Origin: an uncultured Phycisphaerales bacterium | GTDB taxonomy: Bacteria; Planctomycetota; Phycisphaerae; Tepidisphaerales; Tepidisphaeraceae | Direction of reading: 5' to 3' | Length of the DNA stretch: 64,000 nucleotides | Assembly (NCBI GenBank): GCA_963755915.1 | Contig: CAVWLP010000002.1 | Location: 192,001-256,000 of the forward strand | Shown: piece by piece, positions 1-64,000 of the stretch | Layout: the number at the start of each line of letters is the position of its first letter | Position numbering within the stretch: position 1 is the stretch's first letter | The notes under the pieces: generated by a model | What the model saw: only the letters and a program-made list of their open reading frames with translations | Databases searched by the model: none | What the model was told of the DNA's origin: nothing | Translations under genes and position numbers: made by a program

Positions 1-214
1 GGCGACCTTGCAACTCTATCTCGACGGCAAGATGGAACAATTCTGGCTGCGGGACAAAGAAGAAGGCGTGATCTTCCTGATGAACGTGGATTCGGTCGAC
101 GAGGCGGACAAGCTCCTTAAAGCGCTGCCGCTCGGTCAAAACAATCTGTTGAATTTCGAACTGATGCCGATCGGACCTCTCCTGCCCCTGGGGATGTTGA
201 TGAAAGCGAAATAG
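1..214 (+). CDS. 5'-truncated protein, resembles muconolactone delta-isomerase-like family
   Basis: ORF runs in from the window edge. The pattern 'LYLDGKMEQFW...GVIFLMNV.SV.EA..LL..LPL...L.FELMPIGPL' resembles this family. The TAG stop is supplied by the MITE end. Confidence 0.45.
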   Translation, partial: ATLQLYLDGKMEQFWLRDKEEGVIFLMNVDSVDEADKLLKALPLGQNNLLNFELMPIGPLLPLGMLMKAK

Positions 215-398
215 AGCATTTTCACTTCAGATGTAGCGGTTGCGTTGACTTGGGCGGGGTTGGCCGCAAGGAAGAGCGACGAAGCGGGTTCGCACGGACC
301 CGTTGAGGAGCGATGACGCCGCGGACGACCCCGGCCAAGTCAATCCGAAGGATCGCCGAAGGCGACGCAGACGCTACACCTGAAGTGAAACTGCTCTA
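212..398. mobile_element. IS630-family MITE (non-autonomous), TA-flanked
   Basis: 27-bp terminal inverted repeats, 25/27 identical: TAGAGCATTTTCACTTCAGATGTAGCG (212-238) and 372-398. TA at both ends, plus an inner stem. The ends match the IS630 at 38318-39352. Confidence 0.8.
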
Positions 399-415
399 GC
401 TGCCGGCGAAACGCA

Positions 416-1105
416 ATGACCGCTGCCCTTTTTCTCGGATTTCTGGCCCTGATGGCAACGGTCGTCGTGTTACTTGTCGACCGCTACCTTAACAGGCGCA
501 TCGCGATTGGCCTGGCGACTGGCCTCGCCATTTGGTTCATCTACGCCGGCCTGTTGGCATATTTCGGTGTTCTCCATAAGGCCGGGACGCGACCTCCGGG
601 AATTGCCTTCATTCTCGTCCCCGTCCTCGTATTTCTCATTCTTCTCATCGCGCGATACTCCGTGAATCCGCGCACTGCCGCCTTTCCCCTCTGGATGCTC
701 CTGGGCATACAATCCTTTCGCATCGGCGTCGAGCTATTCCTGCATCAGCTTTGGATCGACGGCCTCGTTCCCAAAATGCTAACTTTCGAGGGCGCAAACG
801 TGGACATTTTTATTGGCGCATCAGCACCTTTGGTCGCCTGGTTGTCCACACGCGGGCGAACTGGTTTGAGGATCTCCCTCGCCTGGAACATTCTGGGTCT
901 TTTCGCACTGACCAACGTCGTAGTTCGCTCCATCCTCACGGCCCCCGGTCCGTTCAACCTGATCCACGCCGAAGTTCCCAACCTGATGATGAGCACATTC
1001 CCGTTTCTGTTCATCCCCGCATTTTTCGTTCCCCTTGCTGTAGTCCTGCACGTGCTCGCAATCCGAGCCATCACCATCCGCAAAAATGTAGCAATATCCA
1101 GATAG
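416..1105 (+). CDS. Hypothetical integral membrane protein (about 6-7 TM)
   Basis: 229-aa ORF with multiple hydrophobic segments and an ATG start. Confidence 0.7.
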   Translation: MTAALFLGFLALMATVVVLLVDRYLNRRIAIGLATGLAIWFIYAGLLAYFGVLHKAGTRPPGIAFILVPVLVFLILLIARYSVNPRTAAFPLWMLLGIQSFRIGVELFLHQLWIDGLVPKMLTFEGANVDIFIGASAPLVAWLSTRGRTGLRISLAWNILGLFALTNVVVRSILTAPGPFNLIHAEVPNLMMSTFPFLFIPAFFVPLAVVLHVLAIRAITIRKNVAISR

Positions 1106-1151
1106 CCGAACACTTAATCCCGACCCAAAACACGCCCAAACCATAACTCAA

Positions 1152-1202
1152 CCATATCCCCATATCCCCATATCCCCATATCCCCATATCCCCATATCCC
1201 CA
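1152..1202. repeat. Perfect octamer tandem repeat (CCATATCC)x6
   Basis: Six exact copies plus CCA, intergenic. Confidence 0.95.
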
Positions 1203-1323
1203 AACATTTTACGCCAAGATACAAAGTTTTCAATCACTAACAAAACTCAAAAAAGTGTTCAGTTTTGTTCAGTTCTGTCCAGTCCCTCCAGTCTCATGTC
1301 CCCACCACCCGATAACTCAATCC

Positions 1324-2262
1324 ATGCCCACGCAAACGCCCACACAATCCTCACTCGCCCAATCCCCACCCGACCAATGGTCCCAATGGCTCCTCCACCG
1401 CCGCCACGGCGGGGACGCCGACTACCAGCAGCGAATGCGAGCCGTCGTCCAATCCTACCGCGACCGCGTTCTCGACGGCACCAACCTCTCCCCCCACCAA
1501 ACTCTCGCCGACATCGGCACCGGCGACGGGCTCCTCGCCTTCGGCGCCATCGACCGCATCGGCCCCTCCCTCAGCGTCATCCTCACCGACATCTCCCAGC
1601 CCCTGCTCGACCACGCCGAGCAACTCGCCATCTCCCGCGGTATCGAATCCCAGTGCACCTTCGTCCCCGGCTCCGCCGACAACCTTGCCGCCATTCCCTC
1701 TGCCTCGGTTAACGTCGTCGTCACCCGCGCCGTCCTCGCCTACGTCCAGGACAAGCCGGCTGCCTTCCGCGAGTTCCATCGCGTCCTCAAATCCGGCGGC
1801 CGCCTCTCCATCTGCGAGCCCATCCTCCAGGACGAAGCCTACGAAGCCCAGGCCTACTCTCAGCTCGTTTATTCCCAACCCAATCATCCCAACATCGAAT
1901 TCCTCAAGCTCGTCCAGCGCTACCGCGCCGCCGCCTTCCCCTCGGCCGACGCCGACATCCTCGCCAGCCCCATCACCAACTTTAACGAGCGCGACCTCTT
2001 CCGCTTCGCCCGCGAGGCCGGCTTCGCCAACATCCACGTCGAGCTCCACATCGACCTTCAGCCGGCCCTGAAAATCACCTGGGAAGGAATGCTCGACGTC
2101 GCCGTCCACCCCTGGGCCCCCACGCTGCGCGAAATCCTCGCCCGCGAATTCTCAAAAGATGAAGCCGCCGACTTCGAGCGAATCTTCCGCCCCATCGTCG
2201 AGAAATCCCAGGCCGAGCAAAAGCAGATCGTCGCCTATCTAACGGCCGACAAGAAAGCCTAA
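1324..2262 (+). CDS. Class I SAM-dependent methyltransferase (UbiE/ArsM-like)
   Basis: Motif I 'LADIGTGDG', 'LTDIS', and post-II 'EFHRVLKSGGRL'. ATG 1324 is preferred over GTG 1255. Confidence 0.8.
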   Translation: MPTQTPTQSSLAQSPPDQWSQWLLHRRHGGDADYQQRMRAVVQSYRDRVLDGTNLSPHQTLADIGTGDGLLAFGAIDRIGPSLSVILTDISQPLLDHAEQLAISRGIESQCTFVPGSADNLAAIPSASVNVVVTRAVLAYVQDKPAAFREFHRVLKSGGRLSICEPILQDEAYEAQAYSQLVYSQPNHPNIEFLKLVQRYRAAAFPSADADILASPITNFNERDLFRFAREAGFANIHVELHIDLQPALKITWEGMLDVAVHPWAPTLREILAREFSKDEAADFERIFRPIVEKSQAEQKQIVAYLTADKKA

Positions 2263-3947
2263 GTCCGAATCGCGATCAGCTTGTGAACGCAGGTCACCGC
2301 CAGCGAACCATCCCCCACGGCAAACCCCACACGCTTGGTCGACCCCGACCGAATATCCCCCGCCGCCAGCACACCGGGAATCGATGTCTCCAGCGGACAA
2401 GGCTGCCTATCCTTCAGCGGCCAAAACCCCGACTGCAGCGCATCCGTCCCTGTCAGGATATACCCCAGCTTGTCCCGCGCCAGTGACTCCGGCAGCCACG
2501 CGCACCCCGGATCCGCCCCAATGAAAACAAACATCGCCGCCAGCGACACCGTCTCCGTCGGCCCATCTTTTTCCTTTCCATCCCCATCCGGATCAAAGTT
2601 CCGCAGCGACACGCTCTCCAGCCGCCGCTCTCCACCCACCGCCGCAACCTCCACCCCTTCGTGAACGACAATGTTTTGCGATGCGCGGATTCGGTTGACG
2701 AGATATGTCGACATCCCCGGCCCCAATCGCCGCCGCACCAGCAGATGCACACGACGGGAAGCGCAGCATTCTGACAGAAACATCGCCGCCTGCCCCGCCG
2801 AATTTCCCGCCCCCACGACGGCCACGTCCAGATTGTCGAAGAGCATCGCCTCCACCGTCGTGCAGGCATGATGAATCCCCGACCCCTCAAACCGCTCCGC
2901 CCCCGGCACGTCGAGCTTTCGCCACGCCACCCCCGCCGCCAGCAGCACCGTACCGGCGCTAATCGCCGTTCCGCAATCCAGTTTCAAAACGTGGCAATCT
3001 TTCGGCGATTTGCTGATTTCGATCTTCTCCACATTTACCGGCGCCGCCATCATCGCCCCGAATTTCAGCATCTGAAGCACGCTGCGCATCGCCAGCTCCG
3101 CGCCGGAAAGCCCGCTGGGGAACCCGATGAAGTTTTCGATTTTCGACGACGACGACGCCTGCCCGCCGGGTCCCAGCCGGTCGATCACCAGCGTAGAAAT
3201 TCCCTCCGACGCCGCATACACCGCCGCCGTCATCCCCGCCGGCCCCGCCCCGATGATCGCCAGGTCCACATGTTTTTCCGGACAATGCCGCCACACGCCC
3301 GCCCCTTGCGCCAGCTCGCGCAAGGTCGGATTCAATAAACGATTTCCCTTGCTGCACTCAATCACCGGCGTCTTCTTCGGCGAGCCCCATTCCTTCATCA
3401 GCCGCTGCCCCTCTTCCGAAGTCGTGTCATACCACGTAAATGGAACGAAATTCTTAAAGAGAAATTCCCGCGCCGTCGTGGTGTCTTTGCATTTACCGGG
3501 TCCCACAACTTTCAGCCCAAGCACCCCCGCCAATGTGAGAAGCCGTCGGCGTTCCTGGGCCGCCGTCAGCAGCTTTTCGCTCAGCCGCGGAACTTTCGTC
3601 AGAATCTCACGCAGCCGGCTGCTGGCAACCCGCATCAGCTTCGTCTTGCCCCGGGCAATCCCCGTCACGACCACCGGCCGGCGGGTAAGCAGGTCGATGT
3701 CCCCCGCAAACTGCCCCGCCGAATGATTCACCACATGCTTGTTGTGGTCGGACGGATTGATGATCTCGATCTGACCCGATTCAACGACGAACAAATCCAG
3801 ATCCGCATCCCCCGCGCGAAAGATCGTTTCCCCATCTTCATATTCGCAGGCTTCCGCCAGCGGCCGCAGATGGTCCAGCTCCGACTTCTCCAGCTTCGGA
3901 AACGCGATGGGATTTGACGCCGGGGTAGATATATCTGTATCAGACAT
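2259..3947 (-). CDS. Cyclic-nucleotide-binding domain fused to a thioredoxin-reductase-like FAD oxidoreductase
   Basis: N-terminal cNMP domain ('IFRAGD...LFVVESG'), FAD motif GAGPAG, 'SKIENFIGFPSG', NAD(P) motif GAGNSAG, and 'AAGDIRSGSTKRV'. Confidence 0.85.
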   Translation of the reverse strand: MSDTDISTPASNPIAFPKLEKSELDHLRPLAEACEYEDGETIFRAGDADLDLFVVESGQIEIINPSDHNKHVVNHSAGQFAGDIDLLTRRPVVVTGIARGKTKLMRVASSRLREILTKVPRLSEKLLTAAQERRRLLTLAGVLGLKVVGPGKCKDTTTAREFLFKNFVPFTWYDTTSEEGQRLMKEWGSPKKTPVIECSKGNRLLNPTLRELAQGAGVWRHCPEKHVDLAIIGAGPAGMTAAVYAASEGISTLVIDRLGPGGQASSSSKIENFIGFPSGLSGAELAMRSVLQMLKFGAMMAAPVNVEKIEISKSPKDCHVLKLDCGTAISAGTVLLAAGVAWRKLDVPGAERFEGSGIHHACTTVEAMLFDNLDVAVVGAGNSAGQAAMFLSECCASRRVHLLVRRRLGPGMSTYLVNRIRASQNIVVHEGVEVAAVGGERRLESVSLRNFDPDGDGKEKDGPTETVSLAAMFVFIGADPGCAWLPESLARDKLGYILTGTDALQSGFWPLKDRQPCPLETSIPGVLAAGDIRSGSTKRVGFAVGDGSLAVTCVHKLIAIRT

Positions 3948-4013
3948 GCCCGTATTCTATCCCCGCTCATGACGGTTGGCTTCGCCAGGGCTATGATTCC
4001 GACGGAAGTCAGC

Positions 4014-4580
4014 ATGACCACCCGTATCCACACATCGATGAATCCCCCTTCGCCCCTGCTGGATCCCGTGACCGACCAGGACCACGCCATCGGCCCAGCC
4101 GATGCGCCCATAACGATTGTCGAATATGGCGATTACGAATGCCCCGACTGTCTGAATTTCGTCCCCATCGCCAGGGAGATTTATCGCGCCATGGGCGGCA
4201 AGCTGCGGTTCGTATTCCGGCATTTTCCGCGCAACTCGATCCACCCCCACGCCAGCGCCGCCGCCGAGGTCGCCGAGGCTGCCGGCGAGCAGGGAAAATT
4301 CTGGGAAATGCACGAGGCGCTTTTTCACCACCAGAAGGAGCTTTCGACGATCGATTTTAGCCACCTGGCGTTAACCCTTGGGCTGGAGATCTACCAGTTC
4401 GAAACCAGCCGCGAGCAGGAAAAACATCGCCGGCGGGTCCATTTCGACTATGAAAGCGGGGTCCGCAACGAGGTGACGGGCACACCGACCCTGTTTATCA
4501 ACGGCCGAAAATACACGGGTCCGCTCGACGCCGCCGCCATCATCGCCGCTTCCCAGGCCGCCCCCAGCCATCCCGCCTGA
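4014..4580 (+). CDS. DsbA-family / thioredoxin-fold protein
   Basis: 'EYGDYECPDC', 'FRHFP', cis-Pro loop 'GTPTLFING'. Start uncertain (3969, 4014 or 4038). Confidence 0.85.
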   Translation: MTTRIHTSMNPPSPLLDPVTDQDHAIGPADAPITIVEYGDYECPDCLNFVPIAREIYRAMGGKLRFVFRHFPRNSIHPHASAAAEVAEAAGEQGKFWEMHEALFHHQKELSTIDFSHLALTLGLEIYQFETSREQEKHRRRVHFDYESGVRNEVTGTPTLFINGRKYTGPLDAAAIIAASQAAPSHPA

Positions 4581-4708
4581 ATTTTGCCCATTCACGAAGA
4601 TTTCGCGTTTGCCTAGAATTGCCGTCTGCGTCCGGGCGTAACCTGTTGGAAAGTCACCTCGGCCGGCGTCGCGGCTCAGTATTCCTGGTTCGGGAGAGCA
4701 AAATTAAC

Positions 4709-6767
4709 GTGAAGGAAAAATCGACATCCACCCACGGAGTGTCGGCCGATTCAACCGGCCTGCTGGCACTGGTCCACGCCAAAGACTGGTCGCTTACGCC
4801 GCTGGGAAAAATGGACCGCTGGCCGGAGGCACTTCGCGTCGCCGCGGACATTTGCCTTAACTCGCGTTTCCCCATGTTCATCTGGTGGGGACCCGACCTG
4901 ATCAACATTTACAACGACGCCTACGCCCTGATGCTCGGCCAGCGCCATCCGGCGGCCCTGGGCAAATCCGCCAAGGAAATCTGGGAAGAAATCTGGTCCA
5001 TCGTCGGACCGCAAACCCAAATCGTCTTTGAGCAGGACAAGGCGACCTGGAACGACCGCGTGAAGCTGGTGCTGGAGAGAAACGGATACCCCGAAGAGGC
5101 GTATTTCACCTTTTCCTACAGCCCGATCCACGAGGGAAATCGCGTCGGCGGGCTCTTCTGCGCGGTCAGCGAGGAAACGCGTCGCATTTTCGATGAAGCC
5201 GCCCGCGGCCGCCTCGCCGCCATCGTGGAGTCTTCCGACGACGCCATCATCAGCAAAACCCTCGACGGTGTCATCCGTTCCTGGAACGCCGGGGCGCAGC
5301 GCATTTTCGGCTACACCGCCGAGGAGGCGATTGGAAAGTCGATCCTTATGCTTCTCCCCGAAGATCGCAAAAATGAAGAAGCGGGAATCCTCGCCCGGCT
5401 TCGCCGCGGCGAGCGCATCGATCATTTTGAAAGCATTCGGCTCACCAAAGATGGAAGGCTGATCGATGTTTCTCTCACCATTTCTCCCGTCAAAGACGAG
5501 GGCGGGCGGATTGTCGGCGCGTCGAAGGTCGCCCGTGACATCACGGAAAAGAAGGTTATCACCGCTGAAAAAGACCGGCTGCTCGAAAGCGAGCGCGTGG
5601 CCCGCGGCGAGGCGGAGCGGCAGGGGCGCCTCAAGGACGAGTTCGTCAGCACGCTCTCGCACGAGTTGCGCACGCCGCTCAACGCGATCATGGGATATGC
5701 CCACATTCTGAGGCGCGATCCTTCCCTGAGCCCCGACGCGATCGAGGGAGTGGGCGTGATCGAACGTAATGCCCGGGTGCAGGCGCAGATCGTCGAGGAC
5801 ATCCTCGATGTCAGCCGGATCGTCAGCGGAAAAATGCGCCTCGACGTTCAGCCGGTGAATCTCCACGCCGTGATCGAGTCGGCAATGGAGACGTGCACGC
5901 CGGCGGCGGATGCGAAAGGCATCCGCCTCGCCAAACTGCTCGACCCCCTGGCCGGCCCCGTCAGCGGCGACCCGGCGCGCCTCCAGCAGTGCATCTGGAA
6001 TCTCGTCTCCAACTCCATCAAATTCTCCTCCCGCGGCGGACGCGTCCAGGTCGTCCTCCAGCGCGTTAACTCGCATATCGAAATCGTCGTCAGCGACACT
6101 GGCCAGGGCATCAAGCCGGAATTTCTGCCCTATGTATTCGACCGCTTCCGCCAGGGAGACGCTTCGACCACCCGTCAGGCCAGCGGACTTGGGCTCGGCC
6201 TTTCCATCGTCAAATCCCTGGTGGAAATGCACGGCGGAACCATCGGAGCCAAAAGTGAAGGCGAAAATCGTGGCGCCACCTTCATCATCTCATTGCCCCT
6301 CTCGCTTGCACACACACCCGATACCGACGAGCAGCGGGATCATCCCCGCGCGGCGCGAGCCGCTGGCGCATTTTCAGCCCCTCTCGCTCAAGGGCCTCAC
6401 GGTCCTGGCCGTCGACGATGAGGCCGATGCCCGCGACCTGATGCGCCGCCTCCTGGAAGAATGCGGCGCAAGCGTGGTAATCGCGGGCTCGGCCAAAGAG
6501 GCGCTGGCAGCGCTGGACAAACACTCGGTGAACCTTCTCATCAGCGACATCGGCATGCCCGGCGAAGACGGCTATGAGCTGGTCCGAAAAATCCGCCGCC
6601 GCCCGCCGGAAAGCGGCGGAAAGGTTCCCGCGATCGCCCTCACCGCCTACGCCCGCAGCGAAGACCGCACCCGCGCGATGCTCGCGGGGTTTGTGGGGCA
6701 TGTGTCCAAGCCGGTCGAGCCGGCGGAATTGATCGCGACAGTGGCGTCGCTGGCGACGAGAGGGTGA
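4709..6767 (+). CDS. Hybrid sensor histidine kinase (PAS-HisKA-HATPase-REC), split by one frameshift near 6375
   Basis: 'SHELRTPLNAI' H-box, N/G boxes. The receiver domain 'VLAVDDE...ISDIGMP...SKP' continues in another frame (5910..6767 ORF). Confidence 0.85.
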
Positions 6768-6938
6768 GCGGCGGCTGGAGGCCGCCGGGCGGTACGCCGC
6801 TATGCTTAGGCCGGAGGCCGCTGCATTTTGGGCGGGGGGCATTGAATACAAAACTTTACACCCCGCAACAAACTTGGGGTGTTTGGGCGGGCCGAATTCC
6901 TCGCTCGACTCAGAGCATTCATATGTTAAAATCCACGC

Positions 6939-7202
6939 ATGGCCACAAGCCGCGATCTAGTCCGCGAAGTGGAGGGGCAGTGGGATGAGTTGATTCGTCA
7001 CCTGGGGCAGTTTGCCGGCCAGCGCGTGCGGGTGACGGTGCTCTCCGACGAAAAAACGGTCGGCTCATCCATGCCGGCGGAAATCCGCCGCTGGCTGGCC
7101 GAAGGGGACGCATTGGAGATCGCGCCACCTGGCAATGGCAGGCCCAATGCCTTTGGGGATAGCCTGATGGAAAACTACCGCAGGGAGGGATTGCTACTTT
7201 AA
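6939..7202 (+). CDS. Small hypothetical protein, antitoxin-like
   Basis: 87-aa ORF 'EVEGQWDELIRH...GQRVRVTV', directly upstream of a TA pair. Confidence 0.45.
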   Translation: MATSRDLVREVEGQWDELIRHLGQFAGQRVRVTVLSDEKTVGSSMPAEIRRWLAEGDALEIAPPGNGRPNAFGDSLMENYRREGLLL

Positions 7203-7247
7203 TGAAGTTTGATCGCGTTATAAATGAAGGCCGATAAGGGAAAAGCG

Positions 7248-7526
7248 ATGCAACAGGTCCAACTCAACGATGAGCTTTACAAGGACGTCCAACGCCGGGC
7301 GATGGAAGCTGGGTTCGCGTCGGTTGACGAATACATCGCCGACGTTTTGAGCTACGATCTTCACGAAGGAACTGAAAACCTCGACCATCTATTCACGCCG
7401 CAGCGGCTTGCCCACATCGACAAGGCTGAAGCGGAGATCAACGCCGGGAACTTCTACACGGCAGAGCAAGCCGACGCGGAGCTCGCCAAGCGCAGGGCGG
7501 AATGGCTTCGAAAAAATTCCCGCTGA
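7248..7526 (+). CDS. Putative type II antitoxin
   Basis: Small acidic ORF overlapping the downstream toxin; 'KAEAEINAGNFYTAEQ' resembles a ParD-type tail. Confidence 0.6.
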   Translation: MQQVQLNDELYKDVQRRAMEAGFASVDEYIADVLSYDLHEGTENLDHLFTPQRLAHIDKAEAEINAGNFYTAEQADAELAKRRAEWLRKNSR

Positions 7527-7840
7527 CGGTCATTCGCTCGCCGGCAGCGATCGACGAGCTCGACCAAGTTTGGCGATGGAACGCCGAACATTACAGCGTA
7601 CCGCATGCCGACGCGTATCTTCGGTTTCTACAGGAAAGCATCGCTGGGCTGGCCAGCAGTTACGCCAGAGGCAAGGCCGTGAGCACCCGTCCCGACTTGC
7701 ATTACTTCGTTATCAGGCGCACAAAAAGGGGGCATGGCCATGTGGCGGTCTATAACTTTAATGATGCCGAGGTCCATATTCTGCACGTCTTTCACACAGC
7801 TCAGGATTGGCAGACAAAGCTATTCGAAGAAAAGCCGTAG
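7502..7840 (+). CDS. RelE/ParE-family toxin
   Basis: 'SPAAIDELDQVWRW...ADAY...HVAVY...VHILHVFHTAQDW' is a ParE-like signature. Confidence 0.75.
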   Translation: MASKKFPLTVIRSPAAIDELDQVWRWNAEHYSVPHADAYLRFLQESIAGLASSYARGKAVSTRPDLHYFVIRRTKRGHGHVAVYNFNDAEVHILHVFHTAQDWQTKLFEEKP

Positions 7841-7969
7841 GGAATTTCCTGCCCCCAAATGCCGACGTTGTATGCTCAACGAATCGGCCGCAATGTGCTA
7901 CCCCTGAGTACACGGGTTCCCTTCTCCGACGGGTCCACTCGGAGACGCCCCGCGGCGGGAAGCTGGATC

Positions 7970-9310
7970 TTACTTCTTATCAATCACAAACTTCTTCACC
8001 GAGTAATCGTTGCGGAAGCAGGCATAGATATTGTTCTGATCATCCACGGCCAATCCGAAGACGACGTTGTTGCCGCCGAAGTTGTCCAAGGGGTTGCCGT
8101 CGGTGTTGAAGACGCGGATGGCGGGGTCGGAGGCGGATTCGTAGACGCGGGCGTTACCGTCGACCGCCAGGCCCTCGGGGGCGACCACGAAGCCTTTGTC
8201 CAGATCATCCGTCGGGCCGAAGCGGTTGATGTACCGGCCATCGGAGGCGAATTTGAAGATTCCTTTGGAACGATCCAGGGCGAAGATCTCGCCGGTCGGG
8301 AGGACGGCAATGCGCTCCAGGTCCAGGTCTTCGCCGACTTTTCCGCTGGCGCTGAAGGCGCTTTTGATGCGCAGGTCCGGGCCGATGTCGACGATTTGGG
8401 AATCGGAGGTGACGGCCCAGATGTCGCCGGTGAGGGCGACGCAGCAGTCCATATAGTTTTCCTGGTCGCCGTTGAAATCGGACTCGGCGTTGCCCTGCGG
8501 CATGCCGGTCTCGCCGTCGTAGCGGATGATGTTGAAGGGCACGACCGCATAGACCGACCCGTGCCGATCGGCGGCGAGGCCCATGAGGCTCTTATCCTTG
8601 CCGATGGTCCATTCGAACAGGAATTTGCCCTGCGGGTCGAAGGCCTGGACGCGGCCATCGGAATATTCGCCGACGTAAATGCGGCCGTCGGGGGAGACGG
8701 CAATGGTGCGGGAATCCTTGAACTGGCCCGGGCCGATTCCTTCGGAGCCGAATTCGAGCACCTGATGCGCGTATGCCGGCGCGGCCGGCGCCGCGGGGAG
8801 AAGATCGGGAATGCCGGTGGGAATGGGGATCGTCGCGGTCGCGGTCTGGGATAGCGGAACCTGAGTGTGCAACGAGAAAAACAGGATGGCCAACACGAAC
8901 AGGATGATTCCGAAAGTGGAGGCCAGCGCGAGCCGGACGGTGCGGGTGACAGTCTTCGTCACGCCAGCGGGATCGAAGGGGCGGCTGATCCTGGGAGGGG
9001 GAATATCGCGCCCCTCGGCGAGGGCTTCGACGGCGGCTTTGGCATCGGCCAGGCCGACGCCGTGCATTTCGCGGTAGATTTTGATGGCGGCGATCTTGTT
9101 GCCGTTGCGGACCAGCTGGGCGACTTTCATCAGGTCGATTGGGCTTCCGGAGCTGGAGCCGAAGTTGATGGATATGCCGGGCGATCTTTGGTCGGCCGGG
9201 TCGGAGAGCATGACGATGGTGTTGCAATAGGGGCAGCGCATGGTCGGCCCACCGCCGGCGGGATATTCCAGCGGCGCGGAGCAGGACGGGCATTTGAGGG
9301 CTTCGGGCAT
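7970..9310 (-). CDS. Membrane-anchored protein: Zn ribbon + L7/L12 C-terminal-like domain + TM + NHL-repeat beta-propeller
   Basis: CPSC...CPYC; 'KIAAIKIYREMHGVGLADAKAAVE'; one TM helix; 'GPGQFKDSRTIAVSPDGRIYV...RVQAFD' NHL repeats. Confidence 0.7.
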   Translation of the reverse strand: MPEALKCPSCSAPLEYPAGGGPTMRCPYCNTIVMLSDPADQRSPGISINFGSSSGSPIDLMKVAQLVRNGNKIAAIKIYREMHGVGLADAKAAVEALAEGRDIPPPRISRPFDPAGVTKTVTRTVRLALASTFGIILFVLAILFFSLHTQVPLSQTATATIPIPTGIPDLLPAAPAAPAYAHQVLEFGSEGIGPGQFKDSRTIAVSPDGRIYVGEYSDGRVQAFDPQGKFLFEWTIGKDKSLMGLAADRHGSVYAVVPFNIIRYDGETGMPQGNAESDFNGDQENYMDCCVALTGDIWAVTSDSQIVDIGPDLRIKSAFSASGKVGEDLDLERIAVLPTGEIFALDRSKGIFKFASDGRYINRFGPTDDLDKGFVVAPEGLAVDGNARVYESASDPAIRVFNTDGNPLDNFGGNNVVFGLAVDDQNNIYACFRNDYSVKKFVIDKK

Positions 9311-9454
9311 GAGATTTCTCCGCGGATGCCGGGGGATCCGAAATCAGCTCCAGGTGCGAGAATCGTAGCCGATGGCGAGGGGGAAGGAAAAGCGTTCACG
9401 CTGCGAGGGCTTTATAAACCGGGGGCTTTATAATCCCGCCCGCACGGGAGGATA

Positions 9455-10609
9455 ATGTCGGAAAACACTGTCGCGAAAACGGCGTTTCGATTTGTGCTGA
9501 TCCTGGGGATCGTGAATCTGTTTGCGGATATGACCTATGAAGGCGGCCGCGGGATCGCCGGACCGTTTCTGGGGTCGCTGGGGGCGAGCGCGGCGGTTGT
9601 GGGATTCGTCGCGGGGTTTGGGGAATTGATCGGGTTTGGATTGCGATCGGTAACGGGATACCTCGGCGACAAATCGCATCGGTATTGGCTGATGATTTTC
9701 ATCGGGTATGGGGTGAACATGCTGGCGGTGCCGGCGCTGGCGCTGGCGGGAAATTGGCCGCTGGCGGCGGCGCTTCTCATAGCCGAGCGGACGGGGAAGT
9801 CGATTCGAAAACCAAACGTCGAGGCGATGCTCTCCCATGCGGCAAAGACGCTGGGCAACGGGTGGGTGTTTGGATTGAACGAAGCGCTGGACCAGACGGG
9901 GGCGACGCTTGGGCCGTTGATCACGGCGCTGGTGCTCTATCTGCGCGGCGGATACCACCACGCGTTCGCGGCGCTGCTGGTTTCGGCGCTGCTTTGTCTG
10001 GCGACGCTGACGGTTGCGCGGCTGACATATCCGCGGCCGCATGAACCGGAGGAACGCGAGCCGCATATGCCCAGCGCGGCGGGGATGCCGCGGGCGTATT
10101 GGAAATATCTGGTCGCGGGGATGCTGATCGCCGCGGGTTTTTCCGACTTTTCGCTGGCGGCGTTTCGTTTTCGGCAGTCGGGGACGGTGAGCGAAGCCAT
10201 CATCCCGGTTTTTTATGCGGCCGCCATGGCAACGGGGGCGATTTCGGCGCTGATTTTCGGCTGGCTGCTGGACCGCGTGGGGAGGCGGGTGCTGGTGGTG
10301 GCGTTTGTGATTCCGGCGCTGGTGGCGCCGCTGGTTTTTATGGGGGGGTTTGCCGCGGCGCTGGTGGGCGTCATCGGCTGGGGGATTGGGATTGGGGCGC
10401 AGGATACGCTTCTGAAGGCCGTGCTGGTGAAGATCATCGGGCGGGAAAAACGTGCCACCGCTTTCGGAGTGTTCGATACGGCATTCGGGATCGCGTGGTT
10501 CGCGGGGAGCGCGACGATGGGGTTGCTTTATGATTATTCGATCACCGGGCTGGTGGTGTTTTCGGTGGTGCTGCAATTGGCGGCGCTGCCGGTGATGCTT
10601 TTGGCGTGA
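9455..10609 (+). CDS. MFS transporter
   Basis: About 12 TM segments, 'FADMTYEGGR', 'GWLLDRVGRR'. Confidence 0.85.
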   Translation: MSENTVAKTAFRFVLILGIVNLFADMTYEGGRGIAGPFLGSLGASAAVVGFVAGFGELIGFGLRSVTGYLGDKSHRYWLMIFIGYGVNMLAVPALALAGNWPLAAALLIAERTGKSIRKPNVEAMLSHAAKTLGNGWVFGLNEALDQTGATLGPLITALVLYLRGGYHHAFAALLVSALLCLATLTVARLTYPRPHEPEEREPHMPSAAGMPRAYWKYLVAGMLIAAGFSDFSLAAFRFRQSGTVSEAIIPVFYAAAMATGAISALIFGWLLDRVGRRVLVVAFVIPALVAPLVFMGGFAAALVGVIGWGIGIGAQDTLLKAVLVKIIGREKRATAFGVFDTAFGIAWFAGSATMGLLYDYSITGLVVFSVVLQLAALPVMLLA

Positions 10610-10659
10610 GAGGAAGTGCTCTGATGACTCTCAACTCTGGGCAAATACACCTTGCATCG

Positions 10660-11160
10660 CTACTCAAGCAACTGCGAATCCGATTCATTCACCCGGGGTT
10701 GCACACCATAGCTGTCGATCAGCCTGGCGCACGTATTCCATCGAAGCAGCGCATCATCATTGCCCGGCGGGCGAATTGCCGCCGCTTCATCGTAAAATCG
10801 CATGGCGATCGATAAGTAATCGTGGGCAAGAAAAGCCGACTGCGGAGAATCTTGATCCAAAATCGCTTTGGCGCGTCGCTCGGCCACGATGCCGGCGTAA
10901 TACTTCCGCGCGTATTCACTGTGCAGGCGGGCGATCACTTCGTCCGGATGCATTTTGCTGAGTTTGTACCCCTGCCCAAACTGGTCGGTTATCGCCAAAA
11001 GCAAAGTCACCAGCGCCAACTGATCCTGGGGATCAACTTCCAGAATATCGAGGCAGATGCTTTCGGCCAGCATCGGTTCATTCAACAGGCGGTACCGCTC
11101 GGCTCTTTCCTGTGCCCGCGGAATTGCCTCTTTGGAGAGCCTTTTGAGAGGTATTGGCAT
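10660..11160 (-). CDS. Hypothetical helical protein, last gene of the sdh operon
   Basis: 166-aa ORF 12 bp downstream of sdhB, same strand. Confidence 0.7.
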   Translation of the reverse strand: MPIPLKRLSKEAIPRAQERAERYRLLNEPMLAESICLDILEVDPQDQLALVTLLLAITDQFGQGYKLSKMHPDEVIARLHSEYARKYYAGIVAERRAKAILDQDSPQSAFLAHDYLSIAMRFYDEAAAIRPPGNDDALLRWNTCARLIDSYGVQPRVNESDSQLLE

Positions 11161-11172
11161 GCGCGCTTCCCT

Positions 11173-11912
11173 CTATGAACGAAGGACTCGCAGCAACCGC
11201 TTGATCGGATCATAATAGCGATCAGCGACGCGTTCCTTCAGCGGAATGATGGCGTTGTCGGTAATCTTGATATTCTCAGGACACACCTTCGTACAGCACT
11301 TGGTAATGTTGCACAATCCAACCCCCTCTGCCTGCTTCAAGTCCGGCAGACGATCCTCTGTATCCAGCGGATGCATTTCCAGGGCGGCGGTATAAACGAA
11401 AAAGCGCGGACCGATAAATTTGTCGTGCTGATGGTGATCGCGCAGCACGTGGCAGACATCCTGGCAGAGGAAGCATTCGATGCATTTGCGGAATTCCTGC
11501 ACGCGATCGACATCCTGCTGCGCCATTTTCCACGTGCCGTCCGCATTGTCGGGCTTGCGCGGCTTGAATGGCTTGATCTGGGTCTTCACCCGGAAGTTCC
11601 AGGAAACGTCCGTCACCAGGTCGCGTATCGGTGGAAACGCGCGCATCGGTTCAATCGTCACCGGCTTGGTTAAATCCAGATCGTTCAGCCGGGTCATGCA
11701 CATGAGCCGGGGCATGCCGTTGATCTCGGCCGAGCACGATCCACACTTGCCGGCCTTGCAGTTCCATCGACAGGCCAGATCGTTGCTTTGCTCGGCCTGG
11801 ATCTGATGAACGGCGTCGAGGACGACCATGCCTTCGGAGGCTTCGGTCGAATAGTCGACAAGTTTTCCCCCGAGCTGTCCCCGCGCCAGATGCTGAACGT
11901 CGCCTTTGCCAT
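11173..11912 (-). CDS. sdhB: Succinate dehydrogenase/fumarate reductase Fe-S subunit (frameshift near 11870)
   Basis: 'RWNCKAGKCGSC', 'CIECFLCQDVC', 'CNITKCCTKVCP'. The N-terminus MAKATFSIWRGD is in another frame. Confidence 0.9.
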
Positions 11913-11914
11913 GG

Positions 11915-13728
11915 TTATGCCATTTCCTTGATGATTGCTTGAAGCTCGGCCGGAATGGGCTTGAGTGGTTCACGGCGGATTTGCATTTGGCCGCCTTCGC
12001 CCTGATAGCTAACGACGTTGAAGGTCGCATACGCGTCGTCTTTGGCGGGGAAGTCATCCCGAAAATGCCCGCCGCGGCTTTCTTTACGCTCCAGGCGCAG
12101 CGGGTAATTGCCTCGGAAACGGCCAGCAGATTGCGCAGGTCCAAAGCGGTGTGCCAGCCGGGATTGTATTCACGATTTCCGGCAACGGCGATTTTTGCGG
12201 CACGCGTGCCAGGGCGGCGATATTTTCCAGCGCCCGCCGCATTTCATCCTCCCGGCGAACGATGCCGACCAGGTCCTGCATCGTTTGCTGAAGGTCCTGC
12301 TGCACTTGAAACGGCCCGTCGGCGCCGCCGCGCGCGATCAAACGGGGCCAGCGTTTGCTTGGCGATCTGATCCACCTGGTCGTTGTTGATCTTCCCCGCC
12401 GCGTTTTCCTTCGCGTACCTGGCCGCGTATTCACCGGCGCGCTTGCCGAAGACCAGCAGATCGGAAAGTGAATTGCCGCCGAGGCGATTCGCGCCATTGA
12501 TGCCGGCGGCACATTCACCGGCGGCGAATAACCCGGGGATGCTGGACATCTGGCTGTCGCTGTCCACCCGCACGCCGCCCATGATGTAGTGCGTGGTTGG
12601 GCCGACTTCCATCGGCACGGCGGTAATATCGATCTCCGCCAGTTGCTTGAATTGATGGTACATGCTCGGCAGTTTCTTCTGGATGTGAGCGGCCGAGTTG
12701 GCGATTTTTTCGCTGATCCAGGAGATGTCGAGAAACACACCGCCGTGGGGGCTGCCGCGACCGGCTTTGACCTCGCGCATGATGCAGCGGGCGACGTGGT
12801 CGCGCGTCAGCAGTTCAGGCGGCCGCCGGGCATTTTTGTCCCCCTGGGTATAGCGCCAGCCTTCTTCTTCGTTGTCGGCGGTTTGGTTGCGATAGTTTTC
12901 CGGGATGTCATCGAACATGAACCGGCGGCCGTCTTTGTTGCGCAAAACGCCGCCTTCGCCGCGAACGCCTTCAGTGACGAGAATTCCGCGAACGCTGGGA
13001 GGCCAGACCATGCCAGTGGGATGGAACTGGATGAATTCCATGTCGATCAGTTCGGCGCCGGCGAAATAAGCCAGTGCATGGCCATCGCCAGTGCCTTCCC
13101 AACTGTTGCTGGTGATTTTGTACGCCCGGCCGATTCCTCCGGTGGCAAGCACGATCGCTTTCGCCTGAAAGAGTTTGAACCGGCCATGTTCGCGTTCGTA
13201 ACCAAAGGCCCCCACGATCCGATCGCCGTCCTTGAGCAGCGCGACGATGGTGCATTCCATGTGAACATCCATGCCTTGATGGATGCCGTGGTCTTGCAGG
13301 GTGCGAATGAGTTCAAGTCCAGTGCGGTCGCCGACGTGGGCGAGGCGCGGATAACGATGGCCGCCGAAGTTTCTCTGCAGGATTTTCCCGTCTTTCGTAC
13401 GGTCAAAAACGGCGCCCCAGGCTTCAAGTTCGCGCACGCGGTCAGGCGCTTCCTTGGCGTGCAGCTCGGCCATGCGCCAGTTGTTTACATACTGTCCGCC
13501 TCGCATGGTGTCGGAGAAATGGACTTTCCAATTATCGCGATCATCGACATTGGCCAGCGCGGCGGCGATTCCGCCCTCGGCCATCACCGTGTGTGCCTTG
13601 CCGAGCAGGGATTTGCAGATCAGGCCGACCGACACACCGCTGCCGGAGGCCTCGATGGCGGCACGCAATCCCGCTCCACCGGCGCCAATAACCAAAACGT
13701 CATAGGCATGGGTGGCATATTCGGCCAT
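11915..13728 (-). CDS. sdhA: Succinate dehydrogenase/fumarate reductase flavoprotein (several frameshifts between ~12090 and 12340)
   Basis: GAGGAG, FAD-His motif 'AHTVMAEGG', 'QFHPTG', 'HYIMGG', 'GANRLGGNSL'. The C-terminal 'ESRGGHFR' is recovered across frames. Confidence 0.9.
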
Positions 13729-14532
13729 TTAGAAGATTCTCCAGTCGTGCCAGATGCCCATGCTGCACAGGCGAACGTACAGGTCGGCAAACCCCACGCT
13801 GAAAAGGCTGCACCATGCCCAGACCATGTGGCGGCGATTGAGGCAGCTCACGCAGTTGTAGGCCTTAAAACAAACGGCAGATTTAGAAATTTCGTCGCGG
13901 CCGCCGCCGATCAGGTGCCGCAGCGAATGACAGCCGAAGGTATAGCTGGCCAGCAGGCAAACGTTCACCGCAAGCACAAGCGTGCCGACACCAATGCCAA
14001 AATGGTTTTTCCCGCTGACGGGATCAAAAAACCACAATGCGTTCCAGACATCCGAGGCCAGAAGAAAGATGAAGATGATCGCCAGATATAAGAAGTAGCG
14101 GTGGATATTTTGCAAAATCAGCGGCAGGGAGTTCTCACCCAAATAGGATTTTCTTGGCTCGCCCACTGCGCAAGCAATCGGATCCGCCCAGAATGCTTTG
14201 TAATATGCCCCGCGATAGTAATAACAGGTGAGCCGAAAACCCCCCGGCGCCCAAAGAATCAGAAATGCCGGCGACCAGGGCATCCACGAGGGAAACCAAT
14301 GCGGCTTGGCCCCAAACCAGCTATGCGGATCACCAAAGAGTTCCGGCGAATAAAACGGCGAAAGATACGGCCCGAACCGATAATGCGCCGCCTGAAATGC
14401 CGCCCAGGTCGAATAGACAATGAAGGTACTGAATCCCAAAAACACCAATAGCGGCTGCACCCACCAAAGGTCTTTACGACGTGTTTCTGCGAAGGAACGC
14501 GCGACGGGTAACGATCGGGGTAGTTGACTCAT
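13729..14532 (-). CDS. Succinate dehydrogenase membrane subunit, mycobacterial Sdh1 (Rv0249c)-like
   Basis: About 5 TM with 'FRLTCYYYRGAYY', 'QNIHRYF', 'GCHSLRH'. Abuts sdhA. Confidence 0.75.
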   Translation of the reverse strand: MSQLPRSLPVARSFAETRRKDLWWVQPLLVFLGFSTFIVYSTWAAFQAAHYRFGPYLSPFYSPELFGDPHSWFGAKPHWFPSWMPWSPAFLILWAPGGFRLTCYYYRGAYYKAFWADPIACAVGEPRKSYLGENSLPLILQNIHRYFLYLAIIFIFLLASDVWNALWFFDPVSGKNHFGIGVGTLVLAVNVCLLASYTFGCHSLRHLIGGGRDEISKSAVCFKAYNCVSCLNRRHMVWAWCSLFSVGFADLYVRLCSMGIWHDWRIF

Positions 14533-14749
14533 AAACGCGAGGCAAAGGCTCTCAGTCCGGCTCGCCTCATTCTTAACGGAAACCGCGCATTCCGCAACGG
14601 GTGTGGCGAGATCAGGGATGCGCCAGACTTTAAGCCTTCGGCCGTGAAGCTGGCATGCAGCGGCCCGACGGATTGAAACCCAGAATCAGTCGCGTGCCTC
14701 AGATTGCCAAGTCGAGGCTTTATCAGCTATTTTTAGAGCCTTAAACGCA

Positions 14750-15082
14750 ATGCCGCTCGATATCAAAGAGTCCGATTGGAAGAACCTGCGGAAATTGTCC
14801 GAGGTCGCGATGGGTCGGGCCTTTGATCGCGCGATTGCGCGTATGCAAACGATTCTCTCGATGAACCGCAAGAGTCAGATCAAATTCTGGGATATCAAGG
14901 AGTATGCCGACGAGCAGCGCAAGCGGCTGGCAAGACTTTTTGATGAATTGAAAAGATCCAATGCGATTGAGCGTCTGGCGATGATCTGGCGCGAAGATCT
15001 TTTGACAGATGAAGAGATGGAATCCTTTAGCCCTGACACCCGGCAGAAGGCGCGTCAATTGAGGGAATTTTTCGAGCGGTGA
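14750..15082 (+). CDS. Hypothetical protein
   Basis: 110-aa charged helical ORF 'DIKESDWKNLRKL...'. Confidence 0.6.
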   Translation: MPLDIKESDWKNLRKLSEVAMGRAFDRAIARMQTILSMNRKSQIKFWDIKEYADEQRKRLARLFDELKRSNAIERLAMIWREDLLTDEEMESFSPDTRQKARQLREFFER

Positions 15083-15145
15083 TTTTTTCTCTCATCAAAG
15101 GTGCAGAACTGTCGCCGCTTCCGGTTCGCGCATGTCGCAGATTCC

Positions 15146-17229
15146 TTACACCGCCGTCCGCCCCTCATACTGGCCATACTCCAGCCAATGGATGAAACCG
15201 TCTGGAAATTCGTGCGCTTCAACAGCCGCCGCCACATCCGAGTTATCCGCCAGATATGTTGTCTCGTTGTAGTAGTTGGACGCCACTCGCCCCTCGAATT
15301 GGCCATACTCGATGAACTGCTCAAAGTCCGACGAAAACGGCTCGCCGGTCACGTAGGGGAAGATATCGCTGTTATCCGCGTCGTAAACCGTGGACGAGAA
15401 GTAAAGCATCGGCGAGAGCCCTTGGTATTGACCGGCATCACAGAATTGCTCAAACGCAGACGTATATGTTCCAGCAGTGATGGCCGCGGCAACATTGGGG
15501 TTGTTATCCAGGTAGTACTGCGTGTTGAAATACAGCAATCCGCCGCGGTTCTCATACTGCCCGTAGAGGTAATACTGCATGAATCCCGAGCTGACCGTGT
15601 GATTCTCAACCGCCGCCGCCACGTCCGGATTCTCCGTTAGATACCATGACTCATTCCAATAAGGATTTGGGCTGCGCCCTTCGTACTGGCCGTACTCAAT
15701 GTAGTGGTCGTACCCCGTGGCGATTACACCCGCCTGCACGGCTGCCGCCACGTCGGGATTCTGCTCGAGGTAATAATGCTCGTCGAAGAGCGAGTTTTGG
15801 CTCGTGAGCGTCACGCTCGCCAGCAACACAGGTCCCCCCGATACCAGGGCGTAAATGTCGGCGGTGTGGTTACCGGCAGTCAGCATCGGCGTCGCATAAG
15901 TGAACCCGCGGTTGGGAGATTGCAAAAGCCCCACAAGGTCCGGCCGCGACTGGTCCGCCGCGATATACTGCGTCGGTCCCCCGCTGATCGCGATCTCAAC
16001 GTCGACGTAGGACCCGTTGTTTGCCGGATCAAACGCCCACCCGGTGATTTCGTTCATGTTTGCCGAATCCACCGAGCCAACGTCGGTCGTGATCGGTTTG
16101 GAAAGCGATGGAATCTGGTTGCCATTGTTCGCTTCCAGGGTGAAAAAACCGGTGCCACTGAGAGTAACACTCTTAAAGGTGGCGACCCCATAGAGCGCTG
16201 CGCGGTCAGTGTTCCGCTGATTCCCGCACCCGTCGGACCATACCCGATCGAAAGCGTGATCGTGGAATCGTTGGTGGTGACGATGTTGCCGAAATCGTCT
16301 ACCACGTCGACGGTGAACGGACCGGTCGCCGCGCCGCTCGCGTCATATGTCGGCTGCGAGGCGAAAACCAGGTGCGTTGCCGTTGCTGGATTGCTCTGAA
16401 CCGCATCCGCGACAGGCGTGTTCAGCCCCGTGATCAGCGGCACCTCTTCAGCCGTGCCGTTGTTGTCCCACTTATCAACCGTGCCCCCGTTGTTGGCGAT
16501 AATCTCGTCATCCGTGTACGGCGCAATTCCCGTCGGACTGCTTAGCCCCGAAACCAGGGCCGGATTCAACGTCTGCCCCAAGGTATTAAATTCCGCCTCG
16601 GTGCCGCTGCCGGCGTTGATGACAAATAGATTGGTGCCTTCCACCGTCAGTCCATAAGGTCGGTCCAGCCCGGTCGTAAGAAGTCTCGCGTTCACGGTTC
16701 CCCCGACGGTCGTGTACTCCCCGACGGTGTTACCCGCCGGGCTCGTGATAAAAAGCTGGGTCCCCCAAACCGAAATTCCCCACGGCGCGATCAGGTTCGA
16801 AATCAAGCTGGCATTGACGGTAGCCCCGGTAGTGCTGTACTCGCCAACGAATCCAGTCGCGCCCTGCTCCACGACGAAAATGTTGTTCCCCTCTACAGCG
16901 ATTCCACCCGGAGCGTTCAGGCCCGAAACCAGCGCGGTATTCACAACGGCTCCACTGGTCGTGTATTCGCTTATGGTTCCGGAGGTCGGGTTGGTGAAGA
17001 ACAGGTCGTTGCCCGAAATCGCCATCCCGCCCAGGCCGGTATCAAGTCCCGTGATCAGCGCCGGAGTGGAGGAACTGATTCCCGACCCGGTGAATTCATA
17101 TACACCCACGTTTCCGTCAACGGTTCGCACAAAGAACGACGCACTGCTTAGAAGGGTCCGCTGTTCCAGCGGCTCCACGGCCCAGACTGCTTTTTGAATA
17201 CGATTCCCACGTTTCGACGCTCTCAGCAT
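15146..17229 (-). CDS. Large secreted planctomycete-type protein (LEPRxLL leader, beta-propeller repeats, C-terminal 'YL..NPDVAAAV...G..EGR' repeats), frameshifted at ~16070-16200
   Basis: 'VEPLEQRTLLS'; repeated 'EYTTSGAVVN..L.SGL..P.GI'; about four ~50-aa C-terminal repeats. Split into ORFs 16054..17229 and 15146..16072. Confidence 0.7.
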
Positions 17230-17682
17230 GGCACACTCCTTTGCTATCCAACTGAAATTTGATCGTTGCCCAAACGGTTGTGACTGTTTGGGCCAGCATC
17301 ATAACACGCGGAGCGAGCGTGAGACAGCTCCTATACACAAATATTGCCCGATTAACTTCGCCAGAGGCCAAGTACTTTTTTGGGATGAATCCGACTCGCT
17401 CAGGTTTGTGGGCGATTGGCCGAATCGAACCGCTTTCGCAATCACCGCCTTCGATTCTTGATCAAAGGGTTGAAGACATCACTTAAGTTTCCAACGACGT
17501 TGGCCAAAAGCCGAAAGAGCTTGATCAACCGAGACGCCAAACGATTCAGCGATGGCTTCGATTGTGCTGCCGGATTGGAGCAATTGTTTGGGCGTGAAAT
17601 CGGGAACCACGATGATGGCCAGCACACTTAACGCGATCGATACCGCGTCCAAGGTTCATCCAGCCACTTATTGCCTTCCACA

Positions 17683-18759
17683 TCAACAGATGCGCGGAAG
17701 CTGTTCCCCCGCCAGCATTGTAACTACGCGTTCTCCTCCCACCAGTGACTTTTGCACGACCATTCCCACATGATTGTCCACAATCTCCCCGATGATGGCG
17801 GCATGGCGGCCCAGCGAATGGTTCTTCATCGCTGACAACACCCTCTCCGCCATGTTCCGGGGGACGACGGAAATCAGCTTCCCCTCATTAGCCACGTAAA
17901 GTGGATCCAGTCCTAGTATTTCGCAGGCGGCTCTGACTTCCGGTTTGAGCGGAATTGCCCGCTCTTCGATTCGAACGCCCACCCTCGATGCCACCGCCAA
18001 CTCGTTTAAAGCGCTAGCCACGCCTCCCCGTGTTGGATCGCGCATGCATCGGATTGACTGCGACGCATGAAACATCGATTGCACCAGATCAGTCAGCGGA
18101 GCGCAGTCACTCTCGAGCACGGTTTCGAATTCAATTCCTTCGCGCACTGACATAATAGAGATGCCATGATCTCCAATCGTGCCGGATAGCAAGACTTTAT
18201 CGCCCGGCTGCGCGTTCGCAATGGAAAGCTCGATTCCGACCGGTATCAATCCCACGCCGGCGGTGGTGATGAAAACCTGATCGCCCTTCCCGCGATCCAC
18301 GACCTTGGTGTCTCCCGTCACCAGCGCCACCTGTGCCTTTTCGCACGCCGCCTTCATCGAGGCGACGATCCGCTTCAAATCCTCAATCGGCAACCCCTCT
18401 TCAAGAATAAACGCTGCCGAAAGAAACAAGGGTTTAGCTCCTCCAACAGCCAAATCATTCACGGTTCCACAAACCGCGAGCTTGCCAATGTCCCCACCCG
18501 GAAAAAACAGCGGCCGGACCACAAAAGAATCCGTCGTGAACGCAAGCCGCGGATTTGCCTCCGATTGCAGTTGGATCGTTGCTTGGTCTTCAAGCCGATT
18601 GAGGGTTGTATTGTCAAACCCCTGAAGAAATACCTGCCGGATTAAATCGTTGCTGAGGGTCCCTCCGCTCCCGTGGCCGAGAAGTATCCGATCATATTGC
18701 GAGTGAGGCAGCGGACAACTGCCCAAGGCGGCGACCAGATCCTTCCCTGGCATGCTCAT
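17683..18759 (-). CDS. hypE: Hydrogenase maturation carbamoyl dehydratase
   Basis: 'HGSGG', '[17 protein letters not shown]', 'MRDPTRGG', C-terminal PRIC. ATGA overlap with hypD. Confidence 0.95.
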
Positions 18760-19883
18760 TTGCTCCCTCCAATTTGGACCAGCTTGCCTTCCCCCTCCAA
18801 ATGCCTTCCATAAGCATAATACGCCGCGCATGCCCCCTCGGCAGAAACCATCGTCGCCCCCAGCGGCGCATGCGGCATGCATCGTTTCCCAAACGCCGGG
18901 CAATCATGCGGCTTCTTCAATCCGCGAAGAATCTGACCGCTGATGCACTCGCTCGATTCGGCCGTTTTGATCGTCCCTACGTCAAACGATTGCTCCGCAT
19001 CATAGTCGCTGAACTCCTGCCGCAGCCGATACCCACTCATTGGAATGTTGCCGATTCCGCGCCAGGTGCGATCGCCCACTTCAAATACCTTCTCGATCAA
19101 TTTCTTCGAATCACAATTCCCTTCATACCGCACCGCGCGGCTGTATTGGTTTTCCACCTTTCCAATCCCCGCCTCCAGCTGGTGAACCGTCATCAAAATC
19201 CCTTCCAGCATATCCAGCGGCTCAAAGCCGGTGATGACAATCGGCACCCGATACCGCTTGGCGATCGGCTCATACTCGCTGCATCCCATCACCGTGCACA
19301 CGTGTCCCGGCCCCAAAAAACCCTGCACCCGATTGCCGGACGATTCCAAAATCGCCGTCATCGCGGGTGGCACGAGCACGTGCGAAACCAAAGTGCTGAA
19401 GTTCTTTAATCCACGCTTATGGGCCAGCCACACTGCCATCGCATTCGGCGGCGCGGTCGTCTCAAACCCGATCGCAAAAAAGACGACTTTTCGATCTGGA
19501 TTAGCGGCTGCTAGATTCACTGCATCCAGCGGCGAATAAACGATTCGGATATCGCTCCCCTGCGACTTCAGGGAAAGCAAATCCCCCCGCGACCCCGGTA
19601 CCCGAAGCATGTCGCCGAAGGAAGCAAAAATGACTTCGGGCCGTGCCGCAATCGCATGCGCCCGGTCGATCATCTCCAGTGCCGTCACGCACACCGGACA
19701 CCCCGGCCCGTGCACCAGCTCGATGTCCGACGGAATCAGATTGTCGATTCCGTACTTCACGATCGTGTGGGTCTGCCCCCCGCAGACTTCCATGATGCAC
19801 CACTCTCGCGTGGTAATGTGCGCAATGGCATCGGCCATTTTTTTGGCCGCCGCCCCGTCTCGATATTCGTCTATGTATTTCAT
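18756..19883 (-). CDS. hypD: Hydrogenase maturation protein
   Basis: 'MEVCGGQTH', 'GPGCPVC', 'GFETT', 'PGHV', 'MVSAEGAC'. Confidence 0.95.
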
Positions 19884-20131
19884 GATGACGGTGTCTTCAG
19901 CTCATCGAGTTGATTCATGTTTTCCAGAAACTCAAAAACCCTCTGCGCCTCGTCCGCATCGATCTTTGACAACGCAAACCCCACGTGGACGATCACATAC
20001 TCACCGACTTGTGCGTCGGGCACGTGCGCCAGACAAACTTCTTTGGAAACACCTCCGAAATCGACTTTCCCCATGAGCACGTCGTGCTCCTGATACGTCT
20101 TGACGATCTTACCGGGAATGCCAAGACACAT
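19880..20131 (-). CDS. hypC: Hydrogenase chaperone
   Basis: 'MCLGIPG', 'VHVGFA'. Confidence 0.95.
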
Positions 20132-20134
20132 GGC

Positions 20135-22393
20135 TCACTCCTTCTGTATCCGGGCCGCCGCGACAGCCAGTTGCCCGAGACTTAGTCCGCCATCATTGGG
20201 CGGTACGGTGCGATGACAATAAACGATGAACCCGACATCACTCAAGCGGCGCACAGTTTCGACCACAAGCAGTGCATTCATGAAAACACCTCCGCTGAGC
20301 ACGACTCTATTATGTCCCGTGGTTTTGCGCAGCCACGAGCATGTGAGGAAAATCACCCGGCTCATCGTGGAATGAAATCGCCGGCCAATAACGGCTGCCG
20401 GCACACCCGCGTCCGTATCCTTGGCCAAAGCCGCGATCACCGGCCGAGTATCGATCTCACCGGTTGGATGTAGCTCAAAGGGATATTCGCCTTCTCCCTC
20501 AAAGCCAGCGGCCAGCCACTCCAGCTCCATCGCCGCCTGTCCCTCGTGACTGACCGTATCGCGGACTCCGGCGAGGCAGGCCGCCGCATCGAAAAGTCGT
20601 CCCACGCTACTTGTCACGGGCGAATTAAGCCGCCTCTGAATCATTCGGACAATCGTTGTCCGAGTTGAAATTGCAATCCGGCTTTCGAGCACCGCACAGT
20701 TTGTTTGCGCATCCAATAGATGCGCTATTGCCATTCTCCACGGCTCCCGAACAGCTTTTTCCGCACCTGGCATTGCTACATAGCGCAAATGAGCCATTCG
20801 GCGAAAATTCGCATACCCACCCACCAAAAACTCTCCGCCCCAAATAGCTCCATCCGTTCCAAACCCCGAACCATCAAACGTCACCCCAATAACATCCCCC
20901 TCCAATCCATGTTCAGCCATGCAACTTGCCAAATGCGCATGATGGTGCTGCACCGCCACCGGCGTCGTCCCGTTGCGGCTCAGTGCATACCGTGTCGACG
21001 CATAATCCGGATGCAGGTCATGCGCGACAACCTGCGGGTGAAGCTGAAACATCTCCTCATAGAGTGCAATATCCCGCTTGAATGCCTCAATCGCTTGCAA
21101 GTGGTCCAGATCACCCAGATGGTGGCTCAGGATCGCCCGGCATTCATCGCCAAGAGCGAAAGTTCCCTTCAGCTGTCCACCCACGGCCAGAATCGCCCTC
21201 GGGCAGATAAATGGCAGACCCACCGGCTCGGGCGCATACCCGCGCGACCGCCTGATCGGCGACTCGCTTCCCCCGACAATCCGCGTTACCGAATCATCGC
21301 ACCGCACGTGAATCGGCCGATTGTGAACCACAAACAAATCCGCAATTCCACCCAGCCTTTCCAGCGCATCCGACTCTTCGTACGCAATAGGCTCGTCGGA
21401 CCGATTCCCGCTCGTCATCACGAGCGCTGTCCCCTTTAATCGCGTCATCAGCAAATGGTGCAGCGGCGTATACGGAAGCATCACGCCAAGCGTCGGATTG
21501 CCAGGTGCAACGGCCCTCGACACTTCAATTCCCGCTCTTCTCTTGAGTAGCACAATCGGCTTGCGCGCCGATGTCAGCAATTCGCGCTCCGCACCGCTGA
21601 TCTCACACAATCTTTCCGCCCCGCTCAAATCCGCGACCATCAGCGCAAACGGCTTCTCTTCACGCTGTTTCCTCCCCCGTAATTCGCTCACGGCATTTGA
21701 ATTTCTTGCATCGCACGCAAGGTGATAGCCCCCCAAACCCTTAATGGCCGCGATTTTCCCACCCAGGAGCGCCTCCGCCAGCAACTCAATCGGGTCATTT
21801 GTTGCGATTGAATTCCCCTTCGAATCCAGAACCGCCAATCGCGGCCCGCATTTTGGACATGCAATCGGCTGCGCATGAAAGCGCCGATCACCCGGATTAT
21901 CATACTCCGCTCGGCATCGAGCGCACATCTCAAATCCCGCCATCGTCGACCGCGCCCGGTCGTACGGGGCCCCGGTTACAATCGTCAGGCGAGGCCCGCA
22001 ATTCGTGCAGTTGGTAAACGGATATTGATACCGCCGGCTGCCGGCATCGAAAATCTCCACCAGGCAATCCTCGCACGTCGCCACATCCGAGGCAATCACA
22101 ATCCACCGCGCCTCGCCCGCATGGCTACCATCAATCCGAAATTCCCTCTCCCCAATCGCATCGCGCGCATTCCAATCCATCCGCTCTATGCGCGCCAGTG
22201 GCGGCGCTTCTCTCACTACGCGCTTCAAAAAATCGTCCAGCGATTCAACCCCACCCTCCACTTGAATCACAACCATTCCCCCCGAATTCATGACGTATCC
22301 CCCCAGCTTTAAATCGCCCGCCAGCTTGTGCACAAATGGACGAAAACCCACTCCTTGCACGGTTCCGTGAATTTCGATCGCTAGTCGCGGCAC
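20135..22393 (-). CDS. hypF: Carbamoyltransferase
   Basis: 'GTVQGVGFRPF', Zn fingers, 'HDLHPDY', 'QHHHAH', 'PPNDGGLSLGQ'. Confidence 0.95.
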   Translation of the reverse strand: MPRLAIEIHGTVQGVGFRPFVHKLAGDLKLGGYVMNSGGMVVIQVEGGVESLDDFLKRVVREAPPLARIERMDWNARDAIGEREFRIDGSHAGEARWIVIASDVATCEDCLVEIFDAGSRRYQYPFTNCTNCGPRLTIVTGAPYDRARSTMAGFEMCARCRAEYDNPGDRRFHAQPIACPKCGPRLAVLDSKGNSIATNDPIELLAEALLGGKIAAIKGLGGYHLACDARNSNAVSELRGRKQREEKPFALMVADLSGAERLCEISGAERELLTSARKPIVLLKRRAGIEVSRAVAPGNPTLGVMLPYTPLHHLLMTRLKGTALVMTSGNRSDEPIAYEESDALERLGGIADLFVVHNRPIHVRCDDSVTRIVGGSESPIRRSRGYAPEPVGLPFICPRAILAVGGQLKGTFALGDECRAILSHHLGDLDHLQAIEAFKRDIALYEEMFQLHPQVVAHDLHPDYASTRYALSRNGTTPVAVQHHHAHLASCMAEHGLEGDVIGVTFDGSGFGTDGAIWGGEFLVGGYANFRRMAHLRYVAMPGAEKAVREPWRMAIAHLLDAQTNCAVLESRIAISTRTTIVRMIQRRLNSPVTSSVGRLFDAAACLAGVRDTVSHEGQAAMELEWLAAGFEGEGEYPFELHPTGEIDTRPVIAALAKDTDAGVPAAVIGRRFHSTMSRVIFLTCSWLRKTTGHNRVVLSGGVFMNALLVVETVRRLSDVGFIVYCHRTVPPNDGGLSLGQLAVAAARIQKE

Positions 22394-22593
22394 GGCGCTC
22401 CAGCAGGCAATTCTAATGTTTCCTCAAGGCCCGCCAACTGTTTCTTCGCTCTTCTTTACAATCGGCTGTTTGGACGCAATGCAAATGCTTCAGTTGAGTC
22501 TATGGTGCTCTAATCATCACAAAGTTCCCCGCGATGAGAAATCGGCTTCTATTCTGGGGAATTTATAAGAATGCAACGTGTGCTGAATCATAT

Positions 22594-23121
22594 TCAATTT
22601 GCACCGGCAATCTTTAGCGGAACGCATGGGTGCGTCACCAGATCGCGCATCATGCTGCACGTCCGGGGCGTGGGCTTGAATGTCATGGAAAGTTGGTCCG
22701 TAACATCCACAGTCTCAACGCCTTCAGCTTTGAAAGCCACCTGGGGCACAATGGCGACAACATTGTTCTGTTGCGCCACGTCCGGGAGCACATTCTGCAA
22801 TTTCCGCATGACATCGTCGATGGGCGCATTACCGAACGCTTCGGCCATCACGTGATCCTGCATTGCCTGGCATTGATTTTCGAGCGCCCTAAGTTGCGTC
22901 GTATCGCCACCATTTTGCCTCGCGGCTTTCGCTTTGCTCACCAGATCATTGATTTCTTTAAGTCCGGCATCGGATCGCCAGTAGGCAAGGGCCACAGCCC
23001 GTGCCTGGAAGACGCCGATCCGTATGGGCGCGGCGGATGAATCGGCCCGCAAGCCGGCCACTTTGCGCCCCGCAACCAAAGCTACCACGCAGAACATCAA
23101 CCAAAAGATATTTGGTTTCAT
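22594..23121 (-). CDS. Secreted hypothetical protein (weakly OmpH/Skp-like)
   Basis: Signal-peptide-like N-terminus, 'IRIGVFQARAVALAYW', coiled-coil middle, 'VDVTDQL'. Confidence 0.55.
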   Translation of the reverse strand: MKPNIFWLMFCVVALVAGRKVAGLRADSSAAPIRIGVFQARAVALAYWRSDAGLKEINDLVSKAKAARQNGGDTTQLRALENQCQAMQDHVMAEAFGNAPIDDVMRKLQNVLPDVAQQNNVVAIVPQVAFKAEGVETVDVTDQLSMTFKPTPRTCSMMRDLVTHPCVPLKIAGAN

Positions 23122-23135
23122 GGCAGTCTCCGCCG

Positions 23136-23645
23136 CTACCGCGGCTCTTCGTATTCCTGCTGGTCGTGCTCATTTCCGACGGTCTTGATCATCGCGCGCC
23201 CCGTTGGCCAGTGAAGGACAAAGAGCAGGAGCGAGAGTAGTCCCGGAATGAGGTTAGGCATGAACGCGTCGGTGACGAGGCATCCGATGAGGCTGATGAT
23301 GCCACCAGTTGCAAGCGCCACACCGATCAAAATTGTCGCGAGCACGTATTTGCTGGGTGGAACGGGCCGGCCGAGCCAATAGTCTCGGAACAAATGGCCA
23401 CGCAGGAAGAATAAGCCTGGAAGAACAACGAGGAGGTATCCCATCGAAATGATGAACCATTTCTCATCATTACTATGAAACCGGCTGGTATCACCTGTCG
23501 TCACCTGCCAGATCAGCCATTGCAGAAAAAAGAACGGGACTGCCAGCAATAGACCCCAGAATAGCCATGCCAGCTTTAGAGCGGTTTTAACGGAAATGGT
23601 TGACGGCCATCGGTGTCGAACATCGGGGAGTGTTACGTTTGTCAT
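23136..23645 (-). CDS. Hypothetical 4-TM membrane protein
   Basis: 169 aa, four hydrophobic helices, AAGGAG RBS. Confidence 0.65.
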   Translation of the reverse strand: MTNVTLPDVRHRWPSTISVKTALKLAWLFWGLLLAVPFFFLQWLIWQVTTGDTSRFHSNDEKWFIISMGYLLVVLPGLFFLRGHLFRDYWLGRPVPPSKYVLATILIGVALATGGIISLIGCLVTDAFMPNLIPGLLSLLLFVLHWPTGRAMIKTVGNEHDQQEYEEPR

Positions 23646-23700
23646 AAGCGACTCCTTTTTCCTCTACAGCAAGTATTGGCCGACGGGCTCGACCTTTAAA

Positions 23701-23740
23701 TCAGGGAAGCCCCGGCTTTGGGAATAGGAGAATTTGCTTA
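23701..23740. promoter_or_regulatory. Candidate response-regulator box pair
   Basis: Primary TAGGAGAATTTGCTTA (23725-23740) and secondary TCAGGGAAGCCCCGGC (23701-23716), 24 bp apart. Confidence 0.6.
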
Positions 23741-23781
23741 TGCTTTGCATGTGGGTGTCTCTAAGAAGCAGGCATTATGCT

Positions 23782-24270
23782 TTAATCAGGCCTATAAACT
23801 GCGACAGTCCGCATGCGGCTATCATGGCGCCGCCAATACGAATCCACTGCTTTGTTTGATGCGAATCGTTGAGTTGAGAGGCCCAGGGCGATGCCGATGC
23901 CATCGAGAATTGCGGTGGCGCAAATGAAGTCAATCGCGTAGTCGACTTCGATGGACACTAATCGCAATTCATCGTCGCCTGCCAGTCGAATCCGATCCGA
24001 TCCACAGGCGCAGCGACTATCCAGTTCCGAAGTTGTCCATTGCCTTCCGCAGGCCCTGCATTGCATTTCCCAGGGCAGCGTCGTCAGTTGAAGTGCGACA
24101 CTCATCGACCCTTGTTCCTGCATGACGGCATTCCAGGCCCACTGCATCGAATGCGGTTCGATAGCTCGCATGGCCGCGGTCCGGATATGGACGCGTCGCA
24201 ATACCGCACCAGCCGGCACATGTTGCCGGGCTAAGTCCCATATCGCGATTGCTATTGACAGCTCATGCAT
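23782..24270 (-). CDS. hypA: Hydrogenase nickel incorporation protein (with ~50-aa C-terminal extension)
   Basis: N-terminal 'MHELSIA', CRAC...CACG zinc site, 'ELRLVSIEVD'. Confidence 0.85.
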   Translation of the reverse strand: MHELSIAIAIWDLARQHVPAGAVLRRVHIRTAAMRAIEPHSMQWAWNAVMQEQGSMSVALQLTTLPWEMQCRACGRQWTTSELDSRCACGSDRIRLAGDDELRLVSIEVDYAIDFICATAILDGIGIALGLSTQRFASNKAVDSYWRRHDSRMRTVAVYRPD

Positions 24271-24754
24271 GACACGCCCCTTGTTTTCGCAAGAACCGAA
24301 CGGTTATGTTCGCGACATCGTGCACGACTTCACGCAACGCGACTCGAACGGGGGACGATAATTTGCATCCGAAAGAGAAATCTGATCCACCGACGCTGAA
24401 GAGAATTGCGCGGGGGGAGCAATGATAAAGGTCGCGTGCCAGGCGAAGTATTTCGTCGGGGGTTTGATGATGTCCGATCGTTTTGTTGCGGCTTTTGCGG
24501 TGGCGAATGATGCGCTTCTTCACCTTGCCTGGGGCAAGTTGAAAATCGGCATCGATAAAAATGACAAGATCCGCGCGGCTAACACTCTCTGCCAATTCTG
24601 GTAGCAATTGGGGTAGCGTGAGCACCGAGGCGAAATCGGGCGGCAATTGATCTTTAAGTCGGCGCGCGGCAGCCCAGCCGACGCCATCGTCACGCCGGAG
24701 AATGTTGCCGTACCCAAGGATGAGCACGGGAGGATCATTCTCGCCGAAGCTCAT
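24263..24754 (-). CDS. hoxW: Hydrogenase maturation endopeptidase (HoxW/HycI family)
   Basis: 'ILGYGNILRRDDGVG', 'VIFIDA', 'HHQTP'. Overlaps the hoxH 3' end. Confidence 0.8.
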   Translation of the reverse strand: MSFGENDPPVLILGYGNILRRDDGVGWAAARRLKDQLPPDFASVLTLPQLLPELAESVSRADLVIFIDADFQLAPGKVKKRIIRHRKSRNKTIGHHQTPDEILRLARDLYHCSPRAILFSVGGSDFSFGCKLSSPVRVALREVVHDVANITVRFLRKQGACHA

Positions 24755-26157
24755 GGACAACCTTGCCGCTTGAATTAAGGAGTTCGATATGCAGCGGCAT
24801 CTGCCCCAAGGCGTGCGTCGAGCACGAGAGACACGGATCGAAGCACCGTATCGTCGCCTCCACCCGGTTCAGCGCCCCTGCGAAATCTTATTGCCCGAAA
24901 CGTAGCGCTGGGCCGTCTGCAATATCCCGCGGTTCATCGCCAGGTTGTTATGCCCCGTCGCGATGATCAGATTCGCCCAGACGATCAAGCCGTTGTCGTC
25001 GATCCGGTAATGATGGATCAGCGTCCCACGCGGCGCCTCGGCGACCCCGACCCCTTCGCTTTGGTTCGGCCGCGCCGCGCTCGCACCTTCTTATCGAGAA
25101 TCTTCGGATCGCTCAGCAGTTGCTGCATGATCTCAAACGCAAAAATGATTTCGATCAGCCTGGCATGATGATAATGAAACGAGCTCAGCACCGCCCCGCG
25201 CTGAATTTGGCGAAACTCCGCCCACTCCTGGTCGGCGATGGGCGTTCCGCAGTGGTCGATCAGGTTCAGCCGCGCCAGCGGCCCCACCCGGTAAATGCCC
25301 TGCGGGTAGCCGAGCTTCTTGAAGTAGGGGAACTTCATGAATGTATAAGGCTCCGCCGCCTCGGCGATCAACTCCATGTATTTTTTCGGGTCATGCCGAT
25401 CGACAATGATCTCCCCCTTCGAATCCACAACGCGCAGCCACCCGTCATAATGTTCCAGCCCGCCGCTGTCGGTCACCAGCCCCATGAACAGCGTCGGAAA
25501 ATTCGCAAACGCGGCCGCTTCCCCGCTGAATCCCTCCGCGATCCGCTTGTACCACGCCAGCGTGCGCGTCGCGATGTCCAGCCCTTCCGGCATCATCGCC
25601 ATCAGCTTGTCCCGGGCGGCCACGTCCAGCGGTTTATTCACCCCTCCCGCGACATCCCAAGGCGGATGAATCTTCTTGCCACCTAAAATCTCAATAACCG
25701 TCTGCCCAATCTGCCGGACGCGGATTCCATCCCGCGCCAACTGCGGATTCTCCTTGAAGACGCCAAACAGATGCCGCCCAGCCGGATCGGCATCAAACCC
25801 CATCAACAAATCCGGCGAAGACAGATGAAAAAAGCTCAGGGCATGCGATTGCACAAGCTGCGCCAGGTTCATGATCCGCCGCAGATTCGCCGCTGACTCC
25901 GGAATCTTCACCGACAGCAAATCGTCGCAAGCCTTCGCCGACGCCGTCAGATGACTCACCGGGCAAATCCCGCACGTCCGCGCCGTCAGCGACGGCATCT
26001 CCGTCATCGGCCTCCCCTCGCACAGCTTCTCAAACCCGCGGAACTGCGTCACATGAAACTTCGCATCGGTGACGTTCCCACTATCATCCAGTTGGAGCGT
26101 AATCTTCGAGTGCCCCTCGATTCGCGTCACCGGGTCAATCAAAATCTCGCGTGGCAT
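24735..26157 (-). CDS. hoxH: Group 3d [NiFe]-hydrogenase large subunit (frameshifts at ~24890-25080)
   Basis: 'DPVTRIEGH', L1 'RTCGICPVSH'. L2 'DPCLSCSTHALGQMPL' plus a cleavable tail ending at TGA 24735, read manually. Confidence 0.9.
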
Positions 26158-26190
26158 AAAACCTACTTTCCCAACACTACTTTTCTAGCC

Positions 26191-26739
26191 CTACTTTCCA
26201 AATCTAGTCATCGTCTCCGGATGCGGCATCCGTCCCGCCAGCAGCTCACCCACCACATAAAAAATCGTATCTGCCGATGGTGGGCACCCCGGCACAAACA
26301 GATCCACTTTCACCACCTCATGAACCGGCCGAACCCGATCCAGCAGCACCGGCAGATTCATCGTCGGTTTCTGTTTCTGAATCTCCGTATTCTCAAAATA
26401 AGATCGCTGAAAAACCGACTCGACGGTAAACGGATTCCGCATTGCCGGCACATTCCCCGTCACAGCGCAATCCCCCAGTGAAACCAGGATTTTCGTGTGC
26501 TGCCTGATCTTCTGGATCTTCTCGATATCCTCATCCGTGCTGACCGACCCCTCCACCAGCGTCACGTCGACTTCATCAGGAAATTCCTTCTGATCCACCA
26601 GCGGGCTATAAACCAGGTCCATCAGGGGGATAAGGTCCAGCAGCCGCTGGTCGAGGTCCAGAAACGACATGTGACACCCCGAGCACCCATCGAGCCACAC
26701 CGTCGCAACTCGCGCTTTTTTGGTCGTTTCCGCGCTCAT
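26191..26739 (-). CDS. hoxY: Hydrogenase small subunit
   Basis: '[11 protein letters not shown]', 'GDCAVTGNV', 'PGCPP'. Confidence 0.92.
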
Positions 26740-27455
26740 TGGTTGTTCCCTCTCATCCGCGTGAGATACGGCAGGAAATCCTTGTCCTTCTCCATCTCCG
26801 AAACCGCCGTCCCCTTGCGCGTCAGCGCACCCGTCGGGCAAACCGCGACGCATTTGCCGCAGCTCGTGCAGGTCTGCGAATCACCCCACGGCTGGTCGAG
26901 GTCGATCACCACCCTCGACGCCACGCCGCGCCCCGCCACGTCCCACGTATGCGCTCCTTCAATCTCATCGCAAACGCGCACACATCGCGTGCACAGCACG
27001 CACCGGTTGTGATCCAGCCGGAACAGATCGTGCGACGAATCCATCTTGAGCTTTGGATACAGATATGGAATCTCAAGGTGCGTGATCCCGGTCTCGCTCG
27101 CCAGGTTCTGAAGATCGCAATGACCGTTGGAAACGCACACCGAGCAGACGTGATTCCGCTCCGAGAAAAGCATCTGCACGATCATCCGCCGATAGTTTTG
27201 CAAGCGAGGCGAATTGGTCGTGATCTCCATCCCCTCAGTCACCTTCGTCACGCATGCCGGCAGGAGCTTGTTGACTCCCTTTACCTCCACCAGGCAAAGC
27301 CGACACGCCCCCCACGTCGACAGCCCCTCCAGAAAGCAAAGCGTCGGCACCGCGACCTTATTCTGCTTGCAGACATCCAGGATCGTCTCATCAGCGCGCC
27401 CGCTGACGTCCTTGTCGTCCACCTTTAACGTCACTACCGCTGTCGCAGCGCTCAT
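26736..27455 (-). CDS. hoxU: Diaphorase Fe-S subunit
   Basis: 'PTLC...GACRLC', 'HVCSVC...C', two [4Fe-4S] motifs. Confidence 0.92.
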
Positions 27456-29099
27456 GAGCGTATCTCCGCTAAAATGGGCAGGGGCTTGCGCGATGCATAT
27501 TCGTCCGCGCACAGAAGTTCGTCATATTCCTTGCGGAAATATCGCAGTGTCGTCAGAACCGGGTTCGGCGCTCATCCCCAGCCCGCACAAGCTCGTGTGC
27601 TTCACCATGTCGCACAACTCTTCCAGCAGCGCCACGTCCCGTGCCGTCGCCTTCTTCTCGATGATCTTCTTTAGCAGATCGTGCATCTGCACCGTCCCCA
27701 CTCGGCACGGAATGCACTTCCCACACGACTCAGTCATGCAGAATTCCATGAAAAAGCGCGCGACGTCGACCATGTTCGATGTCTCGTCCATGATGATCAT
27801 CCCCCCCGATCCCATGATCGACCCCACTTTCATCAGCGAGTCGTAATCGACCGGCATGTCCAAAAACTGTTCCGGAATGCACCCGCCCGACGGTCCGCCC
27901 GTCTGCACCGCCTTGAACTTCTTCCCATCAGGAATCCCCCCGCCCATCTCAAACACAATCTCCCGCAACGTCATCCCCATCGGCACTTCGATCAGCCCGG
28001 TGTTATTCACTTTCCCCGCCAGCGCAAAGGTCTTGGTCCCCTTGCTCTTCTCCGTTCCGATGCCGGCATACCAGTCGCCGCCGTTGCGGATGATCGGCGC
28101 GATATTCGCAAACGTCTCCACGTTGTTGATCAGCGTAGGCGCATCCCACAGCCCCGACTCTGCTGGAAACGGCGGCCTTGGCCTCGGCTGACCTCTCTGC
28201 CCGGTAATGCTGGCAATCAGCGCCGTCTCCTCCCCGCACACAAACGCTCCCGCCCCAAGTCGAATCTCAATTTTCAAACTGAGCGGCGTGCCAAAAATAT
28301 TCGCGCCCAAAACCCCCTGCCTCTCCGCCTGCCGGATCGCGACCTTCAATCGCTTCACCGCTAGCGGATATTCCGAGCGCACATAGATATATCCCTGCGT
28401 CGCCCCCACTGCATACGCCGCGATCGCCATTCCTTCCAGCACCCGATGCGGATCGCTCTCCAGCACGCTCCGATCCATGAAGGCCCCGGGATCCCCCTCA
28501 TCGGCGTTGCAGATCACATATTTCGTCGTCGATTTCGCCTTCGACACCATGCTCCACTTCAGCCCCGTCGGATATCCCGCCCCGCCCCTTCCGCGCAGAC
28601 CGCTTTTGGAAACCTGTTCGGTCACTTCCGCGGGCGTCATGGTCGTCACCGCTTTAAAAAGCCCCGCATATCCATCCGCCGCGATGTATTCCTCGATCTT
28701 CTCCGGATCGATCTCCCCCGAATTCTCCAGCACGATCTTCTTCTGCCGCTTGAAAAACGGCACATCCGTCCGGCAAACCAGCCGCTGCACCGACTTGTCC
28801 ACAGAAATCCCCCCCACAATTTCCTTCGCATCCCCCGGCTTTACACCCTGATACATCACATTCTTCGAAGAAACCGAAACCAGCGGCCCCGCCGCGCACA
28901 ATCCCATACACCCCACCCCCTTCGCCTTGCATTTCCCCTCCAGTCCCGCCGCTTTGATCTCCCCCTGCAACGATTCCAGCACCTGATCGCTCTGCGACGA
29001 CAAACACCCCGCCGCCACGCACACACGCACATGATTCGGGCACGCCTCGCGCGACTGCTTCTCCGTCTCGGCAATCTTTTCAAGCTCATCGAGCGTCAT
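27452..29099 (-). CDS. hoxF: Diaphorase NAD/FMN subunit (frameshift near 27570)
   Basis: N-terminal thioredoxin-like 2Fe-2S domain, '[13 protein letters not shown]', '[10 protein letters not shown]', '[10 protein letters not shown]'. The tail '[11 protein letters not shown]' is in another frame. Confidence 0.9.
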
Positions 29100-29595
29100 G
29101 GCTCACCTGCTTCTCTACCCGACCAATCAGATCCGCGCTGGAGGTCTTTCCGATTACCGCCCCATCCAGCACCGCCGCCGGCGCCAGCCCGCAAGACCCC
29201 AAACACCGCGCCGTCAAAATCGAAAGCTCCCCATCCCCCGTCGTCTCCCCCGCCTTCACCTTGTACTTTGCTTCCAGCGAATCCATCAATTCAGTCGCCC
29301 CCTTGATGTAGCACGCCGTCCCTAGGCACACGACGCACGTATGCTTCCCCTGCGGCTTCAACATGAAGTGGTGATAAAACGTCGCCACCCCATACACTTT
29401 GCTCAGCGGCAGATTCAGCGACCCCGATACAAACCGCATCGCCGTCTCATCCAGATATCCAAACGATTCCTGTGCCGTGTGAAGCGTCTCGATCAGGCTG
29501 TTCCCCGCATACCCATGCCGCCTCATCGTCGCATCGACAATCTTCCACCGCTTGTCCCCCGACGGCATCGCCTGTTGTTTTGCTGGTGCGATCAT
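29086..29595 (-). CDS. hoxE: Bidirectional hydrogenase NuoE-like subunit
   Basis: 'VYGVATFYH', 'CLGTACY', '[10 protein letters not shown]'. Start 29595 or 29616. Confidence 0.9.
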
Positions 29596-29771
29596 GGCCT
29601 TCCCGTCACTTTCCAATAAAACCGTGATCCTCAGTTCGCGATACCATACTTTTGTAGTTGCACAATTCCAATACTTCAGCGTTCCAACAACACATCAATT
29701 CACGCTTACCTGAATCACGCTTGAACCGAATCATTGCGACGCATCCTATCGAACCGTTTATTCACTTCGCT

Positions 29772-29836
29772 TCAGGAAAATCCCCGCCTTTTTCTTTAAG
29801 GGTTAACACCTATGCCCAAATCATTCGCTATCCCGA
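29772..29836. promoter_or_regulatory. Three candidate regulator boxes in the hoxE/PFOR divergent promoter
   Basis: TCAGGAAAATCCCCGC (29772), TAAGGGTTAACACCTA (29797) and TCATTCGCTATCCCGA (29821), spaced 25 and 24 bp. Confidence 0.6.
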
Positions 29837-29913
29837 TATTCACGCGCCCCCGGTTAGACGACCTTATTCATGGCACTCCATCGGGAGAGCCCTGATTACG
29901 AAAGGACTGAAAT

Positions 29914-33551
<3,638 letters not shown>

Positions 33552-33555
<4 letters not shown>

Positions 33556-34574
33556 ATCTCAGCACAACATACCTCGGCCTCGAACTCGCAAACCCCCTGA
33601 TCCCCGGCGCCTCCCCGCTGGCCGATCATCTCGACACCGCCCGCCGCCTCGAAGACGCCGGCGCTGCCGCCATCGTCATGCGCTCCCTCTTCGAAGAGCA
33701 GATCGAAGGCGAGCACTACCAGACCATCGAGCATTTCGACATGTACGCCGACCTCTTCCCCGAAGCCAGCAGCTTCTTCCCCGGCGCCAGCCAGTTCGCC
33801 TTCAACCCCGATGGCTATCTCGATCACGTCCGCCGCCTCAAATCGGCGCTCGGCATCCCCGTAATCGCGTCGCTCAACGGCCTCAGCCCCTCCGGCTGGC
33901 TACGCTACGCCCGTCTCATCGAGCAGGCCGGCGCGGACGCACTGGAGCTCAACGTCTATCACATCGCCACCCAGGCCTCCGAAACCGCCGAGACCATCGA
34001 ACACCGCGTCCGCGAAACCGCCCGCGAAGTGCGCGAAGCCGTCAAGCTCCCGCTGGCAGTAAAGCTTTCCCCCTTCTTTACCTCGATCCCCCACCTCGCC
34101 CGCGAGCTGCGCACCGTCGGCGTCGATGGGCTCGTCCTCTTCAACCGGTTCTATCAACCCGATTTCGATCTCGAATCTCTCAGCGTCGTCCCCCAACTCC
34201 ATCTCTCCGATTCATCCGAGCTTCTCCTCCGCGTGCGCTGGCTCGCCATCCTCTCCGGCCGTTGCAGCGCCTCGCTCGCCGCCAGCGGCGGGGTCCACAC
34301 CGCCGCCGACGCCATCAAGGCGATCCTCGCCGGCGCTCACGCCGTCCAGATCGTCTCGGCGCTACTCAAGCACGGGCCCAATTATCTCTCGGTCATCCTC
34401 CAGGACCTGCAAACCTGGATGGAAGACCAGAAGTATGACTCGGTTCGCCAGATGCAGGGAGCACTCAGTCTCGCCCGCTGCCCCGACCCCGTCGCCTTTG
34501 AGCGCGGCAACTACATGCGCGTCCTCAACAGTTGGCAAACCTCCGAAACGAAAGGACGTTTTGAAAAACTATGA
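33552..34574 (+). CDS. Dihydroorotate dehydrogenase-like FMN protein
   Basis: 'STTYLGLELANP', 'IASLNG', 'VKLSPFF', 'LFNRFYQPD', 'SGGVHT'. Translationally coupled to PFOR. Confidence 0.85.
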
Positions 34575-35415
34575 AACTCCCCATCAAAAATAATCGCGCG
34601 TCCTGGCTCGAAGGTGCAACCGCCAAGTGCTCCGTCCCCCCGCCCCTGCTCGACCGCCCCTGGCGGCTCGTGCTCCTCGGCGCCCCGGCACCGGCAAAGG
34701 CACCCAGGCCGAATTCCTCTGCGAAAAGCTTGGCGGATGCCATCTATCCACCGGCGACATCTTCCGCGCCGCCGGCACGTGCGGTCATGCGCCCAGCCCC
34801 GCCATGACCGAATCGCTGCGCCAGATGCGCGCCGGCGAGTTGGTGGGCGACGCCACGGTGTGGAAAATCATCCGCGAACGCGCCGGCTGCATGCGCTGCC
34901 ACGGCGGGTTCGTCCTCGACGGTTTTCCCCGCACCATTGCCCAGGCTCTCGCCTTCCAGCAATTAATTACCGAGGAGGAGGGCCTGTGCCTCGACGCGGT
35001 GCTGAATTACGAGCTGCCGCGCGAAGAGATCATTTCCCGCCTCGCCGGCAGGCGCACCTGCCGCGAATGCAAGGCTGTTTTCCATGTTGCGCATTGCCCC
35101 CCGCGCTCCCACGGAGTGTGCGACCGGTGCGGGGGGCAACTTTTTCAACGCGACGACGACCGCCCCGAAGCCATCGCCGTCCGCCTCGACGCCTACGACC
35201 GCACGACAGCCACGCTGCTCGCCTTCTATAACGATCTCAGATTGCTGGTCCCCATCAGCGCCGCGGGTTCGCCGGCAGAGGTCTTCGCCCGCACGGTCAC
35301 CGCCCTGGAAGCCGCGATCACCGACGGCCTGCTCCGGTCGCGCGACCCGCATGACGCGATTGTGGGCCTGACCGCGCGGCGGAGCGATGCCCGCTCCAAA
35401 CCTGAACTCTTATAG
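34571..35415 (+). CDS. adk: Adenylate kinase (frameshift near 34690)
   Basis: 'LVLLGAP|GTGKGTQA', 'HLSTGDIFR', 'LDGFPRT', Cys-type LID CREC...CDRC, 'QRDDD'. Confidence 0.85.
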
Positions 35416-35426
35416 AGGAGACAGCC

Positions 35427-35657
35427 ATGATCGTTGTCTACAGAAGCGTCCACTGCCCGCTGTGCAAGGAACATCACGACCTGTGGATGCAGGAACCCGG
35501 CACCGTCCTGACCTTCAAGCCGCACGAATTTTTGTGCCCCGTCACCCATCACCGAACGGCCTGGCACCCGGATGTCTTTGCCCACGTCACGTCCAAACAG
35601 CCGGATCGGGGCGTGGAACTTGTGCCGGTCCACTTCGCCCAATCTGCGGGGATATAA
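35427..35657 (+). CDS. Small Cys/His protein of unknown family (copy A)
   Basis: AGGAG RBS; 33/67 ungapped identity to 52045..52284. Confidence 0.8.
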   Translation: MIVVYRSVHCPLCKEHHDLWMQEPGTVLTFKPHEFLCPVTHHRTAWHPDVFAHVTSKQPDRGVELVPVHFAQSAGI

Positions 35658-35961
35658 ATTTTTTGCGCTGCGGAGAGTGAATTTTGGTTTTGGGAATTGC
35701 ATTACAAAACTGGACAGTCCGCAACAAGCTGGGCGGTTTGGGTAAAATGGGTATGGCAAAAATCGGCTTTTGATCGTATTTTAACCATATAAGAAGATTA
35801 ATATTGTCGCCATTTCACTTCGCGCGATTACGATTTACGCGCAATAGATTCGCCAGTACTCGCTGCCCAGTCTTCGGACCAATTTCCGTCGGGATCGGGG
35901 GCGGCATATGCGGCCGGCACCGCGCGATCCAGCGCCGCGTACGGCGGGTGGCATGAAGCGT

Positions 35962-36420
35962 TCACGTCGCCTTTGGCCGCCGCCGACTCAAAAAATCGAG
36001 CGAGATTTTGTTATGTTCCAAGTGTTGCAGAAGTTGGAAGAAAATAAGCGAGTAAAGTAGCTGAATTCCAACGATATCAAAATTTTCGATCAGCGTACTG
36101 CCGAAGATCAGGAAAACCATCCAAAGGCCGCCGATCGCCAGACCGGCCCAGGTTGCGAACCCGAAAAACACAAGTAGTCCGATGACGGTTTCCGCCGGCG
36201 GCACGATTCGAGCAAACGCGCCTACGGCAAACGCAGGCAGGGGCGAGTGGGCGAATAGCTTTACCGTAGTGTCGACGAACGCCGAGTATTTGGACAGCCG
36301 AACGAGTCCGTGAATCAACATGCTCATGCCCATCGCCAGGCGGAGTGTTGTATAGCCGAGTACGCGCGCCGACGCGTTTATTTTGGCTGGCTCAAAGTAT
36401 TCGCGAAGCATATACCTCAT
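35962..36420 (-). CDS. DoxX-family membrane protein
   Basis: 'LRLAMGMSMLIHGLVRL...AETVIGLLVFFG', 'ISLD' tail. Confidence 0.75.
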   Translation of the reverse strand: MRYMLREYFEPAKINASARVLGYTTLRLAMGMSMLIHGLVRLSKYSAFVDTTVKLFAHSPLPAFAVGAFARIVPPAETVIGLLVFFGFATWAGLAIGGLWMVFLIFGSTLIENFDIVGIQLLYSLIFFQLLQHLEHNKISLDFLSRRRPKAT

Positions 36421-36569
36421 TCTACATCGCGTTTCGTTCCGGTGTCCCGGCGCCTGAGGGGCGCAGCTTTGCCGCCAGCCGCGGCGCGGCGCACCGGCCC
36501 GCGGAAGGTTATGAAGCAGCTTCTCAACAGAATTCCCCTGGTCCAGAGCCAGGTCTGATTTGGCACTTT

Positions 36570-37334
36570 CTAATCCTCCGCCATCTGTGCCGCACCATCA
36601 TGCGGACGCCGCGAAAGGCGGGTCGTGAACCGGATGAGATCACCGCGGTAGTAAAGCCTTTCGTAGTCGATCGGTTGATTCCCCTCGCCATACGAGGTGC
36701 GTTCTATCACCAACATTGGACTGCCCGGCTCGACTCCCAGCGCATCCGCCACGCCGGATTCTGCACCCAAGGCTTCCAGGCGATACTCGGCGTCGACCAG
36801 CGGGACCCCGTATTTTTGCTCCAGCAGCGAGAAGATCGGCTCCGATTCAAGGTTGTCGGCCATGATTTTTCGCCCGACCTCTAACGGCAAAAATGTATCG
36901 TCAAATGAGACGGGGACGCCGTCCGCCAATCGTACCCGCTGAATTCTCACCACGTCCGTGTTCGGCCGGAGCGCCAGATGATGAGCCGCCGCCTCGGTCG
37001 CCTTGACGATTTCCTTGTTTATGACGCGGGCGGTCGCATGGCGACCCTGCATCTCCATGTCCTCGACGAAGCCGCTGAGCGACAAGAGGGGTTGCGTCAT
37101 CTTGGGAAGGGTGACGAAAGTACCCCTTCCCCTCCGGATCTCAACAAATCCCCGATTGGCCAAATTTTGAATCGCCTGGCGTATCGTCGGGCGACTGACG
37201 CCGAACTGCTGGATGAGGTCGTTCTCGGTCGGCAATTGGTCCCCCGGCTTGCGCATGCCGCTGTGGATGTCAGAGGCCAGGGACTCTTCAACCCGAGAGT
37301 AAAGCGGGCGGGCATCAGAAAAAATCTTCGGCAT
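36570..37334 (-). CDS. GntR (HutC/UTRA) transcriptional regulator
   Basis: 'LPTENDLIQQFGVSRPTIRQA...RGRGTFV', C-terminal UTRA domain. Confidence 0.9.
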   Translation of the reverse strand: MPKIFSDARPLYSRVEESLASDIHSGMRKPGDQLPTENDLIQQFGVSRPTIRQAIQNLANRGFVEIRRGRGTFVTLPKMTQPLLSLSGFVEDMEMQGRHATARVINKEIVKATEAAAHHLALRPNTDVVRIQRVRLADGVPVSFDDTFLPLEVGRKIMADNLESEPIFSLLEQKYGVPLVDAEYRLEALGAESGVADALGVEPGSPMLVIERTSYGEGNQPIDYERLYYRGDLIRFTTRLSRRPHDGAAQMAED

Positions 37335-37336
37335 AT

Positions 37337-37370
37337 TTGACATCATGACGTCATGACGTAATGATGTCAA
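37337..37370. promoter_or_regulatory. 34-bp near-perfect palindrome, probable GntR operator
   Basis: TTGACATCATGACGTCATGACGTAATGATGTCAA with one mismatched pair. TTGACA reads inward from both ends. Confidence 0.75.
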
Positions 37371-37508
37371 GTGTGAACTGCGATTAAATAGCACCTAAAA
37401 AGCCCTGGCGCAGATTGCAAAAGCTTACCGGCCGATTCGCTGGTTAAGTGTTGCAGGCGAACAGAGCAGACATTCAGAACGTCGGAGTTCCGGCAGAAAG
37501 GCAGGCAT

Positions 37509-38042
37509 ATGCTGAAGCAGTGGATCGAAATCTCCGGACGTCCCTGGACCTTGTTGCCACTCAGGCTGGCAATTGGATACGGGTTTCTGGCGCATGGTTT
37601 GGCAAAATGGAACCGAGGACCCGCCCATTTCGCAAAACTGCTGCAGCAAATCGGCACGCCGTTTCCGACCGCAACCGCCTGGATGGTCACCTTTCTCGAA
37701 ATATTCGGCGGACTGGCGATTCTCGCCGGCATTCTCGTTGCAATTGTCAGTCTCCCCCTGATTTGCTCCATGCTTGTCGCCATGTTCACGGTCCAGATCC
37801 GTTACGGATTTAGTTCTGTTAACACGATCGGACTGACTCCGACCGGCCCGCTATTTGGCCCGCCGGGGTATGAGATCAATCTGCTTTACATTGCGGGCTT
37901 GCTGGCGCTTATCCTTGCGGGGCCAAGTGCGTTATCAGTCGACCGCTGGCTCGCGCGGCAAAAGGGCATTCGAAAGATTGAGAATACAGCAACTATCGCC
38001 GTTTCCGGTAAGCCCGCGCAAAGGACGACCCAGACGGGATAA
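37509..38042 (+). CDS. DoxX-family membrane protein
   Basis: 'LRLAIGYGFLAHGLAK', 'EIFGGL', 'GYEINL', 'GPSALSVD'. Confidence 0.85.
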   Translation: MLKQWIEISGRPWTLLPLRLAIGYGFLAHGLAKWNRGPAHFAKLLQQIGTPFPTATAWMVTFLEIFGGLAILAGILVAIVSLPLICSMLVAMFTVQIRYGFSSVNTIGLTPTGPLFGPPGYEINLLYIAGLLALILAGPSALSVDRWLARQKGIRKIENTATIAVSGKPAQRTTQTG

Positions 38043-38317
38043 ACTCGATTTCAACGCGGAAAAGCTCAACTGTTGTTTTGTCACTCCAGGGGACTGAAGG
38101 GGCATTATCGCCGGGAATGCAATTCCGGAAATCCAGCGGCGGCGCTGCCACCCTGGTAAGCCGAAAATCGCAAGATTCGCCCCGCCACCTCTTATCCCAT
38201 CCCCTGGTACGCCGGGGGAGGGTGAGGGTTGATTCCTCGAATGAAGAAAAAAGGGGAGCGCGCGGTGAGGATATATTGCCAGAGTCGGACAGCCTGGAAA
38301 GCTCAGGTTGAAACCCC

Positions 38318-39352
38318 TAGAGCATTTTCATTTATCATGTAGCGTATACCCTGTGTGCCTGAAGAAACCTTCGCAGTCGGAGGCGGTGACCGCGGCCAGT
38401 GCTTCCTCCACCGCTTGGCCCAATGTCTCCACCGTCCGGGCCGCCAGTGAACGAAGCTTCTGCTTCACCTTGGACCACATCGGTTCGATGGGGCTGAAGT
38501 CGGGACTGTACGGCGGCAGATACAGCAGACGGGCCCCCGTGGCCTCGATCGCCTGGCGAATCCCGCTGACTTTGTGGGATTGCAGATTATCCATGATCAC
38601 CACCTGCCCGGGCCGCAGCGTGAGGACCAGGGCGTCCTGGACAAAGTTGCGGAAGATCTCGCCATCGCAAGGAGCGTCGACGGTCACGGCGGTTTGAACG
38701 CCGCGAAGCGTCATGGCCGCGATGATGGTCAGCACCTTCCAATGCCCATGCGGCACGGCGCTGACCAGACGATCGGACCTGAGGCATCGTCCACGCGTCC
38801 GCATCATGTTGGTCACGGCGCAGCTTTCATCGATCACCACAAGGTTTTTCAGCGGTATGTCCTTCAACTGCTCGAACCAGACTGCCCGCTGCGCCTGGAC
38901 GTCGGGCCGCTCCTGTTCGGCGGCGTGGACCGACTTTTTTTAAAAGAGAACTTCTGCTTCCGCAGCGCCATCCACAACGCGCCGATGCTGATGCCGATTC
39001 CCAATTCCGTTTTGAGCCGGTGTCTCAGTTCCTCCAACGTCGCATCGGGCTGACGACGCACCTTCTCCAGCAGCCAATCACGAGCGGCCTGATCCAGCTT
39101 GGGTTTGGCGCCCGGAATGGGCCGCGGCTCGATGCTGCCGTCTTCCCGGCGACGTTGTTTTAAACGTCGCACCCATGCCGGCGACACTTCGAATTGCTCC
39201 GCGACTTTTTTGGTGGGCTGGCCCCCATCGCACGCGGCCAGAACTCGCTTACGAAGATCCAAAGAATACGCTTCCATGCCGACGATCTCCTGTCGGCATT
39301 TAACTTATCGCATCCTTGCCGCTGGCGCTAGAGGCTACGTGAAAATGCTCTA
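38318..39352 (-). mobile_element. IS630-family insertion sequence
   Basis: Terminal IRs TAGAGCATTTTCA (38318-38330 and 39340-39352), TA at both ends, enclosing the transposase ORFs. Confidence 0.92.
38328..39277 (-). CDS. IS630 transposase, HTH ORF + DDE ORF joined by a probable programmed -1 frameshift
   Basis: 'AYSLDLRKRV'. Slippery TTTTAAAAAAAG at ~38934-38945 gives 'KKKSVHAAEQERPDV'. DDE motifs 'VIDES', 'IMDNLQSH', 'YLPPYSPDFSPIE'. Confidence 0.88.
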
Positions 39353-39367
39353 AGTCGCGAGCTGCAA

Positions 39368-39423
39368 GTAGAAGCGGCGTCCCGCCGCTCGCGCGAATGC
39401 AAGCGGCGGGACGCCGCTTCTAC
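39368..39423. repeat. GTAG-type REP doublet (perfect 22-bp inverted repeat)
   Basis: GTAGAAGCGGCGTCCCGCCGCT ... AGCGGCGGGACGCCGCTTCTAC; each arm is internally palindromic. Confidence 0.7.
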
Positions 39424-39585
39424 TATGACATCAAATAACCACGATAGAATACAAAAGGCGTCAAAACGCGAAAGTACATACCCCATCTTCCCTATTTTAC
39501 CCAGCTTGTTGCGGACTGTTACCTTTTGTACCCGATGCCCCGGCGCAGAAAAAAATCATCCGAGCGCATCAACTTCACGCGCTGC

Positions 39586-42295
39586 CTAAAACCCAATCTC
39601 CGCACTGACGCCATTGTCTGTGAGACTCCGCGTCAATTTAAAACCCGCCTTCTCACAGACGTGCTGCATTTCCAGATTTTCGCCCATGATGATCGCCGAC
39701 ACCCGGCCGATCCTCTCCGCGCGTGCGGCCTGGAGGAGCAGGTCGATGAGCTTTGTGCCCAGTCCGCGCTTCTGCCAGGGGTCGCTGATCACCATTGCGA
39801 ATTCGGCGTCGTCGCCCTCGGGTAGTTTGCTGAGGCGGCCGATGCCCATGATGAATCGCTCGCCTTCTTTGGTGCGACCCTCGGCGACGAGGGCCAGTTC
39901 GCGATCGTAATCGTTGAAGCAGACGCGGATCAGCCGCTCGTGGGAGACGCGCTGGCTGAGGTTGATCGGATGGAAATAGCGAAGCATCACGCTGCGGTCG
40001 GACAATTCCTTGTGAAACTTCACCAGCAGCGGCTCATCTTCGGGACGGATGGGGCGGATGGTCACCGGCGTCTTGTCGTCCATCGTCCACTGCGTCACGT
40101 ACTGCGTGGGATAGGGCCGGATCACCGGCCCGGGCAGATCGGCCGCGGTTTTTTCGGAGCCCCACAAAACCGTGCGCACGTCGACGGCAATGATGCGATC
40201 CGACGTCGCGATCAGCGGATTGATCTCCACTTCCTTCACCCACGGCTGCTCGATGACAAGCTGGCTGAAGCGAACCATGATGCGGCAAAGCTGGCCGATA
40301 TCCACCGGCTTGCGCCGCGCACGCCCTGGAGGGCCTTGAAGATTTTCGTCTGCTCCATCATCCGCCTGGCCAGCGTCGCGTTGAGCGGCGGCAGGCCCAG
40401 GGCGCGGTCCTTCAAAACTTCCACGAGCTGGCCACCCAGCCCAAAGAGCAGCACGGGACCGAACTGCGAGTCGGGGCTGCTGCCGACGATCAGTTCATAA
40501 CCATTTTTCCCATCGATCATCGGCTGAACTGTCACGCCCTGGAAATGCTCGGCCCCGGCCTTCTTTGTCACCGATTGTCGAATCTCTTCAAATGCGCGTG
40601 AGACTTCGGCCGCGTCCATCAACTGGAGCTTGACGCCGCCCACGTCGGTTTTGTGCGTAATCGTGTGCGAAAAAAGTTTCAGCGCGACGGGGAAACCCAT
40701 CTTTTCCGCAGCCCGCGCGGCATCGGCCGGCGCCTTGGCAACCACGGTTTCGACAACGGGAATCCCATACGCGGCCAGCAGCCGCTTGGATTGGAACTCA
40801 TCGAGGAGCGTTTTTCCGGCGGATTTAGCGGCGGAAATGATTTCGGCTGCCGCGGCACGATTGATGCTCTCACCCTCGTCGTCCCCCAGGGCAGGCGTTT
40901 CGTACAACCCGCGGAGGTTGTAGGTGTACTTCCACATATATTGAAACGCCTTGGCCGCGCCGTCGGGAAAATGAAACGTGGGGATACCCGCGCGGCTGAG
41001 AATGGCGCGGCCGGCAGCCACCTCGGCCCCGCCCATCCAGCTTGCCAACAGCGGCTTGCCTTCGAGCTTGGCGAGAGCCTTCACGGCCTCGGCAGTCTGG
41101 GTCGGGTCGGTCATGTCCTGCGGGGTGAGCACCGCGAGGACGCCGTCATTGCCGCAATCCTCCGCCACCGACTTGATCGCCTTCGCATAGCGCTCGGGGC
41201 TGGCGTCGCCGAGCACGTCGATCGGATTATTATGGCTCCACTGGGGCGGGAGAAATTCATCCAGTGATTTCTTGAGCTCCGGCGACAAGGCGGCCAATTC
41301 CCCGCCGGATGCGAGCAGGGCATCGGTCGCGAGGACGCCGGGCCCGCCGGCGTTGGTGACGATCGCCAGCCGCGGGCCCGCGGGCCGGGGCTGTTTCGCC
41401 AGGACATCGGCCATGGAAAACAAATCGGAGATGCTGTCGACGCGTAATACGCCGCTGCGGCGGAACGCAGCGTCGAGCACTTCGTCGCTGCCGGTTAACG
41501 ACCCCGTATGCGACGCCGCGGCCTTCGTGGCCGCTTCGGATCTGCCGGCCTTAATCACGATGATCGGCTTATTGAGCGACACCTCGCGCGCGGCGGAGAG
41601 AAACGACCGCGCATCGCCGACCGATTCCATGTAGATCAGGATGCTGCGCATGCGCGGATCGTCGCCGAAATAATCGATCAGGTCGCCCCAGGTGACATCG
41701 AGCATCGACCCCGTCGAAACATAGGCGCTGAACCCGACGGCTTCGTTGAGACTCCAGTCGAGGACGGCCGTCAGCAGCGCCCCGCTCTGGCTGATGAAGG
41801 CCACATTGCCGGGCTTGGCGATTCCCTTGGCGAATGTCGCGTTGAGGCCGGTCAGCGGATTCATCACGCCCAGGCAATTGGGGCCGATGATTCGCATCCC
41901 GCCGCGCCGCGCTGCTCGCCGACACGATGTTCGAGTTCCAATCCCTCCTTGCCGAGTTCACGAAAACCGGCGGAGATGACAATGGCGCCCTTTACTCCGG
42001 CGTCGGCGCATTGGCCGATGATTCCGGGCACCGCGCCGGCGGGCGTGACGACGACCGCGAGATCCACTTTCTCCGGCACGGACTTGATATCCGGATAGGC
42101 CTTTACGCCCAGCACGCTGGAGCGCTTCGGATTCACGGGAAAGACGGTTCCGCCGAAGGGGCTGGCCATCAGATTCCACATGACCGTGCGCCCGACGCTT
42201 CCGGCATTTTCGGTGGCCCCAATCAGGGCGATGGTTTTGGGGGCAAAAATGGGAGTGAGTGATCCCGGCTTAATTCCCCGAATTTCTTTTTTCAT
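39586..42295 (-). CDS. ADP-forming acetate-CoA ligase / GNAT acetyltransferase fusion (frameshifts at ~41905 and ~40310)
   Basis: CoA-binding domain, 'IIGPNCLG', 'SQSGA', 'ASHTGS', 'NPIDVLGDA', ATP-grasp 'HKTDVGGV', C-terminal GNAT 'QKRGLGT'. Confidence 0.88.
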
Positions 42296-42332
42296 AGCGC
42301 CATCCATTAAATCACCTTCAACTTTCTTCGCA

Positions 42333-42372
42333 TCGGGAAATTCACCTATGAAAAGAACGGGGCTCGCTCTGA
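42333..42372. promoter_or_regulatory. Candidate regulator box pair in the ligase/hppA divergent promoter
   Basis: TCGGGAAATTCACCTA (42333-42348) and ACGGGGCTCGCTCTGA (42357-42372). Confidence 0.65.
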
Positions 42373-42422
42373 TTTTTTAATTTGCCTGAAATCTCGATGC
42401 TACTTCCACGGAAAGGATCGTT

Positions 42423-44966
42423 ATGAAAACTCTATCGACCCCTACACTTCGCCGGCTATACCCGTTCATCGCGGCAATCGCACTTCTTGCCTTAGTGTTT
42501 CCTTCGGCAAGTTTCGCCAGCGAAGCCGATCTTCCCCCCATCCCCAATCTCAACAGCGCTAAATTCTTCGGATTTATCGGTGGTTGGAATCTCCTGGCCA
42601 TCGGTATGTTGATCTGCTTCGCAGGTTTGGCCTTCGGCCTGACCATATATCGCCGGCTCAAATCATTGCCCGTCCATTCGGCGATGGGCCGCGTTTCCGA
42701 GACGATTTATGCCACCTGCAAAACTTATCTCAAAACCCAGCTCAAATTTATCCTTTTGCTTGAGCTGTTTATTGGCGCCGTGCTGATCGTCTATTTCGGC
42801 TTCCTGACCACGGACGCCGCCGGACAGCACATGACTCCCGTTAAGGTGCTCACGATCCTGGCATTCAGTCTGATCGGCATCGCCGGCAGTGTTTCTGTGG
42901 CGTGGTTCGGCATGAGAATCAATACCTTCGCCAACAGCCGAACCGCCTATCAATCCCTGCGCGGTAAGCCATATCCACTCTATGCGATTCCTCTACAAGC
43001 CGGCATGAGTGTCGGGATGGTTCTCATCAGCGTCGAGCTGCTGATGATGCTGGTGATTCTCCTTTTCATTCCCGCCGCTTATGCCGGCCCTTGTTTTATC
43101 GGTTTTGCGGTTGGTGAATCGCTCGGCGCAGCCGCGCTGCGCGTTGCCGGCGGAATATTTACCAAGATCGCCGACATCGGCGCGGATCTCATGAAGATTG
43201 TGTTCAAGGTTCAGGAAGACGACGCCCGCAACCCCGGCGTCATCGCCGACTGCACCGGCGACAACGCCGGCGACTCCGTCGGCCCGACTGCCGACGGTTT
43301 CGAAACCTATGGCGTCACCGGCGTGGCGCTGATCACCTTCATCCTCCTGGCCGTCCGACCCGAGCTTCAGGTTTCGCTGCTGGTCTGGATCTTCGCGATG
43401 CGCCTAGTCATGGTGATCACCAGCGGCGTTTCCTACGCGATCAACGAATTTTTCACCCGCGCCAAATATCTCAACGCGACGGATATGGATTTTGAGCACC
43501 CCCTTACCAGCCTGGTTTATGTCACCAGCCTGGTAAGCGTTTTTACCACCTACCTGGGCTCCTTTGCCCTGATTCACAATCTGGGCGAGGGGCTCTGGTG
43601 GAAACTTTCGACCATTATCTCCTGCGGCACAATCGCCGGCGCTGATCCCGGAATTCACGAAGATCTTTACCAGCGTCAAGAGCCGCCATGTCCGCGAGAT
43701 CGTCACCGCCAGTCGCGAGGGCGGTGCATCCCTTAATATTCTCAGCGGGCTCACCGCCGGAAATTTCTCCGCCTACTGGATGGGCGGAATCGTCATTGGC
43801 GGCCTCATGGCTGCGGCCTATGCGTTTGCCAATCTCGGCGGATCCGCCGGCGTCGCCTCCCTCCTCAATCCCAGCGCCCAGGTCGCCGTTGCTGTATTTG
43901 CCTTCGGCCTCGTGGCCTTCGGATTTCTCGGCATGGGGCCCGTCACCATCGCCGTCGATTCCTACGGACCTGTCACCGACAATGCGCAAAGCGTTTATGA
44001 GCTCAGCCTCATCGAACAGATTCCAGGCATTGAGCGACAACTCAAAAACGAACTTGGCGTCAATGTGGATTTCGCGCGTTCCAAGCTGCTGCTGGAGCAA
44101 AACGATGGGGCGGGAAACACGTTCAAAGCCACGGCCAAACCAGTCCTGATCGGGACTGCGGTGGTCGGCGCCACGACCTTGATCTTCTCCATCATCATGA
44201 TGCTTACCAGGGGCCTCACCGACACGACGGCCATCGCCAAGCTCTCGGTGCTCCACGCCCCGTTCCTCCTTGGACTCATCGCCGGCGGCGCGGAAATCTA
44301 TTGGTTCACGGGCGCAAGCATGCAGGCCGTCGTCACCGGCGCTATCGCGCCGTTGAGTTCATCAAGCGCAATATTCACCTCGAAGGACAGCAGGCCGCTT
44401 CCGTCGCCGACAGCAAACGCGTGGTTGAGATCTGCACCCGATATGCCCAGGCCGGGATGCTCAACATTTTCTTCGTCGTCTTCTTCAGCGCCCTCGCCTA
44501 CGCCTGCGCCGAGCCCTTCTTCTTCATCGGTTTCCTGATCTCGATGGCGACTTTCGGGCTCTTCCAGGCGATCTTTATGGCCAACGCCGGAGGCGCATGG
44601 GATAACGCCAAGAAGGTCGTCGAAGTCGAGCTGCGCCAGAAGGGCACCGATCTCCACGCGGCCACGGTGGTTGGCGATACCGTCGGCGATCCTTTCAAGG
44701 ACACCTCCAGCGTCGCCCTGAACCCAATCATTAAGTTCACCACCCTTTTTGGTCTGCTCGCCGTTGAACTCGCGACGAGTTTGGATAAAAACCCCAACCT
44801 TCCGCTCCACCTTACGGCGTACCTTGCAATCGGATTCTTCATGCTCGCGCTGGTCTTCGTCTGGCGCTCTTTCTACGGCATGAGGATCCAGAAGGATTCC
44901 GCCGTCGAAGGCAGCGGGCCCACCGAGGTAACTGGCCATCCGCCGCTTGCGATGGCCGAGCACTAA
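42423..44966 (+). CDS. hppA: Membrane-bound ion-translocating pyrophosphatase (frameshifts at ~43645 and ~44340)
   Basis: '[14 protein letters not shown]', '[20 protein letters not shown]', '[10 protein letters not shown]', 'GGAWDNAKK', '[12 protein letters not shown]'. Confidence 0.92.
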
Positions 44967-44979
44967 CTACGCCGCTCCC

Positions 44980-45387
44980 ATGAACACCACCAAACAACCT
45001 CACACCGGATGGATGAAGCTTGCACTTCGCGCACAAATCTGCACGCAGTGTCATCCGGCAGATCCTTCGGCAGAACCCGACCCTCGCTCATGCGAAACGA
45101 ACTGCGCATTTTTCGTCCATTTATCCCGGTTGGCGCGCCTGCTGAAGCGCTATCAGAATAGGCCGCCAAACGGGTACGAAGAATTTGCCATTCACCTGCT
45201 GCGTGAGTCTGGGGGAAATTCGGGTTCAAAGGCAGTTCTCGATTACGCGGGAGATGCGTTGGCCGTCCTCGAAAAAATCGCCGAGCTGACTGAACTGCCC
45301 GCGGTTCAGGATCCGCAGCATGACTGTATCCGTCGCGATCTCGCACTGACGCAGTTGCAGATCCACCCTGAAGCGAGGCCTTCATGA
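44980..45387 (+). CDS. Cys-motif hypothetical protein
   Basis: 13 bp after hppA; 'ICTQCH...CETNCAFF'. Confidence 0.6.
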   Translation: MNTTKQPHTGWMKLALRAQICTQCHPADPSAEPDPRSCETNCAFFVHLSRLARLLKRYQNRPPNGYEEFAIHLLRESGGNSGSKAVLDYAGDALAVLEKIAELTELPAVQDPQHDCIRRDLALTQLQIHPEARPS

Positions 45388-45493
45388 TCCCTCATATCTT
45401 CCGCGGCAGGGTCATGGTCACCGTAAGCGGATATGCCTCGGGCGTGTAAGACCAACCAAAAGTAGAAAACCTTCCGGTCAGGGTAATTATCGC

Positions 45494-46311
45494 TCACCCA
45501 CCGATGAGCGGCCAAATTATGTGAAGAACGATGTCCGCGCTGAAATGGCAAACCATGGCCGCTTCGAGCCCCATGCTCCAGTAAAACCAGCCGAATACGA
45601 GGCCACCAAGTCCATTGAGCACTAGGGCACGCGTGACAAGCATGGCGTCGATATGAAGCCCGAGGGCGGCCGTGGCAGGCAGATGGCCTAACCCGAAAAG
45701 GATTGCAGCGAGAAGATTGGCGATCCATAGCACTGCCAACCCTGGAGGGCGGCACTTTGAGCCGCTGACGATTTGAAGAAGCAGGCGAAAAACGAAAGCA
45801 TAAAGAGCCGCAGCAGGATTTCTTCGGTGCTGCCGCCATAGAACGCGGCAAGAAATCCGGCCCAGACGGGGGCGCTGCCCGGAGGCGTTTTTAGTTGCTT
45901 GAACTCGGCTGCAAGCTGCGCTGCGAACAGGGTCTTTTCAAGCGCAACAATTGCAACACCAACGACAATTCCGGCGATGATTGCTTTGAACGAAAATCGA
46001 CGGGCCAGCGGCCAGCTTGGATCGCCCGCCAGCCAGCGTTCGACGAGGGGCAATCCCAAGCCAATCCGACCGGCGATGAGCAGCACCAAAGCCGCGAAAA
46101 TTCCGCAGAATATGGTGGTCAAGATCCATTGAATTGGAATGAGCGCCAGTAGGGGCAGCGGAAGTTTTACGCTATGGAGGCTTGGAGATTGAATCGCCAG
46201 CGCATAGGGGGTAACCAGAATCGTACTGAGCAGAATGGCAACCAGGAGAACGCCAAGAAGACGCCAATTGAAATGCGAGTGCGCCACCGAGGGTAAAACT
46301 TCACTTGTCAT
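45494..46311 (-). CDS. CPBP (CAAX/Abi) intramembrane metalloprotease (frameshift near 45770)
   Basis: 'TEEILLRL', 'FGLGHL', 'GLEAAMVCHFSAD'. Confidence 0.8.
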
Positions 46312-46391
46312 GTTATCCGCGGCAACCGTGACGGCTCCTCAGAAATTGACGTTCAAGTTTCGGAACGTCGAAGACAGCAGCCCCCTTGTCA

Positions 46392-47099
46392 TCAGCCAAG
46401 AAAATCGTCCGACGTGTGGTCTACCAGGTCTTCACGGCGGTGCCGTTTCGTGAAATTCAGTTTTTCGATCCATGAAATCCACTCATGGATCCCATCCCCA
46501 GTACTCGCGGAAAGTGCATGAATTTCAGTGGAGGGATTAATTGATCGAACGTCTTTGCGGAAGACATTGCTGTCGAAATTCACGAGGGATTGCAAATCAG
46601 TCTTGGTCAGCAGCACCGCGGAGGAGGCTACAAGAAGCTTGTGATATTCTGCGGCCTTGTCGTCTCCACCGCTCACCGCAAAGACCGCTACAGTCGCGTC
46701 CTGCCCCAAATCCTGAAGCGGCGCCAGCCCACCGGCGGTTTCGATCAATACAGTATCGAACTTGTGCAAATCCAGTTTTGTCACGATGGGCCAGATCAAA
46801 CTCGCTTTCGGTATCGCGCCCTCGATGGCGGTAACAAAGCCGCACAAATCTCGTAATCGCTGCACGTCCCTGGCCGGTGCTGGATTGACCACCACCACCG
46901 CAACGCGCCGCGGCGCTGACAGCCGTCTTAGGGTCTGCACAATCAACTCGGTTTTGCCCGATCCGGGAGGTCCGACAATTCGAAGGCCCACAGCGCTCGC
47001 GCAACTTAATGCCTGTCGAATTAAGGCGCCGGCGGGAAGATGATGGATCCGCGGCAAATCGGCGTTTGGGTTACGGGCATCTTCATGAGACTGTGTCAT
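46392..47099 (-). CDS. HypB-like G3E GTPase, atypical (paralogue 2)
   Basis: P-loop GPPGSGKT, 'GGDDKAAEY', TKTD, 'LSASTGDGIHEW'. The CH and C metal ligands are absent. Confidence 0.75.
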   Translation of the reverse strand: MTQSHEDARNPNADLPRIHHLPAGALIRQALSCASAVGLRIVGPPGSGKTELIVQTLRRLSAPRRVAVVVVNPAPARDVQRLRDLCGFVTAIEGAIPKASLIWPIVTKLDLHKFDTVLIETAGGLAPLQDLGQDATVAVFAVSGGDDKAAEYHKLLVASSAVLLTKTDLQSLVNFDSNVFRKDVRSINPSTEIHALSASTGDGIHEWISWIEKLNFTKRHRREDLVDHTSDDFLG

Positions 47100-47827
47100 A
47101 AGGCACTCTTCGTGGTTGAGCCATCGGTGGATCGCGACCAGCTCACGACGGGATGGAGTATTCGATCAGCGCGGCAGCGGGCGCAATTCGCCAGCCGATG
47201 CGCCTCCATCCATTCGAGCCAGTCTTTTATGCCTTCCCCGGAATGAACCGAAACACAAAGGATTGAGAGGTTCGAGTTAATTCGTTTGATGTCAAGGGCA
47301 AAAGCTTGCAAATCAAAGGTGACGAACGGCAATAGGTCGATCTTTGTCAACAGGATCAAATCAGAGTGGCTAACTAGAATGGGAAAATCATTCGCTTTAT
47401 CGTCGCCGCCGGCAGCGCTGAAAACAGCGACTCTGAGATGCTCACCGAGGTTAAATTCTCCAGAATCGATCGAATTGCCATCGGCCTCGATCAGCAGAAA
47501 ATCGAGGCCGGAGAGGTCGACCCTGGGCAATGCATCACGAATACCTAGCGCATTGGCACGGTTCGTATTGATCGCCACGGCAGGATAGCCATACCGACAA
47601 ATCTTAGCGATGTGCCGGTCTGCCGCAGCGTCGCACATCATCACTGCGATACGCAGTGGCGGTGCAAGACGCAGCATCAACTCTTCAATGACCGAAGTTT
47701 TCCCCGATCCAGCCGGACCGATTATCGAAATCACCGTGACGCCCGCCGCATCGAAAGCTTCACGATTGGCGCGCGCGGCCTGTTGCTCAGCCAGCTCGGA
47801 TCGATCGGGGATTTTCTGTGAGTTCAT
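47096..47827 (-). CDS. HypB-like G3E GTPase, atypical (paralogue 1)
   Basis: 'AARANREAF', GPAGSGKT, 'FNLGEHLRV', 'GGDDK', 'TKIDLLPFVTFD'. The CH and C metal ligands are absent. Confidence 0.8.
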   Translation of the reverse strand: MNSQKIPDRSELAEQQAARANREAFDAAGVTVISIIGPAGSGKTSVIEELMLRLAPPLRIAVMMCDAAADRHIAKICRYGYPAVAINTNRANALGIRDALPRVDLSGLDFLLIEADGNSIDSGEFNLGEHLRVAVFSAAGGDDKANDFPILVSHSDLILLTKIDLLPFVTFDLQAFALDIKRINSNLSILCVSVHSGEGIKDWLEWMEAHRLANCARCRADRILHPVVSWSRSTDGSTTKSAL

Positions 47828-47830
47828 GGC

Positions 47831-48106
47831 CTAGCCCCCTTTTTTCGCTGATGGCGGCTCTGAGAGGGCATTGTCGCCGGTCGTTGAGTGATCGGACGTG
47901 TGGCTCGCGCAATTCCTCCAAAAGATCAATTCGCAAGCGATTAACGCACCGACGGGTAGCATTGGTAGAAGAAGCTCCGGATTGTTCTTCACGACGATGA
48001 GGCCGACCAAGAGTGCTGCAACAGTAATTGTTCGACGAAGATAAGCCTCAATTCGAGACCACAGCGATGGCCTGGGCCCGGCGGCGCCTTGGTGCAACGA
48101 ATGCAT
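47831..48106 (-). CDS. Small 2-TM hypothetical protein
   Basis: Two hydrophobic helices; ends 3 bp before the HypB-like gene and contains its RBS. Confidence 0.5.
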   Translation of the reverse strand: MHSLHQGAAGPRPSLWSRIEAYLRRTITVAALLVGLIVVKNNPELLLPMLPVGALIACELIFWRNCASHTSDHSTTGDNALSEPPSAKKGG

Positions 48107-48286
48107 CACAAACGGGCCTCGGCGTCGCAGCAACTGCGAAATTCCGCGTGCGTGTCCAAAGGCGCCCCGCCGCCAACGCGGGCGCGGAGGGCGGGGTGAG
48201 ACGGTTCGGGCGCTTCGCAAGACCCGCCGAACGGGAATAATCTCGCCAGATAAATTGAGTATTCTTCGCATAAAACACCTTCGGGT

Positions 48287-48451
48287 TTACAAGCGGCTGA
48301 CGAGCAACTCCTTCTGAAAGATGATTTCCTTGGGCAAATCTCCCGCCAGCTTCAGGAACAGCTCTTCCTGACCCAGGATTTCCGCTTTGAACGCTTCCAG
48401 ATCGACGCTCTGCACGATCTCAAAATCGGCATCGCTCAAATCCAACCCTTC
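48287..48451 (-). pseudogene. pckG: Probable C-terminal remnant of GTP-dependent PEP carboxykinase
   Basis: Manual translation: EGLDLSDADFEIVQSVDLEAFKAEILGQEELFLKLAGDLPKEIIFQKELLVSRL*. No start codon. Confidence 0.6.
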
Positions 48452-48456
48452 CGAAT

Positions 48457-49065
48457 TTACGCCAGTTGCCCGGGGTCGATGACAAGGCCTATCACTTTCC
48501 GCTTATCCAGCTTCTTCAGCTCCTCCGGAATGTGTACATGCATCGCCAGCGAAATGTTCGCCACGCGAAATCCCTGCATGGTAAGCAGCATGCTGGTGGG
48601 CGTCTTCCCCGTTCGGGAAACGCCCACCAGCACCGCATCTGCCTCCGCAACAGATTCCAATCCAAGGCCGTCATCGTGTTCCAGCGCAAAGGTCATTGCA
48701 TTGATGCGACCACAAGAGGCGCCGTCCACCCGATGCAGCCGCTGATGATCCGACATCACCTCCACCCTTGCGGCTTCAGCCAGAAAATCCACCGCCGGGC
48801 CGGTCAAATCCCAACATGGGATATTTTCCTTCTGGCACCGCGCGGTGATCTGCTTTTTCAGATCTCTCGAAACCACCGCGTGAAAAACAATTCCCGGCCG
48901 GGTGGAAACAGCGTCAAGGGAGGGAGCAAGGCGTTTGGGCTCATTGACGAAGGGCTTCGTCAACACCTCAAAAATCCCAGCCGGGAATTGCGTGAGGAAG
49001 CTCGTCACCATGTGCCGCGCAAGATTTCCCGTCGAATCCGAAAGGATATAAAGCGGGATCGGCAT
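48457..49065 (-). pseudogene. ppsR: PEP synthase/PPDK regulatory kinase-pyrophosphorylase (DUF299), 3'-truncated
   Basis: 'ILSDSTG', 'INAMTFALEHDDG', 'LVGVSRTGKTPTS'. Stops at 'DPGQLA*IR' with no usual C-terminal part in any frame I could read. Confidence 0.75.
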
Positions 49066-49335
49066 GTCCGGCTCGTGTTTGACGCGCTTTCTCATCGGGG
49101 TAACCGTCTTCATGATGTTTCGCTCACATCCTTCGTATACGATTCAGCCGATACAGTTCGTGGCAGCCCCAGACCCCCATACGGGCAAGAACCGCCACTC
49201 CAACGACGGCTGCTAAAATCCCTAATGTCTTGAATATGGCGAACCTCCATCGTTAAACAACTGCACGCTGTGAACGGCATTCCTTCCCATCCACACCGTC
49301 CTGAGAATTATCGAATCGCCAGCAGCCGCCGAATA

Positions 49336-49375
49336 TCGGAGCGAACCCGCCTTTCTGCGTAGGGGAATTCCCCGA
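49336..49375. promoter_or_regulatory. Candidate regulator box pair in the ppsR/kinase divergent promoter
   Basis: TAGGGGAATTCCCCGA (49360-49375) and TCGGAGCGAACCCGCC (49336-49351). Confidence 0.7.
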
Positions 49376-49425
49376 CGAGTCCTCGCCGCCTTGATGTACA
49401 GATCGAATCGACTAAAACTTCCGCA

Positions 49426-51301
49426 ATGCCCCAAAAGCAAAGAGCGGCCCCGTCCGCCGGCGCAAGCGATTTCGCTTATTCATTTTATATTTCAAAAACG
49501 GGCAAGATTTCATGGGATTGGATTGCCGGGCCGTTTATGCAGATCACCGGTCATCCGTCCGACGCATTCCAAAAGGGGGGCTTGCAACCCTTCATCTATC
49601 CCAAGGACAAGCCACTACTCCACGGTCGCACCGCCGCTTTGCTCGCGGGTCAAGGGGATGTGCGCGAATATCGGCTCATCACGGCCGGTGGACATCTGAA
49701 GCGAGTCCGTGATTTTGCCCAGCCGCTGCGCAAGGAGCAGGGCGGCGATCTCGTGATATTCGCAGCCGTCCAGGACATCACTGCCGGGAAGCGCGTCGAA
49801 GGCGAGATGCGCCGCATCGCCTCGATCATTGAGAATTCCCAGGACGCCATCATCGACATCAATCTCGACGGCGTTATCGTCAACTGGAATCGCTCAGCCG
49901 AGCGGATTTATGGTTACTCCGCCCAGGAAGTTAAGGGGCGCACCATTTCCATGCTGGTTCCGGCCAATCAAATGAATGAGATCACGCGCATACTCGCGCG
50001 GGTGCGGCGGGATGGTTCCATGCCGCGCACGGAAACACAGCGTATCCGCAAGGATGGAACGACGATCTCCGTAGCGCTCACTGCGGGACCAGTCTATGAT
50101 GCCGCTGATCAGCTCGTGGGCGCATCGCTCATCAGTCGGGACATTTCGGAATTGAAACGAGCGGAATCCGCCCTCCAGGAAAGCGCAAGAAAAACCGAGG
50201 CCATCCTCGATACGATGGTCGATGGCGTCATCACAATAGATGAACGCGGGATCGTCGATTCCTTTAATGCCGCCGCGGAACGCTTATTTGGATACGTTCC
50301 TTCCGAAGTAATCGGACAAAACGTCAAAATGCTGATGCCCGAGCCATATCACGGCGAGCACGATCAATATCTCCTGAACTACCTTCGCACGGGAAGAGCG
50401 AAGATCATCGGCATCGGGCGCGAAGTCGTCGGCAAAAGGAAAAATGGTTCGATATTCCCCATGGACCTTGCCGTGAGCGAGGTATTTCTCGGCCCCAGAA
50501 GGCTTTTTACCGGAATCGTCCGCGATTTGACCGAACGCAAGCGCCTGGAACGCCAGATCCTGGAAATCAGCGATCGCGAACAGCAGCGCATCGGGCAGGA
50601 TTTGCACGATGGGCTGGGCCAGCAACTCGCGGGGATCGGATTCCTGAGCAAATCGCTGGAGCAGCGGCTAACCAAAAAATCCGCGCCCGAATCCGGCGAT
50701 GCGCGTGAAATCGCCGATCTCGTGTCGGATGCCATCGCCCAGGCGCGGGATGGCGCACGGGCTGAACCCCGTTGACATGTCGGCGACCGGGCTCATGTCA
50801 GCCCTGCGCGAACTTTGCAGCACGATCGAGCACACGTTCCGGATCAAATGTGAGCTGGCATGCGATGATCCCGTGCTTCTGGGTGATGGGGCCGTCGCAA
50901 CGCACCTGTATCGCATCGCCCAGGAGGCGGTGAACAACGCCATCAAGCACGGGCAGGCCAGAAGTATTGGTGTTGTCCTGAAGAGGGCGGGAGATACAAT
51001 TACAATATCAGTCCGGGATGACGGCGTTGGGTTTCCCGATGTGCTCCCGGAAAAAAAAGGAATGGGTCTGCAAACGATGCGCTATCGCGCTGCTTTGGTT
51101 GGTGCGACCCTTTCGTTTTTGCGGATTCCTTCGGGCGGGACACGTGTGGATTGCTCCGTGAAAGAGAGTGATTCGGCAGTCCCGGGCTATGTTTATGGCA
51201 AAACCTTCCTCAAAGTTTCCTCAAATGAATCAATCTCCAAAATTGGACCCAAAGCCGTCCGCAAAGACCGCTCCACGAAAAAACGTCTTCGTCATCGATG
51301 A
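49426..51301 (+). CDS. Triple-PAS sensor kinase with FixL-type heme-PAS and HisKA_3 core (frameshift near 50745)
   Basis: Third PAS 'GQNVKMLMPEPYHGEHDQY...IIGIGREVVG'; H-box 'IGQDLHDGLGQ'; 'RIAQEAVNNAIKH', 'DDGVG', 'GMGL'. Confidence 0.88.
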
Positions 51302-51917
51302 TCATCCGGTTCTGCGGCAAGGTCTCGCCCGCCTCATTAATGACCAGAGTGATCTGGTGATGTGCGGCGAAGCCGATTCGCCCGTCGAAGCGATGCGATT
51401 GCTTCCCTCGGCCGGCGCCGATGTGGTCATCGTCGATCTTACTCTGCGCGGCGGAGATGGGCTGGAACTGTGCAAGCAAATCCGCGATCGGTTTCCCAGG
51501 CTGCCGAGTCTCGTGGTTTCTATGCACGATGAGAGCCTTTACGCCGAACGCGCACTTAAGGCCGGCGCTTGCGGCTACGTGATGAAACAAGAGCCTCAGG
51601 AAACCGTCATCGCCGCCATTCGCAAAGTACTCAAAGGGGACGTTTATCTAAGCGAAAAAATGTCTGCCAAATTGCTCCGCAGCTTTTCCGGGCCAAAATC
51701 GGATACCGAATTGGCACCTCTGGACCGTCTAACGGACCGCGAACTCGAAATCTTTCGCCTCATAGGCGATGGGCAAAGCGTTCGCGTGATTGCCGAGAAA
51801 CTTTTCCTCAGTACAAAAACAGTCGAGGCGCATAAGGAACATATCAAGCAAAAGCTCAATTTGAACAGCAGCAATGAGCTTCTCCAATACGCCATTGAGG
51901 CCAGACCGCGAACATGA
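51225..51917 (+). CDS. NarL/LuxR-family response regulator
   Basis: 'VIDDHPVLRQG', 'IVDL', 'SMHDE', 'YVMK', HTH 'LTDRELEIF...LFLSTKTVEAHKEHIKQKL'. Start uncertain. Confidence 0.93.
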   Translation: MNQSPKLDPKPSAKTAPRKNVFVIDDHPVLRQGLARLINDQSDLVMCGEADSPVEAMRLLPSAGADVVIVDLTLRGGDGLELCKQIRDRFPRLPSLVVSMHDESLYAERALKAGACGYVMKQEPQETVIAAIRKVLKGDVYLSEKMSAKLLRSFSGPKSDTELAPLDRLTDRELEIFRLIGDGQSVRVIAEKLFLSTKTVEAHKEHIKQKLNLNSSNELLQYAIEARPRT

Positions 51918-51952
51918 ATGCTGCACCCAGTCTTCTGGCCACGCAGACGGCG

Positions 51953-51992
51953 TAGGAGAATCCGCCTAGTTTAGAAGCCGAATATCCCCCGA
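51953..51992. promoter_or_regulatory. Candidate regulator box pair upstream of small protein copy B
   Basis: TAGGAGAATCCGCCTA (51953-51968) and GCCGAATATCCCCCGA (51977-51992). Confidence 0.7.
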
Positions 51993-52044
51993 TTGATACG
52001 TTCCCTGCGTTGCCCCATACCTGGGGTAAACTGCAGGAGTCCCC

Positions 52045-52284
52045 ATGATTCTCCTCTACAAAAATGTCAGCTGCCCGAGCTGCAAATCACATCACGATCT
52101 TTGGAGCAACGAACGGATCTCGGGCATAAGGATCCGGGCGCACGATTTTATTTGTCCGTATACGGGCGAAAGAACGCATTGGCGGCCCGATGTATTCGCC
52201 CATTTAATCTCCGCTGCTCCCGCAAACGCGGTTTCGCTTCTGCCCCGCCTTGAAGACCAAATGGTATTGAGCAAGGAATCGTAA
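52045..52284 (+). CDS. Small Cys/His protein of unknown family (copy B)
   Basis: AGGAG RBS; paralogue of 35427..35657. Confidence 0.8.
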   Translation: MILLYKNVSCPSCKSHHDLWSNERISGIRIRAHDFICPYTGERTHWRPDVFAHLISAAPANAVSLLPRLEDQMVLSKES

Positions 52285-52444
52285 GGTGGGCATAATTGCA
52301 ATGAGAACCGTCGCACAGAAATAAAGCCCGATATCCTGGACCAGCCGGCGAGCATGCTCGCCGAGCTGCCGACGAATTTCCGCCGGGTGCCGACGCCTCT
52401 TTCTTTAGGGGCCATCCACTATTGGATCTGATACTTCAATTTGA

Positions 52445-52978
52445 TTAATCAGAACCTGCGTGATGAAGCATCGTGCAGCCGCATTGCATCTGATGCTGCT
52501 CAACTCCGGGATTCGAGTCTACGGCAATGTCTACAACCAACGGCCGCACCAGTCGGAAATAATCCGAAAACCGAATCATGAAAACGTCGGTGTGCGTGCC
52601 GGCATTGAAGGCGATATGCCCTTCATTCATCAAGTGGTGATCGAGAAATGTTTTCATCCCGAAGAGGTTACCAAAGGGCGGCGCCGCGCCTTTCTGACAG
52701 CCCTCGAATTGATCCCGGAATTCCGATTCTTCCGCCAACCGGACCACGCGGGCGCCGGATTGAACTTTGAGTTTGTTTAGATCGAGCCGGACTGTCGCGG
52801 GAACAACCGCGATAGCCAATCGCCCGTCCATCCACACGACTACTGATTTGGCCATATACTTTCCGGGCACATTTGAGGCCTGGGCGACCTCCTGAGTTGT
52901 AAAAACGCGTGGATGGTTGATCGTGCCGAAGGAAACTCCTCCGCCGCCAAGAAACTCTCGAATTCTGCGGGTAGCCAT
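52445..52978 (-). CDS. YbaK/EbsC (tRNA-editing fold) family protein
   Basis: 'HPRVFTTQEVA', 'MAKSVVV', 'LAEESEF', 'GAAPPFGNLFG', 'FNAGTH'. Confidence 0.85.
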   Translation of the reverse strand: MATRRIREFLGGGGVSFGTINHPRVFTTQEVAQASNVPGKYMAKSVVVWMDGRLAIAVVPATVRLDLNKLKVQSGARVVRLAEESEFRDQFEGCQKGAAPPFGNLFGMKTFLDHHLMNEGHIAFNAGTHTDVFMIRFSDYFRLVRPLVVDIAVDSNPGVEQHQMQCGCTMLHHAGSD

Positions 52979-52996
52979 GGTGTCTCCTGTTTGAGC

Positions 52997-53956
52997 CTAG
53001 TTTGATTGAACGAAGGATGAGGTTTGATTTTTTGGTCGAATTACTTCCACCGAACAACGAGCGGCGGTCGCAACCGTCATCGAAAGACGGCGCGGGATAA
53101 ATAGATCGCCATCCAATATCTCAGCGCCAAGGAAGATGGAATCTGCGCCCCACTTCTCGGCTTCATCGAGCAGTATCTGGCTGGGTTCACCAGAATATAT
53201 TTGCGGGACAGCTTGCAGACCTGCTTGATTCAATTCATGTACCGCCTTGTGAAGTATTTCGGACAACTCGGCACGCCATTTTTCCTCAATCGACGAGGGT
53301 AGCGCTTCTTCCGTTACACAAAACGGACTGGCGTCAATCTGTCGGCAATCCATTACGCCGACGACACGGGCTTCTGTGCCCGAGGGCCAGGTTCTCGCAC
53401 TAACCGCATGCACTGCGTTCCAAGCGGCAGTTGAGATATTCATGCCGATTAACAGACGGATCGGTCGTTCCTGAGAATGGAGGTGATGTCTGCCAATTCG
53501 CACCGAGCAATTTACCCCACCAAGTACATTGTGCGATACACTGCCTTGCATAATCCGGCCAAGCAGAGAACGCCCATGCGATCCCACTACGATCAGGTCC
53601 GGACTCCAGGCGTGTACTTTTCGCATGATCGCTGGTCCGGCTTCGTCAACCCAACACTCCGTCTTAATGCGCCACCCCGGAAAATCTGCGTGTAATCGAT
53701 CAGCCGCTTGAGCGGCGAACGCCTCAGCCTCATGAAGTTGTCGGCTACTGCGCTCATCTATTACCGCATCGTCTGCGCCGGGCCCGTGTAAACCTCCGGA
53801 CGTGACCGCTAGCGACGCTTGAACAAAATGTCTCGCCCCTTCGTCTGCCACTGTCAGGACCGCCACGTCAGCATCCGCAGGCAATCCCGCCCTTCGTAAG
53901 TCGACAATCGCGGCATCGGAACACTCTGAGCCATCATATGCGATGAGAATTTTCAT
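52997..53956 (-). CDS. Tandem universal stress protein
   Basis: 'KILIAYDGSE', 'LIVVGSHGR...GSVS', second domain 'RLLIG...ARCSVEV'. Confidence 0.88.
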   Translation of the reverse strand: MKILIAYDGSECSDAAIVDLRRAGLPADADVAVLTVADEGARHFVQASLAVTSGGLHGPGADDAVIDERSSRQLHEAEAFAAQAADRLHADFPGWRIKTECWVDEAGPAIMRKVHAWSPDLIVVGSHGRSLLGRIMQGSVSHNVLGGVNCSVRIGRHHLHSQERPIRLLIGMNISTAAWNAVHAVSARTWPSGTEARVVGVMDCRQIDASPFCVTEEALPSSIEEKWRAELSEILHKAVHELNQAGLQAVPQIYSGEPSQILLDEAEKWGADSIFLGAEILDGDLFIPRRLSMTVATAARCSVEVIRPKNQTSSFVQSN

Positions 53957-54718
53957 AATGGTCCTCCATTAGAAAAAAGATTCTGCTCCCGTTCACGCTC
54001 ATTGATCAGTGGAATGACGCAACTTACCATTTCATCAATAGTCAGATCAGCCGCATTCAGTGTCATCGTGAATCCTTCTGGCGAGATCACTTTTCCTGGC
54101 CAAAAGCGACGAAACAATTCGTTGCGCCTTTTTTCAGTTTCGGCAATTTGAGCGGCTGCTTCATTAAGGCCAATCCGCCCGCGCTCCGCTACATACTTGA
54201 TTCGATGCTCCAAGGAAGCGACGAGGCGAAGATGAATGCCCCCTGAAATTCCCGCAGTGATGAAGTTCCCGCCTTGGCCAACGATAATCGCATGACCAAT
54301 CGCGGCAAGGCCGTGAATTACCAAGACCACTTGTTTATGCGCGGGATTCCAGCAATTCAGGTGGACTTGCATTTGCGGAGAGGCCGTCTAGAAACTTGAC
54401 AAACCAATTGTGAGAATGTTCTGGAATCGATTCGATGACATCTGTTGATATTCCTGACTCCTGCGAAACTTTTTCAATTAATTCGCGATCCCAGGCACGC
54501 CAGTCTTCCTGGCCTTCCGAACGCAATCGCTCGGCCAATCGATGTGAAAAGGAAATCGCCCCCGCGCCTGGCTGCCTGCTGACCGTAACGAACGCTCGCG
54601 TCGGGCGCATGATCGCCGATGCTGACGGCTCAAAATTCCACGTCTGAACGGCGGCTTTCAGAGCCCTTTCGGCTGCCTCGAGTCCCGGCTGCGCTGAATG
54701 ACCAAATCCCGATGCCAT
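53953..54718 (-). CDS. Cytidylate-kinase-like family protein (frameshift near 54360)
   Basis: 'FVTVSRQPGAGA', 'WDRELIE', 'AIIVGQGG', 'LRLVASLEHR'. Confidence 0.75.
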
Positions 54719-54775
54719 GGCTGCCTCACTGGTATTCACCTGTTCTATTTTTGGCAAAGATCGAAGGCGAAAACA

Positions 54776-54815
54776 TCGGAGTGTTGCCGGTTATTCGTGT
54801 AGGAAGATTTACCGA
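54776..54815. promoter_or_regulatory. Candidate regulator box pair upstream of the CMK-like/USP/YbaK operon
   Basis: TAGGAAGATTTACCGA (54800-54815) and TCGGAGTGTTGCCGGT (54776-54791). Confidence 0.65.
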
Positions 54816-54885
54816 TATTTAGCGGAAATCGACGGAGTGAGAACGCTATCGCGCGAGTAGTAAACTGACGCTCGAAACATGCCAA

Positions 54886-55300
54886 TCAGATCGCGATTCG
54901 TTCGATTTCATCGAGTGAAAGCGAGTCACCAGTCCGGTCGTATAATTTGGTAGTCCGCGACGATTCATGGGCTGCGATTGCCTGAGCATTTTCAATTGTT
55001 CCGCCATTATCCATGTGTGCTGGTATTCCAGTGGCCCGGAAGGTGTGACACCAGATTCGATCCATGCCGATACCACACGCCAAAGCTCGCCCCTTTATCA
55101 TACACAAGACATCCGTTCGCGATATCGCCTTCGAGCTAATTGCCTTTGCCTTGCCGATAGCCGACCGAAAGAGCGGTGTTTTTTTTCACATGCAATTTGG
55201 GCCGAGGTAATACAGGCTTCCAAATATTCCGCCGCATTGTGATGAGCCGGTACTTCATGGAATTTGCCACCTTTTTCATGCAAACGAATCCATGAGCGTT
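54886..55300 (-). pseudogene. Tyrosine recombinase/integrase C-terminal remnant
   Basis: 'WIRLHEKGGKFHEVP', 'CHTFRATG', 'AAHESSRTTKLYDR'. N-terminus missing, frameshifted. Confidence 0.8.
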
Positions 55301-55384
55301 TGCAGAACGGATTGCAGCGCGCTGCAAAAAGCGATGCAATTTCATCCAGCGAGTACGCGCAGTTGGCGCAGGTGGAAAGCAAAG

Positions 55385-55413
55385 AACCGCATTTTCCCGC
55401 AGAAAATGCGGTT
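55385..55413 (-). terminator. Hairpin terminator after tRNA-Leu
   Basis: 12-bp stem AACCGCATTTTC/GAAAATGCGGTT followed by a short T-run on the minus strand. Confidence 0.55.
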
Positions 55414-55439
55414 AACGCGGTTCCTCAGGGATCTTCATT

Positions 55440-55521
55440 TGCCCAGGACAGGATTTGAACCTGCACGGGTTGCCCCGCTACCACCTCAAAGTAGTGCGTC
55501 TGCCAATTTCGCCACCTGGGC
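55440..55521 (-). tRNA. tRNA-Leu (anticodon GAG), CCA not encoded
   Basis: GCCCAGG acceptor stem, D-loop, anticodon arm CTACT-TTGAGGT-GGTAG, long variable arm, GGTTCAAATCC T-loop. Confidence 0.95.
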
Positions 55522-55825
55522 GTGGTTTGAGTCAGTATATGCGCCGCCCTCCGGGTGTCGAGTCGCGGGCGCCCCGCAACCCTCCCCCGCCATCCCGCCC
55601 ATTTTCACATAAGTTAGCACACACTAATAACAATCTCGAAAGTGTCAGATTCTGTCAGATCGCACTTATAAAACGCCCCCGCACCCCCCCCTGCAACCCC
55701 TTGTTCCGGCCCCCTTATTCCGGTCTAAATAGCCGTCCGCAATTCGGATACATTCCTCCCCCCGGTTTAGCGGCCCCGCTTGCGGGGCGTCCTTTGTACA
55801 ATGTCCTCCAATCACGGACCCTTAT

Positions 55826-58031
55826 TTAGCCCCGCGCGATCAACTGCCGCTCGTAGAGCTGGGCATATATCGGGCAACTGGCCAGCAGCTCGTCGTGTTT
55901 GCCCTGGCCGACGATTTTGCCCCGGTCCATCACCACGATGCTGTCGGCGGAGATGATGGTGCTAAAGCGGTGGGCGATGACGAACGTCGTGCGCTCGTGG
56001 ATGAGGCTTTCGATGGCCTGGTGGATGAAGTGCTCGCTCTCGGCGTCGACCTGGCTGGTGGCTTCGTCGAGAATCAGAATAGGGGCCTGGTTGAAAATGG
56101 CGCGGGCGATGCAGAGGCGCTGTTTCTGGCCGCCGGAGAGCTGGCTGCCGAGGCCTTCGAGCGGGAAGTCGTAGCCGCCCGGTTTTTCGAGGATGAATTC
56201 GTGGGCGAAGGCGCGGCGGGCGGCCTGCTCGATGCGGCTCCAAATCTCGCGGCGCTCGGGCGTGTCGGGAGAATTGGGGTTGGCGAGGGGCTCGCCGTAG
56301 GCGATGTTCTCGGCAATGGTGCCGGGGAAGATGTGGCTGTCCTGGGTCACGAGGCTGATCTGGCGGCGCAGGCTGGTAAGAGAGGCGATGCGAACGTCGA
56401 CGCCGTCGATGAGAATCCGGCCGGCGCGGATCGAAGAAACGCTCGAGCAGGGCGAGCAGGGTTGTCTTGCCGCTGCCGTTACGGCCGACAACGGCGATCG
56501 ACTGCCCCTTGCGCACGTGCAGGTTCAGGCCGTTGACGGCAGGGGCGGAAGCGTTGGGGTAGGTGAATTCAAGATTCTGGAACTCGATCGAATTGGCAAG
56601 CGTGGGGAGGGCCTTGGGATTCACTTCGGGTCCGAAGACGGCGCGGGCGGTGATCAGGCCCTGCTCACGCTCGGGGAGAATGTCGAGGGTTTCAAAGATA
56701 CGCGTGGCGGCGGCTTCGGATTTTTGAAGGGCGTTATTCACCTTGCTCGCCCGGCGAAGTGATTCGGCAATCACCGCCAGGGAAATCATCACCAGGATGA
56801 AGTCGGTCGCGGGCAGGGTTTTGGAGACGGTAATGAGGTACGTGCCGACGAGCACCACGAGGCCGGCCATCAGCAGGATCAGCGTTTCCATGACGGGGGA
56901 GCTGAAGGCGTCGATCCGGCTCATGCGGATCTGCTCCGCGTTGAGAGCGCGAAGGATATTGCCGTGGCGGTGGCGCTCGAACTTTTCGGCGTTGAAGCCC
57001 TTCACGACGCGAATGCCGACGAGCGTTCCTTCAATCTGGCCAAGAAGAACGGAGGAGGATCGCAGCGCCGCCCGGCTGGCGCGGCGCATTTTCTTGCCGA
57101 ACTTTTTCATCGCCAGGCCCATCAGCGGCGCGAGGATGACGATGAAAACGGTGAGCTTCAGGCTGATGCTGAGGGCGAAGATGAATGCCATGAGCGCCTT
57201 GATGGGCTCCTGGATGCTTTGGCCGAGGACGGTTTTGAAGCCGTCCTGGAGGGTGTCGACATCGGTGATGAGCCGGCTAGTGACATCGCTGGCGCCCTGC
57301 GTGCCGAGGGACGAAAGGGGAATGCGCAGAACGCGGTCGTAGAGGCGTTCGCGGATATCTCGCGCGGCGAGAATGGCGGATTTATCGGAGAGATGTTCCT
57401 GGAAATACCGCGCGACGTTGCCCATCAACGAGATACAGGCCAGCAGGCCGAAGATGGATGCGACCGCGGCGACGGGATTGATCGGCAGAATCTGAACCGC
57501 CTGTAAGAGGATCGGGTCGTACCAGCGGAGAGGCGCGAGGGCGACGGAGCCGTGCCAGTTTCGCGGGGAGATCGTCAGATCGGTTTGGGGGCCGGGCGCC
57601 CAGGCGATGCGGCGCAAGATTTCGCCGGCGTGAAACGTGGGGTTATCCCCTTTGGCCAAGAACGGGCTCGGAGGACAATTTGGCGGAAGGGCGGCGTCGG
57701 AAATAATCTCACCGACCTGCATGCCGGCATTTTTCGCGGTCCCGTTGTTTACCTGGAGAACCTGAACACTCTGGATTTGCGTGGGATCGGAGGCGAAGGT
57801 AACGCTGAGGCGCTGGGCGGCCAGTTTGCGATAGACCAGGGCCTGCATGGTGTCGCCGCTGAGCATAACCCTCATGATGGGGATCATCGTGGTCAGTCCG
57901 CCGGTCATGGCGAAGCCGACGAAAATGGCGGCGACGACGGAAACCCCGATATTGCGGCGGTAGGGCCAGAGATACCGGCAGGCGCGCCAGAAATTGCGGA
58001 TTTTCTTATGTTTGCGGGGGCGGTCACTCAT
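55826..58031 (-). CDS. MsbA-like ABC exporter, TMD+NBD (frameshift near 56425)
   Basis: TM domain, Walker A GRNGSGKT, 'LSGGQKQR', 'ILILDEATS', 'IAHR'. Confidence 0.9.
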
Positions 58032-58102
58032 AGAGGTTTATTCCAACATCGGTGAAACAGGAAAGGATAGGAGAGAAATGGGGGGGAGGGCAATGGGAAG
58101 AG

Positions 58103-58211
58103 ATTGCCGATTGCCGAATGCCAAACGCCGAATGAAAAGACAAAGGCGCGATTCAAATGCGGATTTGCCTCGCATTTCTATTCGGCATTTGGCAATCGGC
58201 ATTCGGCATTT
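58103..58211. repeat. Inverted pair of heptamer tandem arrays
   Basis: ATTGCCG ATTGCCG AATGCCA AACGCCG faces CGGCATT TGGCAAT CGGCATT CGGCATT. Confidence 0.7.
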
Positions 58212-58214
58212 GCG

Positions 58215-58574
58215 TTACTTCCTGACCCATTTAGCGAGCAACTCTGGCCGGCTGTTGACGCCGAAGCGCTTATAGATCGACTTCACGTAGACATGCACGG
58301 TGTGGCGGCTGATTTCCAGTTGGGCGGCGATTTGCTTTTCGGCGTTGCCGGCGAGGAGAAGTTCCAGGGTCTGCCGCTGGCGGCGGGAGAGGGGGCTGTT
58401 GCCAACGGTGGGCGATTTGCCTTCCAAAATCTGCTCACCCAAAAGCGAGCAGAACATGGCGACAAGTCGCCGCTTGCGGCTCACGCCATCGCCTATTGAG
58501 GGTATGCCCAGCGTGCTCGAGGCGCGGACCAGCGCGGAGACATCGCCCAGGCGTGCGTCACTCGATTTTGGCAT
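58215..58574 (-). CDS. Stand-alone LuxR-type HTH regulator
   Basis: 'LSRRQRQTLELLLAGNAEKQIAAQLEISRHTVHVYVKSIYKRFGVNSRPEL'. Confidence 0.8.
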   Translation of the reverse strand: MPKSSDARLGDVSALVRASSTLGIPSIGDGVSRKRRLVAMFCSLLGEQILEGKSPTVGNSPLSRRQRQTLELLLAGNAEKQIAAQLEISRHTVHVYVKSIYKRFGVNSRPELLAKWVRK

Positions 58575-58691
58575 GACATTACCGCAATAGGGGAATTGAG
58601 CGGCCGGTCCACAATTTCGTATCAGTATACCTTCCCGCGGGCGGCCCGAACAGTCATCTAAGGGCTACACGCCGCGGGGAAGGAGCATTTT

Positions 58692-58958
58692 ATGCGAAGG
58701 ATCAAGCCGGCCGACGAGGGCTGGGTGGACGTTTTTGAGTCGGACTATTTCAGGGGCCGGATGCGCCGGCTCTTTGGGCCGTTGGATTTGAATCAGCTTC
58801 AGGCCGGGAGCGTGATCGTGGGGCCGAGGACCACGCTGGAGCTTTCGGTACGCCGGCGAGGCAAACAATCTGTGGTGATGATCCAGCCGAAAAAGCCGGT
58901 CCTGGCGAAATCGGTGGTTGGGGAGGTGACGGGGGCGAGGGTGAGGTACATCAAATGA
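58692..58958 (+). CDS. Small basic hypothetical protein
   Basis: AGGAG RBS, 88 aa. Confidence 0.55.
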   Translation: MRRIKPADEGWVDVFESDYFRGRMRRLFGPLDLNQLQAGSVIVGPRTTLELSVRRRGKQSVVMIQPKKPVLAKSVVGEVTGARVRYIK

Positions 58959-59007
58959 TTGCGCCCGCGTGTCACCAGAAAATTGTTGCCGGATTGGCAG
59001 TGATTTT

Positions 59008-59138
59008 CCCCTCTCCCGGTACGCCGGGAGAGGGTTAGGGTGAGGGCCGACAAGAACGGAGAATGGAAGTGATCGCCGCGCTTGGCGTTGATTCAGGCCC
59101 TCACCCCTGCCCTCTCCCAGAGTACTGGGAGAGGGGGA
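59008..59138. repeat. REP-like inverted doublet
   Basis: CCCCTCTCCCGGTACGCCGGGAGAGGGTTAGGGTGAGGGCC faces GGCCCTCACCCCTGCCCTCTCCCAGAGTACTGGGAGAGGGG. A degenerate copy lies at ~38196-38229. Confidence 0.75.
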
Positions 59139-59146
59139 GTTGGGAT

Positions 59147-60108
59147 CTACAGAGTCGGTGCGGGGAATTGCGGCTTTTGCCCGCTCAGTACCGCGATGAT
59201 ATCCCGAACGACCCAGCTCATGTTTTCCATCGCAGACGTCGTTCTTGCAGCCAGGTGAGGCGTGAGTAAAACATTCGGAAATCCCAGCAGCGGGAAATCC
59301 GCGGACGGGGGTTCGGGGTGAAAGACATCGAGCGCGGCGGCGAAAACCCGCTTCTCTTTTATCGCGGCGGCGAGCGCGTGGGCGTCTAAAACTTCTCCCC
59401 GGCTCGTGTTGATGACCACCGACGTGGGCTTCAGCATAGCCAGTTGGGAAGCTCCGACAAGATTTTCATTGCCGGGGCGCATGTCGACGTGGATCGTGAG
59501 GATGTCCGCCTCGCGGTAGAGCGTGGGTTTATCGACAGCAGTGGCCGGGAAATCGAGGCTGGGGATTTCCAGCAGGTCGTTGAAGATCACGCGCATGCCA
59601 AACCCGTTAGCGGCGATGTGGCCCATGCGGCGCCCGACGCGGCCCATTCCTAGGATGCCGATCGTCAGCTCGTTGAGCTGGCGGCCGCGGACGGTGTCGC
59701 GGATGTGCTTGAATTCCTTCGTGGAATAAACCTTGTCGCGGAAGAATTCCCAGGGGCGGAGAAGCTGGAGGAGATATCCGAAAACGAAATCGCCGACGGC
59801 GAGGGTGTTGGCATCGGGGGTGTAAACGACCTCGATGCCCCGCCGTCGACATTCGGCTACGTCGATATTTTCCAGCCCAACGCCGCCCCGGCCGACAACT
59901 TTCAGCCGGGGGGCGCGATCCAGAAGCGCGGCGTTCACTTTCGTGTAAGTCCGCACGACCAGCCCCTGGGCCTGTGAGATCGTGGGAAGAAATTTCGCAT
60001 CGCCGGATGAGATTTCCTCAACGCGCGCCGCTCTTTCAACCAGGCCAGGGGGCGGGGGTCGGAGCCTTCGGCGACAATTACAAGCGGAAGCGAACTGGAG
60101 TTGGCCAT
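59147..60108 (-). CDS. D-isomer-specific 2-hydroxyacid dehydrogenase, SerA-like (frameshift near 60030-60055)
   Basis: 'GRGGVGLENID', GMGRVG, 'INTSRGEV', 'LDVFHPEP', 'TPHLAA'. Confidence 0.85.
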
Positions 60109-60125
60109 TATTGAAGTGTAGGCGA

Positions 60126-60353
60126 TCAAACCCGCGTCTTAAATCCCATCGCGCACACTGCACACCATCCCGCCCGCGCTTCAAACAGACAAAAACCGCC
60201 CGCGGCGGCCAGCACGGCGGCAATGATCCAGAATATGAAAAATGGCCGCACCAGGGTCACGATCCCCACAAGGATTGCGGCCAAAAGCAATAAGAGTCCG
60301 ATGATGAGCCGGACTTTCTTGCCCCGTGCGTCGATGTTACATGCAAAAATCAT
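60126..60353 (-). CDS. Small YgaP/DUF2892-like membrane protein
   Basis: 'CNIDARGKKVR', 2 TM, 'GWCAV..MG'. Confidence 0.6.
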   Translation of the reverse strand: MIFACNIDARGKKVRLIIGLLLLLAAILVGIVTLVRPFFIFWIIAAVLAAAGGFCLFEARAGWCAVCAMGFKTRV

Positions 60354-60475
60354 CTTCAGATCGGCCGATATTATAGGACGAAGCTGATTTACTGTTATAA
60401 TTCTGGTGCCAACGGAATGACGACGATGAATAAGTGCCGGAAAATCTGACAAGTGGAAATGCAACGGGTGAAGCG

Positions 60476-61570
60476 ATGCAATATGGCGTAATCATGGCGG
60501 GAGGCTCAGGGACGCGGCTTTGGCCGATGTCCCGCTCGAACCGGCCAAAGCAGATTCTGCCGCTGGTGAACGGGCAGAGTTTATTGCAGTTGAGCTATCA
60601 GCGGCTGCGGGGCATGTTTCCACCGGAGCGGATTTTTGTCTGCACGGCCGCCGCCCATGCCGAGGCGGTCTTGCAGAATCTTCCCGAGATGCCCAAGGAC
60701 AATTTGCTGGGCGAGCCGATGGGCCGCGACACCGCTAACGCCGTCGGTTTCACCGCCGCGGTGCTTCAGCGCCGCGATCCCGAAGCAGTGTGCGCGGTGG
60801 TGACGGCCGATCACGTCATCGAACCGGTTTCGCAGTTCCAGCAGAGCCTCAGCTCCGCTTTCAGCGTCATCACCGATCGCCCGCGCTCGCTGGTCACTTT
60901 CGGCATTGTCCCCACCTACGGACACACCGGCCTGGGATACATCCACCGCGGCGAATCGCTCGGCGTCGAAGGCGCCTATCAAGTCCTGGGCTTCTACGAG
61001 AAACCCGACAAGGCGCTGGCCGACCGGTTCGTCGAATCGGGCAGATACTACTGGAACAGCGGCATGTTCGTCTGGCGATGCGATACGGTCCTCAACGAGT
61101 TGGCGATTCATCTACCGGGCTCGCACAAAGGGCTGACACAAATCGCTCAGGCGTGGGGAACGCCACAGCAGGCGACCGTTTTGCGCGATGTCTATCCGCG
61201 CCTGCCCAAGATCAGCATCGACTACGGCGTGATGGAGCCCGCCAGCCAGCAGAAGGGAAACGCCTCGGTCGTCGTCGTCGAAATGCCGGTCGAATGGACG
61301 GACGTGGGCTCCTGGCCGGCGCTGGCAGAGATCCTCTCCGTCGATGAGCACAACAACGCGGTGCAGTGCAAGACCGGATATTTTCTGGACTCGGACGACA
61401 ACGTGATTTTCTCCCAGGACGAAAACCACCTGATCTCGACCATCGGCGTAAGCGACATGATCGTCGTCCACGCCCCGGATGCGACCCTCATCTGCCCCAA
61501 GGACCAGGCCCAGCGCGTCAAAGAGCTGGTGGCGAAAGTCAAAGACAAATTCGGGGATAAGTTCCAATAA
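60476..61570 (+). CDS. manC: Mannose-1-phosphate guanylyltransferase
   Basis: 'IMAGGSGTRLWPMSR...PKQ', 'EPMGRDTA', 'EKP', 'WNSGMF', 'SIDYGVME', 'WTDVGSW'. Confidence 0.92.
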   Translation: MQYGVIMAGGSGTRLWPMSRSNRPKQILPLVNGQSLLQLSYQRLRGMFPPERIFVCTAAAHAEAVLQNLPEMPKDNLLGEPMGRDTANAVGFTAAVLQRRDPEAVCAVVTADHVIEPVSQFQQSLSSAFSVITDRPRSLVTFGIVPTYGHTGLGYIHRGESLGVEGAYQVLGFYEKPDKALADRFVESGRYYWNSGMFVWRCDTVLNELAIHLPGSHKGLTQIAQAWGTPQQATVLRDVYPRLPKISIDYGVMEPASQQKGNASVVVVEMPVEWTDVGSWPALAEILSVDEHNNAVQCKTGYFLDSDDNVIFSQDENHLISTIGVSDMIVVHAPDATLICPKDQAQRVKELVAKVKDKFGDKFQ

Positions 61571-61626
61571 TTTATCAACCTTTCTTTCTTGGCGCTCTTG
61601 GCGTCTTGGCGGTTAAACGATTTTGA

Positions 61627-62073
61627 ATGCGGACGCTGGGAATTGATCATGGCCAGAAGCGGATCGGTTTGGCGCTCAGCGATGCCGGCGGAAAACTGGC
61701 CACGCCGCTGGAAGTTCTGGAAGTCACATCGGAAGACGCCGCAATTGGGGCAATCCTCGAACTGATCGAAAAAGAAGACGTCCGGCGGATCGTCGTCGGA
61801 TTGCCGCTCAACATGGACGACACTTTCGGCCCGGGGGTGAAAAAAGCCGTGCAATTCGGACGGGAGTTGGCGGGCCGATCCCGACGGGAAGTCATATACG
61901 TCGACGAACGCCTCTCCACTTTCGACGCCGAGCAAACCCTGAATTCGCGCAAGCGTGGCGGCGAAAAAATCACCCGCAAAGGCCGGAAGCGCCAGCTCGA
62001 CGCCATCGCCGCCGCCCGTTTTCTTCAGGAATATCTCGACGGAAAACTCCCGCCGATCAATCCGCCGGCTTGA
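61627..62073 (+). CDS. ruvX: YqgF/RuvX nuclease
   Basis: 'LGIDHGQKRIGLALSD', 'VVGLP', 'DERLST', 'DAIAA..FLQEY'. Confidence 0.92.
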   Translation: MRTLGIDHGQKRIGLALSDAGGKLATPLEVLEVTSEDAAIGAILELIEKEDVRRIVVGLPLNMDDTFGPGVKKAVQFGRELAGRSRREVIYVDERLSTFDAEQTLNSRKRGGEKITRKGRKRQLDAIAAARFLQEYLDGKLPPINPPA

Positions 62074-62958
62074 GCGAATGCTGCCACCCCGCGGCTCCAG
62101 CGGCTTCAGTTCGCCATTGGCATCGCGCAATACAATTCCCGGATCGGGCGTAATCTGTCCAATCCGAATCGTCCCTTCGATCTCTGCCGCGGCCGACGTG
62201 AACAGCAGCTCATAATCCTCCCCATCATCCAGCGCATGATCGATCGCGGCGATTTTGTCTCGCTTCGAAAGCTCTTGTGCATCGGCATGGATCGGAACCA
62301 GCGCAGATTCCACGACCGCTCCCACAGCGCTCGCCCGGCAAATGTGCGCCAGATCGCGCGAAAGCCCGTCGCTGAGATCGATCATCGCGCTCGCTTGCGG
62401 CGCCAGTTTCCGCCCCAGCGCAACCCGCGGCTCGAACGTCAGATGCCTGCCATGAATGCTCCCGCCCAGCGGCCCCGTGACAAAAATATGATCCCCCGGC
62501 TTCGCGCCGCTGCGCGTCACGGGCTTCTGCCCCGCCGAGCGCCCGAGGATCGTCACGCTCACCACCAGCTTCCCGTCCCACGTCGCGGTATCTCCGCCCA
62601 CGACCGGGCATTCAAACGCATCCCCCGCTTCGCGAAGCCCGCGATAGAGCTGCTTGGCCCGATCGATTGAAAAATCCCTAGGCAGCGCAACCGCCGCCAG
62701 CGCCGCCACCGGCAGACATCCCATGGCCGCGCAATCCGACAAATTCCGGTTCATCGCCTTGCGACCGATTTGATGCGGTGTATGCGTCGCGGCATTGAAA
62801 TGAACGCCGTCAATGACCTGATCTACGCCAACCAAAAGCAGATCCCCGGTCGGCCATTTCAGCGCCGCCAGATCGTCCCCAATGCCGATTTCCACCATGT
62901 GTGAGGAGGCCCGCTGGGCAGCCCGAATCCAGTCAATCAGGTCGAATTCACCCGCCAT
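62057..62958 (-). CDS. thiL: Thiamine-monophosphate kinase (frameshift in the last codons)
   Basis: 'GEFDLI', 'GIGDD', 'NLSDCAAMG', 'GGDT', 'IDLSDGL', 'GEDYELLF'. The tail 'WQH' is in another frame. Confidence 0.9.
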
Positions 62959-63229
62959 TTTTTATATCTCTAAATTATAAAACTACTTACATCACAAAAT
63001 TTACCGCCGGAAAATCATTGCATTCCGCAAACAATCTTGGCAATTCGCCTACAACTCGATTAAAGTATATGCAGACAACCGCAATCCACAGGACTTTAAG
63101 GATTAGATGAAAATTAATAACGACGGTAGAGACACCTGTCGATGAGTAGTTATCTGACCGGCTCGCAGCAAAAAAACAAATCGTGTCCGGATTCTGGGAA
63201 TGGTTATCGGAACTTTAAGGGACTGTGAC

Positions 63230-64000
63230 ATGGAAAACGAAGAGTCCAACCTATCGAGCCGCAGACCGAATGCTTCGGGGATGAGCTACAAGTTTCAGCG
63301 CTTGCGGGAACGAATCCGCCAGGCCGTCAGCAGCGGCGAACTCGCCGGCAAGCTGCCCGGCGAGCGGGAGTTGGCGCGGCGATTTCGCGTTAACGCAAAA
63401 ACACTCAGCAAGGCCCTCACCGATCTCGCCGCCGAGGGGCTGCTTCACCGCTCCATCGGCCGCGGCACGTTTGTGCGCGGCGCCGAGAATGAACACCCGG
63501 CCCCGGCGCGCCCCTGGCTTCTTCTGCTCGACGCCGATGCCGACCCGGCACTCGTCGAAAATCTCAAGGCCATTGCCCCGGCCGCCGAAACCTGCGCCGA
63601 TGTCGCCTCGATCCGCCCCAGTTTCCTGAATCACTTTTCCGCCGTCATCGATCTGGCGGCCGCCACGCCCGAGGCGTTCATCCGCAACCTTCTCGTTCGC
63701 GGCATTCCCGTGGTCGCCGTCGGCCAGGAATTGCGCACGTATTCCGTCAACGGCGTGATGCTCGACGCCCCCCTGGCCGTCTCGCGACTCGCTCGCGAAA
63801 TGATCCTCGGCGGTCATCGCCATTTCCTGGCCATCGAGCAGCGGACGCGAATCACCGTCGCCGAAAGCATCCGCCGAACCGCGGAAAGATATTGCCAGGA
63901 CTTCTGCGTCGACGCCTGCACGCCCGCCGACGTCGCCCAGGCGGTCGAATTCGGCGCAACCGCCTGCATTTGCGATTCCGTGCAGTTGGCGCGAAAAACG
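63230..64000 (+). CDS. GntR HTH + LacI-like sensor-domain regulator, 3'-truncated by the window
   Basis: Manual translation from ATG 63230: 'KFQRLRERIR...KLPGERELARRFRVNAKTLSKAL...IGRGTFV'. Confidence 0.8.
   Translation, partial: MENEESNLSSRRPNASGMSYKFQRLRERIRQAVSSGELAGKLPGERELARRFRVNAKTLSKALTDLAAEGLLHRSIGRGTFVRGAENEHPAPARPWLLLLDADADPALVENLKAIAPAAETCADVASIRPSFLNHFSAVIDLAAATPEAFIRNLLVRGIPVVAVGQELRTYSVNGVMLDAPLAVSRLAREMILGGHRHFLAIEQRTRITVAESIRRTAERYCQDFCVDACTPADVAQAVEFGATACICDSVQLARKT

Follow-up and report, generated by a model that had tools for sequence, protein, structure and literature searches.

DosR, the regulator of the DosS/DosT-DosR (DevR) system, controls a fermentative hydrogenase in M. 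smegmatis. At DevR promoters a primary box that is conserved and a secondary one that is degenerate are described as being bound cooperatively, divergent promoters share boxes, and a primary plus a weak promoter-proximal site is documented at -42.5/-63.5 (PMC3177182, in the sections cited here). In S. meliloti, the FixJ footprints on fixK cover a distal region as well as positions -57 to -31, and a CSNAATWT element is reported at -33 of fixK promoters (PMC4999443, sections cited). In staphylococci, the oxygen-responsive PAS/HisKA_3 kinase NreB senses O2 via a Cys-ligated [4Fe-4S] cluster, and its partner NreC, a NarL-class regulator, binds a GC-rich palindromic region (PMC8139620, sections cited).

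The window analysed here, i.e., the whole stretch of 64,000 nucleotides, belongs to the genome of an uncultured planctomycete (G000). An earlier note had proposed that a 16-bp palindrome, paired with a weaker gene-proximal site, marks six promoter regions of a DosR-like, oxygen-responsive fermentation regulon. The six primary 16-mers and the seven partner sites were all found in the window sequence at the coordinates that it gave (Table 1), and domain annotation and the gene order of relatives agree with the gene sets that it named behind them. The palindrome consensus is TAGGnGAATTyGCyGA and that of the partner TCGGrG-N4-GCCC. Six of the partners are offset from the palindrome by 24 bp and the one at 29772 by 25 bp; a centre-to-centre distance of 24 bp is no whole number of helical turns, unlike the 21 bp of DevR. 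The boxes at 42333, 49360, 51953, and 54800 are covered by short-read contigs without any listed difference, from four soil-metagenome runs of one study that is possibly the source sample. Among RNA runs, none was found to contain this DNA.

Table 1. Predicted regulatory elements and genes of the module (window positions).
Feature	Position	Strand	Remarks
Composite element, unk169-unk175-hypF operon	partner 23701-23716; palindrome 23725-23740	-	predicted -10 AATACT 23672-23677
Two-way element, hoxE (-)/PFOR (+)	partner 29772-29787; palindrome 29797-29812; partner 29821-29836	-/+	
Two-way element, ACS (-)/hppA (+)	palindrome 42333-42348; partner 42357-42372	-/+	hppA -10 GATGCT 42396-42401
ACS side of the 42333 element		-	-10-like TTTAAT 42306-42311; probable ACS start ATG 42295
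Element, PpsR-like gene (-)/kinase (+)	partner 49336-49351; palindrome 49360-49375	-/+	leftward -10 GATAAT 49307-49312
Element upstream of a 79-aa ORF (small79)	palindrome 51953-51968; partner 51977-51992	+	
Element upstream of the CMK-like/USP/YbaK-like operon	partner 54776-54791; palindrome 54800-54815	-	composite score 18.2
unk169, unk175, hypF	23136-23645, 22594-23121, 20135-22393 (span 20135-23645)	-	
hypA	23782-24270		
hoxEFUYH and hoxW	24263-29616 (hoxW 24263-24760)	-	NAD-linked [NiFe] hydrogenase with diaphorase part; maturation protease HoxW
PFOR, DHODH-like, adenylate kinase	29914-33555, 33552-34574, 34627-35415 (span 29914-35415)	+	
ADP-forming acetyl-CoA synthetase (ACS)	39586-42295	-	GNAT tail; split into three window frames by assembly deletions at 40314 and 41911
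H+-translocating pyrophosphatase (hppA)	42423-44966	+	breaks near 43638 and 44342 (assembly deletions)
PpsR-like kinase/pyrophosphorylase	48457-49113	-	regulator of PPDK/PEP synthase
Sensor histidine kinase	49426-51301	+	three PAS (third FixL-type, haem-binding), HisKA_3, HATPase_c
Response regulator	51225-51917	+	REC + GerE (NarL/FixJ class); proposed reader of the boxes
CMK-like protein, tandem USP, YbaK-like protein	52445-54757	-	CMK-like break 54338 (assembly deletion)

The claim that the box stands out from the background holds for the full 16-mer and fails for the loose pattern. For TAGG-N8-CCTA with at most two mismatches, the window shows no enrichment (86 matches vs 122.4 +/- 12.1 in shuffled sequence, with 100 of 100 shuffles reaching 86), and the enrichment resides in the complete 16-mer. 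When a matrix made from five boxes scored the sixth over the 13.2 million positions of the 6.63-Mb genome, 23725 ranked 3, 42333 ranked 4, 49360 ranked 7, 51953 ranked 15, 54800 ranked 607, and 29797 ranked 25803; judged by the primary box alone, the first four are thus strong and the last two weak. These two are backed by predicted orthologous sites: a two-sided one for 29797 between PFOR and hypF-hox in G012 (41129), G004 (46208), and G001 (51900), and one for 54800 upstream of the CMK-like gene in G011 (26371). With the six-site matrix, five of the six best genome matches lie inside the 31-kb module, and a matrix made only from relatives (24 sites, six other genomes) places 42333, 49360, 23725, and 51953 at ranks 1-4 in G000. 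A score of at least 20 is reached by four positions of G000, all within the module, and by one in the reversed genome; a score of at least 16 is reached by only 22 of the 13.2 million positions. The sole strong box outside the module lies upstream of PPDK at C2:825971 and has no conserved counterpart in G004, G001, or G011.

The motif is also conserved upstream of orthologues: 10 of 12 same-genus genomes carry the composite, i.e., the palindrome with a partner exactly 24 bp away, upstream of the same genes in a shuffled gene order. Six same-genus stretches hold 24 strong sites, three to five in each, upstream of ACS, hppA, the PpsR-like gene, small79, unk169, PFOR|hypF-hox, and the CMK-like gene; since they were found with a G000-seeded matrix and the relatives are kin, these counts overstate independence, and the real sample is about 10-11 promoter families. 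Of these 24 sites, 22 have a gene-proximal partner at a distance of exactly 24 bp. The proposed pairing stands except at the ACS promoter, which has no partner site. Orthologous boxes precede unk169 in G012, G002, G003, G008, G010, and G001, and the PpsR-like gene in G011, G005, G006, G001, and L068; small79 has an orthologue with its own box in G011, G005, G006, and G001. The order PFOR/DHODH-like/adenylate kinase recurs in G012, G004, and G001, and the layout of the ACS/hppA element in G020, a member of another genus. The pattern AATCRG-N20-TAGGNGAW occurs in three to six copies in 10 of the 12 same-genus genomes (backwards control, 0) and in 0-1 copies in 28 genomes outside the genus. The two genomes without it, G007 (61% complete) and G009 (92%), also lack the kinase orthologue, ACS, and PFOR (the PFOR search had G004 as positive control); these absences span the whole module and, thus, do not single out the regulator. 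Further, oxygen-related box targets in the relatives are the fused ccoN-ccoO cbb3 oxidase of G008 and G010, a 4Fe-4S protein that G002 shares with these two, and the NikR_C protein of G004.

The elements keep a fixed register with a predicted promoter. In 39 of 46 sites a -10-like GATAnT (N-A-T-N-N-T) starts 24 nt beyond the partner, which is immediately followed by TT, and a degenerate -35 (TTnnnn) lies 17 bp before the -10. This hexamer places the partner at about -43.5 and the palindrome at about -67.5, which is, as far as the predicted -10 goes, the layout of an activator-dependent promoter. Three G000 promoters do not show N-A-T-N-N-T at the expected place, and the kinase's own promoter has only a poor -10 candidate, TACAGA. 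On the ACS side the palindrome itself would lie at about -41.5, with a -10-like hexamer 21-25 nt away in all 10 genomes or stretches inspected and the start codon 6-11 nt behind it.

This geometry leaves room for a rather unlikely reading in which the palindrome is the regulator's site and the partner (AAATCGG...GCCC) either bound by a second factor or part of the core promoter, e.g., as an atypical -35 or a contact of UP type. Conservation in the partner is highest at AAATCGG (CCGATTTT on the coding strand, about -39 to -32), letters that overlap the -35 position and match seven of the eight letters (hand count) of the fixK CSNAATWT element (PMC4999443, sections cited); moreover, the inner half of the partner is poorly palindromic and the 24-bp spacing is off helical phase. 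Nevertheless, TCGGrG-N4-GCCC aligns with T-[AC]-G-G and CCC of the palindrome itself, FixJ footprints both fixK regions, and degenerate proximal sites of this kind are used by DevR (PMC3177182, sections cited), which argues against this reading.

The module itself encodes a candidate reader of the boxes together with a sensor kinase. The kinase is split into two frames in the window by an assembly deletion near 50742, behind which a short-read contig inserts GC, and its orthologues are intact frames of 602-625 aa. FixL haem domains are matched by its third PAS at E 1.8e-36 to 5.6e-30, and the alignment takes in the HD and IIGIGR stretches; identity in the aligned stretch is about 50% (E 1e-34 to 1e-36). 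A domain search found no GAF domain, and cysteine is absent from the first 449 residues. The DosR-like picture of the earlier note thus needs correcting at the sensor, which is FixL-like and unlike DosS/DosT. The kinase core does not resemble FixL, and the NCBIfam FixL model covers only profile positions 104-249 of 485 (193.8 vs a cut-off of 850). The regulator as a whole is closer to DevR (best solved-structure match, E 5.8e-30) and NarL (2e-29) than to FixJ (9.8e-13); it is 25.7% identical to FixJ and stays below the NCBIfam FixJ cut-off (72.3 vs 255). Its recognition-helix stretch reads TVEAHK, against TVDVHR in Verrucomicrobiia and TVEVHR in FixJ.

This regulator is the best candidate reader of the boxes. 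A box lies within or ahead of its operon in G000, L068, five relatives, and Verrucomicrobiia. In the five relatives (G012, G004, G005, G011, and G006), a box heads a single string of ACS, kinase, and regulator genes, and the Tepidisphaeraceae contig L068 has two boxes (27.5 and 26.3) between the PpsR-like gene and the kinase-regulator pair. Four Verrucomicrobiia loci (L116, L117, L124, and L125) carry a TAGGGG-N4-CCCCTA box with 0-2 mismatches, which in the three with annotated ORFs (L116, L117, and L124) lies upstream of a string of pocR/AraC, haem-PAS/HisKA_3 kinase, and regulator genes. The boxes might instead be read by another factor encoded elsewhere, e.g., of LuxR/NarL type, the local two-component system being merely a member of the regulon. 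The genome surely holds many GerE-type regulators, the co-absences in G007 and G009 are module-wide, and in the Verrucomicrobiia operons a PocR/AraC regulator, too, is encoded next to the box. We consider such a reader unlikely: apart from the haem-PAS kinase and the REC+GerE regulator, no protein is shared by the box loci of the planctomycetes and Verrucomicrobiia, the palindrome has a size that fits a GerE dimer, and its sequence is similar to that of a proven FixJ site. A tblastn search (E<=1e-8, >=35% identity) of the 35-60-kb stretches of six relatives gave no match to the window's GntR gene (36570-37394).

We therefore favour the reading that the boxes are sites of the local regulator, which together with the haem-PAS kinase probably forms a FixLJ-like low-oxygen switch that activates fermentation genes; most likely, a two-part signal at H2-producing fermentation promoters is read by the neighbouring haem-based O2 sensor and its regulator. 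O2 on the FixL-type haem PAS would hold the kinase off, and falling O2 would let it phosphorylate the regulator. A regulator dimer would then take the strong palindrome near -67.5 and help a second dimer onto the weaker partner near -43.5, while at the ACS promoter the palindrome itself would act at about -41.5. Since the partner abuts a poor -35 17 bp before a good -10, we propose a class II mode of RNA polymerase recruitment. As a palindrome, a single box can be used by both promoters of a divergent pair (hox|PFOR, ACS|hppA, and PpsR-like|kinase). The output would be a programme from pyruvate to acetate and H2, made up of PFOR, the ADP-forming acetyl-CoA synthetase, the Hox hydrogenase, and the hyp/hoxW maturation genes, and further of the H+-pyrophosphatase, adenylate kinase, the PPDK-regulator homologue, USP, and two unknown proteins; the kinase-regulator operon itself is probably among the activated targets. 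The interpretation of the earlier note is supported overall, with binding, activation, the oxygen signal, and the transcription start sites as the parts that we infer.

Since CO and NO are further ligands of FixL-type haem, O2 is the most likely of several possible signals. Repression by the regulator, or a signal other than O2 (NO, CO, or redox), is a further reading, the direction of control and the ligand being deduced from homology alone. We consider it very unlikely, given sites that lie upstream of, and not over, the predicted -10 and start, a -35 that is degenerate as at activator-dependent promoters, and targets that are classic low-oxygen genes (hydrogenase, PFOR, USP, and, in relatives, the cbb3 oxidase). 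The chance that the elements are dispersed repeat copies or accidental likenesses is negligible, for although the window has no excess of the loose pattern, this reading is contradicted by the leave-one-out ranks and ranks 1-4 of the relatives-only matrix, by orthologous conservation at a fixed -10 register among the 12 same-genus genomes surveyed, and by the confinement of the elements to intergenic DNA upstream of functionally coherent genes.

Compared with the described systems, the locus resembles NreB-NreC in its PAS/HisKA_3 kinase, NarL-class regulator, and palindromic site. It differs in a kinase that matches haem PAS domains and has no cysteine in the stretch mentioned above, and nitrate respiration genes are the targets in staphylococci. 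It shares with DosS/DosT-DosR the HisKA_3 haem kinase, the NarL-class regulator, USP genes in the candidate regulon, and a promoter layout in which a primary box is joined by a weaker proximal one and divergent promoters have boxes in common, whereas the haem is held by PAS here and by GAF there, and a 16-bp box with 24 bp between centres contrasts with an 18-bp DevR motif spaced 21 bp apart, a comparison of length and spacing. With FixL-FixJ of rhizobia and Caulobacter it has in common the haem-binding PAS sensor, the REC+GerE regulator, and a similar recognition-helix stretch. The planctomycete matrix scores 16.2 on the FixJ site of the S. meliloti fixK promoter, the second best match in 50 kb of pSymA, 71-86 bp before fixK, and 13 of the 16 letters of that site equal the genus consensus (hand count). 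The box type is thus not undescribed, but we found no published description of the regulon itself. Both promoters combine a distal box with a proximal element near -33 to -35, the gap between the two being 11 nt (about one helical turn, hand count) wider here than at fixK. Unlike in FixL-FixJ, the kinase core is HisKA_3, the lineage is Planctomycetota/Verrucomicrobiota, and the regulator would seem to act directly on metabolic operons, no FixK-type intermediary being seen in the module. The candidate system of this soil planctomycete thus appears to be related to the FixL-FixJ switch of rhizobia but to have another set of genes under its control.

The module holds six 16-bp palindromic boxes and seven weaker partner sites on their gene-proximal side, exactly where the earlier note had placed them, and the offset between partner and box is 24 bp for all but the partner at 29772, where it is 25 bp. 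The loose form TAGG-N8-CCTA under which the motif had been presented is not enriched when up to two mismatches are allowed, with 86 matches in the window versus 122.4 ± 12.1 in shuffles. In leave-one-out matrices, built from five boxes and used to score the sixth among the 13.2 million positions of the genome (6.63 Mb), the boxes ranked 3 (23725), 4 (42333), 7 (49360), 15 (51953), 607 (54800) and 25803 (29797), so the last two are weak taken alone. Five of the six best genome matches of the matrix made from all six boxes lie in the module. A relatives-only matrix, made from 24 sites whose independence is incomplete because they were found with the matrix of the present genome (G000), ranks the boxes 42333, 49360, 23725 and 51953 as numbers 1 to 4 in G000. 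With this 24-site matrix, four matches score at least 20, every one in the module, versus one in the backwards genome, and nine score at least 19, versus two. Contigs of four short-read soil-metagenome runs, which belong to one study and possibly to the source sample, span four boxes, and no difference is listed at the boxes. No RNA run is listed as covering 42001-52000 of the window.

According to Pfam and NCBIfam, from which the gene layout was taken, the module begins with hypF and the genes of a 175-aa and a 169-aa protein (unk175 and unk169), followed by a box and by hypA, hoxW and hoxHYUFE. The next box precedes PFOR, a DHODH-like protein and adenylate kinase; then, behind GntR and IS630, come the ADP-forming acetyl-CoA synthetase (ACS), a box and the H+-pyrophosphatase (hppA). 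Two cobW/hypB-like GTPases, a PpsR-like kinase/pyrophosphorylase, a box, a PAS-PAS-PAS-HisKA_3-HATPase kinase and a REC+GerE regulator follow, and the module closes with a box, a 79-aa ORF (small79), a YbaK-like protein, tandem USP, a CMK-like protein and a last box.

Coordinates of the features in the window and of the box beyond the module (boxes by position)
Feature	Coordinates	Strand	Remark
unk169	23136-23645	-	own box
Box	23725
hoxH	25018-26157		match covers N-terminal part only; looks truncated
Box	29797
DHODH-like protein	33552-34574	+	NCBIfam PRK07565 subfamily, 435 bits; translationally coupled to PFOR
GntR	36570-37394
GntR/UTRA regulator + unknown	36570-37789
IS630-type transposase	38328-39277		two ORFs
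Several contigs end or diverge	39352-39540		one contig skips 39389-39500
Bases added by short-read contigs	behind 40314, 41911, 43638, 44342, 50742, 54338
Box	42333
GTPase stretch	44963-48271	-	between hppA and PpsR-like gene; two cobW/HypB-like GTPases, four ORFs without family matches
Region of the predicted PpsR-like leader	49114-49306	-	leader of about 187 nt; Pfam match of the gene ends at 197 of 256, looks truncated
Box	49360
Kinase	49426-51301
Regulator	51225-51917
Box	51953
small79	52045-52284	+	Cys-rich; own box
Box	54800
ABC transporter	55962-58031		also looks truncated
PPDK box	C2:825971-825986		locus L038, 6971-6986

Single- or two-base assembly deletions sit at the frame breaks, twice in ACS, twice in hppA, and in the kinase and the CMK-like gene. 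Since the short-read contigs add bases at these breaks, the breaks are assembly deletions and the genes intact; the orthologous kinases are open frames of 602-625 aa. Such errors may partly explain the completeness (81%) and contamination (8%) figures of G000.

Some neighbors of these genes deserve mention on their own. In each relative looked at (G012, G004, G001 and G005), the DHODH-like gene is likewise coupled to PFOR and adenylate kinase comes next, and the GTPase pair adjoins the module in six of six relatives; in L068, a Tepidisphaeraceae MAG contig, PEPCK and a DUF2721 protein stand behind the PpsR-like gene in its place. IS630 and GntR are found inside the module in G000 only, without counterparts in the stretches of six relatives. 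The read depth of one run (X1) is about three times higher over IS630, and this, together with the ending, diverging and skipping contigs, suggests a repeated, possibly polymorphic insertion. Neither Pfam nor NCBIfam nor the ESM Atlas assigns the 79-aa and 169-aa proteins to a family; the matches are unnamed clusters only, mostly from Planctomycetota and Acidobacteriota. Both genes are adjacent in G011, G006 and G001, and we consider their products candidate new low-oxygen response proteins.

Orthologues of the kinase are encoded in five genomes of the same genus (G011, G012, G004, G005 and G006; 67-71% identity) and, in pieces, in a sixth (G001; 63-81%). The 35-60 kb around each of the six carry 3-5 strong sites, which add up to the 24 of the matrix. 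None of the conclusions depends on the unpublished genome G014. Gene order varies among species, with a single ACS-kinase-regulator string in five relatives and hppA, the PpsR-like gene, small79 and unk169 relocated, and the sites stay upstream of the same genes. The composite pattern AATCRG-N20-TAGGNGAW has 3-6 matches in 10 of 12 same-genus genomes, versus none for the backwards control, and 0 or 1 match in 28 genomes of other genera. In G000 it has four, two being module sites and the other two looking like coding-region chance matches common to G001. The two same-genus genomes without a match, G007 (61% complete) and G009 (92%), also lack the kinase orthologue, ACS and PFOR (with G004 as positive control for PFOR), so module, switch and signal travel together; this evidence from co-absence is module-wide.

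Twenty further matches of the pattern were fetched with their flanks. The box stands before ACS in four (L046, L050, L055 and L058), before unk169 in four (L044, L048, L049 and L053), before the small79-unk169 pair in L057 and at hppA/ACS in G020, a genome of a different genus. Other neighbors are a 295-304-aa 4Fe-4S protein (L042, L047 and L052), a NikR_C protein (L041) and a fused ccoN-ccoO cbb3 oxidase, 75 bp away on the partner side (L045 and L054). The match in L056 (AnmK/ClpS) may be due to chance, and L039, L040 and L043 show no informative neighbor gene at the box. The fused oxidase, from genomes G008 and G010, joins CcoN and CcoO in one ORF of 774-775 aa (L045, 651-2978, minus strand; L054, 686-3010, minus strand); tblastn did not find it in G000, whose assembly is 81% complete.

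Of the 24 sites from relatives, 22 have the TCRG of the partner beginning exactly 24 nt ahead of the palindrome, and two have it on the opposite side; the best-kept letters of the partner are AAATCGG and then GCCC 9-12 nt inward. A relaxed composite pattern gave 50 matches when the window was taken together with all fetched stretches, and 46 of them remained after setting aside one too close to an end and three chance matches left out beforehand (window 15872, G004 28047 and L052 3416). An N-A-T-N-N-T hexamer starts at nt 24 past the partner in 39 of the 46 (GATATT 14, GATAGT 7, GATAAT 6, GATACT 6, others 6), and TT directly follows the partner in 42-46, the sites being orthologous sets among kin that amount to an independent sample of about 10-11 promoter families. 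Read as TTnnnn-17 bp-GATAnT, this arrangement gives predicted positions of -51 to -36 for the partner (centre -43.5) and of -75 to -60 for the palindrome (centre -67.5). Such predicted positions match the geometry of class II activator-dependent sigma-70 promoters, in which the activator site is centred near -41.5 and a good -10 accompanies a weak -35. A spacing of 24 bp does not keep the two sites in phase on the helix. In G000 itself, the promoters of small79, PFOR and the CMK-like gene show a partial -10 only, and that of the kinase a poor one. Transcription is predicted to start near positions 23665 (-), 29736 (-), 29872 (+), 42299 (-), 42408 (+), 49300 (-) and 52028 (+) of the window.

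The ACS side is built differently, without a partner site. In each of the ten genomes or stretches looked at, 21-25 nt separate the palindrome from a -10-like hexamer (TTTAAT, TTAAAT, CTAATA or TTAGAT), and the conserved start codon follows 6-11 nt behind this hexamer, which would put the palindrome centre near -41.5 and leave a very short leader. An ECF-sigma promoter was dropped as an alternative because a sigma-70-like -10 stands 17 bp from the TT and because the palindrome can serve promoters in either direction. As for the PpsR-like gene, about 56 nt separate the partner site from the start codon in L068, and G005 carries two tandem composite sites ahead of this gene; in G000, another assembly error or a short ORF upstream is possible.

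The only strong box beyond the module is a near-perfect palindrome of matrix rank 5 in G000, about 50 bp ahead of the called start of the pyruvate phosphate dikinase (PPDK) gene, which is likely split by an assembly error. About 130 bp downstream of this box lies a textbook TTGACA-N17-TATACT promoter, conserved in G004, indicating that sigma-70-type signals are in use in G000. PPDK would be an appealing member, given the PPDK-regulator homologue of the regulon. The loci around the PPDK match in G004, G001 and G011, with about 1.5 kb of upstream flank, show no box scoring at least 9, and in G004 none scores at least 3 in 850 bp upstream; PPDK was not found with the G000 query in G012 and G005. 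We therefore keep this unconserved box as a species-specific candidate only.

Regarding the protein that reads the box, the GntR regulator was dropped, as the stretches of the relatives hold no counterpart of it. A box leads the kinase-regulator pair at every place examined; the pair stands behind ACS in five genomes and has an adjoining box in G000 and G001. In L068, the closest named relative, whose kinase (621 aa) is 74% identical, two very strong boxes (27.5 and 26.3) lie between the PpsR-like gene and the pair. We also fetched 80 public loci with the kinase and sought boxes within 6 kb. A TAGGGG-N4-CCCCTA box, matched with 0-2 mismatches, is present in four related Verrucomicrobiia loci; where ORFs were annotated (L116, L117 and L124) it lies about 50-125 bp ahead of a pocR/AraC, haem-PAS/HisKA_3 kinase and REC+GerE string, and L125 has the same kind of box. 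No strong box was found within 6 kb in the remaining public kinase loci. Kinase and regulator are the proteins common to the box-bearing loci of both phyla, whose regulators are 48-49% identical. The three annotated strings encode a PocR-sensor/AraC regulator, a kinase of 494-495 aa and a FixJ-like regulator behind a perfect or near-perfect 16-bp palindrome, with an extra CCCCTAA half-site 3 nt after it in L117 and L124.

In the mechanism that we propose, low oxygen would free the haem and the kinase would autophosphorylate. From homology and geometry, we infer that a regulator dimer would then bind the palindrome and draw another dimer to the proximal site, which is weak and lies beside a defective -35, so that RNA polymerase would be recruited and one palindrome could drive two divergent promoters. 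The output would include PFOR, ACS (yielding acetate and ATP), the Hox hydrogenase with its maturation genes, H+-pyrophosphatase, adenylate kinase, the PPDK-regulator homologue, USP, the two unknown proteins and the switch itself, plus a cbb3 oxidase in some species.

Soil planctomycetes are mostly regarded as aerobes and, to our knowledge, almost nothing is known about how they regulate their genes. With slightly more reserve than conviction, we put forward that the haem-PAS/HisKA_3 kinase, the FixJ-like regulator and the TAGGGG-N4-CCCCTA-type box may form an old low-oxygen switch spanning the PVC group (Planctomycetota and Verrucomicrobiota). It would control metabolic operons directly, without FixK in between, turning on H2-evolving pyruvate fermentation in soil Tepidisphaeraceae-like planctomycetes and the cbb3 oxidase in some species, and two conserved proteins, the Cys-rich 79-aa and the 169-aa one, would be new hypoxia-response parts. 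Read from sequence alone, this would be a complete, testable circuit made up of sensor, regulator, box, some ten target operons and a promoter layout for which start sites are predicted, and it predicts survival of anoxic spells by pyruvate fermentation to acetate and H2. The FixJ-type box would be used far more widely, on many promoters per genome, giving a much larger natural site set for defining the recognition of FixJ-like regulators, and two unknown protein families would gain a physiological context.

The earlier note had called the regulon a candidate undescribed one. A search of the literature on FixL, hydrogenase, anoxia and fermentation in planctomycetes, and on FixL with HisKA_3/NarL, returned no description of it. 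As a kind of system, haem two-component oxygen switches with GerE regulators and tandem boxes are already known, and the box belongs to a FixJ-like type. New features are the lineage, the way in which sensor and transmitter are combined, the proposed direct control over many operons, the content of fermentative hydrogen genes and a promoter grammar that is well defined.

With FixL, the kinase shares the type of haem PAS: phmmer aligns its third PAS domain, at about residues 250-380, with PDB FixL haem domains at E-values of 1.8e-36 to 5.6e-30 (1.8e-36 to 3.5e-32 for 8js5, 1d06 and 1dp6), including the HD and IIGIGR stretches. The likeness does not extend to the kinase core, since the NCBIfam FixL model NF041777 gives 193.8 bits versus a cut-off of 850 and matches positions 104-249 of 485, the PAS part only; the dimerisation domain is HisKA_3 (Pfam PF07730, with PF02518). 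The regulator (PF00072 and PF00196) scores 72.3 bits versus a cut-off of 255 with the FixJ model NF006900, and is thus not a FixJ equivalog; among solved structures it is nearer DevR (5.8e-30) and NarL (2e-29), with FixJ far behind (9.8e-13; 25.7% identity to S. meliloti FixJ), and it aligns with DevR around the phospho-acceptor Asp. In the recognition helix, G000 has the stretch TVEAHK, Verrucomicrobiia TVDVHR and FixJ TVEVHR. Between 20 and 58 kb of the window, a scan of 42 ORFs showed no CRP/FNR-type (FixK-like) protein.

At the DNA level, the planctomycete box is FixJ-like in sequence. As far as the excerpted text of PMC4999443 goes, which compares oxygen regulation among alphaproteobacteria, the FixJ box is known from a handful of alphaproteobacterial promoters, with a consensus hard to define, and in the S. 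meliloti fixK promoter a 16-bp FixJ site was determined experimentally, with the 8-mer CSNAATWT at -33, a TAAG element near -64 and footprints that cover -69 to -44 and -57 to -31. We fetched 50 kb of pSymA and placed fixL, fixJ and fixK by tblastn and ORFs. The 24-site matrix scores this published site, 71-86 bp before fixK, at 16.2, which ranks it second among about 100,000 positions, in a comparison with one site only; in G000, 22 of 13.2 million positions score at least 16. Counted by hand, 13 of the 16 letters of the site are those of the genus consensus and 10-12 of the 16 those of the G000 boxes, and the proximal CCGATTTT agrees with CSNAATWT in seven of eight. The distal box of fixK is about 11 nt nearer the proximal element than in the planctomycete promoters.

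An NreB-type sensor, in which a Cys-ligated Fe-S cluster sits in the PAS domain as in NreBC, is excluded, since residues 1-449 of the kinase contain no cysteine. DosRST, like the system of G000, pairs a NarL-class regulator (REC + GerE) with a HisKA_3 kinase, but it holds its haem in a GAF domain, whereas the haem domain of the G000 kinase is a PAS; no GAF family is among the Pfam matches of either kinase piece. The primary-plus-secondary layout that the earlier note gave for DevR is indeed documented in the excerpted text of PMC3177182, which reports boxes at -42.5 and -63.5, cooperative binding and box sharing by divergent promoters, and describes the Dev box as an 18-bp motif in which G5 and C7 are essential. 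From what this excerpt describes, the same tandem layout, with the proximal box overlapping the -35 region, would be found here at the predicted start sites.

Follow-up and report, generated by a model that had tools for sequence, protein, structure and literature searches.

The gene pair and its surroundings

The window, a stretch of 64,000 nucleotides from an uncultured Phycisphaerales bacterium of the family Tepidisphaeraceae (assembly GCA_963755915.1, contig CAVWLP010000002.1, positions 192,001 to 256,000), carries two neighboring genes, here named A and B (Table 1), that overlap by the four letters ATGA, the stop of A and the start of B. The motifs typical of the G3E GTPases are readily recognized in both (GPAGSGKT, IEADGN, AGGDDK, and LTKIDL in A; GPPGSGKT, IETAGG, SGGDDK, and LTKTDL in B), and both match the Pfam family PF02492 (CobW/HypB/UreG; E 2e-9 for A and 5.8e-12 for B), confirming, at the level of sequence, their assignment to HypB-derived G3E P-loop GTPases of the SIMIBI class. 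The TIGR00073 hypB equivalog model, for which the NCBI curated cut-off is 121.2 bits, scores A above this value (153.4 bits) and B below it (109.1 bits), the canonical HypBs of relatives scoring 194-280 bits. Among solved structures, the best relatives of both, as found with HMMER, are the HypBs 2wsm (Archaeoglobus; E 2e-27 for A and 1.2e-15 for B), 2hf8 (Methanocaldococcus), and 4lps (Helicobacter). Neither the UreG model TIGR00101 (49.4 bits for A and 27.3 bits for B, versus a cut-off of 204.2) nor the MeaB models (TIGR00750, 16.8 bits versus 240.75; NF006958, 15.7 bits versus 329) are matched, and PF03308 reaches 23.8 bits in total on B, with all of the single stretches below threshold. In database records, the A-type proteins are named "hydrogenase nickel incorporation protein HypB" and the B-type proteins "GTP-binding protein." Both open reading frames are whole and retain all of the motifs, in an assembly that is otherwise rich in indel errors. 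Thus, the initial annotation of the locus as tandem, translationally coupled HypB-like genes that keep the P-loop, GDDK, and TKxD motifs stands.

The order of the genes in the window is PDRP, F26, A, B, and the gene for a CPBP protease. F26, whose conserved part is the C-terminal region of approximately 70 amino acids, matches no family in Pfam or NCBIfam, and only 3 nt separate its stop from the start of A; with the ATGA overlap between A and B, this makes F26-A-B look like one tightly coupled unit. PDRP is a conserved neighbor in relatives, and the CPBP protease gene is found downstream of B in the source genome only. The histidine kinase and response regulator genes further upstream represent the most widely conserved neighbors of the metal-less HypB-like genes, their best NCBIfam matches, all below threshold, being FixL, MctS, and MctR. 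A gene for a Cys-rich protein, F7, is located approximately 1 kb from B, in the inverted orientation.

Table 1. Positions of the genes discussed, numbered within the window
Feature	Position	Strand	Basis or remark
Hox-type [NiFe] hydrogenase	25018-29616		
hypA fused to hupE remnant	23782..24270	-	deletion junction near 23934
F7, 135-aa Cys-rich protein, unnamed family	44980..45387	+	
CPBP/Rce1-like membrane protease gene, two ORF pieces	45494..46311	-	PF02517 on the 45494-45739 piece
Gene B, HypB-family G3E GTPase, 235 aa	46392-47099	-	ORF list, profile matches, alignment
Gene A, HypB-family G3E GTPase, 243 aa	47096-47827	-	ORF list, profile matches, alignment
F26, small predicted membrane protein, longest ORF 146 aa	47831..48271	-	
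PPDK/PEP synthase regulatory kinase-phosphorylase (PDRP), upstream of F26	48457..49113	-	
PAS-HisKA_3 histidine kinase (split in the assembly) and NarL/LuxR-type response regulator	49426..51917	+	

Loss of the metal ligands and retention of the GTPase residues

The metal site in the G domain of HypB consists of a Cys-His pair and a second Cys, the residues being, according to the relevant sections of a published account (PMC7055735), Cys95, His96, and Cys127 in MjHypB, Cys106 and His107 in HpHypB, and Cys166 and His167 in EcHypB. When A and B are aligned with 2wsm, 2hf8, and 4lps by HMMER, and with the canonical HypBs of relatives by MAFFT, the segments NTNRANA (A) and EGAIPKA (B) fall at the Cys-His segment, with a 3-residue deletion compared to HypB, and the segments EADGNSIDS (A) and ETAGGLAPL (B) fall at ENVGNLICP, leaving Asn/Ala and then Asp at the ligand places of A, and a gap/Ile and then Ala at those of B. 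This pattern extends over both families. While all 18 canonical HypB rows of relatives possess the first Cys, the His, and the second Cys (18/18 each; one of the rows is from G014, a genome flagged as unpublished, and leaving it out would not alter the result), the 33 A-family rows show 0/33 (a gap), 2/33, and 0/33, respectively, and the 42 B-family rows show 0/42 for each. The replacement of the ligand segments in both genes, as initially suggested, is thus real, and on these alignments the absence of the HypB metal ligands from the predicted A and B families is confirmed.

The residues expected for nucleotide binding and hydrolysis, instead, are mostly maintained. The P-loop Lys and the G3 Glu are present in every row (33/33 A and 42/42 B in each case), and so are both Asp residues of GGDDK and the G4 Asp, with the G4 Lys found in 33/33 A and 34/42 B and the G3 Gly in 23/33 A and 42/42 B. 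The positions of the HypB dimerization patch, Leu171 and Val175 in MjHypB by the same account (PMC7055735), are occupied by Leu in 32/33 A and 33/42 B and by Val in 33/33 A and 41/42 B. In one sub-clade (G010, G008, G002, and G003), the A proteins have degenerate G3 and GDD motifs.

Selection, phylogeny, and distribution

Loss of the defining metal ligands, along with a TIGR00073 score of B below the cut-off, could be taken as a sign that A and B are decaying, functionless duplicates of hypB. We consider this hardly credible, as both reading frames are intact despite the indel-rich assembly, and the GTPase residues are kept over the 33 A and the 42 B sequences. The ratios of dN/dS (NG86, pairs with dS<1), which are those among the orthologs of relatives, the window copies being too diverged, with dS saturated, are 0.048-0.266 for A (9 pairs) and 0.138-0.267 for B (10 pairs), comparable to those for canonical HypB from the same genomes (0.100-0.240, 8 pairs) and thus indicative of purifying selection rather than decay; the values for PEPCK are 0.109-0.168 (6 pairs). 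The lowest values for A, 0.05-0.09, belong to the motif-degenerate proteins of G010, G008, G002, and G003. Conservation of the pair over five or more genera (its own and at least four others) further argues against decay. Thus, both the conservation of the pair in other genomes and the purifying selection on it, points raised by the initial annotation, have been established among the relatives, and neither relaxed selection nor ligands conserved in a proper alignment were found.

A quick maximum-likelihood tree (91 rows, unrooted, with no outgroup) separates an A clan (SH-aLRT 97), a B clan (SH-aLRT 96-99), and a clan of the canonical HypBs (SH-aLRT 91). The A clan takes in a third, degenerate paralog, which adjoins canonical hypB in G010, G008, G003, and G002, as well as the single gene of G020, and six further genomes contribute their single B-like genes to the B clan. 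Identical groupings of genomes recur within the A and the B clans, suggesting that the two genes diversified as a pair. Both clans are confined to the Tepidisphaeraceae (Planctomycetota), a group of soil planctomycetes, and the most likely explanation of these sequence data is that A and B are old, lineage-specific paralogs of HypB, restricted to this family. The names of the nearest database proteins point to soil as the habitat of the source organism as well. In every genome holding both, A and B are adjacent and their order is constant. However, B-type genes without A (in G136, G050, G085, G015, and others) and A-type genes without B (in G020 and G101) also occur, indicating that each can work alone.

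Deletion of canonical hypB from the source genome

The genes hypA, hypC, hypD, hypE, and hypF are all located within the window, as is a Hox-type [NiFe] hydrogenase, and canonical hypB was reported missing from the window in the initial annotation. This turns out to be true of the whole 6.6-Mb assembly, in which no canonical hypB was found, the only two matches to TIGR00073 being A and B. The reason for this absence can be traced by comparison with G004, in which hoxEFUYH are followed by a protease-like ORF, hypA, canonical hypB, hupE (PF04955, 193 bits), and an ORF for a membrane protein of 169 amino acids. In the window, the counterpart of the latter ORF follows 137 bp after hypA, and the unusual 50-residue tail of the hypA ORF matches the C-terminal portion of HupE (E 3e-7, with 43% of 42 aligned residues identical), suggesting that a deletion took hypB and approximately the first 146 codons of hupE. 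A short-read contig of 421 nt, from a soil run, is identical to positions 23799-24219, with zero differences, and as it bridges the junction, it confirms the deletion, which extends from the 3' end of hypA through hypB into hupE. The two frameshifts that interrupt hoxH in the assembly are assembly errors, since at both 24874 and 25074 the short-read contigs of two or three runs contain one C more than the assembly, and the hydrogenase gene is intact. Thus, the source genome possesses an intact Hox hydrogenase and has lost the genes for the nickel GTPase and the nickel permease.

These facts raise a question of whether the pair still serves the maturation of [NiFe] hydrogenase by remodeling HypA, as a nucleotide switch devoid of metal, here maybe in place of the deleted HypB. 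The maintenance of hypA, C, D, E, and F along with an intact Hox in the absence of hypB and hupE speaks for such a role, as do the A score above the TIGR00073 cut-off and the location of the third A-clan paralog next to canonical hypB. A precedent also exists, in the Mrp/MinD-type HypB of Thermococcus kodakarensis, for which, in the parts of the literature relevant here, no nickel site is identified, and NTP-bound HypB is proposed, as a general model, to remodel HypA (PMC7055735; PMC12134894). However, unlike A and B, the T. kodakarensis protein belongs to another NTPase family, is an ATPase, is encoded with hyp genes, and is dedicated to hydrogenase.

The co-occurrence data are less favorable to such a role. 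Of the 14 other genomes with a B ortholog (at least 49% identity), 11 encode a canonical-scoring HypB, either whole or as frameshift pieces, and among the remaining three, one has a HypB piece at a contig end and two (G006, 59% complete, and G050) have none; the pair is thus unlikely to have evolved as a replacement for HypB. Metal-less HypB-like genes (TIGR00073 scores of 85-180 bits, not counting frameshift pieces or the third paralog) are present in 30 of the 141 genomes of the family, with the ligand positions read in 26 of the 30, and HypD was not found in 10 of these 30, including the nearly complete genomes of G085 (98% complete, one contig), G099 (95%), and G101 (97%). Some of the HypD-less genomes (G085, G101, and G122) still hold a canonical-scoring HypB, 260.9 bits for the copy in G085, suggesting that some nickel metabolism operates there. 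HypD is more common among the genomes with metal-less genes (20/30 versus 38/111 in the rest), an excess that we read as weak because the genomes are related, 11 of them coming from one genus. It is found in 14 of the 16 genomes with a strict pair or a B ortholog, which speaks for a role in hydrogenase maturation. As to location, the pair is 14-38 kb from the hox/hyp cluster in the genus g1 and 22 kb from hypA in the window; it shares no operon with hyp genes, and its close associations are with PEPCK, F26, and F7 instead. Thus, a loose connection of the pair to hydrogenase may exist, given the HypD excess and the proximity in g1. It should also be noted that high nickel rescues hypB mutants of Escherichia coli, as stated in the portion of PMC12134894 relevant here, and so the loss of hypB needs no substitute. 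Overall, a role of the pair in hydrogenase maturation seems rather improbable. Of the two possibilities initially considered, the pair as the HypB of this lineage finds no support, given the co-occurrence with canonical HypB, the HypD-less genomes, and the distance to the hyp genes. The other, a G3E switch repurposed for something else than nickel insertion, fits better and is the probable identity of the pair.

Conserved neighborhoods

The loci of 26 genomes, representing 15 genera, were fetched for a survey of the neighborhoods; 11 of the 26 belong to one genus and are not independent. In 13 of the 26 (G001, G002, G003, G005, G006, G008, G010, G011, G012, G020, G057, G101, and G154), a gene for a GTP-dependent PEPCK (PF00821/PF17297) precedes the A-type gene by 1-37 bp or is separated from it only by F26, the latter being represented by homologs between PEPCK and A in G001, G005, G006, and G154. 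An orthologous histidine kinase-response regulator pair is part of the locus in 14 of the 26, and F7 is directly downstream of the B-type gene in 10. A PPDK/PEPS regulatory protein, a Pat-like acyl-CoA synthetase-GNAT protein, and a DUF2721 protein also recur nearby, and a P1B heavy-metal ATPase is encoded near the locus in one sub-clade. In the source genome, the PEPCK gene is 1.6 Mb from the pair and F7 is inverted, so that the close associations observed in relatives are broken here, a point against the function proposed below.

F7 belongs to a family of proteins of approximately 125-145 amino acids, with the signature GWMKxxLRAQICxQC...CExxC...PPxGYEEF, in which the CxxC and the last Cys of the CxxxC motif are invariant. 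Of the 30 genomes that carry metal-less HypB-like genes, 19 encode F7, compared with 5 of the 111 others. Among 1.84 billion proteins, 146 representative relatives were recovered at E values of up to 0.001. The window F7 matches 0 Pfam families, and the eight members of the family that were checked produced matches at the chance level only; of 24 relatives compared with Pfam, the 22 of typical length belong to no family, and the two longer ones show scattered weak matches only. No match was found in NCBIfam or the ESM Atlas, and a search of the PDB sequences produced nothing better than E 0.5. The structure model of F7 is helical, at low confidence (mean pLDDT 60.9, pTM 0.43). The initial suggestion of a small metal-binding protein complementing the pair gains a candidate here, and F7 is a possible metal- or redox-holding adaptor.

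The neighborhoods also bear on whether A and B work together. They may be separate homodimeric GTPases that are merely neighbors, the A-type serving PEPCK and the B-type acting with F7 and the two-component system. Their distinct clans agree with this, and so do the single genes: those of the A-type come immediately after PEPCK, at a distance of 1 bp in G020 and 37 bp in G101, and those of the B-type are accompanied by the histidine kinase-response regulator genes and/or F7 in seven genomes (G085, G015, G140, G122, G076, G136, and G099). Against it stand the overlap by ATGA, the adjacency in one order wherever both occur, the congruent branching of the two trees, and the motif-degenerate A, which is strongly constrained only where B adjoins. 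We therefore see the two-homodimer arrangement as possible but on balance unlikely. These same four features favor a heterodimer of A and B; an A protein with degenerate G3 and GDD motifs at dN/dS of 0.05-0.09 fits a non-catalytic partner in a heterodimer.

A proposed function and its place among the G3E GTPases

The anatomy and the evolution of the pair are clear, and its function we infer as follows. It seems somewhat more probable than any opposite assumption that A and B form a HypB-derived, metal-site-less, GTP-gated switch or chaperone, probably heterodimeric, that operates outside [NiFe] hydrogenase and whose likely clients are encoded nearby in relatives. The proteins would have kept the G3E GTPase machinery and the dimerization patch and dropped the metal site at the dimer interface, so that they would act as a GTP-gated switch or a G-protein chaperone, in principle MeaB-like, carrying no metal. 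Expression from one F26-A-B transcript would supply A and B in a fixed proportion, and the heterodimer would assemble across the former metal interface. The clients are probably other than [NiFe] hydrogenase, and the likely partners or clients are PEPCK, directly upstream of the A-type genes in relatives, and F7, directly downstream of the B-type genes, with the FixL/NarL-like two-component system probably controlling the group. The heterodimer, the GTPase activity, the clients, and any metal involved are, at this point, predictions from sequence.

A more speculative version, improbable as a whole, is that of a fifth G3E branch that serves central carbon metabolism, in which the A-type would be a PEPCK chaperone gating metal loading or activity, the B-type with F7 would be a metal/redox module under the FixL-like system, and the two, in genomes that have both, would make one heterodimeric machine, which in the source genome may moonlight on HypA.

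The preferred reading, of a HypB-derived switch, may be compared with the known systems. Four branches of the G3E GTPases are recognized, UreG, HypB, MeaB, and COG0523, according to the pertinent part of PMC9164220. Each of them has a link to nickel, cobalamin, zinc, iron, or cobalt. A and B are like HypB in their length, in the G1-G4 motifs with Glu in G3, and in the Leu and Val of the dimer patch. They differ from HypB in the lack of the Cys-His pair and the second Cys, with the 3-residue deletion at the Cys-His site, in the lack of an N-terminal Cys or His-rich nickel site, and in being encoded outside any hyp operon, in genomes that mostly, among the relatives, also encode a canonical HypB; proteins related to them occur in HypD-less genomes as well. 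With UreG and COG0523, they share the G3E fold and motifs, but they possess neither the CxCC motif nor the C-terminal domain of COG0523. MeaB, a dimeric G3E chaperone, controls the loading of a cofactor for which, in the same part of PMC9164220, no evidence of direct contact is given. It is encoded beside its client enzyme, as the A-type genes are beside PEPCK; however, the sequence matches of A and B to MeaB/MMAA are only marginal and no B12 enzyme is encoded nearby, so that the resemblance is one of mechanism only. In the article portions returned by a full-text literature search, no HypB-type GTPase without the Cys-His site, no heterodimer of HypB paralogs, and no G3E gene beside PEPCK is described.

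A HypB-derived pair that is maintained by selection without the metal site at its interface would demonstrate that a metallochaperone scaffold has been re-used as a nucleotide switch, and the adjacency to PEPCK and F7 would name new candidate clients. As to the existing annotations, the record name of the A-type proteins would wrongly credit the source genome with the HypB that has been deleted.

The hypA-hupE Junction and Assembly Indels

A deletion runs from the 3' end of hypA through the canonical hypB (the form with the Cys-His and Cys ligands kept) into hupE, with the junction near 23934 (window 23782-24270), and the hypA reading frame carries a 50-residue tail, which is the C-terminus of the nickel permease HupE. 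The junction is bridged by one short-read contig (23799-24219). At 23881, contigs from the sequencing runs X2 (167 nt) and X4 (57 nt), two runs of a single study with identical consensus, agree with the window to the right and diverge to the left, and this left-side mismatch, inside the hupE remnant, represents an unexplained variant or a difference between strains.

Compared to the window, short-read contigs have additional bases at three places (C at 24874, C at 25074 and GC at 27567), and therefore both frameshifts in hoxH, as well as one change close to the 3' end of hoxF, are assembly indel errors. The splits in five other genes (see table) are probably errors of the same kind.

Two hyp Sets and Additional HypB-Like Genes

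The HypF, HypD, and HypE of the window (17683-22393) share only 43-44% identity with their counterparts in the related genome G004 (G004:C12:64885-69662), while the Hox subunits of the two genomes share 70-84%. The HypD scores fall into two classes, of approximately 500-520 and 465-478 bits, so the family carries two circulating hyp sets. Some relatives in which HypD was not found still possess canonical-scoring HypB genes, and several genomes encode an extra, distant HypB-like gene (approximately 70-78 bits) 1.5-2 kb from a canonical-scoring one (G085, G101, G122, G041, G087, G149, G148, G082, G016, and G070 are listed for these two observations). These genes may belong to another nickel enzyme system.

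Another HypB-like paralog, the third, belongs to the clan of A (the upstream gene of the coupled metal-less pair A and B) and has degenerate motifs (GPPRSGKT, EGSGDM, ADGPDQ, LTMVD). It lies on the opposite strand, approximately 0.8 kb beyond the canonical hypB, and the four genomes encoding it are the same four that possess a degenerate A.

Neighborhood of the Metal-Less Genes and the C-Terminus of B

In some genomes, genes for a P1B heavy-metal ATPase, cbb3 oxidase (FixO, CcoG-like) or cytochrome bd are found near the metal-less HypB-like genes, which hints at a connection with respiration or metal homeostasis. A DDE_3 transposase in the window may bear on local rearrangements, in which the gene for PEPCK (GTP-dependent) moved away and F7, encoding a Cys-rich protein, became inverted.

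Positions of features in the window and in related genomes (G, genome; C, contig; L, fetched locus)
Feature	Position	Remark
Canonical-scoring HypB	G085:C1:3093433-3094062	
Canonical-scoring HypB	G101:C7:430-1059	
Canonical-scoring HypB	G122:C12:574224-574862	
Third A-clan paralog	L026:2839-3537	G010
Third A-clan paralog	L023:13-846	G003
Third A-clan paralog	G008:C201:5407-5997	
Third A-clan paralog	G002:C421:1094-1681	
P1B ATPase/cbb3 oxidase/cytochrome bd neighbors	L033:4488-6794	G004
P1B ATPase/cbb3 oxidase/cytochrome bd neighbors	L056:4910-6988	G122
P1B ATPase/cbb3 oxidase/cytochrome bd neighbors	L045:2433-5029	G015
P1B ATPase/cbb3 oxidase/cytochrome bd neighbors	L052:4919-7308	G050
DDE_3 transposase ORF	window 38328-38867	between DoxX and Pat-like genes
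Pat-like synthetase-GNAT	window 39586-42307	3 pieces
H+-pyrophosphatase	window 42423-44966	3 pieces
CPBP protease	window 45494-46311	2 pieces
PDRP	window 48457-49113	truncated
Histidine kinase	window 49426-51301	2 pieces

An aromatic-x-Gly C-terminus, read from alignment A3 (46392-46400 for B in the window), is conserved in the B-family proteins and in single B-like or A-like genes, the last Gly being nearly invariant, and it may serve as a docking tail.
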